DNA of 61,831 bases from an uncultured Erysipelotrichaceae bacterium (GCA_951801965.1 CATOPA010000001.1:1-61831); one strand, 5' to 3'; counted from the stretch's first letter, positions 1 through 61,831 are shown. Notes: generated by a model not told the origin, from the sequence alone. Made by a program: numbers and translations.

Positions 1-538
1 CTGCCATTTTTTCTTCTTCTGCTAATTTTACTATTAAATCTTTTATTTGTTTTATTCCTTCTGGATCTAATCCATTTGTTGGTTCATCTAATATAAGATA
101 TTTAGGATCTTCTATAAACGCTTGTATAAGTCTTAATTTCTGTTTCATTCCTTGAGAAAATTTTTTATATATAGTATGTTTTTCTTCTAGATCAAAATAT
201 TGGCAGTATTTTTCAATTTCTTTATCAGAAACTTTCTTATTGATATCAATTAAAAGCTTTAAATTATCATAAGCATTGAGATAAGAAATAAAGTTTTCCC
301 CGTTAATTGTCATACCAGCATCTTCAATAAAGTCCATATCATTATAGAGCAGTTTCCCATCAATAATAATCTTTCCACTATCCGGCTTAGAAAAACCACA
401 TATCATTTTTAAAAGAACACTTTTACCAGTACCATTGTCACCTTTTATTAAATATATTTTTCCATCATCAAAAATATAATTGATGCAATCGAAAAGTAGA
501 TAATTATAACATTTAGAAATATTTTTAATCTCTATCAT
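1..538 (-). CDS. ABC transporter ATP-binding protein (C-terminus runs off the window edge)
   Basis: Not in the ORF track because no stop lies in the window. Hand translation from the ATG at 538..536 gives MIEIKNISKCY...IKGDNGTGKSVLLK (Walker A), FSQGMKQKLRL (ABC signature) and LILDEPTNGLD (Walker B). AGGAGG RBS at 545-550. Confidence 0.85.
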   Translation of the reverse strand, partial: MIEIKNISKCYNYLLFDCINYIFDDGKIYLIKGDNGTGKSVLLKMICGFSKPDSGKIIIDGKLLYNDMDFIEDAGMTINGENFISYLNAYDNLKLLIDINKKVSDKEIEKYCQYFDLEEKHTIYKKFSQGMKQKLRLIQAFIEDPKYLILDEPTNGLDPEGIKQIKDLIVKLAEEEKMA

Positions 539-550
539 ATAGTTCCTCCT

Positions 551-1213
551 TTATATCAGTTTCTTTTTATGATAGTAAACAATCCATTGAAACAAGATGA
601 ATATACCAATGATGTAAACAAAACAATATCTAAAATTAATTATATAATGAATATTCATTGTGATAAACGATGCACCTAACAGTGTGTCTAATAAAATTGC
701 ACCTTCAACAATCATTATCAGTATAGCTAAGTTATCTTTTGTTGCTAGAGTGATGGCATAATACAACATACAAATAAACAATACAGCAAGTGTATTTTTC
801 AATAAGTAAAATCCCAGTATGTCAAAAGGTAGTTTGTATAAGAAAATAGATACTGATGATACAAAAAAGATTAAAGATAACAAGATATGTATTATGAAAT
901 GTTTAACCATATAAAATACATGAGCAACTATAGATTTATTTCTTTGTATAATATAAACGTTTTCTTTTCTTGTATAAATATCTGTAAACAATGAAAATAA
1001 TATTGTATATATAAGAGAATGAATCAATAGAATTTCAAGATAAAAACGAGAATAACCAAGTTCATTAAATTTATCCCAATCAAATAACATGATTCTTACC
1101 ATGTCTTTATAGGAAAGACCTTTACCATACAAATATTTTAAAGCAAATATACACAAAAGAATTGCTAAAAAGAAAGTAATATACTTCTTATAATATGTAT
1201 GTATTAATTTCAT
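551..1213 (-). CDS. multi-pass membrane protein, putative permease partner of the downstream ABC ATPase
   Basis: 220-aa ORF that is hydrophobic throughout (about 6 predicted helices). It overlaps the upstream ORF by 4 nt and sits directly upstream of the ABC ATPase. Confidence 0.6.
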   Translation of the reverse strand: MKLIHTYYKKYITFFLAILLCIFALKYLYGKGLSYKDMVRIMLFDWDKFNELGYSRFYLEILLIHSLIYTILFSLFTDIYTRKENVYIIQRNKSIVAHVFYMVKHFIIHILLSLIFFVSSVSIFLYKLPFDILGFYLLKNTLAVLFICMLYYAITLATKDNLAILIMIVEGAILLDTLLGASFITMNIHYIINFRYCFVYIIGIFILFQWIVYYHKKKLI

Positions 1214-2037
1214 CCATAAACTCTTTCTTTGCTTTTAAAAATCATCCATAAAAGCATTGAAATAATTAAAATATATTGTGTATATCCAAGCAACATCAAA
1301 GGGATAGATGGATTGCTCAGTGCATTAGTATATAGCATGATTACAGGTGAAAAATAATAGATAAAAACAAGATGTGTAGCTTCAGCAATAACAGGTATAA
1401 ACATACTCATAAAGATATAATAAACATAAGTGATAACAAATGGCATATAAGCTTTTTGGTATATAAAAGAAAGAGTCATAGCAAGTAGTGCATTAACAAA
1501 ACATGGTAATAAAATTTCAAATATTCCAGCTATAAAGTAATAGAATAGTCTATGGTGGAAGAAGAATTGCTGTCCAACAAATCCAGAAAGCAAATCATGA
1601 ACGATAAGAGTATCATTGCTTATTGGAAATATAAAAGATGAAAAAACAAGAATAATCACATAAAAGAAGTATATATATAAAGATATGATACATGAATTTA
1701 AAAATAAAGATTTAATGACTTCTTTTTTGTAATTGTTTTTTCTCATCAAATAATGATGAAAGTAATGATGAAGTTCTTCTTGAAAATGTAATGTTGGAAT
1801 CACAGCTATAATTGGAAGCATTAACTGCAAAGGGTCAGATATGGTTGATACAAATGTATCAAAATGAAAAGCTGTATAAATATAATCGTTAAGATTTGAA
1901 AATTCTATAGGTACTTCTCTATATATAAAAGTATTAATAATATTAGGGCTATCTATAATAAGATATATATACATAGATAAGAAAAGCAAAATACCTGCTA
2001 AAAAAATGTATTTATTTTTTAAACGAAGACGACTCAT
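1210..2037 (-). CDS. multi-pass membrane protein, putative ABC-2-type permease component
   Basis: 275-aa hydrophobic ORF, translationally coupled (ATGA overlap) to the next membrane ORF. RBS AAAGGAGAAT upstream. Confidence 0.6.
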   Translation of the reverse strand: MSRLRLKNKYIFLAGILLFLSMYIYLIIDSPNIINTFIYREVPIEFSNLNDYIYTAFHFDTFVSTISDPLQLMLPIIAVIPTLHFQEELHHYFHHYLMRKNNYKKEVIKSLFLNSCIISLYIYFFYVIILVFSSFIFPISNDTLIVHDLLSGFVGQQFFFHHRLFYYFIAGIFEILLPCFVNALLAMTLSFIYQKAYMPFVITYVYYIFMSMFIPVIAEATHLVFIYYFSPVIMLYTNALSNPSIPLMLLGYTQYILIISMLLWMIFKSKERVYG

Positions 2038-2057
2038 AAAATTCTCCTTTCAGTAAA

Positions 2058-2085
2058 TGATAAGCTAGCTATAGCTAGCTTATCA
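2058..2085. repeat. perfect 28-bp palindrome TGATAAGCTAGCTATAGCTAGCTTATCA
   Basis: Verified by hand to equal its own reverse complement. It overlaps the stop codon of the disrupted secreted-protein gene and lies 21 nt upstream of the 275-aa membrane ORF start. Confidence 0.9.
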
Positions 2086-2481
2086 ATTCACTCTCCAGTT
2101 TCCTTTAATATATGTTTTACCACTAAACATTGAAGCTTTTTTTGCTTGTAATAAGTATTCTTGGTTAGAGGCAAGTGAAGCAGGAAAAGTTGTCGATCCT
2201 AAATAATTGAGCTCAGCAGTATATAATTGGGACATATTACTATTGAGAACTCTTGTTTTTAGTTTAAATGAACTTCCTTCAGCTTCAGTCCAGTTGATTG
2301 TGATATTTTGTATTCCACTATTTGTTCTTTTTTGCCAGTTTAATGCAAGCCATTGCCCACCATCAACATTGTCATTCTAATTTGAGTAAGATGTTGTTGC
2401 ACTTACTGTTCCAAAGAAAAGCACAGAAATAATCATTATAGGAATGATAAAACACATTGTTTTTTTAAATTTTACAATCAT
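2083..2481 (-). pseudogene. small secreted protein gene interrupted by an in-frame TAG
   Basis: Hand translation gives MIVKFKKTMCFIIPIMIISVLFFGTVSATTSYSN-TAG(2379..2377)-NDNVDGGQWLALNWQKR...GNWRVN-TGA. The N-terminus is a signal peptide and the whole reading frame is otherwise intact (133 codons). Confidence 0.6.
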
Positions 2482-2768
2482 ATTAATTTCTCCTTTCGTT
2501 TTACCTATGATTGAATATGCATAGTGATGACTTATAGAATATCATACTTTTTCTTTTCCTCCTTCCTTTGTATTTTAATATTGCTTATTTATCATACTTG
2601 CATATTTTAAGAAATAATCCTTGATCCTCTATCTATTTATATAATAGCATATATTTTTTTTGAAACAAAGTAAAATGAAAGCGATTTAATAAAATAAAAT
2701 TTATTTTTATATAAATACATTGAAAGAAAATAACGATGATGTAAAATAGAATGTAGAGGTGAAGTGGA

Positions 2769-3566
2769 ATGAAACAGAAAGTCTTATTTTTTGATATAGA
2801 TGGAACATTGGTTGATACTTGCAAAAATATACCATCAATGTCTCAAGGGGTAAAAGAGGAATTAAAAAGATTACAAGCATTAGGACATAAAATTTTTATA
2901 TCTAGTGGGAGACCAAAACCAATGGTTGATCAACAGTTTTTGGACTTGGGGTTTGATGGGTATATTCTCATGAATGGAGGATATATAGAAATAGAGGGAC
3001 AATCTATTTATGAAGATAGAATAGATTATCATTTAATATCAAAAACGATTGAACTGCTGGAAAAATTAGGGTGTGAATATATGATTGAAACAGCCCAGCA
3101 TGTTTATTTAGACAAAAGATTTAATGGCTTATATAGCTTTTTTGATCGTTTTCATAAAGCTGATCATTTTATAAGAGAATTTGATAGAGAAGCTGTATTA
3201 AAAAAAGCAATTAAAGTAGAAATGAATGTTTTAAATAAGGATAAAGAGCGTATTGAAGCGTCTATAAAAAAGAATTTTGGATATACTATTGAATTTGATC
3301 AACATGGTACAGATAATTCTTTTGAAGTTTATTCATCAACAATTTCTAAAGCAACAGGAATTGAAAAAGTATTAACATATTTTGGTTTGAATCAGGAAGA
3401 TAGCTATGCTTTTGGAGATGGAATGAATGATATAGAGATGTTAAAATATTGTGGTGTTGGAGTGGCTATGGGCAATGCTGTGCAGGAATTAAAAGATATT
3501 GCTGATATTGTATGTTTGCCTATAGAAGAAGATGGATTAGAGAAGATTTTAAAGGAGTTATTTTAA
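2769..3566 (+). CDS. Cof-type HAD-IIB family hydrolase (sugar phosphatase-like)
   Basis: FFDIDGTLVD (motif I), SSGRP (motif II) and GDGMNDIEML (motif IV); 265 aa. Confidence 0.85.
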   Translation: MKQKVLFFDIDGTLVDTCKNIPSMSQGVKEELKRLQALGHKIFISSGRPKPMVDQQFLDLGFDGYILMNGGYIEIEGQSIYEDRIDYHLISKTIELLEKLGCEYMIETAQHVYLDKRFNGLYSFFDRFHKADHFIREFDREAVLKKAIKVEMNVLNKDKERIEASIKKNFGYTIEFDQHGTDNSFEVYSSTISKATGIEKVLTYFGLNQEDSYAFGDGMNDIEMLKYCGVGVAMGNAVQELKDIADIVCLPIEEDGLEKILKELF

Positions 3567-3582
3567 AAAGGAGGATATAAAG

Positions 3583-4146
3583 ATGAGAAAAAACTTTGGT
3601 GCGAAAGCGTGGACTTATCCACAACCTGTTTATATGATAGCGAGTTATGATGAAAATGGAGTTGCTGATGTGATGAATGTAGCTTGGGGATGTATTGCAG
3701 GCTATAAACAAATAGCTCTTTATTTAGATGTGAAACATCAGACAACAGAAAACATTTTAAAAAGAAAGGCTTTTAGTGTAAGTATGGGTGATGCTTCATG
3801 TGTTGAAGCATGTGATTATGTTGGTATTGTTTCAGCTAAAAAAGAACCTCAAAAGGTAGAAAAAGCAGGATTTCATGTAGTAAAAAGTAACTTTGTGGAT
3901 GCACCTTTGATTGAAGAGTTACCTATGGCTGTAGAGTGCCAATTGTTAAGTTATGATAAAGAAAGTGAACTTATGGTTGGAGAAATTATAAATGTGAGTG
4001 TTGATGAAAGAATTCTTGATAGTGATGGAAATATTGATCTTTCTTTGTTTTCACCTATAACATTTGATCCGGTTCATAACGATTATATAACTTTAGGAAA
4101 GAAAGTTGGTAATGCTTTTGAAGATGGTATGAAATTAAAAAAATAA
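3583..4146 (+). CDS. flavin reductase-like (FMN-binding split-barrel) protein
   Basis: 187 aa. The N-terminal pattern PQPVYMIASYDENGVADVMNVAWG is typical of flavoredoxin/flavin reductase-like domains. AGGAGG RBS. Confidence 0.6.
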   Translation: MRKNFGAKAWTYPQPVYMIASYDENGVADVMNVAWGCIAGYKQIALYLDVKHQTTENILKRKAFSVSMGDASCVEACDYVGIVSAKKEPQKVEKAGFHVVKSNFVDAPLIEELPMAVECQLLSYDKESELMVGEIINVSVDERILDSDGNIDLSLFSPITFDPVHNDYITLGKKVGNAFEDGMKLKK

Positions 4147-4164
4147 TTTTTGTGAAAATAAATG

Positions 4165-4211
4165 AGGGCAGTAACGAAATAACTTTTAATGGGTTATTTC
4201 ATTATTGCCCT
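4165..4211. terminator. bidirectional stem-loop between convergent genes
   Basis: AGGGCA..GAAATAAC pairs with GTTATTTC..TGCCCT, flanked by A/T runs. It lies between the stops at 4146 (+) and 4216 (-). Confidence 0.5.
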
Positions 4212-4215
4212 TTCA

Positions 4216-5076
4216 CTATTCTATAAATTGTACTCCAGCTCCAAGTAATCCTTTCCCTAAATAACAACTCAATGCAGCACCAATTTCTGCTTTGATGAAT
4301 TGTTGACACTGAGGGAATAATGTTCTTAATTCTTTTTCAATAACATCTCTATTTTCTCTCATTTCTCCATCAGCAACAATCAGTGTAAATGATCTTTGAG
4401 GATTCTCCTCAATGACTTTACTAACAAGTTGAATGAGCTTTGCAGGCACTTTTTTCTCACCGCGAACTTTTGCAGGTACATTGATTTCACCAGTTTCTTT
4501 ATCAAATGATAAGATAGGTTTGATATTGAGAGTTGTTCCTACAAAAGCTGTTGCTTTGCCTATTCTTCCACCTTTTTGAAGATATTCTAAAGTATTGATT
4601 GAAAAGAAAGCATGAGTATCTAAAATTAATTGTTGAGCTTTTTGCTTCAATTGCTCAAATGATGCACCATTTTGACATGCTTTAGCTAACTCAATTGCAA
4701 TTGAACCATAACCAATACTTCCGCTTTTAGAGTCAAAAACTTCAATCTCTAAGTTTTCTTGAATTTGTGATAATAGTCTTACTTCATTGTATGTTCCAGA
4801 TAATCCTGCTGATAACATGATTGCAATGACATGTGTATAGCCTTCTTGAATCATTGTTTCAAATGTATTAACAATATCTCCGCCCGCAGGAGAGGCTGTT
4901 TTTAAAATATGTTCTTGTTGTAATTTATAAACATCATGGCTATGAATATCAATACCATCTTTGTACTCTTTATTCTCACATTGTATAATAATTGGTAAAA
5001 CAAAAATTGGATATTGATTTATATATTCTTGAGGGATATCAGCACATGAATCTGTCATAATTGCAATTTTTTCCAT
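4216..5076 (-). CDS. DegV family fatty-acid-binding protein
   Basis: IAIMTDSCADIP start and length are typical of DegV. Start moved to MEKIAIM (AGGAG RBS 8 nt upstream) rather than the track start at 5097. Confidence 0.85.
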   Translation of the reverse strand: MEKIAIMTDSCADIPQEYINQYPIFVLPIIIQCENKEYKDGIDIHSHDVYKLQQEHILKTASPAGGDIVNTFETMIQEGYTHVIAIMLSAGLSGTYNEVRLLSQIQENLEIEVFDSKSGSIGYGSIAIELAKACQNGASFEQLKQKAQQLILDTHAFFSINTLEYLQKGGRIGKATAFVGTTLNIKPILSFDKETGEINVPAKVRGEKKVPAKLIQLVSKVIEENPQRSFTLIVADGEMRENRDVIEKELRTLFPQCQQFIKAEIGAALSCYLGKGLLGAGVQFIE

Positions 5077-5254
5077 CTTTAAGACTCCTTTTTTCATAGT
5101 TACTACATATCATATCATTTTTTATAGAAAAGTAAATAAAAAATTTTAATTAAATTTTTAAAAGTATTCTTTGTTGGCAAATAGAATATGTTTTTAAATA
5201 AAATATATTTGATTTATGTCCTTGATAAGGATATGATAAGTAGGGTGATGAAGC

Positions 5255-5827
5255 ATGAATGAAAAAGAAAAAATGAAACAAGGATTATGGTATGATGCGA
5301 ATAATAATCAAGAACTTATACAAGAAAGATTAGATGCTCAAGACTTATGTTTTGAGCTTAATCAAGTTCAACCAAGCGAAAAAGAGAAGAGAAATGATAT
5401 CTTATTGAAGTTGTTGGGGGACTTACCAGAACATCTTGAATTACTGAGTCCATTTATATGTGACTATGGAAGAAATATACATCTTGGTAAAAATGTTTTT
5501 ATTAATGTGAATTGTTATTTTATGGATGGTGCAGACATTACAATTGGTGATCATGTTTTTATCGGACCATCATGTGGCTTTTATACAGCTCAACATCCCT
5601 TGTCTTATCCCTTAAGAAATCAAGGGTTAGAGAAAGCTTTGCCAATTACAATAGGTGATCATGTATGGATTGGAGCAAATGTGACAATTCTACCTGGGGT
5701 CACGATAGGGAGTGGCAGTGTGATAGGTGCAGGAAGTGTTGTAACTCAAGATATTGAAGAAAATGTTCTTGCATTAGGAATACCTTGCCACAAAATAAAA
5801 GAAATTCAAAATGATTATACAGATTAA
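5255..5827 (+). CDS. sugar O-acetyltransferase (maltose/galactoside O-acetyltransferase family)
   Basis: N-terminal Mac-type domain (MKQGLWYDAN...) followed by left-handed beta-helix hexapeptide repeats (IGDHVWIGANVTILPGVTIGSGSVIGAGSVV). Confidence 0.85.
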   Translation: MNEKEKMKQGLWYDANNNQELIQERLDAQDLCFELNQVQPSEKEKRNDILLKLLGDLPEHLELLSPFICDYGRNIHLGKNVFINVNCYFMDGADITIGDHVFIGPSCGFYTAQHPLSYPLRNQGLEKALPITIGDHVWIGANVTILPGVTIGSGSVIGAGSVVTQDIEENVLALGIPCHKIKEIQNDYTD

Positions 5828-5831
5828 AAAG

Positions 5832-5878
5832 AAAGCTATGAGACTTTATTGATGGATTTATCATATTCTCATAGCTTT
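5832..5878 (+). terminator. stem-loop after the acetyltransferase gene
   Basis: Perfect 12-bp arms AAAGCTATGAGA / TCTCATAGCTTT with a 23-nt loop, followed by TTTTA. Confidence 0.45.
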
Positions 5879-6177
5879 TATGTAAGAAAAGTTTAAGAGT
5901 ATCAAAAAGAAAAGAGTGTTGAATTAATAGGTTTAATCATCATAAAAAGAGTAATGTTAGAGAGTAATGATTATCTGGTAAGTCAGCATGTAGCAAATGT
6001 CATAGTCATCATAAGATTATTTCCTAGGAAATGATGGATAATGAGAAATATTATGAAAAGGTCAATGTTAAAAATATATTGGTTATTTGATAAAGAAATC
6101 TTTTCACAAAAGCGAATTTAGTATGATGAAAAGATAGACTTTTATTTTTTTTGTATAATTTTTATGGGGTGAAGAAA

Positions 6178-6594
6178 ATGATAACTTACAAGGAGGCATC
6201 GCAAAATCAAATTAAAGAATTGTGTGAAATAAGAAAACAACAATTGATTGATGAGGGGATAGAGCCATCTATAGATATAGATCAAGATTTAGAAAGATTT
6301 TTTGAAGATTGCTTTCAGAATCATAATCTCTATGAAATCTTGGCTCATGATCATGATAAGATTATTGCGACAGAGGCAGTCTGCTTCTATGACTATCCAC
6401 CAACATATACAAATCAAACAGGAAGAATAGCTTATATTACAAATATGTATACGTCTCCTCATTATAGAAAACAAGGGATTGCTACAAAGATACTTCACGA
6501 ACTTGAAGAAGAAGCGAAAAGAAGAAAAGTAAAAATTATGCGTTTAGGAGCATCTTTCTTATATTTTATCATTTATGCACATAAAAACCTATAA
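6178..6594 (+). CDS. GNAT family N-acetyltransferase, possibly 3'-truncated
   Basis: The acetyl-CoA motif RKQGIATKIL is present. Start moved to the ATG after a GGGGTGA RBS. The C-terminus (RLGASFLYFIIYAHKNL) looks unlike a normal GNAT end. Confidence 0.6.
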   Translation: MITYKEASQNQIKELCEIRKQQLIDEGIEPSIDIDQDLERFFEDCFQNHNLYEILAHDHDKIIATEAVCFYDYPPTYTNQTGRIAYITNMYTSPHYRKQGIATKILHELEEEAKRRKVKIMRLGASFLYFIIYAHKNL

Positions 6595-6661
6595 GATATT
6601 CTCTCTTTTTTTAAGAGTCCACCTTATAGGTTACATTTTAATCTATGCTCTCTTCTTTTTT

Positions 6662-9004
6662 TCATAGCATGAAACATATGACTCTTACAATAAATGCCAC
6701 AATCCATGCAATTACACATTGACTCAATGCAATATTGATAGCCCACAAACTTCCTAGTTCTCTTTTGATAGAGGCGATAGCAGCTACACAAGGTGTATAA
6801 AGCAAGCAAAATACAAGTAGAGAAAGTGCTGAATCCTGAGAAAGTGATGCAACTAAAGAGGCAGTTGAACCATAGAGAATGGAAAGTGTTGATACGACAC
6901 TTTCTTTTGCCATGAACCCTGAGATTAATGATGTTGATATACGCCAATCTCCAAATCCTAAAGGAATGAATAATGGGGATATCCAACCAGCTAACATAGC
7001 TAGTATACTCTCTTTTGAATCAGTAACTATATTTAAATGAATATCAAATGTCTGTAAAAACCAAATAATAATTGTTGCAACAAAGATAACTGTAAAAGCT
7101 CTTTGTAAGAAATCTTTTGCTTTTTCCCATAAAAGCTGAGAAACATTTTTGATTGCTGGAAGACGATAATTTGGAAGTTCCATAACAAATGGAACAGCCT
7201 CACCTTTAAAAAAGGTTTTTCTCATTACTAAAGCTATAAGAATAGCCATAAGAATACCTAAAATATATAAGCCAATCATTACAAATGCACCATATTCTGG
7301 GAAGAAAGCAGCTGTAAAAAATGCATAAATAGGTAATTTTGCAGAGCAACTCATAAATGGTGTTAGCAAAATAGTCATTTTTCTATCTCTTTTTGAAGGA
7401 AGTGTTCGACTTGCCATAACACTAGGAACACTACATCCAAATCCTATCAACATTGGAACAATACTTCTTCCTGATAGACCAATTTTTCTAAGAAGTTTAT
7501 CCATCACAAAGGCAACACGAGCCATATATCCGCTATCTTCTAACAAAGAAAGAAACAAAAAGAGTGTAATAATAATAGGTAAAAAGCTTAAAACACTTCC
7601 AACACCATTCATGATTCCATCAATAATTAATGACTGTAAAACATCATTGACATGAATTGATACAAGTAAAGAAGAAAGGGACTGAGTGAGTGTATCCATA
7701 CCCATTTCTAATAAATCAGATAAAAATGCACCAATAACATTAAAGCTAAGATAAAAAATAGAAAGCATAATCCCGATGAAAGCGGGAAGCGCAGTGTATT
7801 TACCAGTTAAAAATTTGTCAATTTGTTCACTTCTTTTATGCTCTTTACTTTCATGAGGTTTAATAACTGTTTCATCACATATTTTCTTAATAAAACAAAA
7901 GCGCATATCAGCAATAGCAGCTAAGCGGTCCATGCCTCGCTCTGTTTCCATTTGTTGAATAATATGTTCTAACATCTCTTTTTCATTTTGATCAAGGTGA
8001 AGTTTCTCTAATATAAAACGGTCATTTTCAGCAAGTTTACTTGTTGCAAAACGAAGAGGAATTTCTGCATCATTCGCATGATCTTCAATCAAATGCATAA
8101 TAGCATGTAAGCATCTATGCACAGCACCACCATGATCATGATAATCACAAAAATCATGTTTTTTTGGTTTCTCTTGATATTTGGCAACATGTAAAGCATG
8201 ATCTACTAATTCTTGAATTCCTTCATTTCTAACAGCAGATATAGGAATAACAGGAATACCCAATAATTGTTCTAATTCATTCACATGAATAGAACCACCA
8301 TTTTCCTTCACCTCGTCCATCATATTCAAAGCTAAGACCATAGGAATATCTAATTCCATTAATTGCATAGTCAGATAAAGATTTCTTTCTATGTTTGTTG
8401 CATCAACAATATTGATAATTGCTTTGGGATGTTCATCTAATATAAATTGTCTTGTGACAAGCTCTTCACTAGAATAAGGGGACATTGAATAAATACCAGG
8501 CAAATCAATAACCGATGTATTTTTATGACCTTTTATCATTCCATCTTTTCTTTCAACAGTCACTCCAGGAAAGTTACCAACATGTTGTGAAGAACCTGTT
8601 AATTGATTAAATAATGTTGTTTTTCCACAATTTTGATTACCAGTGAGAGCAAATGTAAGAATCTCATCATCACTCAAAGGATTTTCATTTTCTTTTATAT
8701 GATATTTTCCATCCTCACCTAAACCAGGGTGAAGAATATGTTTTTTATGTGTTATATTTGTTTTATTCTTTTCTATATCATGAATATTTTCTATATCAAT
8801 TTGTTGCGCTTCAGCCAGTCTTAATGTTAATTCATAACTATGGACTCTAATTTCTATAGGATCACCCATAGGAGCATGCTTGATCATAGAAACTTCAACT
8901 CCAGGTATAAGTCCCATGTCTAAAAGATGTTGACGTAATCGCCCCTCACCACCTACAGATGTAATAGTGGCAGTTTTTCCAATAGGTAAGTCTTTCAAAG
9001 TCAT
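6662..9004 (-). CDS. feoB: ferrous iron transporter, FeoA-FeoB fusion
   Basis: 780 aa. An N-terminal FeoA/SH3-like segment (LKDLPIGKTATITSV...) is followed by the G domain GNQNCGKTTLFN, DLPGIYS and NMMD, then a polytopic C-terminal membrane domain. Confidence 0.9.
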   Translation of the reverse strand: MTLKDLPIGKTATITSVGGEGRLRQHLLDMGLIPGVEVSMIKHAPMGDPIEIRVHSYELTLRLAEAQQIDIENIHDIEKNKTNITHKKHILHPGLGEDGKYHIKENENPLSDDEILTFALTGNQNCGKTTLFNQLTGSSQHVGNFPGVTVERKDGMIKGHKNTSVIDLPGIYSMSPYSSEELVTRQFILDEHPKAIINIVDATNIERNLYLTMQLMELDIPMVLALNMMDEVKENGGSIHVNELEQLLGIPVIPISAVRNEGIQELVDHALHVAKYQEKPKKHDFCDYHDHGGAVHRCLHAIMHLIEDHANDAEIPLRFATSKLAENDRFILEKLHLDQNEKEMLEHIIQQMETERGMDRLAAIADMRFCFIKKICDETVIKPHESKEHKRSEQIDKFLTGKYTALPAFIGIMLSIFYLSFNVIGAFLSDLLEMGMDTLTQSLSSLLVSIHVNDVLQSLIIDGIMNGVGSVLSFLPIIITLFLFLSLLEDSGYMARVAFVMDKLLRKIGLSGRSIVPMLIGFGCSVPSVMASRTLPSKRDRKMTILLTPFMSCSAKLPIYAFFTAAFFPEYGAFVMIGLYILGILMAILIALVMRKTFFKGEAVPFVMELPNYRLPAIKNVSQLLWEKAKDFLQRAFTVIFVATIIIWFLQTFDIHLNIVTDSKESILAMLAGWISPLFIPLGFGDWRISTSLISGFMAKESVVSTLSILYGSTASLVASLSQDSALSLLVFCLLYTPCVAAIASIKRELGSLWAINIALSQCVIAWIVAFIVRVICFML

Positions 9005-9033
9005 GAATCATCACTCCATTTCATTATATATGA

Positions 9034-9049
9034 GTTAGGCTTGTCTAAC
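9034..9049 (-). promoter_or_regulatory. candidate metalloregulator operator upstream of feoAB
   Basis: GTTAG-N6-CTAAC inverted repeat 30-45 nt upstream of the feoAB ATG. It overlaps the spacer/-35 region of a TATAAT box read on the minus strand. Confidence 0.3.
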
Positions 9050-9799
9050 ACAATATAGACTACTCTAATTAGATAAAGTTGTCAATATTTATATAAATTT
9101 TTTAATTAGCAGTCTGAAAAAGAAATTGATTTTAATCTTTTCTATATGCAAGATATAATATATTTATGCATATGATATGATTAATTAGTAATTTAAAGAA
9201 GTCTGATAGGCGATAAAAAAGTCTGTGCAACTTTTGGTAAAAACATTCCAATTGATAGAATATAAAGAAGAAATAAAGTTATCTCATAAAAGAGGAACGT
9301 TAAGATAGTCACAGTCACTACAAAGTAAAAGTGAAGAATATGATCTTTTCGAGAAATCAGGAAAAATACCTTTAAAAACTTCACTAGCAGAAAAAACAGA
9401 GATAAAAAATAATCCCTTGGTTGTCTTTTAAACCGCCATCAGTAACAATAGAATGAACAGGATGGTGAAGATAGAGTTCTTTGCATCATCAAAAATAAGG
9501 TTAGCAGATTGTTTGTTTACAAATCTGCAAAGTAAAGAAACAGAATGGGTATATGTGTTGATTGTATTGGTGATTTTCCAGAAATACGAAGTTGCTTCTT
9601 AGTCTTAACAATAAGAGGATTGTTGTCATAAATCATAAAATCACATTCTTTCTGTGCAAAAATTATTGGTGCTTACATCGAAAAGGAGAAATAGGCTATT
9701 TGCCTATATAAATTGAAAAAAGTTTATAAAGGTTATGTACTATTATGAAGTAATTTGGTACAATTAATTTGATAAAAAATCATTATAATTGGGGGAAAT

Positions 9800-10594
9800 A
9801 TGGAAAATACACAAAGCATGTATTGGCTGAACATTGTCTTATTTAGCATTCTTGATAGTGAGGATGAAGAAAGCAACGACTACATTATTGCAAAATATTT
9901 ATTGGAAAATTATAATCAACTACCAGGTGCAACCTTGAGTGAAATTTCAGAACAATGTCATGTGTCTAAAGCTGCGATTAGCCGTTTTTGCAAAAAAATT
10001 GGATTATTAGATTATATAGATTTACAGATGTTAATTCGTGAAAGACACAAGAAAAATCAGAAAAATCTTTCCAATCTTACTATTACAGAACAAAAGACAA
10101 TGTATCATGATATGATTTGTCAAGCTAATAAAAATATTGAGATTGTAATGGAAAATCCACTGGTTGAACAATTAATTAAAGATTTAATAGTATATAATAA
10201 TGTTTATATTTTTGGACATTTACAGGCTAGTCATATAGCTTATACTTTAAGAGCCAATTTAGCTATTTTGTCAAAATTTTGTTATTGTACACAAACTTGG
10301 CAGACACAAAAAGAAAAAATAACAAGTGCTTCCAGTAAAGATTTATTTATTATTTTTTCTTCAACAGGAGACTATTTTAAACGCATTGACTGTAATATGA
10401 ATCGTTTGGAAAGTAGAGGAGCTAAGGTTTATGTTGTTACTTTTGAACAAGGTGCAAAGTATTTAAATGATTTTGTGAATAAAATCTTTATTGGGAAAGA
10501 GGCAGAAGATCCTTTTGCGAATATTTTAATGAATCTATTTGTAAACTATGTGTCATTTCGTTTAAACTATCTTGTTTCATTTCATAAAACATAA
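9800..10594 (+). CDS. MurR/RpiR family transcriptional regulator (HTH_6 + SIS)
   Basis: N-terminal HTH (LSEISEQCHVSKAAISRFCKKIG) plus a C-terminal SIS-like domain, upstream of the PTS/GH1 operon. Confidence 0.8.
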   Translation: MENTQSMYWLNIVLFSILDSEDEESNDYIIAKYLLENYNQLPGATLSEISEQCHVSKAAISRFCKKIGLLDYIDLQMLIRERHKKNQKNLSNLTITEQKTMYHDMICQANKNIEIVMENPLVEQLIKDLIVYNNVYIFGHLQASHIAYTLRANLAILSKFCYCTQTWQTQKEKITSASSKDLFIIFSSTGDYFKRIDCNMNRLESRGAKVYVVTFEQGAKYLNDFVNKIFIGKEAEDPFANILMNLFVNYVSFRLNYLVSFHKT

Positions 10595-10736
10595 TCACAA
10601 ATAATGAAAAGATAAACGAATTGTTGAAATATAACAGTTTGTTTTATTTTTTTTTATACAATGTAAGTGTTAACGAAATATGCGGTAAAATTTATTAGAT
10701 AGTATCCGCATAAATACATGTTTAGGAGGTAGTATT

Positions 10737-13536
<2,800 letters not shown>

Positions 13537-13921
13537 AGAGTAAAGAAATATGACAGAAATGAGGATGTTATATAACTTAATTCACAAGCTTACTTAGTAT
13601 TACATAATTTTTAAAATCAACTTGGATTAGACAGAATGACTGAAAGTTAAAAATTGAGATATTTAACAGTGTATCATTTCATTAAATAAATTTTTTTAAA
13701 TATTTTAATGGTTAAAACCTCCTTTCGTGAAGGATTCATCGCAAAATGAATTCAATCATGGAAGGATTTTATTATACAAAATGCAACCACGTAATAAATT
13801 TAGTGGATATCATTAATCATGTTATTATTTAAATTACCATTTTATATAAATGGTGTCACATATATTGTATATCAACATTATTGTTGAATGTAGAACAAAA
13901 CGAAAATAGTATGTTGATAAA

Positions 13922-14310
13922 ATGGGTATTAGCGATAGAGCCACATCAAATTGGGAAAAGATGTTTGTTTACCAGATGCGAATTTATATAGATTTATTTG
14001 TGATATATTGCATATTTTTATCAATGAATTATTTGTAGGAGAATATATATCTACTGAGGATTATAAAAATGTGGCAGATGAAAATCTTCTTGTTTTATTA
14101 GAAGATAGGTTATATGATAATTCTTCAAAGTGAATAACTTTTGACGAGTTTCATAATTCCTTAAAAAGAGTGTCAAAATTTGCTTTATTATTAAAAAAGT
14201 TTGAAAATAAACAAGAAGCCATAAAATATCTTGTTAATGGTAAGCGTAAAATAGATAAGAAAGTATTCATAATTATAGTAATTAAAGAGTTCTTAGATTA
14301 CTATATTTAG
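13922..14310 (+). pseudogene. relic of an XRE-family HTH regulator (N-terminally truncated, frameshifted)
   Basis: GISDRATSNWEK followed, in another frame, by CLPDANLYRFICDILHIFINELFVGE matches the C-terminal half of a Cro/C1 HTH. The remainder continues in a third frame. Confidence 0.5.
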
Positions 14311-14385
14311 TTTTTGGAGACTTATAGTAATTGGAGTTTCTATTTAGTCTCTTTAATGTATGTGGAAGACTGTGTATGAATGTAA

Positions 14386-14925
14386 ATGAAATATCTAATG
14401 AATTTAAAACGGATAAGAATCAAGGAATGTAGAGAAAGTGGTAAATCAGTAAGAAAATGGTGTGCAAAATTCTTCTAATCTGATAATTTCAAAAGGAGAT
14501 ATTTATATCAATATACCAGGGCATACAGATATCGACGTGATTAAGAATATTGTCAGGCCATTATTATGTTAAGTGATATATCAAAAGTAGATAAGGTATT
14601 TTTAGCTACTTGATATACTGATATGGGAAAGTCTATTGACGGTTTAGCTGCTATCGTTCAACAGAATTTTAAATTAGATTCATTTTCAAACTCTTTATTT
14701 TTATTTTGTTGCAGAGGAATCTCAAAACTTAAAGTACTTTACTAGGAAGGTGATGGTTTTGTTCTTCTTTATGAAAGACTAGAGAATAGCAAATTCAAAT
14801 GGTCTAGAAATAAGTAAGAGTGGTGCTTATTACATCATAATAATTTCGTTGGCTGATTGAGGGATTAAGCATAGAGCAGTTTAAAACCATCAAAAAACCA
14901 TTCTGAAAAAGTGTTTTAGATCACT
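14386..14925 (+). mobile_element. IS66-family relic (degraded tnpA/orf1 and tnpB/orf2, no transposase)
   Basis: Hand translation gives RIKECRESGKSVRKWCAK (orf1-like), then YTDMGKSIDGLAAIVQQNFKLDSFSNSLFLFCCRG..KLKVLY-stop-EGDGFVLLYERLENSKFKWSRNK (IS66 Orf2 signature) broken by stops. No tnpC follows. Confidence 0.7.
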
Positions 14926-14978
14926 ATGTCTCAATGATTTTTATTCTAAAATATGTTACAATAAAAATGGAGGTATAT

Positions 14979-15398
14979 ATGATTAATATACAAAACAAAG
15001 GATATCATCCTACACTATTAGAAATAAGCGAATGTATTCATAATCCAGTTTTTTCTCAATTTTGTAATGATATAAAAGATCAATATAAGTGTAATGAAAA
15101 AATAGAATTTAGTTCTTGTACTTGGGAATTTGGTTGGAATGTGAAGTTTAGAAAGTCTGGAAAAAGTCTTTGTACAATATACCCTAGAGAAGGATATTTT
15201 ACTGTATTGGCTGTTATTGGGCAAAAAGAAAAAGAAGCTGTTGAGAATATCTTGAATGAGTGTACATCAAAATTAAGAGATATTTATCATCAAACAAAAA
15301 CTGGCAATGGTCAAAAATGGTTAATGATCGATTTAGAGGATAAAGGAAAAATGTATTTAGATGTTCTTCGCCTTATTGAAATTCGCAAAAGAAGTTAG
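14979..15398 (+). CDS. DUF3788-like protein
   Basis: 139 aa. The pattern WEFGWNVKFRKSGKSLCTIYPREGYFTVL recalls DUF3788. Start moved to the ATG after a GGAGG RBS. Confidence 0.55.
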   Translation: MINIQNKGYHPTLLEISECIHNPVFSQFCNDIKDQYKCNEKIEFSSCTWEFGWNVKFRKSGKSLCTIYPREGYFTVLAVIGQKEKEAVENILNECTSKLRDIYHQTKTGNGQKWLMIDLEDKGKMYLDVLRLIEIRKRS

Positions 15399-15416
15399 GA
15401 GAATAAGGAGGTTAAA

Positions 15417-15875
15417 ATGAAGTTAAGAAAGTATCAACCCTCAGATTGTAAAGAATTGGTGGAATTGTTTTATAATACAGTACATACGATTAATGCAAAA
15501 GATTATACAAAAGAACAATTGGATGTATGGACATTAAAACAAGTTGATTTAGAGAAATGGAATCAGTCATTGCAAGAGCATTTTTGCATTGTTGCTGTTG
15601 AAAATGATATCATTTTAGGCTTTGGAGATATAGATAAAACAGGGTACCTTGATCGCTTATATGTTCATGTTGATTATCAAAGGCAAGGAATTGCGAGTGC
15701 AATTTGTGATCAATTAGAGTTGGCAGTTTGGGAAAGTATTGTGACACATGCTTCAATAACCGCAAAACCATTTTTTGAACAAAGAGGATATAAAGTGATA
15801 AAGGAGCAACAAGTCCAGCGACAAGGAATTTTCCTTGTTAATTTTGTCATGAGAAAAGAAAGGGAAGAGAAATGA
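15417..15875 (+). CDS. GNAT family N-acetyltransferase
   Basis: Acetyl-CoA binding motif QRQGIASAICDQLE. 152 aa, AAGGAGG RBS. Confidence 0.8.
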   Translation: MKLRKYQPSDCKELVELFYNTVHTINAKDYTKEQLDVWTLKQVDLEKWNQSLQEHFCIVAVENDIILGFGDIDKTGYLDRLYVHVDYQRQGIASAICDQLELAVWESIVTHASITAKPFFEQRGYKVIKEQQVQRQGIFLVNFVMRKEREEK

Positions 15876-15982
15876 TTATATTCATAACAGGAGCATCACA
15901 CACAGGAAAAACGGTTCTTGCTCAAAAGTATAATGTTAATTATATAGTTATTGATGATAAATATGATATAGATCTATTTTAA
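15872..15982 (+). pseudogene. 36-codon fragment of a P-loop NTPase
   Basis: MIIFITGASHTGKTVLAQKY... (Walker A) terminates after 36 codons and overlaps the GNAT stop by 4 nt. Confidence 0.35.
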
Positions 15983-15992
15983 ATAGATCAAT

Positions 15993-16496
15993 TTATGTGT
16001 TTTGTAAATCTATAATTGATTGTGTAATGCTTTCAATACTTTGATTTGAAACATCAATTTTTATAGATTGAATATCTTCATAAAGTGGTAAATAAGAAAG
16101 ACTTTTCTTTAAAATGTGTAAATCTCTTTTTCCTTCTTTTATATCTTTTTGTAATCTCTCTTGTAAAGCTTCTTTTGAACAAATAAGAGATAGGTTTATG
16201 ACTTGACAATTTGTTAAATCAAGTTTTGAAAGAATTGTATCTATGATGACTTGCTCATGCATAACCCAACAAAAAATAATATTTTGATAACAAGAGCATT
16301 GAATAAAATTATTTAAGAGAAAACAAATATTTTCAATTACCATTGCTTTTGTTTCTTGTGTGACTTGAAAAGGATGCATATCCCAACACCAGTCACCATC
16401 AAGGAATACACAATTTGGAAGCTTGTTTTTAAGCGATTGAGAGACTGTTGTTTTTCCTACACCCATGACTCCAGATATCATATATAAAGTTAACAT
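15993..16496 (-). CDS. P-loop NTPase (small kinase-like AAA protein)
   Basis: Walker A SGVMGVGKTT. Start moved to MLTLYMISG (GAGGTG RBS 6 nt upstream). Confidence 0.6.
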   Translation of the reverse strand: MLTLYMISGVMGVGKTTVSQSLKNKLPNCVFLDGDWCWDMHPFQVTQETKAMVIENICFLLNNFIQCSCYQNIIFCWVMHEQVIIDTILSKLDLTNCQVINLSLICSKEALQERLQKDIKEGKRDLHILKKSLSYLPLYEDIQSIKIDVSNQSIESITQSIIDLQNT

Positions 16497-16613
16497 GAAC
16501 ATCACCTCAAAATTTATTATAACATTTAAGGAATATTGAGACAATTTTGTTTTGATTGGTTTACTTTAATGAGGATATCCTTTATAATAATGACAATTAT
16601 AAGGGGTGAGAGA

Positions 16614-17459
16614 ATGATTATTGATGGTAAGAGTATTTCTCAAAAGAGAAAGGATGAATTGAAATTAAAGATTGATCAATTAAAACAGGAAGGGAAAAGA
16701 CTTCCATGCTTGGCGGTTATTTTAGTAGGTGATCATCAGGCAAGTCAAACATATGTGAGAAATAAGGAAAGAGGATGCCAATATGTAGGTATGGAATCAC
16801 AAGTTATAAGGCTTTCATCTTCCATAAGTGAGGAAGAACTGATTCAAGTGATTGACAACCTAAATAAAGATAATCATGTTGATGGGATTTTGGTACAACT
16901 TCCGCTTCCTAAACATATTCATGAAGAGAAGATATTAGATGTTATTGATCCAATGAAGGATGTTGATGGTTTTCATCCTGTTAATGTTGCTAAATTGGTA
17001 CTAGGTCAAGAGGGACTAACTCCATGTACACCTCAAGGGATGATGGTTTTATTAGAAGAAATCAATTATGATTTAAGTGGTAAAGAAGTTGTTGTTGTGG
17101 GGAGAAGCAATATTGTTGGAAAACCAGTATCTTTCCTTTCTTTAAAAAAGAATGCAACAGTAACAATTGCTCATTCAAGAACAAAGAATTTAAAAGAAGT
17201 TTGTCAGCGTGCTGATGTTTTGATTGCAGCGATTGGCAAGGCTAAATTTTTTAATAAAGATTATGTAAAACCAGGTGCTATTGTTTTAGATGTTGGAATC
17301 AATCGTGATGAAAATAATAAGTTATGTGGAGATGTAGATTTTGAAGATGTTAAAGAGGTTGCATCTTGTATAACACCTGTACCAGGTGGAGTAGGACCTA
17401 TGACAATTGCAATGCTGTTAGAAAATACATTACAAGCATATTTAAAGAGAAAGGGATAA
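16614..17459 (+). CDS. folD: bifunctional methylenetetrahydrofolate dehydrogenase/cyclohydrolase
   Basis: [11 protein letters not shown]..., [27 protein letters not shown] and [14 protein letters not shown]. Start moved to 16614. Confidence 0.92.
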
Positions 17460-17462
17460 ATC

Positions 17463-17660
17463 ATGGAATATAATCTTAATGATATTGTTGAAATGAAAAA
17501 GCAACACCCTTGCAAAAAGTCTAATCAATGGAAAATTATTAGAATGGGTGCTGATATTAAAGTCAAATGTTTAGGGTGTGGGGCAATTATTATGTTCACA
17601 CGTCGTGATTTTGAAAAACGTTTAAAAAAGGTGATACCCCAGGGTGAAAATGCAGGATAA
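17463..17660 (+). CDS. DUF951-like small protein
   Basis: 65 aa with the pattern KKQHPC...W.I.R.GADIK.KC.GCG, directly downstream of folD. Confidence 0.6.
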   Translation: MEYNLNDIVEMKKQHPCKKSNQWKIIRMGADIKVKCLGCGAIIMFTRRDFEKRLKKVIPQGENAG

Positions 17661-17761
17661 ATCTATCCTGCTTTTATGTTAAAAAATAGAGCAAAATTGC
17701 AAGGGATAATTGATAGAAACACAAGTTTATTTCATATATAATTGTTATGGAGGTGAAGATA

Positions 17762-18211
17762 ATGAGTTTAGGAAATCGTTTATTTCAAGCAAGAAAAAAA
17801 GCAGGTTACTCACAAGAGGCAGTGGCTGAAAGATTAGGTGTAAGTAGACAAACCATTTCAAAATGGGAAACCGATGAAACACTACCAGATATCTATCAAT
17901 CAAGTAGATTGGCAGAGTTTTATCATTTGACTTTAGATGAATTAGTACATTTTGATTTAGATATTAAAGAGATAGAACAAGTTATTCAGAATACTAATGA
18001 AGAAAAAGAATCAAAAATTGATTGGACAAATGCTTGGAGCAAGAAATATCCAGTTCTTGCTAATTATCAACAAATTGTACGTATTGAAACATATGCATTA
18101 CAGATAAGAAAAATGTTAAACGAATTAGAAAGCATGTATGGATTTGATTCTTTAAATAGTATGTTAGTTTTAAAGGATATACTTTATCATGAGTGGAAAG
18201 ATAATAAATAA
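17762..18211 (+). CDS. XRE family transcriptional regulator
   Basis: LGNRLFQARKKAGYSQEAVAERLGVSRQTISKWETDETLPD is a Cro/C1-type HTH. Start moved to MSLGN. Confidence 0.8.
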   Translation: MSLGNRLFQARKKAGYSQEAVAERLGVSRQTISKWETDETLPDIYQSSRLAEFYHLTLDELVHFDLDIKEIEQVIQNTNEEKESKIDWTNAWSKKYPVLANYQQIVRIETYALQIRKMLNELESMYGFDSLNSMLVLKDILYHEWKDNK

Positions 18212-18825
18212 GTTATTAATAATACTTACTACTCAAGTTATCCTAGATAAATGAGAAAATTAACTGAGATTAGGTATTGTATTGATTAAAAAAAAGGCAT
18301 GACATTTTATAGAAATCATGTCTTTTTGCATAGAGATAAAAAGTAGTTTGTAAGATATTAATTTATGCGTTTGTTCAGAGATAGTCATTTTTTGATATGT
18401 ATTTATAAATAACCAAATAATCAATATCAGTATTTTTGAGTTTTAAATGTTTGAGTTTTGCTGAAGTTAAAGGAATAGAATCATTGTGGATGATATTCCC
18501 TGCACAAGGTTTATTTTCATGATCATATCGTTTTTTATTTCTGTGGCAAAAGAGTATGAAAGTCTAAAATGCATCTTCATCACACATCCTTTCTCAATAA
18601 AAGAAAAGGAAGGATTTTGCATCTTTCCGCACTTTAACACTCTACACTTATGGTAGTTATACACTGTTATGTGCATAAATCAAGGTGTACTCTCGCCAAT
18701 GCATCAAATCCACCATCAAAAAAAGAATAATAATTTTAAAATTTTAGATATAAAAAAGTGAGAGGCGCACAGGTCCTCACACAACGTGTATATATAATAC
18801 TATATTCTTTACATATTGTAAAGAA

Positions 18826-19756
18826 TTATTTTATGGTTTTACACATAAAGATTGAAAAAGTAAATTGTGTCTCATAAAGATTATTGATTTTTTTGATTGC
18901 CATATCTATTTCATTTTTCAAACGATTAGATATATCTGGTTCATTGAGAAGAAATGACACCCAAGCTGAAATACCATAGTATCCTATGAAGTAAATTGAA
19001 TAACTATGTCCTCTAATATGAAAAGGAGATTTTTTACCTAAGATATTTGAGTGATGCGATATCTTATTTCGTCACATTTGGATTGATTTTAAATATACTT
19101 TAGTTGGATCAAAAGCAGAAATTGGTTTTTTATAATTTTTTCCATTCATAAATTCATTAAGTTTTTTGCAGCAAAACACTCAATTAGTTTTATCAATGTT
19201 CCAAAACTAATATAATTAATAGCCCCCAAAGTGGTATAACCTTTTGATAATCATTAAAATGATGTTTTATAGCAGGTTCTTCTTTCATTTTATAAATATC
19301 ATCAAACAACTGTTTGCTAACATTTTTATTAAAGTAATCTTCAGCTATAAATTTAATTGTGCTATCATTTTCACAATAATTCTCTTTTAAACCTGCTGTT
19401 TTATTTTCCACATTTAATTCAAATGTTACTCTGTCATTTTCGTGACAAAGATTAGCTATACGTGCTCGTAATGATTGCTCTATGATTCTAATTTCTTTAA
19501 AAAGTAATATAGATAATTCTTGATCTAATTCATATAAAGCAATCAATTCATTGGATTTATGATTATTATAATTATCTGTTGTCCTATCATAATTATCTAA
19601 TAGAAATCTATAACCAGTCAGATGATAATAAGTTGTTCTTTTTTTTATAAAATCATTAAGCATATTATTATTGTCTATTATAAGATTGCGATTTTCTAAT
19701 GTCTTTATACGATGTTCAATACTTAGTGATTTTTTATGAGTTTTAGTAGTATCCAT
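18826..19756 (-). pseudogene. Abi_2-like abortive-infection gene, inactivated (frameshift plus nonsense)
   Basis: The N-terminal 187-aa ORF (KKSLSIEHRIKTLENRNLII...YYHLTGYRF...VIPLWGLL) ends at 19193. The C-terminal part continues in another frame (KKLNEFMNG...SIQM-TGA(19074..19072)-RNKISHHSNILG...), including the RN..(A/S)HH motif typical of Abi_2. Confidence 0.6.
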
Positions 19757-20104
19757 TTAAAGTGCATCCTCCTTAAAACAAAAAGTCTCAAGCCCACACG
19801 AATAACTCGAAATTTTATAAATTCATATATTACATTGGTTGTAGCATTTTATAAATAATTTTATTAATATTTCCACATATACTTATAATATTAAAAAGAC
19901 CTTTTGAATCTTTTTTAATATACAATTAATGTCAAAATTATGTTTTATGTGTAAAATATTATAACATATAATGGAAAATTGTTTAATAAAAAACGAGAAA
20001 GTCAGAAAATATTTTATTGTATTTATGTGTGATTTTGAGCAAGAAAAAAGAGCGATAATTCGCTCTAACTTTCTCATAGTAGGGGGCAGGAATTTATTTT
20101 AATA

Positions 20105-20947
20105 CTATACTTTTTTTACATAAGCAATCAAGCGCGCCCCTGGTCCAGCATGTGTACCAATAACAGGTCCAACACAGCCATACAAGACTTCTTGGAAAGA
20201 AAACTCTTGACGTAAAGTTTCTTCAAATTTATCAAGTCCTTTATCATCACCAGTATAGCCAATAGCAATGGGTTCGCTCAAATCAATATCACCATTTTCA
20301 TGAATGATATCAATAATTTTCATGATGGCTTTTTGTGTTCCTCTTGCCTTCGTAAATAACATCAATTTTCCATCTTTCAATCCAACAACAGGTTTGAACT
20401 TTAAAAGAGAACCTGCAATAGCACTTGTTTTAGAAAGACGCCCACCTTTATAAAAATACTCTAATGTATCAACAACAGCATAAATGTGAATACGTTCTTT
20501 ATAAGTAAGCAATGTTTTATAAATATCAGCAATATTCATATTCTGATCTCTTAAAGCTATTGCTTTTTCAACTAATAATCTTAAACCTTGTGTAGCATTA
20601 AAGCTATCAATAATATAGATGTTTTCATATCCTAATAAATCTCTAGCAATACATGCACTTTGATAAGTACCACTGACCTCACTAGATAATGTTAAGACAA
20701 GAATGTCATCATTGTTTTGTTGATGGGTTTCATAAAGTTCTAAAAAGTCTTGTGGAGAAGGTTGTGACGTTGTTGGTAAAACATCAGAATCTTCTAATAA
20801 TTGATAAAACTGCTGTGGCTGCAAATCTATTCTATCTTTATACTCTTTTCCATCAATAATAACTTTTAATGCAACAATATCAATGTCTTTTTTTCTTGCA
20901 TATTCTATATCTATATCAGATGTAGAATCGGTAATAATTTTTATCAT
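20105..20947 (-). CDS. DegV family fatty-acid-binding protein
   Basis: MIKIITDSTSDI start, 280 aa. It is a paralog of 4216..5076 and is translationally linked to the upstream MarR gene. Confidence 0.85.
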   Translation of the reverse strand: MIKIITDSTSDIDIEYARKKDIDIVALKVIIDGKEYKDRIDLQPQQFYQLLEDSDVLPTTSQPSPQDFLELYETHQQNNDDILVLTLSSEVSGTYQSACIARDLLGYENIYIIDSFNATQGLRLLVEKAIALRDQNMNIADIYKTLLTYKERIHIYAVVDTLEYFYKGGRLSKTSAIAGSLLKFKPVVGLKDGKLMLFTKARGTQKAIMKIIDIIHENGDIDLSEPIAIGYTGDDKGLDKFEETLRQEFSFQEVLYGCVGPVIGTHAGPGARLIAYVKKV

Positions 20948-20949
20948 TT

Positions 20950-21369
20950 TTATTCTCCTTGGGTTAATTCTTTATATACAGTTTTTAACATTTTTTTAAG
21001 AAGTTCTACTTCTTCATCATTAAAAATATTTTCAATATCTCCAAGGATTTTTTGAATATATCTATCGTTATCACGATAAAAAGATAAGAATTTATCTGTA
21101 ACATATAAACGATATGCACGTTTATCATTTTGACAAACTTCTTTTGTTAGATATCCTTTTTCAATTAATTGATTGATTTTATAAGTTGCATTTGGTTGAG
21201 ATATCCCCATATAGTTTGCATATTCTAATATTGTGGGATCATCTAACATATAAATAATATCTAAACTAAATGCTTCTTGCATAGTGAGCTCTTTAGATTT
21301 AGCACACATTGATGCATAAAAATTCATTTTAAAAATGTTATAGACAGCTTGAAAATCTTCGCTAAGCAT
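20950..21369 (-). CDS. MarR family transcriptional regulator
   Basis: 139 aa with a winged HTH (GISQPNATYKINQLIEKGYLTKEV..DKRAYRLYVT). Confidence 0.7.
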   Translation of the reverse strand: MLSEDFQAVYNIFKMNFYASMCAKSKELTMQEAFSLDIIYMLDDPTILEYANYMGISQPNATYKINQLIEKGYLTKEVCQNDKRAYRLYVTDKFLSFYRDNDRYIQKILGDIENIFNDEEVELLKKMLKTVYKELTQGE

Positions 21370-21443
21370 AATACACCTCCTAGAGATACTTAAAATATTT
21401 TAAGTACAGTATAGTCGTTTTTTTCGAAATGTCAATAATTTAA

Positions 21444-21926
21444 TTAAAAAATTTTAACTATAAAAATTATACCTGCAATAAAAAAAGAGCATAAAACATC
21501 ACTTATGAAGTGAACACCACAAAGAATACGTCCAATACTTAAAAGTAATGCGATGATACACATCAATATACCGAATATATTGTTTGCATAGAAACATACA
21601 AAAGCAATAATAAAAGCACTGACACAATGACGACTAGGAAAAGATTCTCCAGATTTATGGGAAATCAAGGGTTCAATAGAAAAGATTTCAAAAGGTCTAG
21701 GTCTATGAATGATTTTTCTTAGTATTGTGACAAATAGAAAGGCTACAAGAGGTTTCAATGTTGCATGTATAAGCATTGAATTTTTTGTGATAAGAAGGTA
21801 GAAAAGTAAGCAAGGATAAACAATAAGTACAAAATATGGGAAATATTTTGTGAAAAAAAGAACTGTTTTTTTAAGAAAACCATGCTTTTCAAGAAAATAA
21901 GATATTTTTTGATAAAATTCTTCCAT
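21444..21926 (-). CDS. PAP2 family phosphatase (membrane)
   Basis: KIIHRPRP, SFPSRH and GVHFISDV are the three PAP2 motifs. The start is uncertain (21926 or 21971). Confidence 0.75.
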   Translation of the reverse strand: MEEFYQKISYFLEKHGFLKKTVLFFTKYFPYFVLIVYPCLLFYLLITKNSMLIHATLKPLVAFLFVTILRKIIHRPRPFEIFSIEPLISHKSGESFPSRHCVSAFIIAFVCFYANNIFGILMCIIALLLSIGRILCGVHFISDVLCSFFIAGIIFIVKIF

Positions 21927-22091
21927 GATTTCACCTTCCTGTTCACTATTATAACCAAAAGCTTTATACATGACAAATAAAAAGGAAAGAAAGTGAAAAT
22001 TTTACTCATATAGAGTTGCTTTTATGGACAATTTTTTATGAAAAGATTATAATAAAATTAAGATTTAAAAATCATGAAAAGGAGATTAAAA

Positions 22092-22628
22092 ATGAACAAA
22101 TATCAGGGGACAAAAACTGAAAAAAATTTAGAAGCTGCATTTGCTGGAGAATCACAAGCAAGAAATAAATATACTTACTTTGCTTCTGTGGCTAAAAAGG
22201 AAGGATATGAACAAATTGCTGCATTATTTTTAAAGACTGCTGAGAATGAAAAAGAACATGCGAAAATGTGGTTTAAGGAATTGAATGGCTTAAAAGATAC
22301 AGCTCAAAATCTTGAAGCTGCTGCTGATGGTGAAAATTATGAGTGGACTGATATGTATGAAGAATTTGCAAAAACAGCTCAAGAAGAAGGATTTGATGAG
22401 TTGGCAGAAAAATTCAGATTGGTTGGAGCTATTGAAAAACATCATGAAGAAAGATATCGTGCTTTGTTGAAGAACATTGAAACATCTTCTGTTTTTGAAA
22501 AGAGTGAAGTCAAAGTATGGGAATGTCGTAATTGTGGGCATATTGTTGTTGGAACAAAAGCGCCAGAAGTTTGCCCAACATGTGCGCATCCTCAAAGCTA
22601 TTTCGAGATAAATGCAAAGAATTATTAA
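22092..22628 (+). CDS. rbr: rubrerythrin
   Basis: Diiron ferritin-like motifs ([27 protein letters not shown]) plus a C-terminal rubredoxin site (CRNCGH...CPTCAH). Start moved to MNKYQGT. Confidence 0.9.
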
Positions 22629-22658
22629 TATAAAAGAATTATAAGAGGAGGTGATGTC

Positions 22659-23636
22659 ATGGGTAGAAGCAGTGGCGGAGGTGGTCGCTCTGGTGGAGGC
22701 TTCGGTGGAGGCCGATCTTCAGGAGGATTTCGCTCAAGTGGAAGATCATCAGCAAGCAGAAGCTCATATAGAAGTTCTTCTACACCAAGAACATATTATA
22801 GATCAGGACCACGTTACTATGGTGGACCTCGATATTATGGAAGAAGAGCATCGGTAGGTTCATCTATTGCTGGTGTTATTGCAACAATCATTATTGTTGT
22901 TATGTGTATAGGTATATTTGCTTCTGTTTTTATGTTTACAGGATCGAATGATCATATTGCTAAAAATACAACTGAACGTACACCATTATCTCATGTTGTC
23001 ACAAAAACAGATTGGTATGATGATCAATTAGGATGGATAAGAAGTTCAAATAAATTGGTAAAAGGACTTGAACACTTTTATAATGAAACAGGGGTACAAC
23101 CCTATGTGATGCTGATTCCATATTCACGAGATTATTGGAATGGAAATAGTTTAGATTTAACAAAGGCTGATCAATATCTGAATGATGTTTATGAGATGAA
23201 ATTTAAGGATGAAGGTCATTTCATTTTTGCTTATTTTGCTTGTCGAGCAGATAAAGAGTCAGAAATGGAAGGTGAAATCAGGTATTTAAGTGGCTACGCG
23301 GCTGATACGATTATGGATAGTGAAGCATTAGATATTTTAGAAGGTCACTATCAAAAGAATTATAATGATTTAAGTTTATCAACAGAGCAATTGATTGGAA
23401 ATACATTTTATGAAACAGCAGATTCAATTATGAGTAAACCAACAAATGGTTGGGATTTTATGAAGATTGCTATTGTTGTTGTAGGTATTGTTGCAGGAAT
23501 TGGCATTATTTATGCAATTATCAAAACAAAAGCAAAACGTGAGAAAGAAAAAGAAGAGTATACAAAAGAAATCCTTGATAAACCATTAGAAACATTTGGT
23601 GAAGATACAAGTGATTTAGAAGAAAAATATAAATAA
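22659..23636 (+). CDS. two-TM membrane protein with an N-terminal Arg/Gly/Ser/Tyr-rich low-complexity tail and a TPM-like central domain
   Basis: 325 aa. Residues 1-65 read GRSSGGGGRSGGGFGGGRSSGG...YYRSGPRYYGGPRYYGRR. They are followed by a TM helix, a ~190-aa domain, a second TM helix and a K/E-rich tail. The gene is immediately upstream of pspA. Confidence 0.7.
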   Translation: MGRSSGGGGRSGGGFGGGRSSGGFRSSGRSSASRSSYRSSSTPRTYYRSGPRYYGGPRYYGRRASVGSSIAGVIATIIIVVMCIGIFASVFMFTGSNDHIAKNTTERTPLSHVVTKTDWYDDQLGWIRSSNKLVKGLEHFYNETGVQPYVMLIPYSRDYWNGNSLDLTKADQYLNDVYEMKFKDEGHFIFAYFACRADKESEMEGEIRYLSGYAADTIMDSEALDILEGHYQKNYNDLSLSTEQLIGNTFYETADSIMSKPTNGWDFMKIAIVVVGIVAGIGIIYAIIKTKAKREKEKEEYTKEILDKPLETFGEDTSDLEEKYK

Positions 23637-23651
23637 AAGGAGGAAATAAAA

Positions 23652-24326
23652 ATGAGTATTATTTCAAGATTTAAAGATATTATGTCTGCAAATATTAATG
23701 CACTATTAGACAAGTGTGAAGATCCAGCAAAAATGGTAGATGAATATTTGAGACAAGTGAGTGAAGAACTTGCTGAAGTCAAAAAAGAAACAGCAAGTAT
23801 CATGGCAGAAGAAAAACGTGCAAAACGTTTGGTAGATGAAAACAAGGAACAAATAGAAAAATATGATAATTTAGCTAGAAAAGCATTAACAGCTGGAAAT
23901 GAAGATGATGCAAGAGTTTTCCTAGCAAAGAAACAACAATATGTAACTAATGGAGAAGATTTACAAAAATCATATGATATTGCACATGATAATGCTGAAA
24001 AAATGCGTGAAATGCATGATAAATTGACAAAAGATCTTCAAACATTAGAACAACGTAGAAGAAATGTGAAAGCAAAAGTTGCTGTGGCAAAAACACAGGA
24101 AAAAATGAATAAGATTACAGGATCAATGGATTCAGCAAGCAGTTCTATGAAAGCATTTGAAAGAATGGAAGAAAAGGCTGATCATATGTTAGATCAAGTC
24201 AATTCAATGACTGAATTAGATAGTGTTCCTGTTGATGAAGCAACATCATTAGAAGAAAAGTATTCTGATAAAGAGAAGAATATTGATGATGAGTTAGAAA
24301 AATTAAAAAGGGAAATGGGATTGTAA
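23652..24326 (+). CDS. pspA: PspA/IM30 family protein
   Basis: SIISRFKDIMSANINALLDKCEDPAKMVDEYLRQ start and a coiled-coil throughout; 224 aa. Confidence 0.9.
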   Translation: MSIISRFKDIMSANINALLDKCEDPAKMVDEYLRQVSEELAEVKKETASIMAEEKRAKRLVDENKEQIEKYDNLARKALTAGNEDDARVFLAKKQQYVTNGEDLQKSYDIAHDNAEKMREMHDKLTKDLQTLEQRRRNVKAKVAVAKTQEKMNKITGSMDSASSSMKAFERMEEKADHMLDQVNSMTELDSVPVDEATSLEEKYSDKEKNIDDELEKLKREMGL

Positions 24327-24516
24327 GAGTTCTGCATTTGCAGAACTTTTTTGTTTCTTTATTTTTCAAAAATAGAGATTCTTTTCTGTTTTTGAAAGAC
24401 TATTCATTTTGTGAAAGTGTTATCGGTTTTAGATATTGTAAGATAATATGAAAGAAGACTACAATATATGTATAGAAAAAAGTATTGGTAAAGTTTAGAG
24501 GAAGGGAGCTTTAAAA

Positions 24517-27500
24517 ATGAAAAAAAGAAAAGTAATACCAGGCATTTTATCAGCATTAATGGCATTGTCCTTAATTAATGTTGGTAATTTACATGCTGTT
24601 GAAGGACCAGTTATTCCAAATCCTTCATTTGAAAAAGAAATTAATAAAGAGGATATGCAGTTTTATAAAGCTGAAAGAACTGATGAAATGGCACATGATG
24701 GAAAGTATTCTATCAAGGTTGGTATGGAAAAACCAACAAATGAAAACGAAGTTCCAGCATGGCGTTATACTTCTGGTAAAGGAAGTGTCAATATTGTTAT
24801 TAGAAATGTAGAGCCAAACACAACATATAAAGTGACTGCTTGGGTTTATAATAAAACGAATGTAAAAATGTCAACAGGTGTTGTAGATATTGAAGGACAA
24901 CATACTTCGTCACCTTGGAAATTAGCATCTGATATCAAAACAGCTCAATTTCAAAGCACTGACGAATGGAGAAAAAATGAACATACTATCACAACTGGTC
25001 CAAGAACAAATGAAATCTATGCTTTTGCATATACTGAGTGGACTGGTGATCTTAATGGATGTGGGTTGTTTTATGTAGATGATTTTTCAATTGAAAAAAT
25101 AGAAACAAAGGATGTGCAGGCAAAGGCATCAATCAATTATACAGTTAAAGATGAAAATAGTTTTCCAGAAACAATTCCTGCTATTCAAGAATTTGAAGCA
25201 ACTCAAGGATCATTTAGATTAGATGTCAAAAATCAAGTTTTTTCTAGTGATAAATTTAGTATGGAAAAAACAAAATACTTAGCTGAAAGTATGGTAAAGA
25301 AAGGTATTATTAAAAACTATACAATTAATGAAATTGATGATGCAACTAAAGGAAAAGGAATTGTTGTTGCAAAACAACCAATCAATTTTAAATTATCAGG
25401 ATTAACACAAAATGCAAAAATTGATGCATATCAAATTGATATAGAAAAAGATAAAATTGTTCTTTATTCTGATTATATTGAAGGTATTCAAAATGGAACC
25501 ATGACATTGCTTCAAGCATTTACACAAAGAAAGATGTTACCAGCAGGATCTGTTCATGATTATACTGATCAAGTGATTAGAGGGTTACAAGTTGACTCAG
25601 GAAGAAGATATTACTCTATTGATTGGTTAAAAGAGCAAATTGAACAAATGGCTTATTATAAACAGAATAAATTACAATTACGTTTAAAAGACAATGAAGG
25701 AATTCGTTATGATTCTAAAGTTGCTGCAGCGATGGTTAATGAAAAAGCTGGATATTGGACACAAAAAGAAGTCGATGAATTAGTAAATTATGCAGCTAAA
25801 TTCAATATTGAAGTTATTCCAGAAATTGATTTCCCAGGACATGCAGAACAAGATGCATTCTATTACAAAGATTGGGGATTAGGTGGATCAACAAAAGCAT
25901 TAGACTTCTCAAAACCAGAAGTCAGAGAGTATATGATTAATGTTTACAAAGAGGCAGCTGATTTCTTCCATGCAAAAACAATTCACATTGGTGGTGATGA
26001 GTTTTTCCAAAGTGGTTATACAAATGAAGGAAAGAAAATTCTTGAACAATGGGTAAGAGATGAAACAGGTGATGATAAAGCAAATGATCATGATGCATTA
26101 AAATTATTCTTTAATGAAGCAGCAGAAGAATTATTTAAAAAAGATTTAAAGGTATTGGTATGGAACGACAATATTAATGATTTAGAAGGTGTAGTGCCAT
26201 TAAATAAGGATATTATTGTGGATTTCTGGGCAGGAACTATTTATGGATCAATTCAAGCAAGCAAAACTGCTAATGCTGGATATCAAATTATGTCAAGTTC
26301 TTCATCTAATTATCATGACTTATGGCCACAAGATGATAAATTGGATAGGCCACTTCCAAAGAAATTGTATGAGAACTTTACAAGATATACATATTCACGA
26401 GGATTTAGCCCAGATGAAGTTTTAACAGAGAATTTAGATAAGGCATTAGGGCAAATGTTCCCAATTTGGGATGATGCTCATGGATATGTACCAGAGTATA
26501 TCTTATCAAGAACATTATATCCAAGATATGCAGTGTTCTCATTAAAAACTTGGGGAGCAGATTATCAAAATCCTATTGATTATGCAGAGTTTGAGAGATT
26601 GGTTTTCACTCTTGAATCTCCAATGAGTGATACTAGAGATCAAGTTAAAATTAATTATAATGAAAAAGATTTATTCGTAGTTGCATCAACTATTAATGAA
26701 GCATTGGAAGCAAGAATGGATAAAATGACAGGATATGCTAAGGAAAATGCTGAAAATTTATATGCAGATGTTGATGAAATCGTTAAAAGCTTAGCAGATT
26801 ATACAACAAAATCATGGTCAACATTTGAAGAGGCATTAAAAAATGCTAAAGCAGTTATGGCATATGTGAATTCAACTCAAGAAGATGTTGACGCAGCAAC
26901 TCATACATTAAAAGAAGCATTTGCCAAACTTGATATTGTTAAAGCTGATAAAGAAGCACTATATGATGCACTTAATAGCGTCAATAACCTAAAAGAGTCA
27001 GAGTACAAAAAGGCTGGTTGGCAAGCATTACAAGAAACAATAGCTACTATCAATGAGCAATTAGAAGCTGGTGATGGAAATCCTACACAAGAACAAGTGG
27101 ATACTGCTACACAATCATTGATTGATGCCATTGCTGCATTAGAAAAGAAACCTAGTAAGTTTATATTACAATATTATATTGATAGTGTTTCAAATGCAAT
27201 AGAATCAGATTATACCGCAGAAAGTTGGGCCCCTTTTGCAGAAGCGCTGGCACATGCACAAGAAGTGAATGATGACGATAGTGATGACTTAACTTCGCAA
27301 GAGATTAGCAATGCTGCAAATAACTTATATAGTGCTTATAGACAATTAGTTAAAATAGATGCTCCAGCAGCAAGAATGGCAAATGCTCAAACATTAAAAA
27401 CTGTGGTTGATAAAACGGCATTACAAGCTGCTATTGATGAAGCGGAAACATTGAATCCAGAAAGATTTGTTAGTAAAACAACTTCTACAACACACCTTGT

Positions 27501-27897
27501 AAAAGAATTGATTTATCGATTTGAAAATCTTGAGTATTTAGAAGATGGTAAGGTAACAGTTCAGTATGTAGATAAAGATGGCAAAGAACTTGCTAAACCG
27601 ATAGTATTGGAAGATAAAATAGGAACTGAATACAAAACAACAGCTCTTGAGATTGATGGGTATAAACTTGTTGAAGTTCCAAAAAATGCTAATGGAATAT
27701 TTGATAGAAAAGAACAGGTTGTGACTTATCAATATGAATTGATTATTCATGTTGATTCAGAACCAGAGACTACAGATAAAGATCAATCAACAGTGAAGAC
27801 TGGTGATAGTACAAATATGATAGTATTGGGAACATGGTTTGTAGTTGCATTAGGTGGTATTGTTCTTTCAATAAAAAAGAAAAAACAAAATATGTAA
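24517..27897 (+). CDS. cell-surface GH20 family glycosidase (beta-N-acetylhexosaminidase/lacto-N-biosidase-like) with FIVAR repeats, MucBP domain and C-terminal anchor
   Basis: Domains in order: signal peptide, N-terminal CBM-like module (NPSFE...), GH20 motifs EIDFPGHA and IHIGGDEF, three FIVAR-like repeats (Y..(K/E)SW..F..AL..A), a MucBP-like segment (VTVQYVDKDGKEL...YKLV), then VKTGDS plus a hydrophobic helix plus KKKKQNM. Confidence 0.85.
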   Translation: MKKRKVIPGILSALMALSLINVGNLHAVEGPVIPNPSFEKEINKEDMQFYKAERTDEMAHDGKYSIKVGMEKPTNENEVPAWRYTSGKGSVNIVIRNVEPNTTYKVTAWVYNKTNVKMSTGVVDIEGQHTSSPWKLASDIKTAQFQSTDEWRKNEHTITTGPRTNEIYAFAYTEWTGDLNGCGLFYVDDFSIEKIETKDVQAKASINYTVKDENSFPETIPAIQEFEATQGSFRLDVKNQVFSSDKFSMEKTKYLAESMVKKGIIKNYTINEIDDATKGKGIVVAKQPINFKLSGLTQNAKIDAYQIDIEKDKIVLYSDYIEGIQNGTMTLLQAFTQRKMLPAGSVHDYTDQVIRGLQVDSGRRYYSIDWLKEQIEQMAYYKQNKLQLRLKDNEGIRYDSKVAAAMVNEKAGYWTQKEVDELVNYAAKFNIEVIPEIDFPGHAEQDAFYYKDWGLGGSTKALDFSKPEVREYMINVYKEAADFFHAKTIHIGGDEFFQSGYTNEGKKILEQWVRDETGDDKANDHDALKLFFNEAAEELFKKDLKVLVWNDNINDLEGVVPLNKDIIVDFWAGTIYGSIQASKTANAGYQIMSSSSSNYHDLWPQDDKLDRPLPKKLYENFTRYTYSRGFSPDEVLTENLDKALGQMFPIWDDAHGYVPEYILSRTLYPRYAVFSLKTWGADYQNPIDYAEFERLVFTLESPMSDTRDQVKINYNEKDLFVVASTINEALEARMDKMTGYAKENAENLYADVDEIVKSLADYTTKSWSTFEEALKNAKAVMAYVNSTQEDVDAATHTLKEAFAKLDIVKADKEALYDALNSVNNLKESEYKKAGWQALQETIATINEQLEAGDGNPTQEQVDTATQSLIDAIAALEKKPSKFILQYYIDSVSNAIESDYTAESWAPFAEALAHAQEVNDDDSDDLTSQEISNAANNLYSAYRQLVKIDAPAARMANAQTLKTVVDKTALQAAIDEAETLNPERFVSKTTSTTHLVKELIYRFENLEYLEDGKVTVQYVDKDGKELAKPIVLEDKIGTEYKTTALEIDGYKLVEVPKNANGIFDRKEQVVTYQYELIIHVDSEPETTDKDQSTVKTGDSTNMIVLGTWFVVALGGIVLSIKKKKQNM

Positions 27898-27928
27898 ATG
27901 AAAAAGTGTATCTCTACTTCTATAAAGT

Positions 27929-27958
27929 AAAAACAGTTAGATTGTTCTAACTGTTTTT
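27929..27958 (+). terminator. rho-independent terminator
   Basis: 13-bp perfect stem AAAAACAGTTAGA / TCTAACTGTTTTT with loop TTGT and a T-run. Confidence 0.8.
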
Positions 27959-28075
27959 ACATATTATGAGTATAGACTTATAGAGAATAGTTGACAGAAT
28001 CGAAGAAAATGATTTTGATAAAGATAAGAATGCTGATAAAATCGTAAAAAAGATTCTGTAATGCAGAACCTTTTC

Positions 28076-28861
28076 TTAATGTATAGAAACAACATATTTA
28101 TGATAATAGCGATTAATTAAACAATCTATAAAAAAGAGCAATTTATATTTTCCGACACTTTCATCATCATGTTCACCTAAAGTAATCACATCTGTAAATT
28201 GTTGAGAAAATTTTGCTTGAGCATTTTGTGTAATTAAAACATTTTTAGCAAGAGAAATGATTGCTGGAATTGTAATAGCTTTTTCCATCAATAAAGTTCC
28301 TTCAAGTGATATAAAGATACATAAATCATTTTGTCGAATTTCTTTGACAACTTCAATTTGATGTTCTTTTCTAGGATAAAACTCTATATTTTTCCCTGTT
28401 GTTAATATAGCTCTTTGAAAAATATTTGCTAAATCACCAGGAATGTGTGTAGCAAAAATAATAATGCGCTCAGCCTGATGAATATAATCGCATAAAAGAT
28501 CGATTTGCTCCATGAGTTTTTTATCGTCAATCGTATCTATGCTGTTTTTAATTTTGTCTATAAATGATAACATATCAATTTGACGAAATGCAGCACTATC
28601 AATAATTTGTTCATTTTGTTCTTCTTCAATGCCAAGGCAGTCTTCTTTAAAATCATTAAAGCTAGGGTAACCCAGTTGCTGAGAGAATCTACTCATGCTT
28701 GAGGGAGAAGTATAACACATTTCAGCAATATCCTGCAAAGATGTTTTCTTTTTAATTTGTTTCATATTCTTTAATAAGCACCTTGCAATATTGACATCAT
28801 TATTGTCATTATTGGGAGTTGTGTTGATAATATTTTGAAGTTTATAAATAAATCCTGCCAT
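28076..28861 (-). CDS. MurR/RpiR family transcriptional regulator
   Basis: HTH (LQDIAEMCYTSPSSMSRFSQQLG) plus a SIS-like C-terminus. Divergent from the second GH20 gene. Confidence 0.75.
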   Translation of the reverse strand: MAGFIYKLQNIINTTPNNDNNDVNIARCLLKNMKQIKKKTSLQDIAEMCYTSPSSMSRFSQQLGYPSFNDFKEDCLGIEEEQNEQIIDSAAFRQIDMLSFIDKIKNSIDTIDDKKLMEQIDLLCDYIHQAERIIIFATHIPGDLANIFQRAILTTGKNIEFYPRKEHQIEVVKEIRQNDLCIFISLEGTLLMEKAITIPAIISLAKNVLITQNAQAKFSQQFTDVITLGEHDDESVGKYKLLFFIDCLINRYYHKYVVSIH

Positions 28862-29092
28862 AAAACCTATCCTCTTTTATTATATTCTTTTAAAAATTAT
28901 ATCATAATCAATCTATAAAGTGTATATGTTTTTTCATAATTTGAAATCCCATTCATTTTTTGAAATGATATTTATAGATTGAAATCAATTCTTGAAATGT
29001 GTAATGAAACTCCTTTTTTTAAAACTTATAATAAAGATAGATATAAAAGGGAAAGCACCAAATATATCATGTATACAAGGAGGGAATAAGAA

Positions 29093-32011
29093 ATGAAAAA
29101 AAGGAAGTTGATTTTATCTTCAGCTCTTGCTCTAGCAACGGTATTAAGTAGTGGCTTTATGAATGTCAGCTATGCTGTAGATGGACCGTATATTGCAAAT
29201 CCATCATTTGAAAATCCACTTGATGCAAGTGAAAATCAAGTTTATAAAGCTGAAAGAACTGATGAAAAAGCGTTTGATGGGAAGTATTCAATGAAAGTTG
29301 GTATGGTTAAACCAACTGATGAATCAAAAGTCCCTTTATGGCGTTACACTCAAGGAAAGGGAAGCGTTAATGTTATTATTCATAATGTGAAACCTAATAC
29401 AAAATACGATGTTTCTATACATTACTTTAATGAGACAGGTGTAAAGATGTCGACAGGTGTTTTGGATATTGAGGGAAAACACACAACTTCACCATGGCAA
29501 TTGGCATCAAGTATTAAAACGGATCAAGCGAAAAGTGCAGATTGGAAAGAACATACACATACACTAACGACTGGTCCTAGAACAAATGAAATTTATGCAT
29601 TTGCATATACTGAATGGACAGGAAATGAAACAGGTTCAGGATTGTTTTATGTTGATGGTGTAGAAATTAAAGAATCAGATACACAGACAAGTGTTGATGA
29701 AGAAACTTCTATTGAATATACAGCAGCAGATTTAACTGATTTTCCAGCAACAGTTCCTGCTATAAGCGAATTTGAAAAAGGAAAAGAAGAAGGATTTTAT
29801 AATATTTCAACAAAACAGCAAGTTTTTTCAACAGATGAGTTCAGTCAAGAAAAAACAAAATATCTTGCTGAAAGTATGGTGAAAAAAGGAATTATTGAAG
29901 ATTATTCAATACGTGTGATTGAAGATGTCAAAGATGGTAAGGGTATTGTTGTTGTAAAACAACCAATTCAATTTAAGCTCCCTGAAAATATAAAAGAGAG
30001 TCAAATTGATGCTTATCAAATTGATATTACATCAAAGAAAATTGTTATTTATTCTGATTATATTGAAGGAATTCAAAATGGAACAATGACACTTTTACAG
30101 GCATTTGCACAAAGAAAGGCATTACCATTAGGAAGTGTTCATGATTATACTGATCAGGTTATTAGAGGATTACAAGTTGACTCAGGAAGAAGATATTATT
30201 CAATTGATTGGCTAAAAGATCAAGTTGAACAAATGGCTTATTATAAACAAAATAAGTTACAATTACGTTTAAAGGATAATGAAGGTATTCGTTATGAATC
30301 AAAAGTTGCTGCTGCGATGATTGATGAAAAAGGTGGATACTGGACTCAAGAGGAAGTTGATGAATTAGTCAATTGGGCAAATCAATTCAATATTGAAGTT
30401 ATTCCAGAAATAGACTTCCCTGGTCATGCAGAACAAGATGCATTCTATTATAAAGATTGGGGATTGGGTGGTTCATTAAAAGCTTTAGATTTCTCAAAAC
30501 CAGAAGTCAGAGAATATATGATTAATGTCTATAAAGAAGCAGCTGATTTCTTCCATGCAAAAACAATTCATATTGGTGGAGATGAATTCTTCCAAAGTGG
30601 ATATACAACAGATGGAAAGAAAATTTTAGAAGATTGGATTCGTAAAGAAACAGGAGATGATAGTGCAACAGATAAAGATGCTATTAAGTGGTTCTTTAAT
30701 GAAGCGGCTGAAGAATTATTTAAAAAGGATTTAGAAGTCGTTGTATGGAATGACAATATCTTTGATTTAGAAGGTGTTGTTCCATTGGATAAGAGAATTA
30801 TTATTGATTTTTGGGCAGGAACAATGTATGGATCAATTGGGGCTCCAGATACAGCAAATGCTGGATATCAGATTATGTCAAGTTCATCATCTAACTACCA
30901 TGATTTATGGCCTCAACGTGATAAGTTAGATAGACCTTTACCAAAGAGAACATATGAAGAATTTACAAGATATCATTATTCAAAAGCTTCATATTCATAT
31001 TCTAATGATGTTGTTTTAACAGATAATTTAGATAAATCTTTGGGACAGATGTTCCCAATTTGGGATGATGCTCATGGTTATGTACCAGAATATATTTTAA
31101 CAAGATCATTATTCCCAAGATATGCAGGATTTGCATTGAAAACATGGGGTGCTGATTTTGAGACAGCAATGAGTTATGCTGAATTTGAAAGATTAATCTT
31201 TGCATTAGGATCACCAAGAGATGATTTGTATACTCAAAGTAAGATTAATTACAATGAATCAGATTTAGATCTTGTGATTGCTGAATTAGAAGGTGCACTT
31301 GTAACAAGATCAGCAGATCAAATTGTCGCAAATAATGTTTCACAATTACAAAAAAAGATTAATGATGTCAAAGCAAATAAGGCATCATATCAAAAAGATG
31401 GTTTCTACACAGAAGTGATTGATAATTTGATTTATGATTATGAAAATATTCAATATACAATCCCATCTATTGATAAAGATGATTTAGAAGCGAGAGTAGA
31501 AGAAGCGTTGAAAGTCACTGATAAAGAATTGGAAATTGTTATTCCTATTGCGGTTACAGAATTTAAGGAAGCATTGAAAGAGGCTCAAGATGTTCTTGCT
31601 GATACTGCAGCTTCTCAAGATGCAGTCGATGAGGCATATGTACGCTTGGTTGATGCTATTGATATGTTGAAAAAGCATAAAGGTGATAAAACAGAATTAG
31701 AAAAATTAGTGAAAAATGCTGAACAATTATCAAAGAATCAATACAATGATACATCATGGAAAGCACTAGCTACAGCTCTTGAAAAAGCAAAGGTTGTTTT
31801 AAATGATGAAAATGCAACAGCCGAAGAAGTGGCTAATGCTCAAAAACAACTTCAAGATGCTCTTGATGCATTGATTAAGATTGATACTCATAGTGAACAA
31901 GAAACAATAAAAACTGGGGATTCAACAAATCTTATTGTGATTGCTGCTGTATGTCTTGTTGCATTTGGTGGTATTGTACTTTCAATGAAAAAGAAAAAAC
32001 AAAATATGTAA
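29093..32011 (+). CDS. cell-surface GH20 family glycosidase, paralog of 24517..27897
   Basis: Same architecture and long near-identical stretches (e.g. VIRGLQVDSGRRYYSIDWLK, EIDFPGHAEQDAFYYKDWGLGGS, IHIGGDEFFQSGYT). It has two FIVAR-like repeats, lacks the MucBP segment and ends IKTGDS + TM + KKKKQNM. Confidence 0.85.
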   Translation: MKKRKLILSSALALATVLSSGFMNVSYAVDGPYIANPSFENPLDASENQVYKAERTDEKAFDGKYSMKVGMVKPTDESKVPLWRYTQGKGSVNVIIHNVKPNTKYDVSIHYFNETGVKMSTGVLDIEGKHTTSPWQLASSIKTDQAKSADWKEHTHTLTTGPRTNEIYAFAYTEWTGNETGSGLFYVDGVEIKESDTQTSVDEETSIEYTAADLTDFPATVPAISEFEKGKEEGFYNISTKQQVFSTDEFSQEKTKYLAESMVKKGIIEDYSIRVIEDVKDGKGIVVVKQPIQFKLPENIKESQIDAYQIDITSKKIVIYSDYIEGIQNGTMTLLQAFAQRKALPLGSVHDYTDQVIRGLQVDSGRRYYSIDWLKDQVEQMAYYKQNKLQLRLKDNEGIRYESKVAAAMIDEKGGYWTQEEVDELVNWANQFNIEVIPEIDFPGHAEQDAFYYKDWGLGGSLKALDFSKPEVREYMINVYKEAADFFHAKTIHIGGDEFFQSGYTTDGKKILEDWIRKETGDDSATDKDAIKWFFNEAAEELFKKDLEVVVWNDNIFDLEGVVPLDKRIIIDFWAGTMYGSIGAPDTANAGYQIMSSSSSNYHDLWPQRDKLDRPLPKRTYEEFTRYHYSKASYSYSNDVVLTDNLDKSLGQMFPIWDDAHGYVPEYILTRSLFPRYAGFALKTWGADFETAMSYAEFERLIFALGSPRDDLYTQSKINYNESDLDLVIAELEGALVTRSADQIVANNVSQLQKKINDVKANKASYQKDGFYTEVIDNLIYDYENIQYTIPSIDKDDLEARVEEALKVTDKELEIVIPIAVTEFKEALKEAQDVLADTAASQDAVDEAYVRLVDAIDMLKKHKGDKTELEKLVKNAEQLSKNQYNDTSWKALATALEKAKVVLNDENATAEEVANAQKQLQDALDALIKIDTHSEQETIKTGDSTNLIVIAAVCLVAFGGIVLSMKKKKQNM

Positions 32012-32039
32012 AAAGGTCATCTTTCTACTGCTATAAAGT

Positions 32040-32069
32040 AAAAACAGTCAGGTTATTCTGGCTGTTTTT
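32040..32069. terminator. bidirectional terminator between GH20-2 and pyrG
   Basis: Stem AAAAACAGTCAG / CTGGCTGTTTTT (one G-U pair), loop GTTATT, with A-run and T-run flanks. The sequence is a near copy of the terminator at 27929. Confidence 0.75.
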
Positions 32070-32079
32070 ACATATAACT

Positions 32080-33684
32080 TTACTTTCTATATTTTTTCTT
32101 ATAGGCTGCGGAGATAAATCCTTGAAATAAAGGTTCACTTTTATTTGGTCGTGAAACAAATTCAGGATGAAATTGACAAGCTATGTAATAAGGATGATCA
32201 TTTAATTCTATGATTTCTACAAGATTTCTTTGAGGATTTCGTCCTGAAAAAATAAGACCATATTCTTGTAGTATAGCTTTATATTGATTGTTGAATTCAT
32301 AGCGATGTCTATGTCTTTGCTTAATCATTGGTTTTTGATATAAAGAATAGGCTTTAGAGTCTTTTAAAAGTTCACAATCATAATCACCTAATCTTTGTGT
32401 GCCTCCTAAATTTTTTAAAGACTGATCATTCATTAAATGAATAAGAGGTGTTTGACAATGTTCATCAAACTCTACTGAATTGACATCTTGGAGATGACAG
32501 ACATTTCTCGCAAATTCAATGGAAGCAATTTGCATACCTAAACAAATTCCAAGAAAAGGAACTTTATTTTCTCGAGCATATTTTGCAGCAGTAATCATAC
32601 CTTCAATACCACGTTGACCAAAACCACCAGGAATCAAAATACCATCAGCATTTTCTAATAAGAGGTTGACGTTGTTATCATTGATATCTTCAGCATTAAC
32701 CCATTCTATATGTATATGAGAATTTTCATAATATCCAGCATGTTTTAGGGCTTCATTGACAGAAAGATAGGCATCAGGTAATTGAACATACTTTCCAACT
32801 ATTTTTATTGTTAAGTCTTTATTCAATCCTTTAACTCTTTGAATAAGATTTGTCCATTCTTGCATGTCTGCTTTTTTAGTATTAATTTTAAGATGATTTA
32901 AAACAATATCATCCATATGTTGATTTAATAGCATCATAGGAAGTTCATATAATACTTCGACATCATAATTAGAAATAACTGCTTCAACAGGAACATTACA
33001 AAATAAAGAAATTTTTTCTTTTAATTCATTATCAATATGTTTTTCACTACGACAAACAATCATATCTGGTTGGATACCATAGCCTCTTAATTCTTTAACA
33101 CTATGTTGTGTTGGCTTCGTTTTAACTTCGTGACTTGCTTTGATATAGGGAAGAAGTGTTGTATGTATGTAGAAGGTATTTTCGTATCCTACATCCAAAC
33201 GAAATTGTCTAATAGCTTCGATGAATGGAAGGCTTTCTATATCTCCAACTGTTCCACCAATTTCAGTAATAACAATATCAGCTTGACTGCTTTTTGCAGC
33301 AGCATAGATTCTTGATTTGATTTCATTTGTAATATGGGGAACGACTTGAACAGTTGCTCCTAAATAATTTCCTTTACGTTCCTTCGCAATGACATCACTG
33401 TATATTTTTCCAGTTGTAATGGAAGAATGACAGTTGAGTTCTTCGTCAATAAATCGTTCATAGTGTCCTAAATCTAAATCAGTTTCAGCACCATCACTTG
33501 TGACAAAAACCTCTCCATGTTGAAATGGTGACATTGTTCCTGGATCTACGTTAATATATGGATCAAGTTTTTGCATGAAAACTTTTAATCCTCTTTGTTT
33601 TAAGATTCTTCCAAGTGATGCGGCAGTTAATCCTTTTCCTAGTCCCGAAACAACACCACCTGTCACAAATATATATTTTGTCAT
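32080..33684 (-). CDS. pyrG: CTP synthase
   Basis: [18 protein letters not shown] start, and a glutamine amidotransferase domain with GICLGMQ and HRHRYEFN; 534 aa. Confidence 0.95.
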
Positions 33685-33700
33685 TTTTTTAACCTCCTTT

Positions 33701-33740
33701 AAAATAAAAAAAGCACTTCATAGGAAAGCTATGAGTGCCC
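33701..33740 (-). promoter_or_regulatory. candidate pyrG leader attenuator (terminator hairpin preceded by GGGC)
   Basis: The minus strand reads AAAGGGCACTCATAGCTTTCCTATGAAGTGCTTTTTTTATTTT: a hairpin plus U-run about 20 nt upstream of the pyrG RBS, with GGGC at its 5' foot. Confidence 0.45.
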
Positions 33741-33896
33741 TTTATCATTTTAACAAAAAAATATTATCAAAGCAATGATTTTCTATTACATGTTAAAAAT
33801 AGTTTTTCCTCATATGAAAAATAAATAGAAAAACTACATGTCATTACAAGTCAACTCAATATCAAAAAAGTATGATAAATAGAGGGGGATTTGAAC

Positions 33897-34208
33897 ATGA
33901 AAAAACTGGACTATATAGAAGTTGATGGTATTTTATACCCAGATTTACATGTAAATGTAAAATAATTAGGTTATTTTGGTGTGAAAAAGAAGGAATACAT
34001 GAAGATGAAAAGGTACATTATTTGATCATCTTGAACAGACAGATATTCAAGTAAATGATATGTACGACAGACTTGTAGATCAATGCAAAAAACAAAGAAA
34101 TATAACAGAAGAACTAAAAGAACAAGATCAAATGTTATGATACAAGAAATGAATAACATTAAGAATTGTGTGAATGAAGTTATATTAAATGAATTAATTT
34201 ATGAGTAG
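33897..34208 (+). pseudogene. degraded TnpV-like (conjugative-transposon accessory) gene
   Basis: MKKLDYIEVDGILYPDL... is followed by stops and frameshifts and ends ...MNNIKNCVNEVILNELIYE-stop. From memory, both ends match the termini of Firmicute TnpV proteins. Confidence 0.45.
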
Positions 34209-34436
34209 TCATAAGAATTCAGTGTAGAAATATGCTGAGTCTTTAAATGTATAGATAAATTTTATTTTATCAAATGGAAATAAGAATGGAATACTATATT
34301 GTCTTGATTTATAGAATAATATTTCTTATTTGAAAATAAATATTTGTGAATACCAATATTAATCTGTTAAATGACCATAAAAAATGATATACTTAAAATA
34401 GTTTCGTAATAAATGCTAAGTAGGAGGTAAATATAC

Positions 34437-34667
34437 ATGGATGTTTGTTACAATAAATTGTTTAAATTACTTATTGATAAAAATATGAAAAAAACAGAGT
34501 TTTCAAAGGCAGCAGGAATTAGTGCTAATACACTAGCAAAATTATCAAAAAATGATTATGTTTCTATGGAAGTATTAGTAAAAATTTGTAGAACATTAGA
34601 ATGTACACCAAATGATATTATGGATATTTTATCTGCTAATAATAAGGAGGGTACAAATGAATATTAA
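34437..34667 (+). CDS. small XRE-family HTH protein, first gene of the BREX operon
   Basis: 76 aa with the HTH MKKTEFSKAAGISANTLAKLSKNDYVSMEVLVKIC. AGGAGG RBS. Its 3' end overlaps the brxA start by 11 nt. Confidence 0.8.
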   Translation: MDVCYNKLFKLLIDKNMKKTEFSKAAGISANTLAKLSKNDYVSMEVLVKICRTLECTPNDIMDILSANNKEGTNEY

Positions 34668-35268
34668 TGAACCCTATAAAGCATCATTTACCCGTGAACA
34701 GTTCTTATTTTATGAAATGAGAACAGTATCACAATTAATGATTGAAGGTAAAAACGATATAGAAATTAGGCAACTTGTATTTGATAATAATTTGTTTCAA
34801 TATCCAACTGAAAAATCGGTAGATAGAATGGTTAAGAACTGCTTAAAAAGATTACATCTTTTAGAGGATATGAGATTAGTTAGCATTATTGCTAATGGAG
34901 CATCAGATAGTGCGAAGCAAGTCTGCTTATATGCAATGATGAATCAATATCGTGTGATTAATGAGTTTATGGTCAATGTCATTGGTGAGAAATATAGAAT
35001 TAAGGATTTTTCTTTCTCAAAAAAAGATATGAATGTTTTTTTCTCTAGATTACAAGAACAAAGTGACGTTGTGGCTAGTTGGAGTGATTCAACTATTCAA
35101 AAATTAAAACAAGTTATTATTAAGATGCTTGTTGATACTGAATATTTAGATGATTCTAAGTCAGAAACACTGAATACAATTTTAATTGATTTTGATTTAA
35201 AAAATATATTAATTGATAAAAGAGATTATGCGACTTTATCAGTCTTTAATTATTTTGAAGGAGAGTAG
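34657..35268 (+). CDS. brxA: BREX protein BrxA (DUF1819-like)
   Basis: 203 aa. Size, position and the N-terminal YKASFTREQFLFYEMRTV pattern fit BrxA. Start moved to the ATG after an AAGGAGGG RBS. Confidence 0.75.
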   Translation: MNINEPYKASFTREQFLFYEMRTVSQLMIEGKNDIEIRQLVFDNNLFQYPTEKSVDRMVKNCLKRLHLLEDMRLVSIIANGASDSAKQVCLYAMMNQYRVINEFMVNVIGEKYRIKDFSFSKKDMNVFFSRLQEQSDVVASWSDSTIQKLKQVIIKMLVDTEYLDDSKSETLNTILIDFDLKNILIDKRDYATLSVFNYFEGE

Positions 35269-35270
35269 TT

Positions 35271-35825
35271 ATGGAAGGTGTAAAAGAGAGACTGGATCGT
35301 TTAAAAAAACTGATTCAAGAATCTGATTTTTTGGAAGGAAAAGGTTTGAGTAATGAGGTTAATATACGAATATTTTGTTATGATCCAAAAGAAGAAATGA
35401 TTATTCGTCATTTTATTAAACGAATTAGTAGTGAATCATTAGATTGTCGTATAATTCATTATGACTTATATGAGGTCTTTTTGAATATATGTAAAGATAA
35501 GCGTATTTTGGATCGAATTCCCGCATTAGAAGAAAAGAAAGGGAAAGAGTTTATACATAAACAATTTGAAAAAAGTTGCGATGCAAAAACTTTTGCTTCA
35601 AAGATGCAATACGAAATTCATCAAAAAGGTGATGTTGTTGTGTTAAGTGGCATTGGAAAAGTATTTCCATTTATGCGAGTGCATTCTTTATTAGAAGCTA
35701 TGCAACCTTTGTTCAATGATGTACCTATTTTAGTTTTTTATCCAGGAGATTTTGATGGCCATTATGTGAAATTATTTAATAAATTAAAAGCAAATGAATA
35801 TTATCGTGCGTTCAAATTAATTTAG
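35271..35825 (+). CDS. brxB: BREX protein BrxB (DUF1788-like)
   Basis: 184 aa, 2 nt after the brxA stop. Size and position are canonical. Confidence 0.75.
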   Translation: MEGVKERLDRLKKLIQESDFLEGKGLSNEVNIRIFCYDPKEEMIIRHFIKRISSESLDCRIIHYDLYEVFLNICKDKRILDRIPALEEKKGKEFIHKQFEKSCDAKTFASKMQYEIHQKGDVVVLSGIGKVFPFMRVHSLLEAMQPLFNDVPILVFYPGDFDGHYVKLFNKLKANEYYRAFKLI

Positions 35826-35837
35826 GAGGGGTTAATT

Positions 35838-38800
35838 ATGTTGATTGAGAAGATGTTTGAAAAGGATATAAATCGTCCAATTAATGGCGTTATTCAAGTA
35901 GAGCAAGATAAAAAAGATGTTATTAAACAAGAAGTTAGTGAATATGTGATTACAACAGAATTGAAGAAACATTTTAATAAATTTTTTGAGAATTATGGTG
36001 CATCTTTTACAACACCAACTGATAACACAGGGGTATGGATTACAGGGTTCTTTGGAAGTGGGAAATCTCATTTCTTAAAGATGTTATCTTATTTGTTAGA
36101 AAATAAGGATATTGATGGCAAACCAACCGTTGAATATTTTAGAGAAAAATATGATGATGAACTTTCTTTTATGAATATAGTTCAATCAACAAATGTTCCT
36201 ACAGAAACGATTCTTTTTAATATTGATGTAGAAGGATCAATGACAAAAGATGATACAGCAGTATTAAGGGTATTTGCAAAGATGTTTTATGATCATCTAG
36301 GTTTTTATGGTGCTGACTTAAAACTTGCTAAATTAGAACAATTTATTTCTAAACGTGGGAAAATGGATGAATTTAAAACTGTTTTTGAACAAAAGAATGG
36401 TGAATCTTGGGAAGATACACGAGAAAATTATGTATTCTTTGAAATGGATGTCATTGATACATTAGTTGAAGTATTAGGGATGACTGAGGATGCTGCACAA
36501 CATTGGTTTGATGGTACTGAAACTGCGGATATTTCTATTGGTCAATTAGTAAGTGAAATTAAGGATTATATTGATTCTAAACCAAAAGGATTTAGATTAT
36601 TATTTATGATTGATGAAGTGGGCCAATATGTTGGAACAAATACAAGTTTATTATTGAACCTTCAATCATTAATTGAAAAATTAGGTTCTGTATGTCGTGG
36701 TCAAGTATGGGTTGTCGCAACAGGACAAGAAGCATTAGATGATATGATTAAAGTACGTACAGATGAATTTTCTAGGATTATGGCACGTTTTAATGTTCGT
36801 TTAAGTTTAACTTCTTCAAGTGTTGGCGAAGTTATTGAAAAGCGTTTATTAACGAAAACACCTGAAGCATATGATAACTTGATAATGGTTTATGATAATA
36901 ATGATTCTGTTTTGAGTAATTTATATTCATTACAATCTCAAAAGAAAGATTTGAAAGGGTATCGCTCTGGGGATGAGTTTGCTCGTATTTTTCCATTTGT
37001 TCCTTATCAATTTATCATTATGAAAGATGTGTTTAATGAAATTCGTAAGAAAGGTCATGCAGGAAAACATCAATCTAGTGGAGAACGTTCGATGTTAAAT
37101 GGATTCCAAGAATCAGCACAAAAAATTAAAAATAGGGATGAGTTTGCGTTAGTTCCAATGTATTATTTCTATGATACATTGCATAGTTTCTTAGACACAG
37201 CAATTCGTAGTGTCATTGAACGTGCTGAAAAAGCAGCACAGTATAATGAAGGATTAACTGAATTTGATGTTAATTTATTAAAGTTATTATATTTAATTCG
37301 TTATATTGATGATGTGCCTTCAAATGTTGAAAATATTACGATTTTAATGGCAGATGATCTTCGTGTTGATAAACAAGTATTAAGAGAAAAAGTAAAAAAA
37401 TCATTAGATTGTTTAATTAATCAAAACTATGTATCTCGCAATGGTGATGTATATATGTTTTTAACAGATGAAGAGCAAGATATAGCAAGAGATATTAAAA
37501 ATACTGAGGTTGATACTTCGACTATTGTATCTCGTATTGGTGATTTAATTTTTAATGATATTTATAGAACAAAGAAATATAAATATGGAAAATATAACTT
37601 TGATTTTAATGCAGGCGTTGATAATCAAGTTACAGGTTCTACATCATTAGATGCAATAAAATTACATTTTATGACTGTGGCTGCAGATCCAAATGAACTT
37701 CAGGAGCTACAATTAATAACAAATTCTAAGAACTCAGAAGCTATTATTGTATTATCTGATGATTATAAATATTTCGAAGCAATGGAAATGGCTGAGAAGA
37801 TTCGTAAATATGTAAAACAAATTAATGTCAACCAAAAACCAGCAAATGTTCAAAAGATTATCACTGATAAACAAAATGAAGCTAGAAGATTAGAAAAACA
37901 AGTGATTGATGATATTAAAGAGGCTATTGTTAATGGTAAATATTATATTGATGGGGAAGTTGTATCTATTCAAGGAAATGATGCAGTAAAGAAAATTGAT
38001 GAAGCTTTAAAATATTTAGTAGAGCATACATATTATAATTTGAATATGATTGAAGAAAACTTTGATACTGATGCAGAAATCATAGCGATATTAAACGGTA
38101 CAAATCGTTCAATAGAAGGTATGAAATCTAATGCTCAAGCTCAAAATGAAATTGTAAAATACTTAGATTTACAATACAGTATGAAAATGCCAACATCAAT
38201 GTTTGATATTCAACAAAGATATTCTAAAAAACCTTTTGGATGGAGAGAATCTGACATTGCTGGTGTTGTAGCACAAGTCATTGTAAGTCAAAATGCAATT
38301 ATTAAATATGCAGGGCAAGTCATTAAACCTAACGATCATCGTATGGTTGGTTTCTTAAGAAAGAAAACAGAAATAGGTCAAGTTAAAATCTCTAAGAGAA
38401 TAGGTATTGATAACTATAAAATCAATCAAACAAAAGCATTCTTAAGAGAATATTTAGATGTTATGGATATTCCAAATGATGAAGATAGTTTAATTGCTTA
38501 TATTATAAAAAATTTCAATGATAAAAAAGTAGAACTTCAGGATTATTTAAATAGAAATAAACAAAGACATTATCCTGGATATAAACAAATTCAAGATGGT
38601 TTATCTTTTATTGAAGAAGTGTTAAGAAATCAAAATGATAATGTTGCTTTAGTAGATACTGTTGTTGATTTACAAGATGATCTTTTAGATAACAAAGATG
38701 ATATGAAGGATGTAGAACAATTCTACAATATACAGTATAGGTTATTTGAAAACGCAGATAACGTATTAAGAATAGCAGAGAGAGAAAAAGATTATTATGT

Positions 38801-39368
38801 AGGTGATGAGATTGTTGAACAAGCAATCGTATCAATGAAAGAAATAGTATGTTATCAAGATAATTACAATTATTCTCGTATTCCAAAGTTAAATGAATAT
38901 ATTGCCACTATTAAAGATGCAAAACAATCATTATTAACTGAAAAGAAACAAGAAGTATTGAATGTTATTGAGCAATGCTTTGCAGAGGTTGAGGCAAAAG
39001 CTCAAGTAGATATGAATAATTTATCTAGTATTTTAAATCAAGCAAGAATTAGTTTTGATAATAAGAAACAAGAAGTTGAAATGCTTGATGATTTAGTTGC
39101 TTTAGAAGCTAAAAAACAAGCTTTATTTAATGATGCAACTCGATATATTATGACTATGGAGCAAGCATTAACACCTGCCCCAGTAAAACCAACACAACCA
39201 GTAACAAAAAAAGATCAGCCAGTTAAAAAAGTGAAGCAATATTATAGACAAGTTATTTTCCCGACAAAAACTATAAAAAATGAAGAAGATATTGATAATT
39301 ACTTAAAAGAATTAAAATCTAAATTAATGGGATTAATCCAAGATGGTGATGAAATTAAATTGAATTAG
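35838..39368 (+). CDS. brxC: BREX ATPase BrxC/PglY
   Basis: 1176 aa. Walker A GFFGSGKSHFLKM and Walker B LLFMIDEVGQY. Confidence 0.88.
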   Translation: MLIEKMFEKDINRPINGVIQVEQDKKDVIKQEVSEYVITTELKKHFNKFFENYGASFTTPTDNTGVWITGFFGSGKSHFLKMLSYLLENKDIDGKPTVEYFREKYDDELSFMNIVQSTNVPTETILFNIDVEGSMTKDDTAVLRVFAKMFYDHLGFYGADLKLAKLEQFISKRGKMDEFKTVFEQKNGESWEDTRENYVFFEMDVIDTLVEVLGMTEDAAQHWFDGTETADISIGQLVSEIKDYIDSKPKGFRLLFMIDEVGQYVGTNTSLLLNLQSLIEKLGSVCRGQVWVVATGQEALDDMIKVRTDEFSRIMARFNVRLSLTSSSVGEVIEKRLLTKTPEAYDNLIMVYDNNDSVLSNLYSLQSQKKDLKGYRSGDEFARIFPFVPYQFIIMKDVFNEIRKKGHAGKHQSSGERSMLNGFQESAQKIKNRDEFALVPMYYFYDTLHSFLDTAIRSVIERAEKAAQYNEGLTEFDVNLLKLLYLIRYIDDVPSNVENITILMADDLRVDKQVLREKVKKSLDCLINQNYVSRNGDVYMFLTDEEQDIARDIKNTEVDTSTIVSRIGDLIFNDIYRTKKYKYGKYNFDFNAGVDNQVTGSTSLDAIKLHFMTVAADPNELQELQLITNSKNSEAIIVLSDDYKYFEAMEMAEKIRKYVKQINVNQKPANVQKIITDKQNEARRLEKQVIDDIKEAIVNGKYYIDGEVVSIQGNDAVKKIDEALKYLVEHTYYNLNMIEENFDTDAEIIAILNGTNRSIEGMKSNAQAQNEIVKYLDLQYSMKMPTSMFDIQQRYSKKPFGWRESDIAGVVAQVIVSQNAIIKYAGQVIKPNDHRMVGFLRKKTEIGQVKISKRIGIDNYKINQTKAFLREYLDVMDIPNDEDSLIAYIIKNFNDKKVELQDYLNRNKQRHYPGYKQIQDGLSFIEEVLRNQNDNVALVDTVVDLQDDLLDNKDDMKDVEQFYNIQYRLFENADNVLRIAEREKDYYVGDEIVEQAIVSMKEIVCYQDNYNYSRIPKLNEYIATIKDAKQSLLTEKKQEVLNVIEQCFAEVEAKAQVDMNNLSSILNQARISFDNKKQEVEMLDDLVALEAKKQALFNDATRYIMTMEQALTPAPVKPTQPVTKKDQPVKKVKQYYRQVIFPTKTIKNEEDIDNYLKELKSKLMGLIQDGDEIKLN

Positions 39369-39378
39369 GGAGATTACT

Positions 39379-39993
39379 ATGATTAATTATGATGATATTA
39401 AAAGTCAAATTATTATATCAATGAAGAATGTTGAACAACAATACTATACTCCTTTAGTTGCTAAATCAGAATTAACATCAGATACTATAAAAAGAGAGCG
39501 AAATTATTGTTATGAACTTTATCATCAATTACGTTCAAATAAAATTTTGATGGAAATGATTAAAGAAAATTATACTTTTAGTTCTGAGATTGACAAACGA
39601 GGACATGAATTATTTGAGGATGATTTAATACCAGATTTCATTCTTCATAGACCAGGTAAAATGTCCTTTGAAAATAAAGATAATCTTTTAGTAATAGAGG
39701 TTAAAGTTGTATTGGATAGTAACTCTTATGATGGCATTGCTAAAGATTTTTATAATTTGTCATTAATGTTAAGCGAATATGGATATCAGTATGGTATATT
39801 TATTTTAATCAACCATGATTTAAACGAATTTAAAAGAAAATTTAGATATATATGTAATAAAAGTTGGTTTGCAAATATGAAAGAAAATCAAAAGGAAAAA
39901 TTTTCTGAGATTGATATTATTTGTTCAAAAGAAGAGGGAAAAATAGATAGTATTATTACATTAGAAAAACTAATGAAGGAGGCTGATTTATGA
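39379..39993 (+). CDS. hypothetical 204-aa protein with a PD-(D/E)xK-like motif, inserted between brxC and pglX
   Basis: E46 (YCYELYH), P85-D86 (LIPDFIL) and E107-V-K109 (LLVIEVK) have spacing typical of restriction-endonuclease-fold nucleases. The stop overlaps the pglX ATG (ATGA). Confidence 0.7.
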   Translation: MINYDDIKSQIIISMKNVEQQYYTPLVAKSELTSDTIKRERNYCYELYHQLRSNKILMEMIKENYTFSSEIDKRGHELFEDDLIPDFILHRPGKMSFENKDNLLVIEVKVVLDSNSYDGIAKDFYNLSLMLSEYGYQYGIFILINHDLNEFKRKFRYICNKSWFANMKENQKEKFSEIDIICSKEEGKIDSIITLEKLMKEADL

Positions 39994-42900
39994 ATAAAAC
40001 AGCAATAAAAAACTATGCTGTCTGGGCTCGTAATGAATTGATTGAACGAGTGACTAGAAAAGCATTTGAATATGAAGTTACAAATGTAGGTGAATTAAAT
40101 AGCACGTTAGACGTTGTAAACGGAAAACTATTAACAGCAGATGAAAAGAAACAACGTCAAGAGTTAATTCGTGTTGTAAAAGAAAAAGGGTTTGATCAAG
40201 TTATGGAAGAAGTGGCATATACTTGGTTTAATCGCTTTATTGCGTTGCGTTTTATGGAAGTAAATAATTATCTTCCAAAGCGTGTAAGAATCTTTACAAA
40301 TGAAAATAATGAATTTAAACCTCAAATTATCGATGAAGCAATGAATCTTGATTTATATGGGTTAGATAAAACAGAAATCTATGAGTTACTTCAATCAAAC
40401 AGGCGTCAAGAGTTATATAAGAAATTGTTAATTGCGACTTGTAACGATATGGGGAATTATTTGCCAGGAATGTTTACAAAGATTAATGATTATAAAGTGT
40501 TGTTGTTTCCAGATAACTTATTAAATGATGATAGTGTATTAGGAAAACTAATTTCTGATATTGATGAAGATAGTTGGATTGATTCGGATATAGAGAATGA
40601 GTCTAGTAATGGTATCACTATTATAGGATGGTTATATCAATATTATATTTCTGAAAAGCATAATCAAGTCATTAATATTTTAAAAGGAACAGTAAAAAAA
40701 GAGGATATTCCAGCTGCTACTCAGTTATGGACTACTGATTGGGTTGTTCGTTATATGGTAGACAATTCTTTAGGACGTTATTGGATAGAAAGAAATCCAA
40801 ATAGTTCATTAAAAGACAAATTAGCTTATTTAGCTACATCTAAAAATAATGATTTACTTTTAGTAAATGAACGAGTTAATCCAGAAGAGATTACATTTTT
40901 GGATCCGTGTATGGGGTCTGGTCATATATTGGTTTATGCATTTGAGATATTTATGGAAATTTATAAAGAATGTGGATATTCTGAAAGAGATGCAGCATTA
41001 AGTATAATTCAAAATAACTTGTATGGTTTGGATATTGATGATAGAGCTTATCAATTATCTTATTTTGCAGTTATGATGAAAGCAAGAAGCTATAATCGTA
41101 GAATTTTGGCAAAAGAAGTTTCAATAAATTTAGCTTCTATACAAGAAAGTAACTCTATTGAACGATTTACTAACGAAGATATTACTACAAACAAAGAGTT
41201 AAATCAAATTGGTGAATATTTAGTAAATACTTTTAAACATGCTAAGGAATTGGGGTCATTAATTGATGTTAGAGTATTAGACTATCAATTATTCGATGAG
41301 TATTTAAATGAACTAAAAAATACAGTGTCAGTTAATTTGTATACATTAGATTGGCAAACATATGTTCTCCCACAAATGATTGAAATGAGTAAACAAGCCC
41401 AGATTCTTAGTAAAAAATATACAATTTGTACTACAAATCCTCCATATATGGGGAAAATGGAAGAGAATCTAAAACCATTTGTCATTAAAAACTATAAAGA
41501 TTATTCACCTGATTTATTTGCAGTATTTATGCGTAAGAATTTTGATTTTACAATTAAAGGTGGTTATCTTGGCTTTATGACTCCATTTGTATGGATGTTT
41601 ATCAAGTCTTATGAAAAGTTAAGAGAATATATTATCAATAATAAGAATATTGCAACCCTTGTTCAAATGGAATATTCAGCATATGAAGAAGCAACTGTAC
41701 CTATTTGCAGTTTTGTGTTAAAGAATGAAAGAACGGACACTGAAGGATATTATTATAGATTATCCGATTTTAAAGGTGGTATGGAAGTTCAAAAAGAAAA
41801 AGTATTAGAAGCTCAATCTAATAAGAATTGTGGGTATTTCTATGAAATATCAGCATCTAACTTCTCAAAAATACCCGGAAGTCCGATTGCATATTGGATT
41901 AGCAACGGATTTGTCAATGCCTTTGCGAACGGGCGACCATTGTCGCCTGTAGCTAAGCCTTGTGCTGGCTTGCAAACAGGCGACAATGGTCGCTTCCTAA
42001 GGCAATGGTTTGAAGTTGCTATTAAAAATATTTGTTTTGATGCAGTGTCTACCGAGGACGCCTACGCGCGCGCGGCGCACTGGTATCCATATAATAAAGG
42101 CGGAGAATTTAGAAAATGGTATGGTAATAACGATTATGTTGTCAACTGGGAAAATGATGGCTTTGAAATAAAACATTTCAAAGATCAAAATGGAAAATTA
42201 AGATCAAGACCACAAAATACTAATTATTATTTTAAAGAATGTGGTTCTTGGTCCTTAGTAACATCTTCGGCTACTGCTTTTAGGTATAAGCCTAATGGCT
42301 TTATCTTTGATGTTGCAGGCATGAGTTTCTTTGCTAATAAGCATTTATCATATTATATCGGTTTTTGTAATACAAAAATTGCATACGAAATTCTAAAAAT
42401 AATTGCTCCAACTATTAATTTTCAAGCAGGAGATATTGCAAAATTGCCAATTATTTTTAGTGAGGATAGAGTTGGCATTATAGAGAAGTTGGTTTTAGAT
42501 AATATATCTATTTCAAAACAAGACTGGGATTCTTTTGAAACGTCTTGGGATTTTGCTGCTCATCCTTTAGTCAAGAATAATGTTTCTAGTATTAAAGAAG
42601 CACACTCTTTATGGGATAAAGAATGTAATGAACGATTTAATCAATTAAAAGCTAATGAGGAAGAATTAAATAGAATCTTTATTGATATTTATGGACTACA
42701 AGATGAATTAAGTCCTGAAGTAGAAGATAAAGATGTTACTGTGCGTAAAGCCAATTTAACAAGAGATATTAAATCATTTATTAGTTATGCGGTTGGTTGT
42801 ATGTTTGGTAGATATTCTTTAGATGAAGATGGTTTAGCTTATGCAGGTGGTGAATTTAATCCTAACAAATATAAATCATTTGCTGTAGATCAAGATAACA

Positions 42901-43469
42901 TTATACCAATTTGTGATGATGAATATTTTGATGATGATATTGTCGGTAGATTTATTAAATTTGTTGAAACTGTATATGGAATTGAAACATTAGAAGAAAA
43001 TTTAAGGTTTATTGCTGATGCGTTAAATGGCAAGGGAATGCCAAAAGATGTTATTCGAAATTACTTCTTAAATGATTTCTATAAAGACCACTGTAAGATT
43101 TACCAAAAGAGACCAATATATTGGTTGTTTGATAGTGGTAAGAAGAACGGATTTAAAGCTTTAACTTATATGCACCGTTATAGTAGTGATTTAATTGCTC
43201 GTTTACGTACACAATATGTATTTGAACAACAATCACGTTACCGAAATCAAGTTGAAATGATTCAAAATCAATTGGACAGTGATTTAAGTTCTTTTGAAAG
43301 AGTAAGATTAAATAATAATTTGAAAGTTTTACGTGGGCAAGATGAAGAATTAAGAGAATATGAAGAAGTAGTTCATCATTATGCCGATCAAATGATTACG
43401 ATTGATTTAGATGATGGTGTTAAGGTTAATTATGAGAAGTTTAAAGATTTATTAGCTAAGATTAAGTAA
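39990..43469 (+). CDS. pglX: BREX adenine methyltransferase PglX
   Basis: 1159 aa. SAM motif FLDPCMGSGHILV, catalytic TTNPPYMG, and C-terminal GLQTGDNGRFLRQWFEV / YNKGGEFRKWYGN motifs. Confidence 0.92.
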   Translation: MNKTAIKNYAVWARNELIERVTRKAFEYEVTNVGELNSTLDVVNGKLLTADEKKQRQELIRVVKEKGFDQVMEEVAYTWFNRFIALRFMEVNNYLPKRVRIFTNENNEFKPQIIDEAMNLDLYGLDKTEIYELLQSNRRQELYKKLLIATCNDMGNYLPGMFTKINDYKVLLFPDNLLNDDSVLGKLISDIDEDSWIDSDIENESSNGITIIGWLYQYYISEKHNQVINILKGTVKKEDIPAATQLWTTDWVVRYMVDNSLGRYWIERNPNSSLKDKLAYLATSKNNDLLLVNERVNPEEITFLDPCMGSGHILVYAFEIFMEIYKECGYSERDAALSIIQNNLYGLDIDDRAYQLSYFAVMMKARSYNRRILAKEVSINLASIQESNSIERFTNEDITTNKELNQIGEYLVNTFKHAKELGSLIDVRVLDYQLFDEYLNELKNTVSVNLYTLDWQTYVLPQMIEMSKQAQILSKKYTICTTNPPYMGKMEENLKPFVIKNYKDYSPDLFAVFMRKNFDFTIKGGYLGFMTPFVWMFIKSYEKLREYIINNKNIATLVQMEYSAYEEATVPICSFVLKNERTDTEGYYYRLSDFKGGMEVQKEKVLEAQSNKNCGYFYEISASNFSKIPGSPIAYWISNGFVNAFANGRPLSPVAKPCAGLQTGDNGRFLRQWFEVAIKNICFDAVSTEDAYARAAHWYPYNKGGEFRKWYGNNDYVVNWENDGFEIKHFKDQNGKLRSRPQNTNYYFKECGSWSLVTSSATAFRYKPNGFIFDVAGMSFFANKHLSYYIGFCNTKIAYEILKIIAPTINFQAGDIAKLPIIFSEDRVGIIEKLVLDNISISKQDWDSFETSWDFAAHPLVKNNVSSIKEAHSLWDKECNERFNQLKANEEELNRIFIDIYGLQDELSPEVEDKDVTVRKANLTRDIKSFISYAVGCMFGRYSLDEDGLAYAGGEFNPNKYKSFAVDQDNIIPICDDEYFDDDIVGRFIKFVETVYGIETLEENLRFIADALNGKGMPKDVIRNYFLNDFYKDHCKIYQKRPIYWLFDSGKKNGFKALTYMHRYSSDLIARLRTQYVFEQQSRYRNQVEMIQNQLDSDLSSFERVRLNNNLKVLRGQDEELREYEEVVHHYADQMITIDLDDGVKVNYEKFKDLLAKIK
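41933..41993 (+). repeat. GC-rich perfect 18-bp inverted repeat (long hairpin) inside pglX
   Basis: GCGACCATTGTCGCCTGT (41933-41950) is the exact reverse complement of ACAGGCGACAATGGTCGC (41976-41993). The 25-nt spacer itself contains AAGCC/GGCTT. Confidence 0.9.
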
Positions 43470-43486
43470 AAAAACGAGGAGGGGTA

Positions 43487-46400
43487 ATGATGGATGAAAA
43501 TACTTTATATACTTATATTAATGAAATAGCAAATCATCTTGCAGAGAAAAAATTGTATGGAGCAGCTTCACTTATGATAGGTGCAGGTTTCTCTAAAAAT
43601 GCAATGAGTTTAAAACCAGATAAATCGTTACCTCCGAATTGGACTGAACTTGCGAATGATATGTATGATGAATTATATCCTCTCAAAAATGATGAAAAAA
43701 ATAAAATAGAGGAATGTTCTGGTAAAAATATTTTATCGTTAGCTCAAAAATATGAAGTGATATTTGGAAGAAAAAAACTCAATGATTTAATTAATAGTAG
43801 CATTGCAGATCAATTTTATGAGCCATCTGATTTATATGATGAATTATTGAAACTTGAGTGGGAAGATATTTTCACTACAAATTATGATACTTTATTAGAA
43901 CGTGCTTTATCAAAACTAAGCTTAAAAAGAGAATATAAAGTGATATATTCATGTAAGGATTTACCTAATAGCACTCGACCTAGATTGATTAAACTACATG
44001 GTAGCGTTGATAAATCTAATGATTACATTATTACAGAAGAAGATTATAGAACTTATCCAACTAAATATGCTCCTTTTGTAAATACTGTTCAACAGTCAAT
44101 GCTAGAAACACAACTGTGTCTGATTGGTTTTTCAGGAACAGATCCTAATTTTTTAAATTGGTTAGGTTGGCTACGAGATAACATGGGGGATAACTGTCCT
44201 AGAATATTTTTGTGTGGTTATTATAAGAATATGGAATATGCAGATGTAAAAATGTTAGAAAGAAAAAATATCATTGTATTGAATCTAGCTCCATTAATTA
44301 AAAATGGCAATTATTCTAATCCCTATCATGACTCAATCAAAAAATTTATAGAAATTTTAACTGAGAAAACTAAGATGAAGGAAAAGGCTATTTTTGATGG
44401 AAGTAATTTAAAATATAGAGTTTTATTTGATAAAGAACATTTAAATCATAGCGATTATTTTAAAGAATTAGATAAAGTAACATTAGATATAGAACAAAAA
44501 ATACAAAGTTATGTATGCTTGCCAAAAAAAGAAGTGAGCAGCATTTCTCGTTATTGTACCTATCATTTAAGTCATGTGTTAGAATTAGAAGAAGAGTCTA
44601 TTAATTATAAAATTATTGGAAGATTATGTTTAATATTAAAAAAATGTTGCTATCCTATAATTACAATAGATTTTAAAAAATTAAAAATTCTTTTAAATAA
44701 TGAATCATGTGATGAATTGTCAAAATTAAAGATTGGTTTAACATTATTGAAACAATCAAGAATATTGTCTGATTTGAAAACATATGATGATATTTTATCA
44801 GTACTAAACAAACAGACTATTGTAGATTTAGAACTAAATAATGAATTGTTAATAGAGCAAATAAAAAGAAAAGAATTGGATTATAATTTTGCTGAACACC
44901 CTAAATTAATTGAGAAAATAGATGATTCAGAAAATTTCTTTTATATGTGTATTAAAGCAAATTTATATGCGAATATTGAACAAAAAGAATTGGCTGAAAA
45001 CAAATTAAAAGAGGCGACTGAGTATTTGAATAAAGTTAAAATAGAAGATAATAAATACGCTTCATTTATTGGATATGCAAGATTAGTTTCAATAAGATTA
45101 TTTGGAAATAGAAGCGTAGTTGCTTTAGATGAAGATTGGATTGATAATCCATATAACACAAGATGTATTTTGAATAAATACAGAGAAAATATTTTAGAAG
45201 AAATATATAATGAATTCAATGAACGTTCATCTAATTATTCATTCAATCCAAATACAGTAAAACAATCTTATAAATTAAATTTTGGTATTACTCGAAAATT
45301 TGAAGAAAGTTACGGTTATCAATTATTGATGGATCATCTTTGCTTGGGGGTTTTTGAAAATCTTAAGCAAATTAATATTGATACGATTGATGCATTAGAA
45401 TCTTATAGCGAAACAGTATATTATGGATGGAATAAAATTCTTTTTTCAAAAGATGTTAAACTATGTCATCAATTTTTTACAAGGGAGAAAATATATTCTA
45501 CAGATATAAAAGAACTCGAATATTTGTTTGACTGTATCTATAATGCATTAATGGTAAAAAGAGAAATGTTTGATAATAAAAGTATATTTGTATTAATTAC
45601 ATTTTTATCTAAATTAAGTATAAAGCTCGATAATGAAAGAATAGTAAAATTTATTTCTCTCTTGATTAAAATAGATTCATTAAATTTATGTGGATTTCAA
45701 AAAATATTAGAACAATCATTGATAACGATTCAGTATGCATTTAATTATGATATTTTCTTAAAGTGCTTAAACTTTATTAAGAATGATTGTTTATCACAAA
45801 ATCATTTTTCATCGTATTTTATAGATTTTGTTTATAACGGTGAACGAAATAAAGAAATAAAAAAATCTGAAATTACTGATTTAATATTACGTAAATCTAA
45901 ATCAAGTGAACGAATAGATAGAACAAATGCAATTTCATTATATTTAATATTTTCAAATTATTTAGCTCCTACAAATAAACAGAAAGTAATTAACAATTTA
46001 TTGAAATCAAAAGATTCTATAGGATTTCCAAATAATATAGATTATCCCCCTTTAGTTTGGAAAAATGAAAATTTTGTTCTTGAGAATAATTTGTATCTTG
46101 ATTACCTGTGTAACCCAAATCTAACTCGAATTTTTCATAATGGTGCATATCATGGGAATGGAGGAGCTGTTGAAGAAATATTTATCTATGAAACTGTGAT
46201 GCTAGAATTGCTTATTAATCATCTTGAAAATTTCCTTTTATCAATTGATGATATTAAGTTGATACTTGACTATTTCAATGAATATATTGAAAATGAAAAA
46301 AATTGTATTAGTCAAAATTTTATGAATTTTAGAGAACTTGTAATTCAAACAGTTTATAATATAAATATTATTGAAGGCATTCTATTATTTTATATTAAAT

Positions 46401-46999
46401 ATAATAATTTGAATTATGATTATGTAAAAGAATCTTTGACCAAGTTTAAAGATTTAACGACATTCCTAGATGATATTTGTGATTTTGAAAGTATACTTGA
46501 AAATAAAAATTTGGAAGAAATTTTTCAATTAATAAAACGAAAATTATTTTCTGGAAAACTAGAAAATGTAAGAATGGCTTCGATATTAATGTTATTGTAT
46601 CTAGTATTTGAGGAAGATAAAATAGAGGTTGTTAATAAAGTTAGTGACATTTTAATGTCATTGGAATATTATGATATAAATATTATAAATGTGATTATTC
46701 CACAATTAAAGAGAATAGTTGTTAACAAAGATTTTCTTTTTAATCATGATCAGGAGAAATTGATACAAGTATTTAAATATTGTGTGGAGATGTGTATTGA
46801 TATTAATAAAGAAAGAAAAAAAGCAAGTTTTGATTGCTTATATAATATTTCAAATATAACAAAAGATTACTATGAAGCATTGAAAGAAAATGATATTAAA
46901 ATCAATGAGTCTTTTGATAAATTAATAGAAATTTATAAATCAATTGAGTTAAATGAGATAAGAAATAAATGGATTGGTACACCCAATATGCAATTATAG
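43487..46999 (+). CDS. SIR2-family (SIR2_2-type) NADase-like domain fused to a ~900-aa helical-repeat C-terminal region (DSR-like defence sirtuin candidate)
   Basis: 1170 aa. IGAGFSKNA (Rossmann loop), IFTTNYDTLLE (Asn132), LIKLHGS (His171) and LIGFSGTDPNF. The rest is Leu/Ile/Lys/Glu/Asn-rich with no TM segment. It starts 17 nt after the pglX stop with a GAGGAGGGG RBS. Confidence 0.75.
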   Translation: MMDENTLYTYINEIANHLAEKKLYGAASLMIGAGFSKNAMSLKPDKSLPPNWTELANDMYDELYPLKNDEKNKIEECSGKNILSLAQKYEVIFGRKKLNDLINSSIADQFYEPSDLYDELLKLEWEDIFTTNYDTLLERALSKLSLKREYKVIYSCKDLPNSTRPRLIKLHGSVDKSNDYIITEEDYRTYPTKYAPFVNTVQQSMLETQLCLIGFSGTDPNFLNWLGWLRDNMGDNCPRIFLCGYYKNMEYADVKMLERKNIIVLNLAPLIKNGNYSNPYHDSIKKFIEILTEKTKMKEKAIFDGSNLKYRVLFDKEHLNHSDYFKELDKVTLDIEQKIQSYVCLPKKEVSSISRYCTYHLSHVLELEEESINYKIIGRLCLILKKCCYPIITIDFKKLKILLNNESCDELSKLKIGLTLLKQSRILSDLKTYDDILSVLNKQTIVDLELNNELLIEQIKRKELDYNFAEHPKLIEKIDDSENFFYMCIKANLYANIEQKELAENKLKEATEYLNKVKIEDNKYASFIGYARLVSIRLFGNRSVVALDEDWIDNPYNTRCILNKYRENILEEIYNEFNERSSNYSFNPNTVKQSYKLNFGITRKFEESYGYQLLMDHLCLGVFENLKQINIDTIDALESYSETVYYGWNKILFSKDVKLCHQFFTREKIYSTDIKELEYLFDCIYNALMVKREMFDNKSIFVLITFLSKLSIKLDNERIVKFISLLIKIDSLNLCGFQKILEQSLITIQYAFNYDIFLKCLNFIKNDCLSQNHFSSYFIDFVYNGERNKEIKKSEITDLILRKSKSSERIDRTNAISLYLIFSNYLAPTNKQKVINNLLKSKDSIGFPNNIDYPPLVWKNENFVLENNLYLDYLCNPNLTRIFHNGAYHGNGGAVEEIFIYETVMLELLINHLENFLLSIDDIKLILDYFNEYIENEKNCISQNFMNFRELVIQTVYNINIIEGILLFYIKYNNLNYDYVKESLTKFKDLTTFLDDICDFESILENKNLEEIFQLIKRKLFSGKLENVRMASILMLLYLVFEEDKIEVVNKVSDILMSLEYYDINIINVIIPQLKRIVVNKDFLFNHDQEKLIQVFKYCVEMCIDINKERKKASFDCLYNISNITKDYYEALKENDIKINESFDKLIEIYKSIELNEIRNKWIGTPNMQL

Positions 47000-47067
47000 G
47001 TGAATTTAGAAAATGGAGATTGAAGATATGCGAAAGAATTTGAAATATAGACGTTCTGAATTCCGTG

Positions 47068-47089
47068 GAATAACATTCTAATGTTATTC
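47068..47089. promoter_or_regulatory. 22-bp palindrome GAATAACATT-CT-AATGTTATTC upstream of the COG2865-type gene
   Basis: Perfect 10-bp arms, 39 nt upstream of the ATG at 47128. It overlaps a possible TTCTGA-N17-TCTAAT promoter. Confidence 0.4.
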
Positions 47090-47127
47090 TAATTGCAAAA
47101 AAGCACTTTTGATTAAGGGAGGCACAT

Positions 47128-48813
47128 ATGTTAAATAATGATGAATTATTATTGATTTTAAATAAATTAATCTCTAATTGGGAGAATGAAGTTGTTGAAT
47201 TCAAGGAAGCAAAAAAAGACTTTGATAAAAACGATATTGGAAAGTATTTTTCAGCTCTTAGCAATGAGTCAAATTTACATAATTTGCAATTTGGTTGGTT
47301 AATTTTTGGTGTGCGTGATAAAAATAGAGAAATTGTAGGAACAGAATATCGTAACAATCCTGGTTTGATGAAATTAAAGCAAGAAATATCAATGCAAACA
47401 ACAGGAGGGCTATCATTTATAGAAATATATGAAGTATATCCAATTATTGATGGAGAAAAAAGACGTGTCATTATGCTGCAAATTCCTTCTGCAGTAGCAG
47501 GTATTCCTACAGGATGGAAAGATCATTATTATGGACGTAATGGAGAATCTTTAAGTGCTTTATCAATGAACGAGATAGAAGAAATTCGTAGGCAACAAAA
47601 TAAAGATTGGTCTAAACAAATTATTGTAGGTGCTAGTATAGAACATCTTAATAAAGAAGCTATAGATTTAGCTAGAAAAAACTATAAAGAAAAAATGAAT
47701 AAGACACATATTGTTGAAGCAGTTGACGAAATGAATGATGAAGAATTCTTAACTAAATTAAAGCTTTTACAAAATGGTAAAGTAACGAATGCTGCTATGC
47801 TTTTACTTGGCAATGAAGATTATGATTATTTATTTAATTGTGTACCAGAAGCGTCTTGGAGACTTTATGATTCAAAGGGTGATGTAAAGGATTATGAGAT
47901 TTTTAAAGTACCTTTCATCACTTTGGGTGATAGAATTTTAAGTAAAATAAGAAATTTAACATATAGATACATGACAAATCCAAACAGTTTATTTCCTAGT
48001 GAAACTAAACAGTATGATAGTTGGTTATTGAGAGAGCTTTTAAACAACTGCATAGCTCATTCAAACTATGCATTGGGAACTAGAATTATTTTAGATGAAG
48101 AAGAAGATCAAGTGACTTTTAAAAATCCTGGTACTTTTTTACCTGGAAATATTGAAATTGCATTAGAGAAGAACTATAATTCACCATTTTATCGTAATCA
48201 GTTATTAGCTGAAACTATGGTGAAACTTAATATGATAGACACTCAATCTATGGGAATCAGAAAAGTATATCGAATTCAAAAAGATAAATTTTTCCCTATG
48301 CCAGATTATGATTTAAAGACAGTTAATCAAGTAAATGTTAGAGTTTATGGTAGAGTGTTAAATGATAACTATACCAAAGTATTATTTGAACACCCAGAGT
48401 TTGATATTGAAACAGTATATTTGATAGATCAAGTTCAAAAAGGGAAAAATATTAGTAGCGATGCTGTAAAATACCTTAGAAAATTGAAAGTCATTGAAGG
48501 AAGGCAACCAAATATTTATGTATCCGCAAGTGTTGCTGATATACTTGATGAAAAAGATAAATATGTTAAAAACAAAGCTTTTGATAACGATTACTATAAG
48601 GATTTGATTGTTGAATACTTAAAAACATATGGTTATGCAACAAGAGAAGATATTCGTAAGTTATTAATCGATAAATTATCGAATACATTATCTGCCAAAC
48701 AAAAAGAGTCAAAGGTAAAAAATTTATTAGATTCTTTAAAATATGCAGGTGTTATTGAAATTGATAAGCTAGCTTCTAAGAATACTAAATGGAAATTAAA
48801 AAAGAATAAATAG
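47128..48813 (+). CDS. Schlafen/AlbA_2 domain + HATPase_c_4-like + C-terminal wHTH protein (COG2865-type putative regulator)
   Basis: 561 aa. N-terminal NEVVEFKEAKKDF...YFSALSNESNL..GWLIFGV (AlbA_2), central RELLNNCIAHSNYALGTRIILDEEEDQVTFKNPGTF (RecG-C/HATPase_c_4-like) and a C-terminal HTH-like tail. Confidence 0.75.
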   Translation: MLNNDELLLILNKLISNWENEVVEFKEAKKDFDKNDIGKYFSALSNESNLHNLQFGWLIFGVRDKNREIVGTEYRNNPGLMKLKQEISMQTTGGLSFIEIYEVYPIIDGEKRRVIMLQIPSAVAGIPTGWKDHYYGRNGESLSALSMNEIEEIRRQQNKDWSKQIIVGASIEHLNKEAIDLARKNYKEKMNKTHIVEAVDEMNDEEFLTKLKLLQNGKVTNAAMLLLGNEDYDYLFNCVPEASWRLYDSKGDVKDYEIFKVPFITLGDRILSKIRNLTYRYMTNPNSLFPSETKQYDSWLLRELLNNCIAHSNYALGTRIILDEEEDQVTFKNPGTFLPGNIEIALEKNYNSPFYRNQLLAETMVKLNMIDTQSMGIRKVYRIQKDKFFPMPDYDLKTVNQVNVRVYGRVLNDNYTKVLFEHPEFDIETVYLIDQVQKGKNISSDAVKYLRKLKVIEGRQPNIYVSASVADILDEKDKYVKNKAFDNDYYKDLIVEYLKTYGYATREDIRKLLIDKLSNTLSAKQKESKVKNLLDSLKYAGVIEIDKLASKNTKWKLKKNK

Positions 48814-48842
48814 AGATAGAATTTTTATATATTAATTCTATT

Positions 48843-48910
48843 ATTCGGCTAATTATTCAGCTAGATTCAGCTAATTATTCAGCTAGATTCAGCTAATTAT
48901 TTGGTTAAAT
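48843..48910. repeat. tandem array of 10-12-bp ATTCAGCTA(G/ATT) units
   Basis: Units run ATTCGGCTAATT / ATTCAGCTAG / ATTCAGCTAATT / ATTCAGCTAG / ATTCAGCTAATT / ATTTGGTTAAAT. The 22-bp double unit is repeated exactly twice (48855-48898). The array lies between the COG2865-type stop and the pglZ start. Confidence 0.9.
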
Positions 48911-48941
48911 CGTAATAATAAAAAAATGGAGGGTTCAGAAT

Positions 48942-51533
48942 ATGGCATTAGAAGATATAAAGAAGAATTTGGAACAGAGGTTTTCTGAACCTTTGACGGA
49001 ATTTTATGAACGAAGAATTATCTTTTGGGATGATGAAGAAAAAGAGTTTTTAGATGAAATAAATGAATTGGAACTAAGTAATGCGAAAGTTCTTGTATTA
49101 AATGAAACGAATAATTTTATTGTGAAAAAGACATTGTCTTTTGATGATGAAACTAGTAATTATTTGGTTTATAACTGCTTTGATACCAATATGGAAGATG
49201 ATTGGTTATTAGATATTAAGTTATATAGTGATGAATTTAGAGCGGATCAGATTTCGATGTGGATGCAAGAAATGAATATTGAATCAAATCCTGCTATAAG
49301 AAATAAAATTAAAATTTATAGAGGATTCTTAAAAGCCGAGAGTAGAAGAAAGTTGGTTTCACAATTTGGTTCTGAGATTACAACACCATCAAAATTACAT
49401 TTGGCTATACTTGCTTCTATTTGTAAAGTAAGGACAATGAATCCAAAGGATATAATCAAAGCAGTAATTGCTGATGGTGATGACCTTAGTAATCAACTAA
49501 AGATGAGTATGCTTACTTATAATGCAAGTGATACATTTTGGAGTTTAGTCAGTAAAGTTACTGGATATTCAAATGAAGCTGTATCAAACATTGATGAAAT
49601 GAATGTACATATCGTGTTAAGTGCTTTAACAAAAACAATGGATGAAAAGCATTTATCTGGCTTGGAACAACGATACAATTCTTTTCATAATGGTTTTTGT
49701 TATGAAATGCTTTATGAATGGTTGCATAGTGATAAAAAAGATGAGTTAGTAGATGTCTTACGTTATGTTGAAAAAGAATTAAGGCTTGTTGATCGATTTG
49801 AAAACAATAAAATTTCAGATTTGGTTGATACAGAACTTTTACCTTGTATTGATGAAGTTATTTTGAATAAATTAATGCAACGTATTATTGAAAATACAAT
49901 TAGTGCCGACGAAGTAATCGCCACGATAGAAAAACGAAGAACAATGGTTTGGTATCAAGAAAATGAAAATTATTACACTGCTTTAATGCAAGTAGCTTAT
50001 ATGCAGAAGTTCTATGTTGATCACATAGGTGGTTTCCATCATTCAAGTGGAAAGGCTATTTGGAATGCATATACTATTGATTATTATTTAATGGATATGT
50101 ATTATCGTAAATTTCATGTTGCTTTTGCATGTAGTTTAACAGATTCAAATCAATTGTTAGATGATGAATTTAGAAGTGTTGTAGATGTTGTTGAAACACT
50201 ATATAAAAATTGGTATTTAGATCAATTAGCTGAAAACTTTACCAATGTGATAGAATCCGACTTATCATCAAGTGGAGTTATAAAGGGAATTTATCATCAA
50301 GAGCAGTTTTATTCAAGAGTAGTATCTTCTTATGACAATAAAGTGTTTGTGATTATTTCTGATGCTTTGCGTTATGAAGTAGCTAGTAGTATTGCTGATG
50401 AATTAAGAATCACAACGAAGTCAGATGTTTCTATTGAAAGTCAACAATCTATCTTCCCAAGTATTACGAAGTTTGGTATGGCAGCTTTATTGCCACATCA
50501 AGAGCTATCTATAGGTAAAAAATCTGATGGATTGAGTGTTTTGGTTGATGGTCAATCTTCTGAAATGAATGATCGTGATGCTATTCTTAAAAAGAGTAAT
50601 CCAAATAGTGTTGCCATAAAATATAAAAACTTTGTTTTAATGAAGAAAGAAGAACAAAGAGAACTTATTAAAGGACAAGAAGTGATTTATATTTATCATG
50701 ATACAATTGATAGTACAGGACATCACAATGAAATGAATGTATTTACTGCTTGTGAAACAGCTAAAGATGAAATTGTAAGTTTGGTTAAAATAATTACGAA
50801 CTCTTTAAATGGTTTAAATGTTGTTATTACTTCAGATCATGGTTTCTTATATACATATCAGCCTTTAATAAATAGTGATCGTATGGATCGGTCTTCATTT
50901 AAACAAGATATTATTGAACAAGGTAGAAGGTATGTTATAACAGATGATAAAGCTAATCCTGATTTTTTAATGCCAGTTAAGGGATTCTACAACGAAAATG
51001 GCTATCAAGCATTTGCACCTAGAGAAAATATTCGTATTAAGGGTTCTGGTAGACAAAATTTTGTACATGGTGGTGCAAGTTTACAAGAATTAGTTGTACC
51101 AGTTATCAAATATAAATTCTTAAGATCTGGATATAAAGGTTATGAAATGAATAAAGATAAATATGATTCTAAACCTGTAACTTTAACTTTATTATCAGCA
51201 GGTCGTAAGATTAGTAATATGATCTTTAATTTAAGTTTCTATCAAAAAGAAGCAGTTAAAGATAATTATGTACCTTGTACTTATCAAGTATTCTTGACTG
51301 ATTTTAATGGAAACATTATTAGTGATATTCAAAAGATTGTAGCTGATCGTTCAAGCACAAATAATGTTGATCGTGAATATCGTGCAACATTTAATTTAAA
51401 ACAACAACAATATAGTAATAGAGAAATTTATTATCTTGTTATTCAAGATGAAGAAGGCTTACAAGTGCCAATTAAAGAAGAAATGCAAATTGATATATCA
51501 ATGGCATTTGATGATTTTGATTTCTTTGAATAG
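48942..51533 (+). CDS. pglZ: BREX alkaline-phosphatase-superfamily protein PglZ
   Basis: 863 aa. IISDALRYEVA, DTIDSTGHH and ITSDHGF motifs. Confidence 0.9.
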   Translation: MALEDIKKNLEQRFSEPLTEFYERRIIFWDDEEKEFLDEINELELSNAKVLVLNETNNFIVKKTLSFDDETSNYLVYNCFDTNMEDDWLLDIKLYSDEFRADQISMWMQEMNIESNPAIRNKIKIYRGFLKAESRRKLVSQFGSEITTPSKLHLAILASICKVRTMNPKDIIKAVIADGDDLSNQLKMSMLTYNASDTFWSLVSKVTGYSNEAVSNIDEMNVHIVLSALTKTMDEKHLSGLEQRYNSFHNGFCYEMLYEWLHSDKKDELVDVLRYVEKELRLVDRFENNKISDLVDTELLPCIDEVILNKLMQRIIENTISADEVIATIEKRRTMVWYQENENYYTALMQVAYMQKFYVDHIGGFHHSSGKAIWNAYTIDYYLMDMYYRKFHVAFACSLTDSNQLLDDEFRSVVDVVETLYKNWYLDQLAENFTNVIESDLSSSGVIKGIYHQEQFYSRVVSSYDNKVFVIISDALRYEVASSIADELRITTKSDVSIESQQSIFPSITKFGMAALLPHQELSIGKKSDGLSVLVDGQSSEMNDRDAILKKSNPNSVAIKYKNFVLMKKEEQRELIKGQEVIYIYHDTIDSTGHHNEMNVFTACETAKDEIVSLVKIITNSLNGLNVVITSDHGFLYTYQPLINSDRMDRSSFKQDIIEQGRRYVITDDKANPDFLMPVKGFYNENGYQAFAPRENIRIKGSGRQNFVHGGASLQELVVPVIKYKFLRSGYKGYEMNKDKYDSKPVTLTLLSAGRKISNMIFNLSFYQKEAVKDNYVPCTYQVFLTDFNGNIISDIQKIVADRSSTNNVDREYRATFNLKQQQYSNREIYYLVIQDEEGLQVPIKEEMQIDISMAFDDFDFFE

Positions 51534-51545
51534 GGGGGGATTGTT

Positions 51546-53582
51546 TTGGATAGAGATACAATTAAACAAAAATTAAGAACCTTTTATGATGGTAAAATCG
51601 TTAGAAAAGATCTTACAAAGAAAATTAAAGAAGGTGCAAATGTACCAGTTTATGTACTAGAGTTTTTGTTAGGTCAATATTGTAATTCTGATGATGAAGC
51701 TATTATTGAAGTAGGAGTAGAGAAAGTTAAAAAGATACTTGCTGATAATTTTGTTCGCCCTGATGAAGCACAAAAAATATTATCTTTATTAAGACAAAAA
51801 GGATCCTATTCAGTGATTGATCGTATGACGGTGCGATTAGATGTAAAAAAAGATACTTATTTTGCAGAGTTTTCTAATCTTGGGTTAAAAGATGTACCTA
51901 TACCAGAAGACTATCCAACTCAATTTGATCGCTTATTATGCGGTGGTATTTGGTGTATGGTATCTTTGGAATATGAGTATTTAGAAGAAGATAAAAAAGG
52001 AAATCCAATAAAAATCCGTAACTTGAAGCCAATTCAAATGCCTTATATTGATATTAATGAGTTTAAAGAGAACAGAAAAGAATTTACAAAAGAGGAATGG
52101 ATTGATATATTACTTCGTTCGATTGGTATGGAGCCAGATGAGTTAAGTGATAGAGAAAAATGGTTGTTAATTTTAAGAATGGTTCCTTTAGCTGAAAATA
52201 ATTTTAATTTATGTGAACTTGGCCCAAGAAGTACTGGAAAATCTCATTTATATAAGGAAATATCACCAAATAGTATTTTAGTATCTGGTGGTCAGACAAC
52301 AGTGGCTAATTTATTTTATAATATGGGTAGAAAGACTGTGGGTTTGGTAGGTCTATGGGATTGCGTTGCCTTTGATGAAGTAGCAGGAATTAATTTCAAA
52401 GATAAAGATGGTATTCAAATTATGAAAGATTATATGGCTTCTGGTTCTTTTGCCCGTGGAAAAGAAGAAAAGTCTGCTAGTGCATCAATGGTATTTGTAG
52501 GTAATATTAATCAAAGTGTAGATGTATTATTAAAGACTTCTTCATTATTTGATCCATTTCCACTTGAAATGGGTACCGATACAGCCTTTTTGGATCGTAT
52601 GCACTGTTATTTACCAGGATGGGAAGTACCTAAATTTAGACCTAATCACTTTACGGATGATTATGGATTCATAACGGATTATTTATCAGAAGTTTTTAGA
52701 GAACTAAGAAAGGTCCAACAAGGAGACTCTTTAGATAAATATTATCGATTGGGTAAAAATTTAAATCAACGTGATACGATTGCAGTAAGAAAAATGGTAT
52801 CAGGATTGATAAAGTTAATTTATCCAGATGGGAATTATACTAAAGAGGAACTTGAGGAAATTCTAAGATTATCACTAGAAATGCGTAGAAGAGTAAAAGA
52901 ACAACTAAAAAAACTTGGTGGTATGGAGTTCTATGATATTAATTTCTCATACATAGATAATGAATCGTTTGAAGAAAAATATGTATCTGTGCCAGAACAA
53001 GGTGGGGGAAAATTGATTCCAGATGGTATGTGTAATCCAGGTCAGGTTTATACTATTGGGCAAGGAAAATCAGGTATGATTGGAGTCTTTAGACTTGAAA
53101 GTCAGATGATACCAGGAAATGGTAAGTTTGATAAAACTGGATTGGGAAGTGATAGAGAATGTAAAGAGGCGGTTTCTATTGCATTTAATTATTTAAAAGC
53201 AAATGTTAAAAGAATTAGTGGTGCCATTAGTACAACGACAAAAGATTATATTATCAATTATCAAGATTTACAGGGAATTGGTATGATGGATAAACTAACT
53301 TTGCCAACACTAATTGCATTATGTTCCATTGCATTAGGGAAACCAACACTAGCAAATTTAGCAATTATTGGTGATATTACAATTAGTGGAACAATGATAA
53401 AAGTTGATGAATTAGCTAACACACTTCAAGTATGTTTAGATAGTGGAGCGAAAAAAGTATTAATTCCGAGTACATCATTCACTGATTTTGCAACTGTTCC
53501 AGCGGAATTGATGAGTGCCTTTCAACTTATACCATATCAAAGTGCAGAAGATGCTGTATATAAGGCACTTGGTGTAGAATAA
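51546..53582 (+). CDS. brxL: BREX Lon-like protease/ATPase BrxL
   Basis: 678 aa. Walker A GPRSTGKSHLY, Walker B VAFDEVAG and a Lon-protease-like C-terminus. TTG start 6 nt after a GGGGGGG RBS. Confidence 0.88.
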   Translation: MDRDTIKQKLRTFYDGKIVRKDLTKKIKEGANVPVYVLEFLLGQYCNSDDEAIIEVGVEKVKKILADNFVRPDEAQKILSLLRQKGSYSVIDRMTVRLDVKKDTYFAEFSNLGLKDVPIPEDYPTQFDRLLCGGIWCMVSLEYEYLEEDKKGNPIKIRNLKPIQMPYIDINEFKENRKEFTKEEWIDILLRSIGMEPDELSDREKWLLILRMVPLAENNFNLCELGPRSTGKSHLYKEISPNSILVSGGQTTVANLFYNMGRKTVGLVGLWDCVAFDEVAGINFKDKDGIQIMKDYMASGSFARGKEEKSASASMVFVGNINQSVDVLLKTSSLFDPFPLEMGTDTAFLDRMHCYLPGWEVPKFRPNHFTDDYGFITDYLSEVFRELRKVQQGDSLDKYYRLGKNLNQRDTIAVRKMVSGLIKLIYPDGNYTKEELEEILRLSLEMRRRVKEQLKKLGGMEFYDINFSYIDNESFEEKYVSVPEQGGGKLIPDGMCNPGQVYTIGQGKSGMIGVFRLESQMIPGNGKFDKTGLGSDRECKEAVSIAFNYLKANVKRISGAISTTTKDYIINYQDLQGIGMMDKLTLPTLIALCSIALGKPTLANLAIIGDITISGTMIKVDELANTLQVCLDSGAKKVLIPSTSFTDFATVPAELMSAFQLIPYQSAEDAVYKALGVE

Positions 53583-53667
53583 AGAAGGAAACGATATAAA
53601 TGTATATCTCTGATATTTTGATGGATTGTTATAAAAATCATAAAAAATAAAGTGAAAATATGTATTC

Positions 53668-53714
53668 ACCAAGCACTGATTACCTAGTGTAGTCTTGCTT
53701 GGTTTTTCTTTTTG
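53668..53714 (+). terminator. terminator after brxL
   Basis: ACCAAGCA ... TGCTTGGT stem followed by TTTTTCTTTTT. Confidence 0.6.
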
Positions 53715-53964
53715 TTGAACAATAATACTTGTTATAGGTATCACATACTGTTATGTCATGTCTTAATGATTTGATAAGTGGTGTAAGTGATTTAGCTTCC
53801 TCTTGGTATTGTTGTTTTAATGATGAACCCATACATTTTCTAGTTTTGTTTCTAACTAATCGTTTCTTATTTTTTAGTTCTTGTAACTTTGAATATTGCT
53901 TTTTTTGTAATTTTGTATTTGTTCTAAAGTGGTGAAACTGTTTGATAGGATAAACTTTGTGTGT
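53680..53964 (-). pseudogene. start-less 94-codon relic resembling the C-terminal coiled-coil of a mobile-element relaxase/recombinase
   Basis: Open frame without a plausible start: ...KKQYSKLQELKNKKRLVRNKTRKC.GSSLKQQYQEEAKSLTPLIKSLRHDITVCDTY... From memory, this pattern (EEAK.L.P.IK.LR.....C) is found in the tails of Firmicute ICE/IME proteins. Confidence 0.3.
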
Positions 53965-54130
53965 TCACAAATCATGTCTAGATACTTCACATCTTGCTTC
54001 ATTTCCTTAATGATTTCTTGTTTATTTCCTCATTGTTAGAAATATAGTCAATACTATGACCATAAACAAGGATATTTAACAATTCATTTTTTCATAAAAA
54101 TATAGTAATAATAACAGTTTCTAACTAAAT

Positions 54131-54154
54131 TTGACTCATGAATTATGGTATAAT
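54131..54154 (+). promoter_or_regulatory. candidate promoter of the second COG2865-type gene
   Basis: TTGACT at 54131-54136 and an extended -10 TGGTATAAT at 54146-54154. The spacer is short (12 nt), so the -35 assignment is doubtful. Confidence 0.4.
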
Positions 54155-54204
54155 GAAATACGAAATCAAATATTAAATAACAAAAGATGAAAGGAGAAGA
54201 TTGG

Positions 54205-55724
54205 ATGAATTTAAATGACTTACAAGCATTTGCTCATAGTATGATAGAAAATAACCGTGCTGAATGTGATTTTGTAGAATACAAAAAATCTTATCAACAA
54301 GAAGATAAGATTTTAAAAACGATTTGTGCTTATGCAAATAATTTTATGAATCGTGATTATGGTTATTTGTTTATTGGTATTGAAGAACAAGATGATAAAG
54401 TAGATGGTGTAAAAGCTATTCCAGTTAGACCAATTACGGGTTTGTTGGAAAGACAATTAGAAGTAGCTGAAAAACATATTAAGTCCTTATTTAAGATATA
54501 CAGCCAACACCAACATGTCATTTTATTTCTGATCAAATTGATGGCAAATGGTATTTAGTTATTGTAGTAGAACCTAGCAATCGTTTAACAGAAGTTACTG
54601 ATAAGGGAGCACATAAAACAAAACTTCCTAAGGGTGGCCGTTATATTCGTGTGAACAGAGATACTATATTACCTAATACGAGACAAGAGTATGAATTATT
54701 AAGAAAATTTGCTGGTTATTCATTCTGTGATGATTTTCATGCGACTGCAACTCTTGATGATTTAAACTATGAATATATGAAAGAATATCTTGTGAAAACA
54801 AATGCTGCACATGATTTAAGAAAACTTCCAAAAGAAGAGATGGCTAAAATGTTGAAACTTGTTGGCGAAGAAGAATCAAACAAAGATAAAATAAAGAACT
54901 TTGCCTTGTTAATGTTTGCTGATAGACCCGAAGATTATATTCCAGGTGCTCATGTTGAAATTATTACAGAAAGTAGAGATGGTACTTCTAGAATGAGTGC
55001 AGAAAAGTTTGAAGGCCCTATTTGGATTCAGGCACAACAAGTTAGAAACTACTTTAAAGATAGAATAGAACATTCTTATACACTTAGAGAAAGTGGAAAT
55101 ATTTATCATCGTATCGTCAAGAATTGGCCAGATATCGCTTGGAATGAGTTTTCAACAAATATGATTTTACATAAGAACTATGATAATCCTAACTATGCTG
55201 GGATTTATGTATATGTAGATCATATCTCTTTTGCAAATCATAATCGTCCTTTACCACCTGTTTCTATTAAAGATTTAAATGAGAAAACTGTCTTTGATAT
55301 TCGTACTTATTTAAATCCACAAATCAAAGATATGTTTTATAAGTTGCACTTAATAGAATCCTATGGTTCAGGTGTTAGACGTGCTAAAACAGCCCTAGAA
55401 GAAAATGGTAATAATGCGCCAGTGTTTTTACCAGATAATGAAACAGATGATTATACACAAGTCATTATGTATATCAATAAAGAGTATAAAGAATATGAGG
55501 ATAAAGATACTAAACCGATACAAACTGAAATAATAAAATTGCCTAAAAATCAACAAATTGTCTATGATACGATTTTAAATAATCCAGGATTAAGAATCCC
55601 TGCATTAAGTGAAATATGTGGATTAAAAGAAAAGAGTATTGAACATGCATTAGAAAAATTAAGAGCCAAAAAATTAGTTGTATTTAATGGGAATAATAAA
55701 ACTGGCGGATACTTTATTATTTAA
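54205..55724 (+). pseudogene. second Schlafen/AlbA_2 (COG2865-type) gene, split by a single frameshift
   Basis: ORF 54187..54558 carries the AlbA_2 N-terminal half (AECDFVEYKKSY...CAYANNF...GYLFIGI). The frame changes at the TTATTTAAG run (~54490-54495), after which DIQPTPTCHFISDQIDGKWYLVIVVEP... continues into ORF 54651..55724 (NMILHKNYDNPNYAGIYV..., C-terminal wHTH). Confidence 0.7.
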
Positions 55725-55725
55725 T

Positions 55726-55761
55726 AGTGGTGAGTAAAGTGGTGAATAAAGTGGTGAATAA
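55726..55761. repeat. tandem 12-bp array AGTGGTGA(G/A)TAA x3
   Basis: Units AGTGGTGAGTAA / AGTGGTGAATAA / AGTGGTGAATAA start 2 nt after the stop of the second COG2865-type gene and are followed by a degenerate AAAAGGTTAATT. A further near copy, AAAGTGGTGAAA, lies at 53926-53937. Confidence 0.9.
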
Positions 55762-56230
55762 AAAGGTTAATTCAATTACGCACGCACGCGTTCACAATTG
55801 CTAATATTTAATTAAAATGGAAGGATTATAAAACAGATGAATGAAAATAATAACTGTCAAAATACTGTTGATTTTCTTTTGAATGACTTACACTAAGGAT
55901 ATCATAAATATTTAAGGGATATTCTTAAACCGTTTATATTCCTAAACAACGATACTTTTTCAGTCTCATATGAAAAATAAGTAAAGATTTATATACTCAT
56001 AAAGTTTATCTTGAAGAGGTGTGACCGATCATGATAAACTTTTTTTGTATTCAAATATGAAAGAGTTAAGAAAGAATGACAATGAAATAAAGTATCTTGT
56101 AAAAAATATGATGGCTCTCAATCATTTCGTTGTTATAAGTAAAATAATAATTGTCAACTTTATTTAAGATAGTGTATAATAAGGAACACAAATCTCATCT
56201 CCTATAATGAAAGAAAAGAGGAATAAGAAA

Positions 56231-56923
56231 ATGAAAAAACCACATATACTTGTTGTTGATGACGAAAAAGAAATTACTGATTTAATAGAAATATACTTAG
56301 TTCAAGAAGGTTATGAAGTAGAAAAAAGATATAATGCATTAACTTTGCTTGAAGACATAAAAAAATATGACATAGATCTTGTAATTCTTGATGTTATGAT
56401 GCCAGAAATAGATGGTATACAAGCCTTAAAAATGATAAGAGAATGTTGCCATATTCCTGTCATTATTGTTTCTGCCAAAACATCTGATAATGATAAGATT
56501 GAAGGACTTCTATCAGGAGCTGACGATTATATGAGCAAACCTTTTAATGCTATGGAGTTAGTTGCAAGAGTAAAATCACAATTAAGACGTTTTCAAGTTT
56601 TTAGCCAAGCAGCTCCAGCTCATCATGTTATTGAAGCACATGATTTAGTTATTAATACTCAAAAGAAATCTATTACATTAGATAATGTTCCTATTTCATT
56701 AACTAAGATTGAGTATGAAATTCTTGTTTTACTTGCTAGTGATCCAGGAACAGTTTTTTCTATAGAAGATATCTTTGAAAAAATATGGCATGAAAAGTCT
56801 ACAAATCCTAACAATATCATTATGGTACACATTAGAAAATTAAGAGAAAAAATAGAAAGGCAACCAAGAAATCCAAGACATATTAAAACAGTTTGGGGAG
56901 TTGGGTATAAATTTGATTTATGA
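56231..56923 (+). CDS. OmpR-family response regulator
   Basis: HILVVDDEKEI, LVILDVMMPEIDG and SAKTSD form the receiver domain. The C-terminus is a winged helix ending TVWGVGYKF. Confidence 0.9.
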   Translation: MKKPHILVVDDEKEITDLIEIYLVQEGYEVEKRYNALTLLEDIKKYDIDLVILDVMMPEIDGIQALKMIRECCHIPVIIVSAKTSDNDKIEGLLSGADDYMSKPFNAMELVARVKSQLRRFQVFSQAAPAHHVIEAHDLVINTQKKSITLDNVPISLTKIEYEILVLLASDPGTVFSIEDIFEKIWHEKSTNPNNIIMVHIRKLREKIERQPRNPRHIKTVWGVGYKFDL

Positions 56924-58047
56924 TTAAGAAAATTAGACATCTTTTTATAAGTAGTTTTCGATGGAGACTATTAATTAATATTGTTATTTCATATCTTTTT
57001 ACCTTTGTTGTTTATAGTGGACTACTTTTTGTTTTAGAACAACTTGATTTATTTCATTTAAATATAGAGATAAAGTATATTATTGCATTTATCATTTCTC
57101 TTTTATTGTTTCTTTTTATATTTTTCAAGCTTATGAATATTACTTTAAAGTATATTTATGATTTAAGTCATATTATTCAAGAAGTCACAGCAGGAGATTA
57201 TGATGTAGAAGTTCCCATTAAATATGATGATGAATTAGGGTTATTAGCAGCGAATATCAATGCACTTACAAGAACATTAAAGACACAAGAAAAAGAAGGA
57301 CGTATTCTTAAAGAAAATGAACGTTTAGCTTTTGATGCTGAAAGAAATGCAGAACAACAAAAGAATGACTTGATTACTAATATTGCACATGATTTAAGAA
57401 CACCTCTTACAACAGTTGTGGGGTATTTAGAATTAATTAAAAATAATCAGGCTTTATCTAAAGAAGATATTCAAAAATATGCAAGCATTGCATATGAAAA
57501 ATCAAAAAGATTACAATCAATGATGGATGATTTGTTTGAATATACAAGTCTAAATCGTACAAATGTCAAAATGAACATAGGAATATTAAATATATCTGAA
57601 TTGATTTTACAAATGGTTGATGAATTTTATCCTACTTTTCAAGAACATGATCTTAATCCTCAAGTCAAGATAAGTGATCCTAATCTTTTTATTTATGGAG
57701 ATGGACAATTGATTGCAAGAATTTTTGATAACCTTTTATCAAATGCAGTAAAGTATGGTGAGGATCATAATGATATTCATATAGAAGTTTTAAATGATGA
57801 AATCAATGTAACAATCAAAATTATGAATTATGGAAATCCAATATCACAAGAAGATCTTCCATATATATTTAATAAATTTTATCGTTCTGATACATCACGT
57901 TCTTCACAAACAGGAGGTTCAGGTTTAGGGTTAGCGATAGCTAAAAACATTGTGCGTATGCATAATGGAGAAATATTTGCGACAAGTCATAAGAATAAAA
58001 CAACATTTGTTGTTTCGTTTAAAAAAATGCAAGAAAAAGATTTATAA
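56920..58047 (+). CDS. sensor histidine kinase (2 TM, HAMP, HisKA, HATPase_c)
   Basis: H-box ITNIAHDLRTPLT, N-box LLSNAVKYG and G-boxes GGSGLGLAIAK. It overlaps the response-regulator stop by 4 nt. Confidence 0.9.
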   Translation: MIKKIRHLFISSFRWRLLINIVISYLFTFVVYSGLLFVLEQLDLFHLNIEIKYIIAFIISLLLFLFIFFKLMNITLKYIYDLSHIIQEVTAGDYDVEVPIKYDDELGLLAANINALTRTLKTQEKEGRILKENERLAFDAERNAEQQKNDLITNIAHDLRTPLTTVVGYLELIKNNQALSKEDIQKYASIAYEKSKRLQSMMDDLFEYTSLNRTNVKMNIGILNISELILQMVDEFYPTFQEHDLNPQVKISDPNLFIYGDGQLIARIFDNLLSNAVKYGEDHNDIHIEVLNDEINVTIKIMNYGNPISQEDLPYIFNKFYRSDTSRSSQTGGSGLGLAIAKNIVRMHNGEIFATSHKNKTTFVVSFKKMQEKDL

Positions 58048-58257
58048 TAATGAATATCCCTTTTTCATGCTTTGTCATTACGCCCATAGTTTTGGGCTTT
58101 TTTTATTTCTATAAGGACTTATTATTTATAAGTGGTCAAGCATTTAAAAAGATAATAAAATTTTATGTTTACTTTTTAGGCATATTAAGAAGTTGTTGTT
58201 TTCCTGTTGGCATATATTGTATGGAATGTGATAAAAGCATTCGAGGGAGGTGAAAAA

Positions 58258-59181
58258 ATGAAGAGAAATAAACAACATGATACTTTGTTTTATCTTGGTG
58301 ATGAACAAGATGAATGTTGCTTAGGAGCAAAGTGTGAAAGCTGGGAATGTCAATCAAGAAAATGTTTTTGTCAATGTTGTCCATGTATGCAAGGACCAAC
58401 TGGTCCACAAGGTCCAACAGGAGCTCAAGGAATCCAAGGCCCAGCAGGAGCGACAGGACCAACAGGAGCTCAAGGGATACAAGGTCCAGTCGGGGCAACA
58501 GGACCAACAGGAGTTCAAGGAATCCAAGGTCCAGTCGGGGCAACAGGTCCAACAGGAGTTCAAGGAATCCAAGGTCCAGTAGGAGTGACAGGTCCAACAG
58601 GACTTCAAGGAATTCAAGGCCCAGTCGGAGCGACAGGTCCAACAGGGCCTCAAGGGATCCAAGGTCCAGTAGGACCAACTGGTCCAACAGGGGTTTGTGT
58701 GTGTCCTTGTCAATCAAGAGGTGAACTTGCTGTTAATGGAACAATGGAATCTTTTACTAACAATCTTCCAACAGGATGGTCTACGACTACACCTAGTGCA
58801 ATTAGTAGAGTGACTGCTCAAGGGCGTGTTCATACAGGACAGTCAGCAGTCAATATAAGAGATAATGGTGTTCTTGAACAAAATATTCCAATTAATGGAG
58901 GATGCTTTTATGACTTCTCTTTCTTTGCAAGAGGGGAAGGTAGTCAAGTTGGTATCACAGCAACATTAAGTTTTACAAATGCACAAAATCTTAATGTGTT
59001 AGGAGTACAAATAGACATTCAGCCACAAGATATGCCAACTGGTAATAGAGAATATGGATATTTTAGAAAGATATCTATTGTTGCACCTAACGATGCAACT
59101 AATGCAAGAATTCGATTTGTCGTTGATGCAATGGGACAACAGTCTGCTGATATTGATGATGTGTCTTTATCTATAGATTAA
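58258..59181 (+). CDS. collagen-like triple-helix repeat protein with Cys-rich borders and a C-terminal beta-rich (CBM/jelly-roll-like) domain
   Basis: Start at MKRNKQHD after a GGGAGGTG RBS. The sequence runs [24 protein letters not shown], then about 33 G-X-Y triplets, then CVCPC, then a ~165-aa domain. Confidence 0.85.
58411..58680 (+). repeat. six tandem 45-bp units encoding GPTG(A/V/L/P)QGIQGP(A/V)G(A/V/P)T
   Basis: Each unit begins GG(A/T)CCAACAGG. The units are contiguous from 58411 to 58680 and a partial seventh starts at 58681. Confidence 0.9.
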
Positions 59182-59208
59182 GAGGTGTGAGAATTCATAC
59201 CTCTTTTT
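59180..59208 (+). terminator. rho-independent terminator after the collagen-like gene
   Basis: AAGAGGTGTG / CATACCTCTT stem (one G-U pair), 6-nt loop, TTTTT run. Confidence 0.8.
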
Positions 59209-59247
59209 CAATCACAGGGAGGTGTTATTATAGAAATCAGTTTATGT

Positions 59248-60285
59248 ATGATAGTTAAGGATGAAGAAGATGTTATTGGAAGATGCTTAGATTGCGTAAA
59301 AGATATTGTTGATGAGATGATTATTGTTGATACAGGGTCAAAGGATAATACAGAGAAGATTGTTTCTCAATATACAGATAAAGTATATCATTTTTTATGG
59401 GAAGATGATTTTTCTAAAGCACGCAATTTTTCTTTTTCTAAAGCAACAAGGGACTATATTTTATGGTTAGATGCAGATGATGTCATTGATGAAGAAAATA
59501 TTATAAAACTAAAGACATTAAAGAAAAATCTTGATTCTTCTATAGATGTTGTAATGATGAAATATCAAATAGGAGATCAGTTTGTCTTTTATAGAGAAAG
59601 ATTGTTAAAAAGGGAAAAGGGCTTTATTTGGTCAAATGCAGTTCATGAAACTATAAATATAGATGGATATATTGATTATCAAGATATAACAATATTTCAT
59701 AAAAAAGAGAAAGTGAACGATTCTTTTAGAAATATAAAAATTTATAAGAAGTTATTAAAAAATGGAAAAAAATTAAATGCAAGAGAAACTTTTTATTATG
59801 CTCGAGAGTTATATGAATATCAATATTATGAGGAAGCTATAAAATACTTTTGTCGATTTTTAAAAAACAAAAATGCATGGATTGAAAACAAGATAGAAGC
59901 TTGCTTGAATCTAAGTCAATGTTATTATCAGAGAAATGAAAAAGACAAAGCCTATAAAATTTTGATAAAAAGTTTTATATATGATTTACCACGTTCAGAA
60001 ATTCTTTGTGAATTAGGATATTTATGTTTTTTGAATGGTGAATATAAGAAAGCTATTTACTGGTATCAATTGGCTTTAAAAAATAAGATAGATATAAAAA
60101 AAGGTGGATTTATAAGAAAAGATTGTTATGATTTTATACCTTATGTCCAATTATGTATTTGTTATTATCAATTGAATGATTTAAAAACGGCGCTTTATTA
60201 TCATGAAAAAGCAGGACAAGTCAATCCTTCACATCCTATTTATCAATATAATTGTCAATATTTCAATCAGATGACTAAGAAGTGA
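59248..60285 (+). CDS. family 2 glycosyltransferase fused to TPR-like repeats
   Basis: MIVKDEEDVIGRCL, IVDTGSKDNT and LWLDADD (DxD) form the GT2 domain, and the C-terminal half is TPR-like (YYEEAIKYF, GEYKKAIYWYQLAL). The true start may be non-ATG at 59227-59232. Confidence 0.8.
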   Translation: MIVKDEEDVIGRCLDCVKDIVDEMIIVDTGSKDNTEKIVSQYTDKVYHFLWEDDFSKARNFSFSKATRDYILWLDADDVIDEENIIKLKTLKKNLDSSIDVVMMKYQIGDQFVFYRERLLKREKGFIWSNAVHETINIDGYIDYQDITIFHKKEKVNDSFRNIKIYKKLLKNGKKLNARETFYYARELYEYQYYEEAIKYFCRFLKNKNAWIENKIEACLNLSQCYYQRNEKDKAYKILIKSFIYDLPRSEILCELGYLCFLNGEYKKAIYWYQLALKNKIDIKKGGFIRKDCYDFIPYVQLCICYYQLNDLKTALYYHEKAGQVNPSHPIYQYNCQYFNQMTKK

Positions 60286-60363
60286 CATATTTTTATAAAT
60301 TATAAAAGAAAAAGCAATTCTTATTATAAATAAAAATTGCTCTTATAAAAGATTTGTTTATTA

Positions 60364-60963
60364 TCAATCATTTTCCTTTTTAAAATGACTTGCATCAACT
60401 TTACAAATAGGGCAAATATAGTCTTGAGGGATATGATCTCCTTCATAAATATATCCACAAACATCGCATTTCCATTTTGTCTTTCCTTTTGAAGCATCTG
60501 CTTTTTTCTTATGATAATAATCATATGTGAGAACTTCTTTTTCATTAACCATATGTCCTTTTACAGGATCACAAATAAAAATCAAATGTGTTTTTACATC
60601 AACTGTTTTTATGACTTGACAGCTTATGGACGCTACTGTATTTGATGAAGGATAGGGAATATCAAAAATATCTTTGTGATGTTCAATATCTTTAAATTTG
60701 TCTTTATCTTTGCCGCTTTGAAAACCAAAATGAGCTATTGTATCTAAGGGTGTTTCTTTGTCTAAAATAACAATATGCAGACGTTGACTCTTTTGAATAA
60801 GAGAAGTTGTATAATTTGTTTTTTGAAGAGTTACACTTAGTTGAAGAGGCTCATTAGTGACTTGCATAACAGTATTGATGACACAACCACTTGTTTTATG
60901 ATCATATTGACTAGAAACAATGTAAAGTCCATAAGTGAGTTTTGTTAGTATTTTTTTATCCAT
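60364..60963 (-). CDS. flavin reductase-like domain fused to a C-terminal rubredoxin-type zinc/iron ribbon
   Basis: LTYGLYIVSS...SGCVINTVMQVT (flavin reductase-like) plus WKCDVCGYIYEG...YICPICKV (rubredoxin Cys4). Confidence 0.75.
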   Translation of the reverse strand: MDKKILTKLTYGLYIVSSQYDHKTSGCVINTVMQVTNEPLQLSVTLQKTNYTTSLIQKSQRLHIVILDKETPLDTIAHFGFQSGKDKDKFKDIEHHKDIFDIPYPSSNTVASISCQVIKTVDVKTHLIFICDPVKGHMVNEKEVLTYDYYHKKKADASKGKTKWKCDVCGYIYEGDHIPQDYICPICKVDASHFKKEND

Positions 60964-61088
60964 TAGTACCTCCTTATTTTTATTATGAACGTATAGATGA
61001 GAATTTATAAAAATATCTTGAAAAGATTGCTTTTTATGATATGAAATAGTAAAATATTTTCAATAAATCAATAAAGGGGAGAACATTG

Positions 61089-61831
61089 ATGATGAGAGCA
61101 TATTGTGAAATGAATAAAGAAGAATTGTTAGCATTACATGAAGATTTATCAAAACAATATCAAGTCATAAAAGAAAAAGGACTGAGTTTAAATATGGCAA
61201 GAGGAAAGCCAGACCTTGAACAAATTGGGTTGTCTTTGAATATTTTAGATACTTTAAATAGTCAGTATGATTTTAGTCAAAAAATGGATTATTGTAATTA
61301 TGGGATTTTAGATGGAATTAGTGAGGCAAAAGATTTTTTTGCAGAAATGCTATCAACAGAAGCTGAAAATGTCATTGTATATGGTAATTCAAGTTTAACA
61401 GTGATGTTTGATCAAATCAGCAGAGGATATACACATGGATATTTAGGAAATACACCTTGGTGTAAGTTAGAAAAGATAAAATTTTTATGTCCAGCTCCAG
61501 GATATGATAGACATTTTGCTATAACAGAACATTTCGGTATTGAAATGATAACAATTCCTATGAATGAAGATGGACCAGATATGGATATTGTTGAACAATA
61601 TGTCAATCATGATGAGAGTGTGAAGGGAATTTGGTGTGTTCCTCAATATGCGAATCCAACAGGTATCACATATTCTGATGAAGTTGTTGAAAGGTTTGCA
61701 ATGCTTCATCCAGCAGCAAAAGATTTTAGAATTTTTTGGGATAATGCTTATGTTGTGCATGATTTGTATGACAGCACTGTACCGCTAAAGAATATTTATA
61801 CAGCCTGCCTTGCAAACGGCAACCCTAACAG
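61089..61831 (+). CDS. PLP-dependent aminotransferase (class I/II fold), 3' end outside the window
   Basis: Not in the ORF track because no stop lies in the window. Hand translation gives MMRAYCEMNKEELLALHEDL...LNMARGKPDLEQ...GILDGISEAKDFFAEML...VPQYANPTGITYSDEVV...FWDNAYVVHDL. GGGGAG RBS. Confidence 0.7.
   Translation, partial: MMRAYCEMNKEELLALHEDLSKQYQVIKEKGLSLNMARGKPDLEQIGLSLNILDTLNSQYDFSQKMDYCNYGILDGISEAKDFFAEMLSTEAENVIVYGNSSLTVMFDQISRGYTHGYLGNTPWCKLEKIKFLCPAPGYDRHFAITEHFGIEMITIPMNEDGPDMDIVEQYVNHDESVKGIWCVPQYANPTGITYSDEVVERFAMLHPAAKDFRIFWDNAYVVHDLYDSTVPLKNIYTACLANGNPN

What the first reader, a model, noticed from the sequence alone, without database searches (positions are those of the whole stretch)
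34437..53582. Complete type 1 BREX locus whose canonical six-gene array is interrupted three times by extra genes
All six type 1 BREX genes are present on one strand in canonical order.
- brxA is 203 aa and brxB is 184 aa.
- brxC is 1176 aa with Walker A and B motifs.
- pglX is 1159 aa with SAM and NPPY motifs.
- pglZ is 863 aa and brxL is 678 aa with a Lon-like C-terminus.

Unlike the textbook arrangement, the array carries extra genes:
- an XRE gene overlaps brxA;
- a 204-aa ORF sits between brxC and pglX with a stop/start overlap;
- two large genes (a 1170-aa SIR2 fusion and a 561-aa COG2865-type gene) occupy the pglX-pglZ junction.

As I recall, in Bacillus cereus BREX that junction is the boundary between two transcription units (brxA-pglX and pglZ-brxL), so it is a natural landing site for cargo.

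Gene spacing suggests one long transcript from the XRE gene through SIR2: gaps or overlaps are -11, 2, 12, 10, -4 and 17 nt. The COG2865-type gene is then isolated by two intergenic regions of exactly 128 nt each, and pglZ-brxL follow with a 12-nt gap.

BREX has no known effector nuclease or NADase. A BREX operon hard-wired to a nuclease-fold protein and a SIR2 protein could therefore be a composite system rather than a mere neighbourhood.
Basis: partly seen in the sequence, partly recalled or inferred. Interest (0 to 1): 0.75.

Follow-up and report, generated by a model that had tools for sequence, protein, structure and literature searches.

The report
BREX locus carrying nested defence genes
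This is a complete, ordinary type 1 BREX anti-phage locus whose gene junctions hold extra, mostly self-contained defence genes, a pattern already described for BREX; the one poorly understood part is a small nuclease-like gene coupled to the methyltransferase gene.

Summary
All six type 1 BREX genes lie at the stated coordinates, in canonical order on the + strand, and every quoted gene spacing is correct.

The extra genes are:
- a 76-aa XRE-type regulator overlapping brxA;
- a 204-aa protein with an invariant PD-(D/E)xK-type motif, overlapping the pglX start;
- a 1170-aa DSR2-like SIR2 NADase;
- a 561-aa Schlafen/AlbA_2 plus HATPase_c_4 protein.

The "hard-wired composite" reading is not supported for the two large genes. 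In related BREX loci (PglZ 58-79% identical) the pglX-pglZ spacer is either empty or holds unrelated defence cargo. That cargo includes a radical-SAM pair, a KAP NTPase, a TIR protein and a T5orf172 protein, always placed between the pglX stop and a conserved pglZ ribosome-binding site. DSR2-like relatives also occur alone, away from BREX.

Published surveys already report genes between BREX components in most genomes, and Schlafen-kinase-wHTH genes next to BREX in over 1000 taxa.

The 204-aa gene belongs to a large family with no model in Pfam, NCBIfam or PADLOC (about 3500 cluster representatives), and most members are not near BREX. One subclade sits against pglX, and in some loci inside a split pglX. 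That is the only part worth following up.

The parts
33897..34134 (+). Degraded TnpV-like remnant at the left edge of the island, between pyrG and the XRE gene
   Evidence: tblastn with the TnpV protein of locus L001 matches window 33897-33956 and 34012-34134 (45-49% identity, best E = 2e-9). In L001 an integrase, a NikA-like gene, TnpV and a resolvase sit at this position.
34437..34667 (+). 76-aa XRE-family helix-turn-helix regulator, overlapping brxA by 11 nt
   Evidence: Pfam HTH_26 E = 5e-19. It is VanU-like in NCBIfam but below the cut-off. An XRE gene 48-67% identical sits directly upstream of brxA in L002, L094, L098, L100 and L041.
34657..35268 (+). brxA (203 aa)
   Evidence: Pfam BrxA E = 1e-59; PADLOC BrxA E = 9e-63, aligned 1-198 of 201.
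35271..35825 (+). brxB (184 aa)
   Evidence: Pfam BrxB E = 1e-37; PADLOC BrxB E = 2e-74.
35838..39368 (+). brxC (1176 aa, ATPase)
   Evidence: PADLOC BrxC 1203 bits over its full length; Pfam BrxC 4th, wHTH and helical domains. The Walker A motif GSGKSH is visible in the sequence.
39379..39993 (+). orf204: small PD-(D/E)xK-type (restriction-endonuclease-fold) protein. It starts 10 nt after brxC, and its stop overlaps the pglX start (ATGA).
   Evidence: There is no hit in Pfam, PADLOC or NCBIfam. Residues E46, E70, D72, K73, P85-D86, H90, E107, K109, D123 and Y136 are invariant in 27 sequences, and all but D72, E107 and D123 (80 of 81 each) stay invariant in 81. The AF2 model has pLDDT 88 and an alpha-beta-beta-beta-alpha-beta core. 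The best fold matches are restriction endonucleases and NucC, but only at E >= 0.02. Six of 27 members give a weak Mrr_cat hit. The same position is occupied in L001, L002-L004, L108 and L109.
39990..43469 (+). pglX (1159 aa, N6-adenine methyltransferase and specificity factor)
   Evidence: PADLOC PglX 1509 bits; Pfam Eco57I, MmeI_Mtase and N6_Mtase. NPPY is visible in the sequence. The stretch 41087-42621, which falls in the target-recognition part of PglX, is the only core segment with no DNA homology to related loci.
43487..46999 (+). DSR2-like SIR2 NADase (1170 aa): an N-terminal SIR2 domain followed by a long all-helical region. It is cargo in the pglX-pglZ spacer.
   Evidence: PADLOC Dsr2 E = 2e-114 over its full length. 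NCBIfam Dsr2 aligns over its full length but scores 381 bits against a cut-off of 1400. Pfam SIR2_2. The catalytic N131 and H170 are invariant in 36 homologues. The AF2 model has pLDDT 85. The top 44 Foldseek hits are B. subtilis DSR2 (E about 1e-14 for the best; TM 0.8 on the SIR2 domain). GC is 23-24%, against 28-31% for the BREX genes.
47128..48813 (+). Prokaryotic Schlafen (AlbA_2) plus HATPase_c_4 protein (561 aa, COG2865 type). It is cargo immediately upstream of pglZ.
   Evidence: Pfam SLFN_AlbA_2 E = 4e-13 and HATPase_c_4 E = 5e-12. The motif E20-x4-E25-x-K27 is present, matching the motif described in bioRxiv 2025.07.24.666596. A 65% identical copy sits at the same position in L100.
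48844..48905 (+). Array of four exact and two degenerate TTCAGCTA repeats, spaced 10-12 nt, in the spacer before pglZ
   Evidence: The sequence is shown. The 8-mer occurs 11 times in the window against 2.7 expected, and four copies are clustered here. The function was not tested.
48942..51533 (+). pglZ (863 aa)
   Evidence: Pfam PglZ E = 2e-53; PADLOC PglZ 839 bits. The ribosome-binding site GGAGGGTTCAGAA is shared with L001, L093 and L096.
51546..53582 (+). brxL (678 aa, Lon-like)
   Evidence: Pfam BrxL_N, BrxL_ATPase (E = 7e-144) and Lon_C; PADLOC BrxL 1111 bits.
54187..55724 (+). Second, frameshifted AlbA_2/HATPase_c_4 gene downstream of brxL (pseudogene)
   Evidence: The 123-aa ORF matches AlbA_2 positions 1-71 of 118, and the 357-aa ORF matches HATPase_c_4. 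A single-frame translation breaks after residue 123. It is not closely related to the intact copy.

Best explanation
The locus is a canonical type 1 BREX system: brxA, brxB, brxC, pglX, pglZ and brxL, preceded by a clade-typical XRE regulator. It lies on a former mobile island between pyrG and a two-component system. Its short inter-gene spacers serve as insertion points for other defence genes.

Two of the extra genes are self-contained cargo in the pglX-pglZ spacer:
- The DSR2-like sirtuin. By homology with B. subtilis DSR2, it would sense a phage structural protein through its helical C-terminal part and then deplete NAD+.
- The Schlafen-kinase-type protein. By homology with prokaryotic Schlafens, it would be an infection-triggered RNase.

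They add abortive-infection layers behind the methylation-based exclusion by BREX. They probably borrow BREX transcription: the DSR2-like gene starts 17 nt after pglX and has its own ribosome-binding site. They do not need BREX proteins to act.

The 204-aa gene is a catalytically intact PD-(D/E)xK-type nuclease. In this BREX subclade it is translationally coupled to pglX and most likely acts as an auxiliary nuclease.

What is shown: gene identities, positions, the variability of cargo in related loci, and the occurrence of DSR2-like genes outside BREX. What is inferred: every activity and trigger, and the operon structure.
For: 1. BREX identity.

2. The cargo is cassette-like. In BREX loci with PglZ 58-79% identical to the window's, the pglX-pglZ spacer is:
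- empty, 14-16 nt, in L094, L095 and L098;
- filled with a PDC-M30/M41-like protein plus a radical-SAM protein in L001 and L093;
- filled with a PDC-S49 KAP NTPase in L002;
- filled with a TIR protein in L096;
- filled with a PDC-S57 T5orf172 protein in L097;
- filled with a DSR2-like gene, an R2K ATP-grasp gene and a Schlafen gene in L100.

3. Other spacers also take cargo: an AAA_13 PDC-S06 gene at brxC|pglX in L095, and Mrr (L094) or AbiH (L100) at pglZ|brxL.

4. DNA homology to related loci stops at the pglX stop (43469) and resumes at the pglZ ribosome-binding site (about 48914-48942).

5. The DSR2-like gene has 23-24% GC, against 28-31% for the BREX genes.

6. DSR2-like relatives stand without BREX:
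- L099 is 57% identical, with no PglX or PglZ on either side.
- L102 sits next to an AlwI-type restriction-modification pair.
- L103 has no BREX or other recognised defence gene beside it.
- A C. tyrobutyricum plasmid carries a dsr2 annotated by PGAP, between a toxin-antitoxin pair and a recombinase.

7. DSR2 assignment: PADLOC, NCBIfam and Foldseek. The catalytic N and H are invariant. Compared with the L100 copy, the SIR2 domain is 62-77% identical but the C-terminal part only 24-36%. That is the pattern expected of a conserved effector joined to a fast-changing sensor.

8. Literature:
- About 7000 of about 9000 genomes carrying pglX and pglZ have genes between BREX components (PMC11341690).
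- Standalone PD-(D/E)XK nucleases and Schlafen-kinase-wHTH proteins are reported as recurrent BREX neighbours (PMC12839542).
- Schlafen-kinase is the commonest prokaryotic Schlafen architecture.
Against: - The DSR2-like plus Schlafen pair recurs at the same junction in a second BREX lineage, L100/L101. There the Schlafen copy (65%) is as similar as the BREX core (58-80%). The pairing is therefore not a one-off and could reflect selection for the combination.
- All genes share one strand and tight spacing, and no terminator-like site was predicted between them. That scan performed no better than on shuffled sequence.
- orf204 is found against pglX in 8 of 9 BREX-linked lineages, which is more specific than random cargo.
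- No activity was tested.
- The DSR2-like protein fails the NCBIfam equivalog cut-off. Its trigger may therefore differ from that of B. subtilis DSR2.
Confidence: 0.75

Rival explanations
1. Composite system. BREX components detect unmethylated phage DNA and pass the signal to the DSR2-like NADase and/or the Schlafen RNase. These would then be dedicated BREX effectors rather than independent systems.
For: The DSR2-like and Schlafen genes recur together at the pglX-pglZ junction in L100/L101, with an XRE-led BREX of the same clade. The genes share one strand, and only 17 nt separate pglX from the DSR2-like gene. PMC12839542 argues that nested nucleases act as backup effectors of BREX.
Against: Related BREX loci lack both genes or carry unrelated cargo at the same site. 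The closest DSR2-like relative found (57%, L099) and more distant ones (L102, L103, L110) are not flanked by BREX genes. The fold matches B. subtilis DSR2 across SIR2 and helical regions. From background knowledge, DSR2 is a self-sufficient single-gene system, and Schlafen fusions also defend alone.
Confidence: 0.1
2. orf204 is a dedicated nuclease partner of PglX. It would supply in trans the cleavage function that MmeI-type enzymes carry in cis, so this BREX subclade would cut unmethylated target DNA.
For: - Its stop overlaps the pglX start, and its last codons carry the pglX ribosome-binding site.
- The same arrangement occurs in five lineages (window, L001, L002, L108, L109).
- The nearest other relatives lie between the two halves of a split pglX in L005/L013 and L008, tightly packed with both halves.
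- The active-site residues are invariant.
Against: - Only 4 of 80 sampled genome loci with a family member have BREX nearby, and non-BREX members have no conserved neighbour.
- BREX relatives L094, L098 and L100 work from a direct brxC-pglX junction without it.
- The L108 copy is truncated to 148 aa.
- The copies in L016, L041 and L048 are closest to non-BREX members, which indicates separate acquisitions.
- No similarity to the MmeI nuclease domain was found.
Confidence: 0.2
3. orf204 is a selfish, homing-type nuclease gene with no defence role. It inserts at or within pglX and elsewhere, in the way free-standing homing endonucleases split phage genes.
For: It is a solitary gene in very varied contexts across bacteria and archaea, with no conserved partner. 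Among related BREX loci it is precisely present or absent. In L005 and L008 it splits pglX at the same residue, about 861/868.
Against: It is nearly absent from viral contigs (4 loci in 2.9 million). No flanking repeats or intron or intein features were seen. The window, L005 and L008 copies are only 38-41% identical. That fits long vertical inheritance with BREX rather than recent homing. Strict conservation of about 16 residues fits any active nuclease and does not discriminate between these readings.
Confidence: 0.12

Closest known systems
Type 1 BREX loci with nested defence systems (Salmonella D23580 BREX with PARIS; E. fergusonii pEFER BREX with BrxU)
   Same: The six core genes are in the same order, with extra defence genes placed between BREX components, chiefly between pglX and pglZ. 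PMC11341690 reports this in about 7000 of about 9000 genomes.
   Different: The cargo here is a DSR2-like sirtuin plus a Schlafen-kinase-type protein rather than PARIS or a GmrSD enzyme. The host is a low-GC (about 30%) organism that I could not identify. The regulator is a small XRE protein, not the WYL protein BrxR.
B. subtilis DSR2 (defence-associated sirtuin 2)
   Same: Both have an N-terminal SIR2 domain with the catalytic N and H, followed by a long helical region. The top 44 Foldseek hits are DSR2 structures. The PADLOC and NCBIfam Dsr2 models align over their full length.
   Different: Identity to the solved protein is only 13-14%, and sequence searches of the PDB find no DSR2 chain. 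It scores below the NCBIfam equivalog cut-off (381 against 1400 bits). It is about 165 residues longer. Its trigger is unknown.
Prokaryotic Schlafen-histidine-kinase(-HTH) proteins (pSlfn; COG2865 type)
   Same: Both have an AlbA_2/Schlafen domain with the E-x4-E-x-K motif followed by HATPase_c_4. This architecture is reported next to BREX and related loci in at least 1017 taxa and is the commonest pSlfn type.
   Different: There is no PADLOC or NCBIfam model hit. The two pSlfns shown to defend have other architectures, so defence by this type remains inferred.
Standalone PD-(D/E)XK nucleases listed as auxiliary BREX effectors (PMC12839542)
   Same: orf204 is a small single-domain protein with a PD...ExK motif, encoded inside the BREX core locus.
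   Different: The family has no model in Pfam, NCBIfam or PADLOC and has its own extra invariant motifs (RERxYCYELYHQ and EIDKRGH). Most members are not BREX-linked. One subclade is translationally coupled to pglX or sits inside a split pglX. I did not find that arrangement described in the papers I read.

Membership tests
Type 1 BREX | All six genes (brxA, brxB, brxC, pglX, pglZ, brxL) present, recognised by family models | tested here: met
   Pfam and PADLOC hits for all six, mostly over their full length.
Type 1 BREX | Canonical gene order on one strand | tested here: met
   The order A-B-C-X-Z-L is on the + strand. Related loci L094 and L098 show the same order with no inserts at brxC-pglX or pglX-pglZ.
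Type 1 BREX | Site-specific N6-adenine methylation of the host and exclusion of unmethylated phage | not testable with these tools
   Only the NPPY and SAM-binding motifs are visible.
DSR2 (defence-associated sirtuin 2) | N-terminal SIR2 domain with catalytic Asn and His | tested here: met
   Pfam SIR2_2 E = 4e-23. N131 and H170 are invariant in 36 homologues and align with the ThsA active-site region.
DSR2 (defence-associated sirtuin 2) | Full-length similarity to DSR2 family models | tested here: met
   PADLOC Dsr2 aligns residues 5-1163 to model positions 7-1220 of 1222, E = 2e-114. NCBIfam Dsr2 aligns residues 5-1162 to positions 2-1215 of 1215.
DSR2 (defence-associated sirtuin 2) | Score above the curated NCBIfam equivalog cut-off | tested here: not met
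   381 bits against a cut-off of 1400. I therefore file it as DSR2-like, not as an equivalog.
DSR2 (defence-associated sirtuin 2) | Fold of the solved B. subtilis DSR2 (SIR2 plus helical middle and C-terminal domains) | tested here: met
   The top 44 Foldseek hits are DSR2 chains, probability 1.00, with about 1100-1240 aligned columns. Whole-chain TM is only 0.3-0.4; on the SIR2 domain it is 0.8.
DSR2 (defence-associated sirtuin 2) | Activation by a phage tail tube protein, followed by NAD+ depletion | not testable with these tools
   This needs infection assays.
Prokaryotic Schlafen (pSlfn) with kinase-like domain | Schlafen/AlbA_2 domain with the E-x4-(E/D)-x-K motif | tested here: met
   Pfam SLFN_AlbA_2 E = 4e-13. 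ENEVVEFK lies at residues 20-27.
Prokaryotic Schlafen (pSlfn) with kinase-like domain | Fused minimal histidine-kinase-like ATPase domain | tested here: met
   HATPase_c_4 E = 5e-12, residues 317-404.
Prokaryotic Schlafen (pSlfn) with kinase-like domain | C-terminal winged helix-turn-helix domain | not tested
   No family hit covers residues 405-561, and no model of that region was made.
PD-(D/E)xK nuclease superfamily (orf204) | Conserved acidic and lysine residues in the pattern E...PD...(D/E)xK | tested here: met
   E46, P85-D86 and K109 are invariant, and E107 is present in 80 of 81 sequences, from bacteria and archaea.
PD-(D/E)xK nuclease superfamily (orf204) | Alpha-beta-beta-beta-alpha-beta core fold | tested here: met
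   In the AF2 model (pLDDT 88), helix 40-53, strands 66-69, 87-90 and 102-109, helix 117-133 and strand 136-144 carry the motif residues in the expected places.
PD-(D/E)xK nuclease superfamily (orf204) | Significant sequence or structure match to a characterised member | tested here: inconclusive
   The best Foldseek hits are EcoO109I, PaqCI, Bse634I, OkrAI and NucC at E = 0.02-0.3. Mrr_cat appears at E >= 0.016 in 6 of 27 members. hhalign against an Mrr protein aligns the ExK strand, but with 2% probability. A profile search of the PDB finds nothing relevant.
MmeI-type (type IIL/IIG) nuclease domain | Homology of orf204 to the N-terminal nuclease domain of MmeI-like enzymes | tested here: not met
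   There is no MmeI family hit in Pfam at E <= 1, and MmeI is not among the top 50 fold matches.
BrxR-type BREX regulator | WYL-domain transcription factor upstream of brxA | tested here: not met
   The upstream gene is a 76-aa HTH_26/XRE protein with no WYL domain. A WYL gene is seen only in the distant loci L005-L007.

The most novel reading that the evidence does not exclude
The orf204 subclade is a previously unrecognised nuclease subunit of BREX that works with PglX. It is encoded just before pglX in this clade and between the two halves of a stably split pglX in another. It would give these BREX variants a restriction-like DNA cleavage step. The wider family, with about 3500 cluster representatives and no model in Pfam, NCBIfam or PADLOC, would be a new class of small solitary defence nucleases.
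Probability: 0.2. Interest if true: 0.65.

Novelty: new member of a known kind. Interest (0 to 1): 0.33.

Why it matters
As it stands, the locus is one more example of a known rule: BREX operons act as scaffolds for other defence genes. It is a clean one, because related loci show empty and differently filled versions of the same 14-16-nt spacer. That makes it a convenient natural series for testing whether nested systems merely share a neighbourhood and transcription with BREX or cooperate with it.

A DSR2-like NADase inside BREX is not mentioned in the papers I could read. It extends the list of nested effectors from nucleases to NAD+ depletion.

The small PD-(D/E)xK-type gene coupled to pglX could bear on an open question, namely how BREX stops phage DNA. 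That holds only if it proves to work with PglX.

Tried and rejected
- **Promoter and terminator scan of 34001-54000.** Counts equalled those in shuffled sequence in this AT-rich DNA (138 against 143 promoter-like sites; 5 against 3.8 terminator-like sites). It says nothing about operon structure.
- **The two 128-nt spacers as duplicated sequence.** The alignment shows no real similarity, so I rejected this.
- **Sequence searches of the PDB for DSR2.** The protein, its C-terminal part and a 36-sequence profile found only SIR2 domains of ThsA and similar proteins. The link to DSR2 came only from family models and fold search.
- **orf204 against the PDB by profile.** Nothing relevant was found.
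- **orf204 against an Mrr protein by hhalign.** The right strand aligned, but with 2% probability.
- **Domain fusions of orf204 relatives.** P0288, P0197 and P0200 had no recognisable partner domain. Only an archaeal MazE/AbrB-like fusion was found.
- **Conserved neighbours of non-BREX orf204 relatives.** None were found by clustering or by Pfam on 146 flanking ORFs.
- **Phage origin of orf204.** Only 4 viral contigs carry a relative.
- **Second Schlafen-type gene as a duplicate of the first.** tblastn found no match, so I rejected this.
- **Identifying the organism.** There are no tRNA genes, the cluster look-up of pyrG gave no organism names, and the genome scan found no relative of orf204 above 41% identity.
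- **The Goldfarb 2015 statement on two transcription units.** I could not check it because the paper is not held.
- **Whether the PMC11341690 supplement lists DSR2.** No text match was found.

Full report
**Observation.** The + strand carries, in order:
- XRE (34437-34667)
- brxA (34657-35268)
- brxB (35271-35825)
- brxC (35838-39368)
- a 204-aa ORF (39379-39993)
- pglX (39990-43469)
- a 1170-aa SIR2 protein (43487-46999)
- a 561-aa protein (47128-48813)
- pglZ (48942-51533)
- brxL (51546-53582)

The gaps are -11, 2, 12, 10, -4, 17, 128, 128 and 12 nt. Pfam and PADLOC recognise all six BREX proteins, mostly over their full length. The 203-aa start of brxA is supported by a ribosome-binding site and by end-to-end alignment to the PADLOC BrxA model. 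The two 128-nt spacers are unrelated in sequence, so their equal length is probably chance.

**The extra genes.**
- The first is a 76-aa HTH_26/XRE protein.
- The 1170-aa protein matches the PADLOC Dsr2 model over its full length (E = 2e-114). It also aligns end to end with the NCBIfam Dsr2 model, but at 381 bits against an equivalog cut-off of 1400.
- Sequence searches of the PDB find only SIR2 domains of other proteins. An AlphaFold model built on 36 homologues (pLDDT 85) has B. subtilis DSR2 as its top 44 Foldseek hits.
- The catalytic Asn131 and His170 are invariant in the family. I therefore call the protein DSR2-like.
- The 561-aa protein has a Schlafen/AlbA_2 domain with the E-x4-E-x-K motif, followed by HATPase_c_4. 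That is the commonest architecture of prokaryotic Schlafens.
- The 204-aa protein has no hit in Pfam, PADLOC or NCBIfam.

**Is the cargo tied to BREX?** I collected related BREX loci through homologues of the 204-aa protein, of PglZ and of the SIR2 protein. In loci whose PglZ is 58-79% identical to the window's, the content of the pglX-pglZ spacer varies:

| Locus | Content of the pglX-pglZ spacer |
|---|---|
| L094, L095, L098 | empty (14-16 nt) |
| L001, L093 | PDC-M30/M41-like protein plus a radical-SAM protein |
| L002 | PDC-S49 KAP NTPase |
| L096 | TIR protein |
| L097 | PDC-S57 T5orf172 protein |
| L100, L101 | DSR2-like gene (41% identical), R2K ATP-grasp gene, Schlafen-type gene (65%) |

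Other spacers also take cargo. L095 has an AAA_13 PDC-S06 gene between brxC and pglX. Between pglZ and brxL, L094 has an Mrr-type enzyme and L100 has AbiH.

At the DNA level, homology to related loci ends at the pglX stop codon and resumes at a conserved pglZ ribosome-binding site, GGAGG(G)TTC. The DSR2-like gene is also lower in GC (23-24%) than the BREX genes (28-31%).

DSR2-like relatives occur without BREX:
- L099, the closest relative found (57%), has no PglX or PglZ on either side.
- L102 sits beside an AlwI-type restriction-modification pair.
- L103 has no BREX or other recognised defence gene beside it.
- A Clostridium tyrobutyricum plasmid carries a PGAP-annotated dsr2 between a toxin-antitoxin pair and a recombinase.

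The one point in its favour is that the DSR2-like plus Schlafen pair recurs in L100. Between the two DSR2-like copies the SIR2 domain is 62-77% identical but the C-terminal part only 24-36%. That pattern fits a conserved effector joined to a fast-evolving sensor.

**What is already known.**
- PMC11341690 reports that about 7000 of about 9000 genomes with pglX and pglZ have genes between BREX components. BrxU and PARIS are the commonest recognised systems there.
- PMC12839542 describes nested auxiliary and backup nucleases in BREX loci. These include standalone PD-(D/E)XK enzymes, and Schlafen-kinase-wHTH proteins in at least 1017 taxa.
- The same paper cites work showing PglZ to be a metal-dependent nuclease.
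- That paper does not mention SIR2, TIR or NADase cargo. My literature searches found no description of a DSR2-like gene inside BREX.

**The 204-aa gene.** A word-indexed search found only 31 relatives. A profile search of 1.84 billion cluster representatives found 3502 at E <= 0.001 and 510 at E <= 1e-30, mostly 170-210 aa.

- *Motif and fold.* Sixteen residues are invariant in the first 27 sequences, among them E46, E70, D72, K73, P85-D86, H90, E107, K109, D123 and Y136. In 81 sequences from bacteria and archaea all sixteen are invariant or differ in a single sequence. The AlphaFold model (pLDDT 88) has the alpha-beta-beta-beta-alpha-beta core of PD-(D/E)xK nucleases, with these residues in the expected places.
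- *Weak matches only.* Fold matches are to restriction endonucleases and NucC, at E >= 0.02. Six members give a weak Mrr_cat hit. There is no sign of relatedness to the MmeI nuclease domain.
- *Context.* Among 80 loci from species-representative genomes, only four have BREX nearby. The rest share no neighbour. Viral contigs hardly carry the gene.
- *Position within BREX loci.* It lies before pglX with overlapping stop and start in the window, L001, L002, L108 and L109. It lies directly after pglX in L016 and L041. In L005/L013 and L008 it lies between an 881-aa N part and a 313-345-aa C part of pglX. The split falls at the position of residue 861/868 of the window's PglX.
- *Relationships.* The before-pglX and inside-pglX groups are each other's nearest relatives. 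The after-pglX and after-brxL copies are nearest to non-BREX members. There were therefore several separate acquisitions.
- *Dispensability.* BREX relatives L094, L098 and L100 lack the gene, and the L108 copy is truncated.

I conclude that it is an active small nuclease that has joined BREX loci more than once. In one subclade it has become tightly coupled to pglX. Whether it works with PglX, independently, or selfishly cannot be settled here.

**Surroundings.**
- To the left, between pyrG and the XRE gene, lies a degraded TnpV-like remnant. L001 has an integrase, TnpV and a resolvase at that position.
- To the right of brxL lies a second, frameshifted AlbA_2/HATPase_c_4 gene, followed by a two-component system.
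- An XRE gene directly upstream of brxA is typical of this BREX clade.
- The spacer before pglZ holds an array of TTCAGCTA repeats.

**Verdict.** The proposal of a hard-wired BREX-SIR2-nuclease composite is not supported for the two large genes. The locus is a new example of a known arrangement. One component deserves follow-up: the small nuclease coupled to pglX.

Noticed in passing
L005 7334-11607; L008 935-5062; L013 6-3730: In a distant BREX group, pglX is split into an 881-aa N part and a 313-345-aa C part, with the orf204 homologue between them. The split falls at the position of residue 861/868 of the window's PglX. The three ORFs are tightly packed. The arrangement is kept in lineages whose orf204 homologues are only 39% identical.
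   Followed up: partly
window 48844-48905; L100 about 16370-16500: The spacer between the Schlafen-type gene and pglZ holds four exact and two degenerate TTCAGCTA repeats at 10-12-nt spacing. L100 has a different iterated motif (TTTGCAAA, 3-4 copies) at the same place. This could be a locus-specific operator array.
   Followed up: partly
window 54187-55724: A second AlbA_2/HATPase_c_4 gene lies downstream of brxL. It is broken by a frameshift after residue 123 and is not closely related to the intact copy at 47128-48813.
   Followed up: partly
window 33897-34134: A TnpV-like pseudogene remnant lies between pyrG and the XRE gene. It suggests that the BREX island arrived on a mobile element. L001 has an integrase, a NikA-like gene, TnpV and a resolvase at the same side.
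   Followed up: partly
window 41087-42621: This stretch falls in the target-recognition part of pglX. It is the only stretch of the BREX core with no DNA homology to any related locus, which would fit a different methylation motif in each locus.
   Followed up: no
L008 3-143: A further fragment matching PglX residues 818-864 lies upstream of the split pglX, at the contig start. It may be a second N-part copy or a variable cassette.
   Followed up: no
L001 14155-16042 and L093 1278-3165: The same two-gene cargo occupies the pglX-pglZ spacer in two loci: a 364-aa PDC-M30/M41-like protein and a 267-aa radical-SAM protein. It is a candidate defence pair known only from PADLOC candidate models.
   Followed up: no
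L099 378-3889: The closest DSR2-like relative (57%) appears frameshifted near residue 969. It is called as a 983-aa ORF plus a 172-aa ORF.
   Followed up: no
window 24517-32011: Two large secreted GH20 hexosaminidase-type proteins with FIVAR and MucBP domains lie upstream of pyrG. This hints at a mucosa-associated low-GC organism. The organism could not be identified.
   Followed up: no
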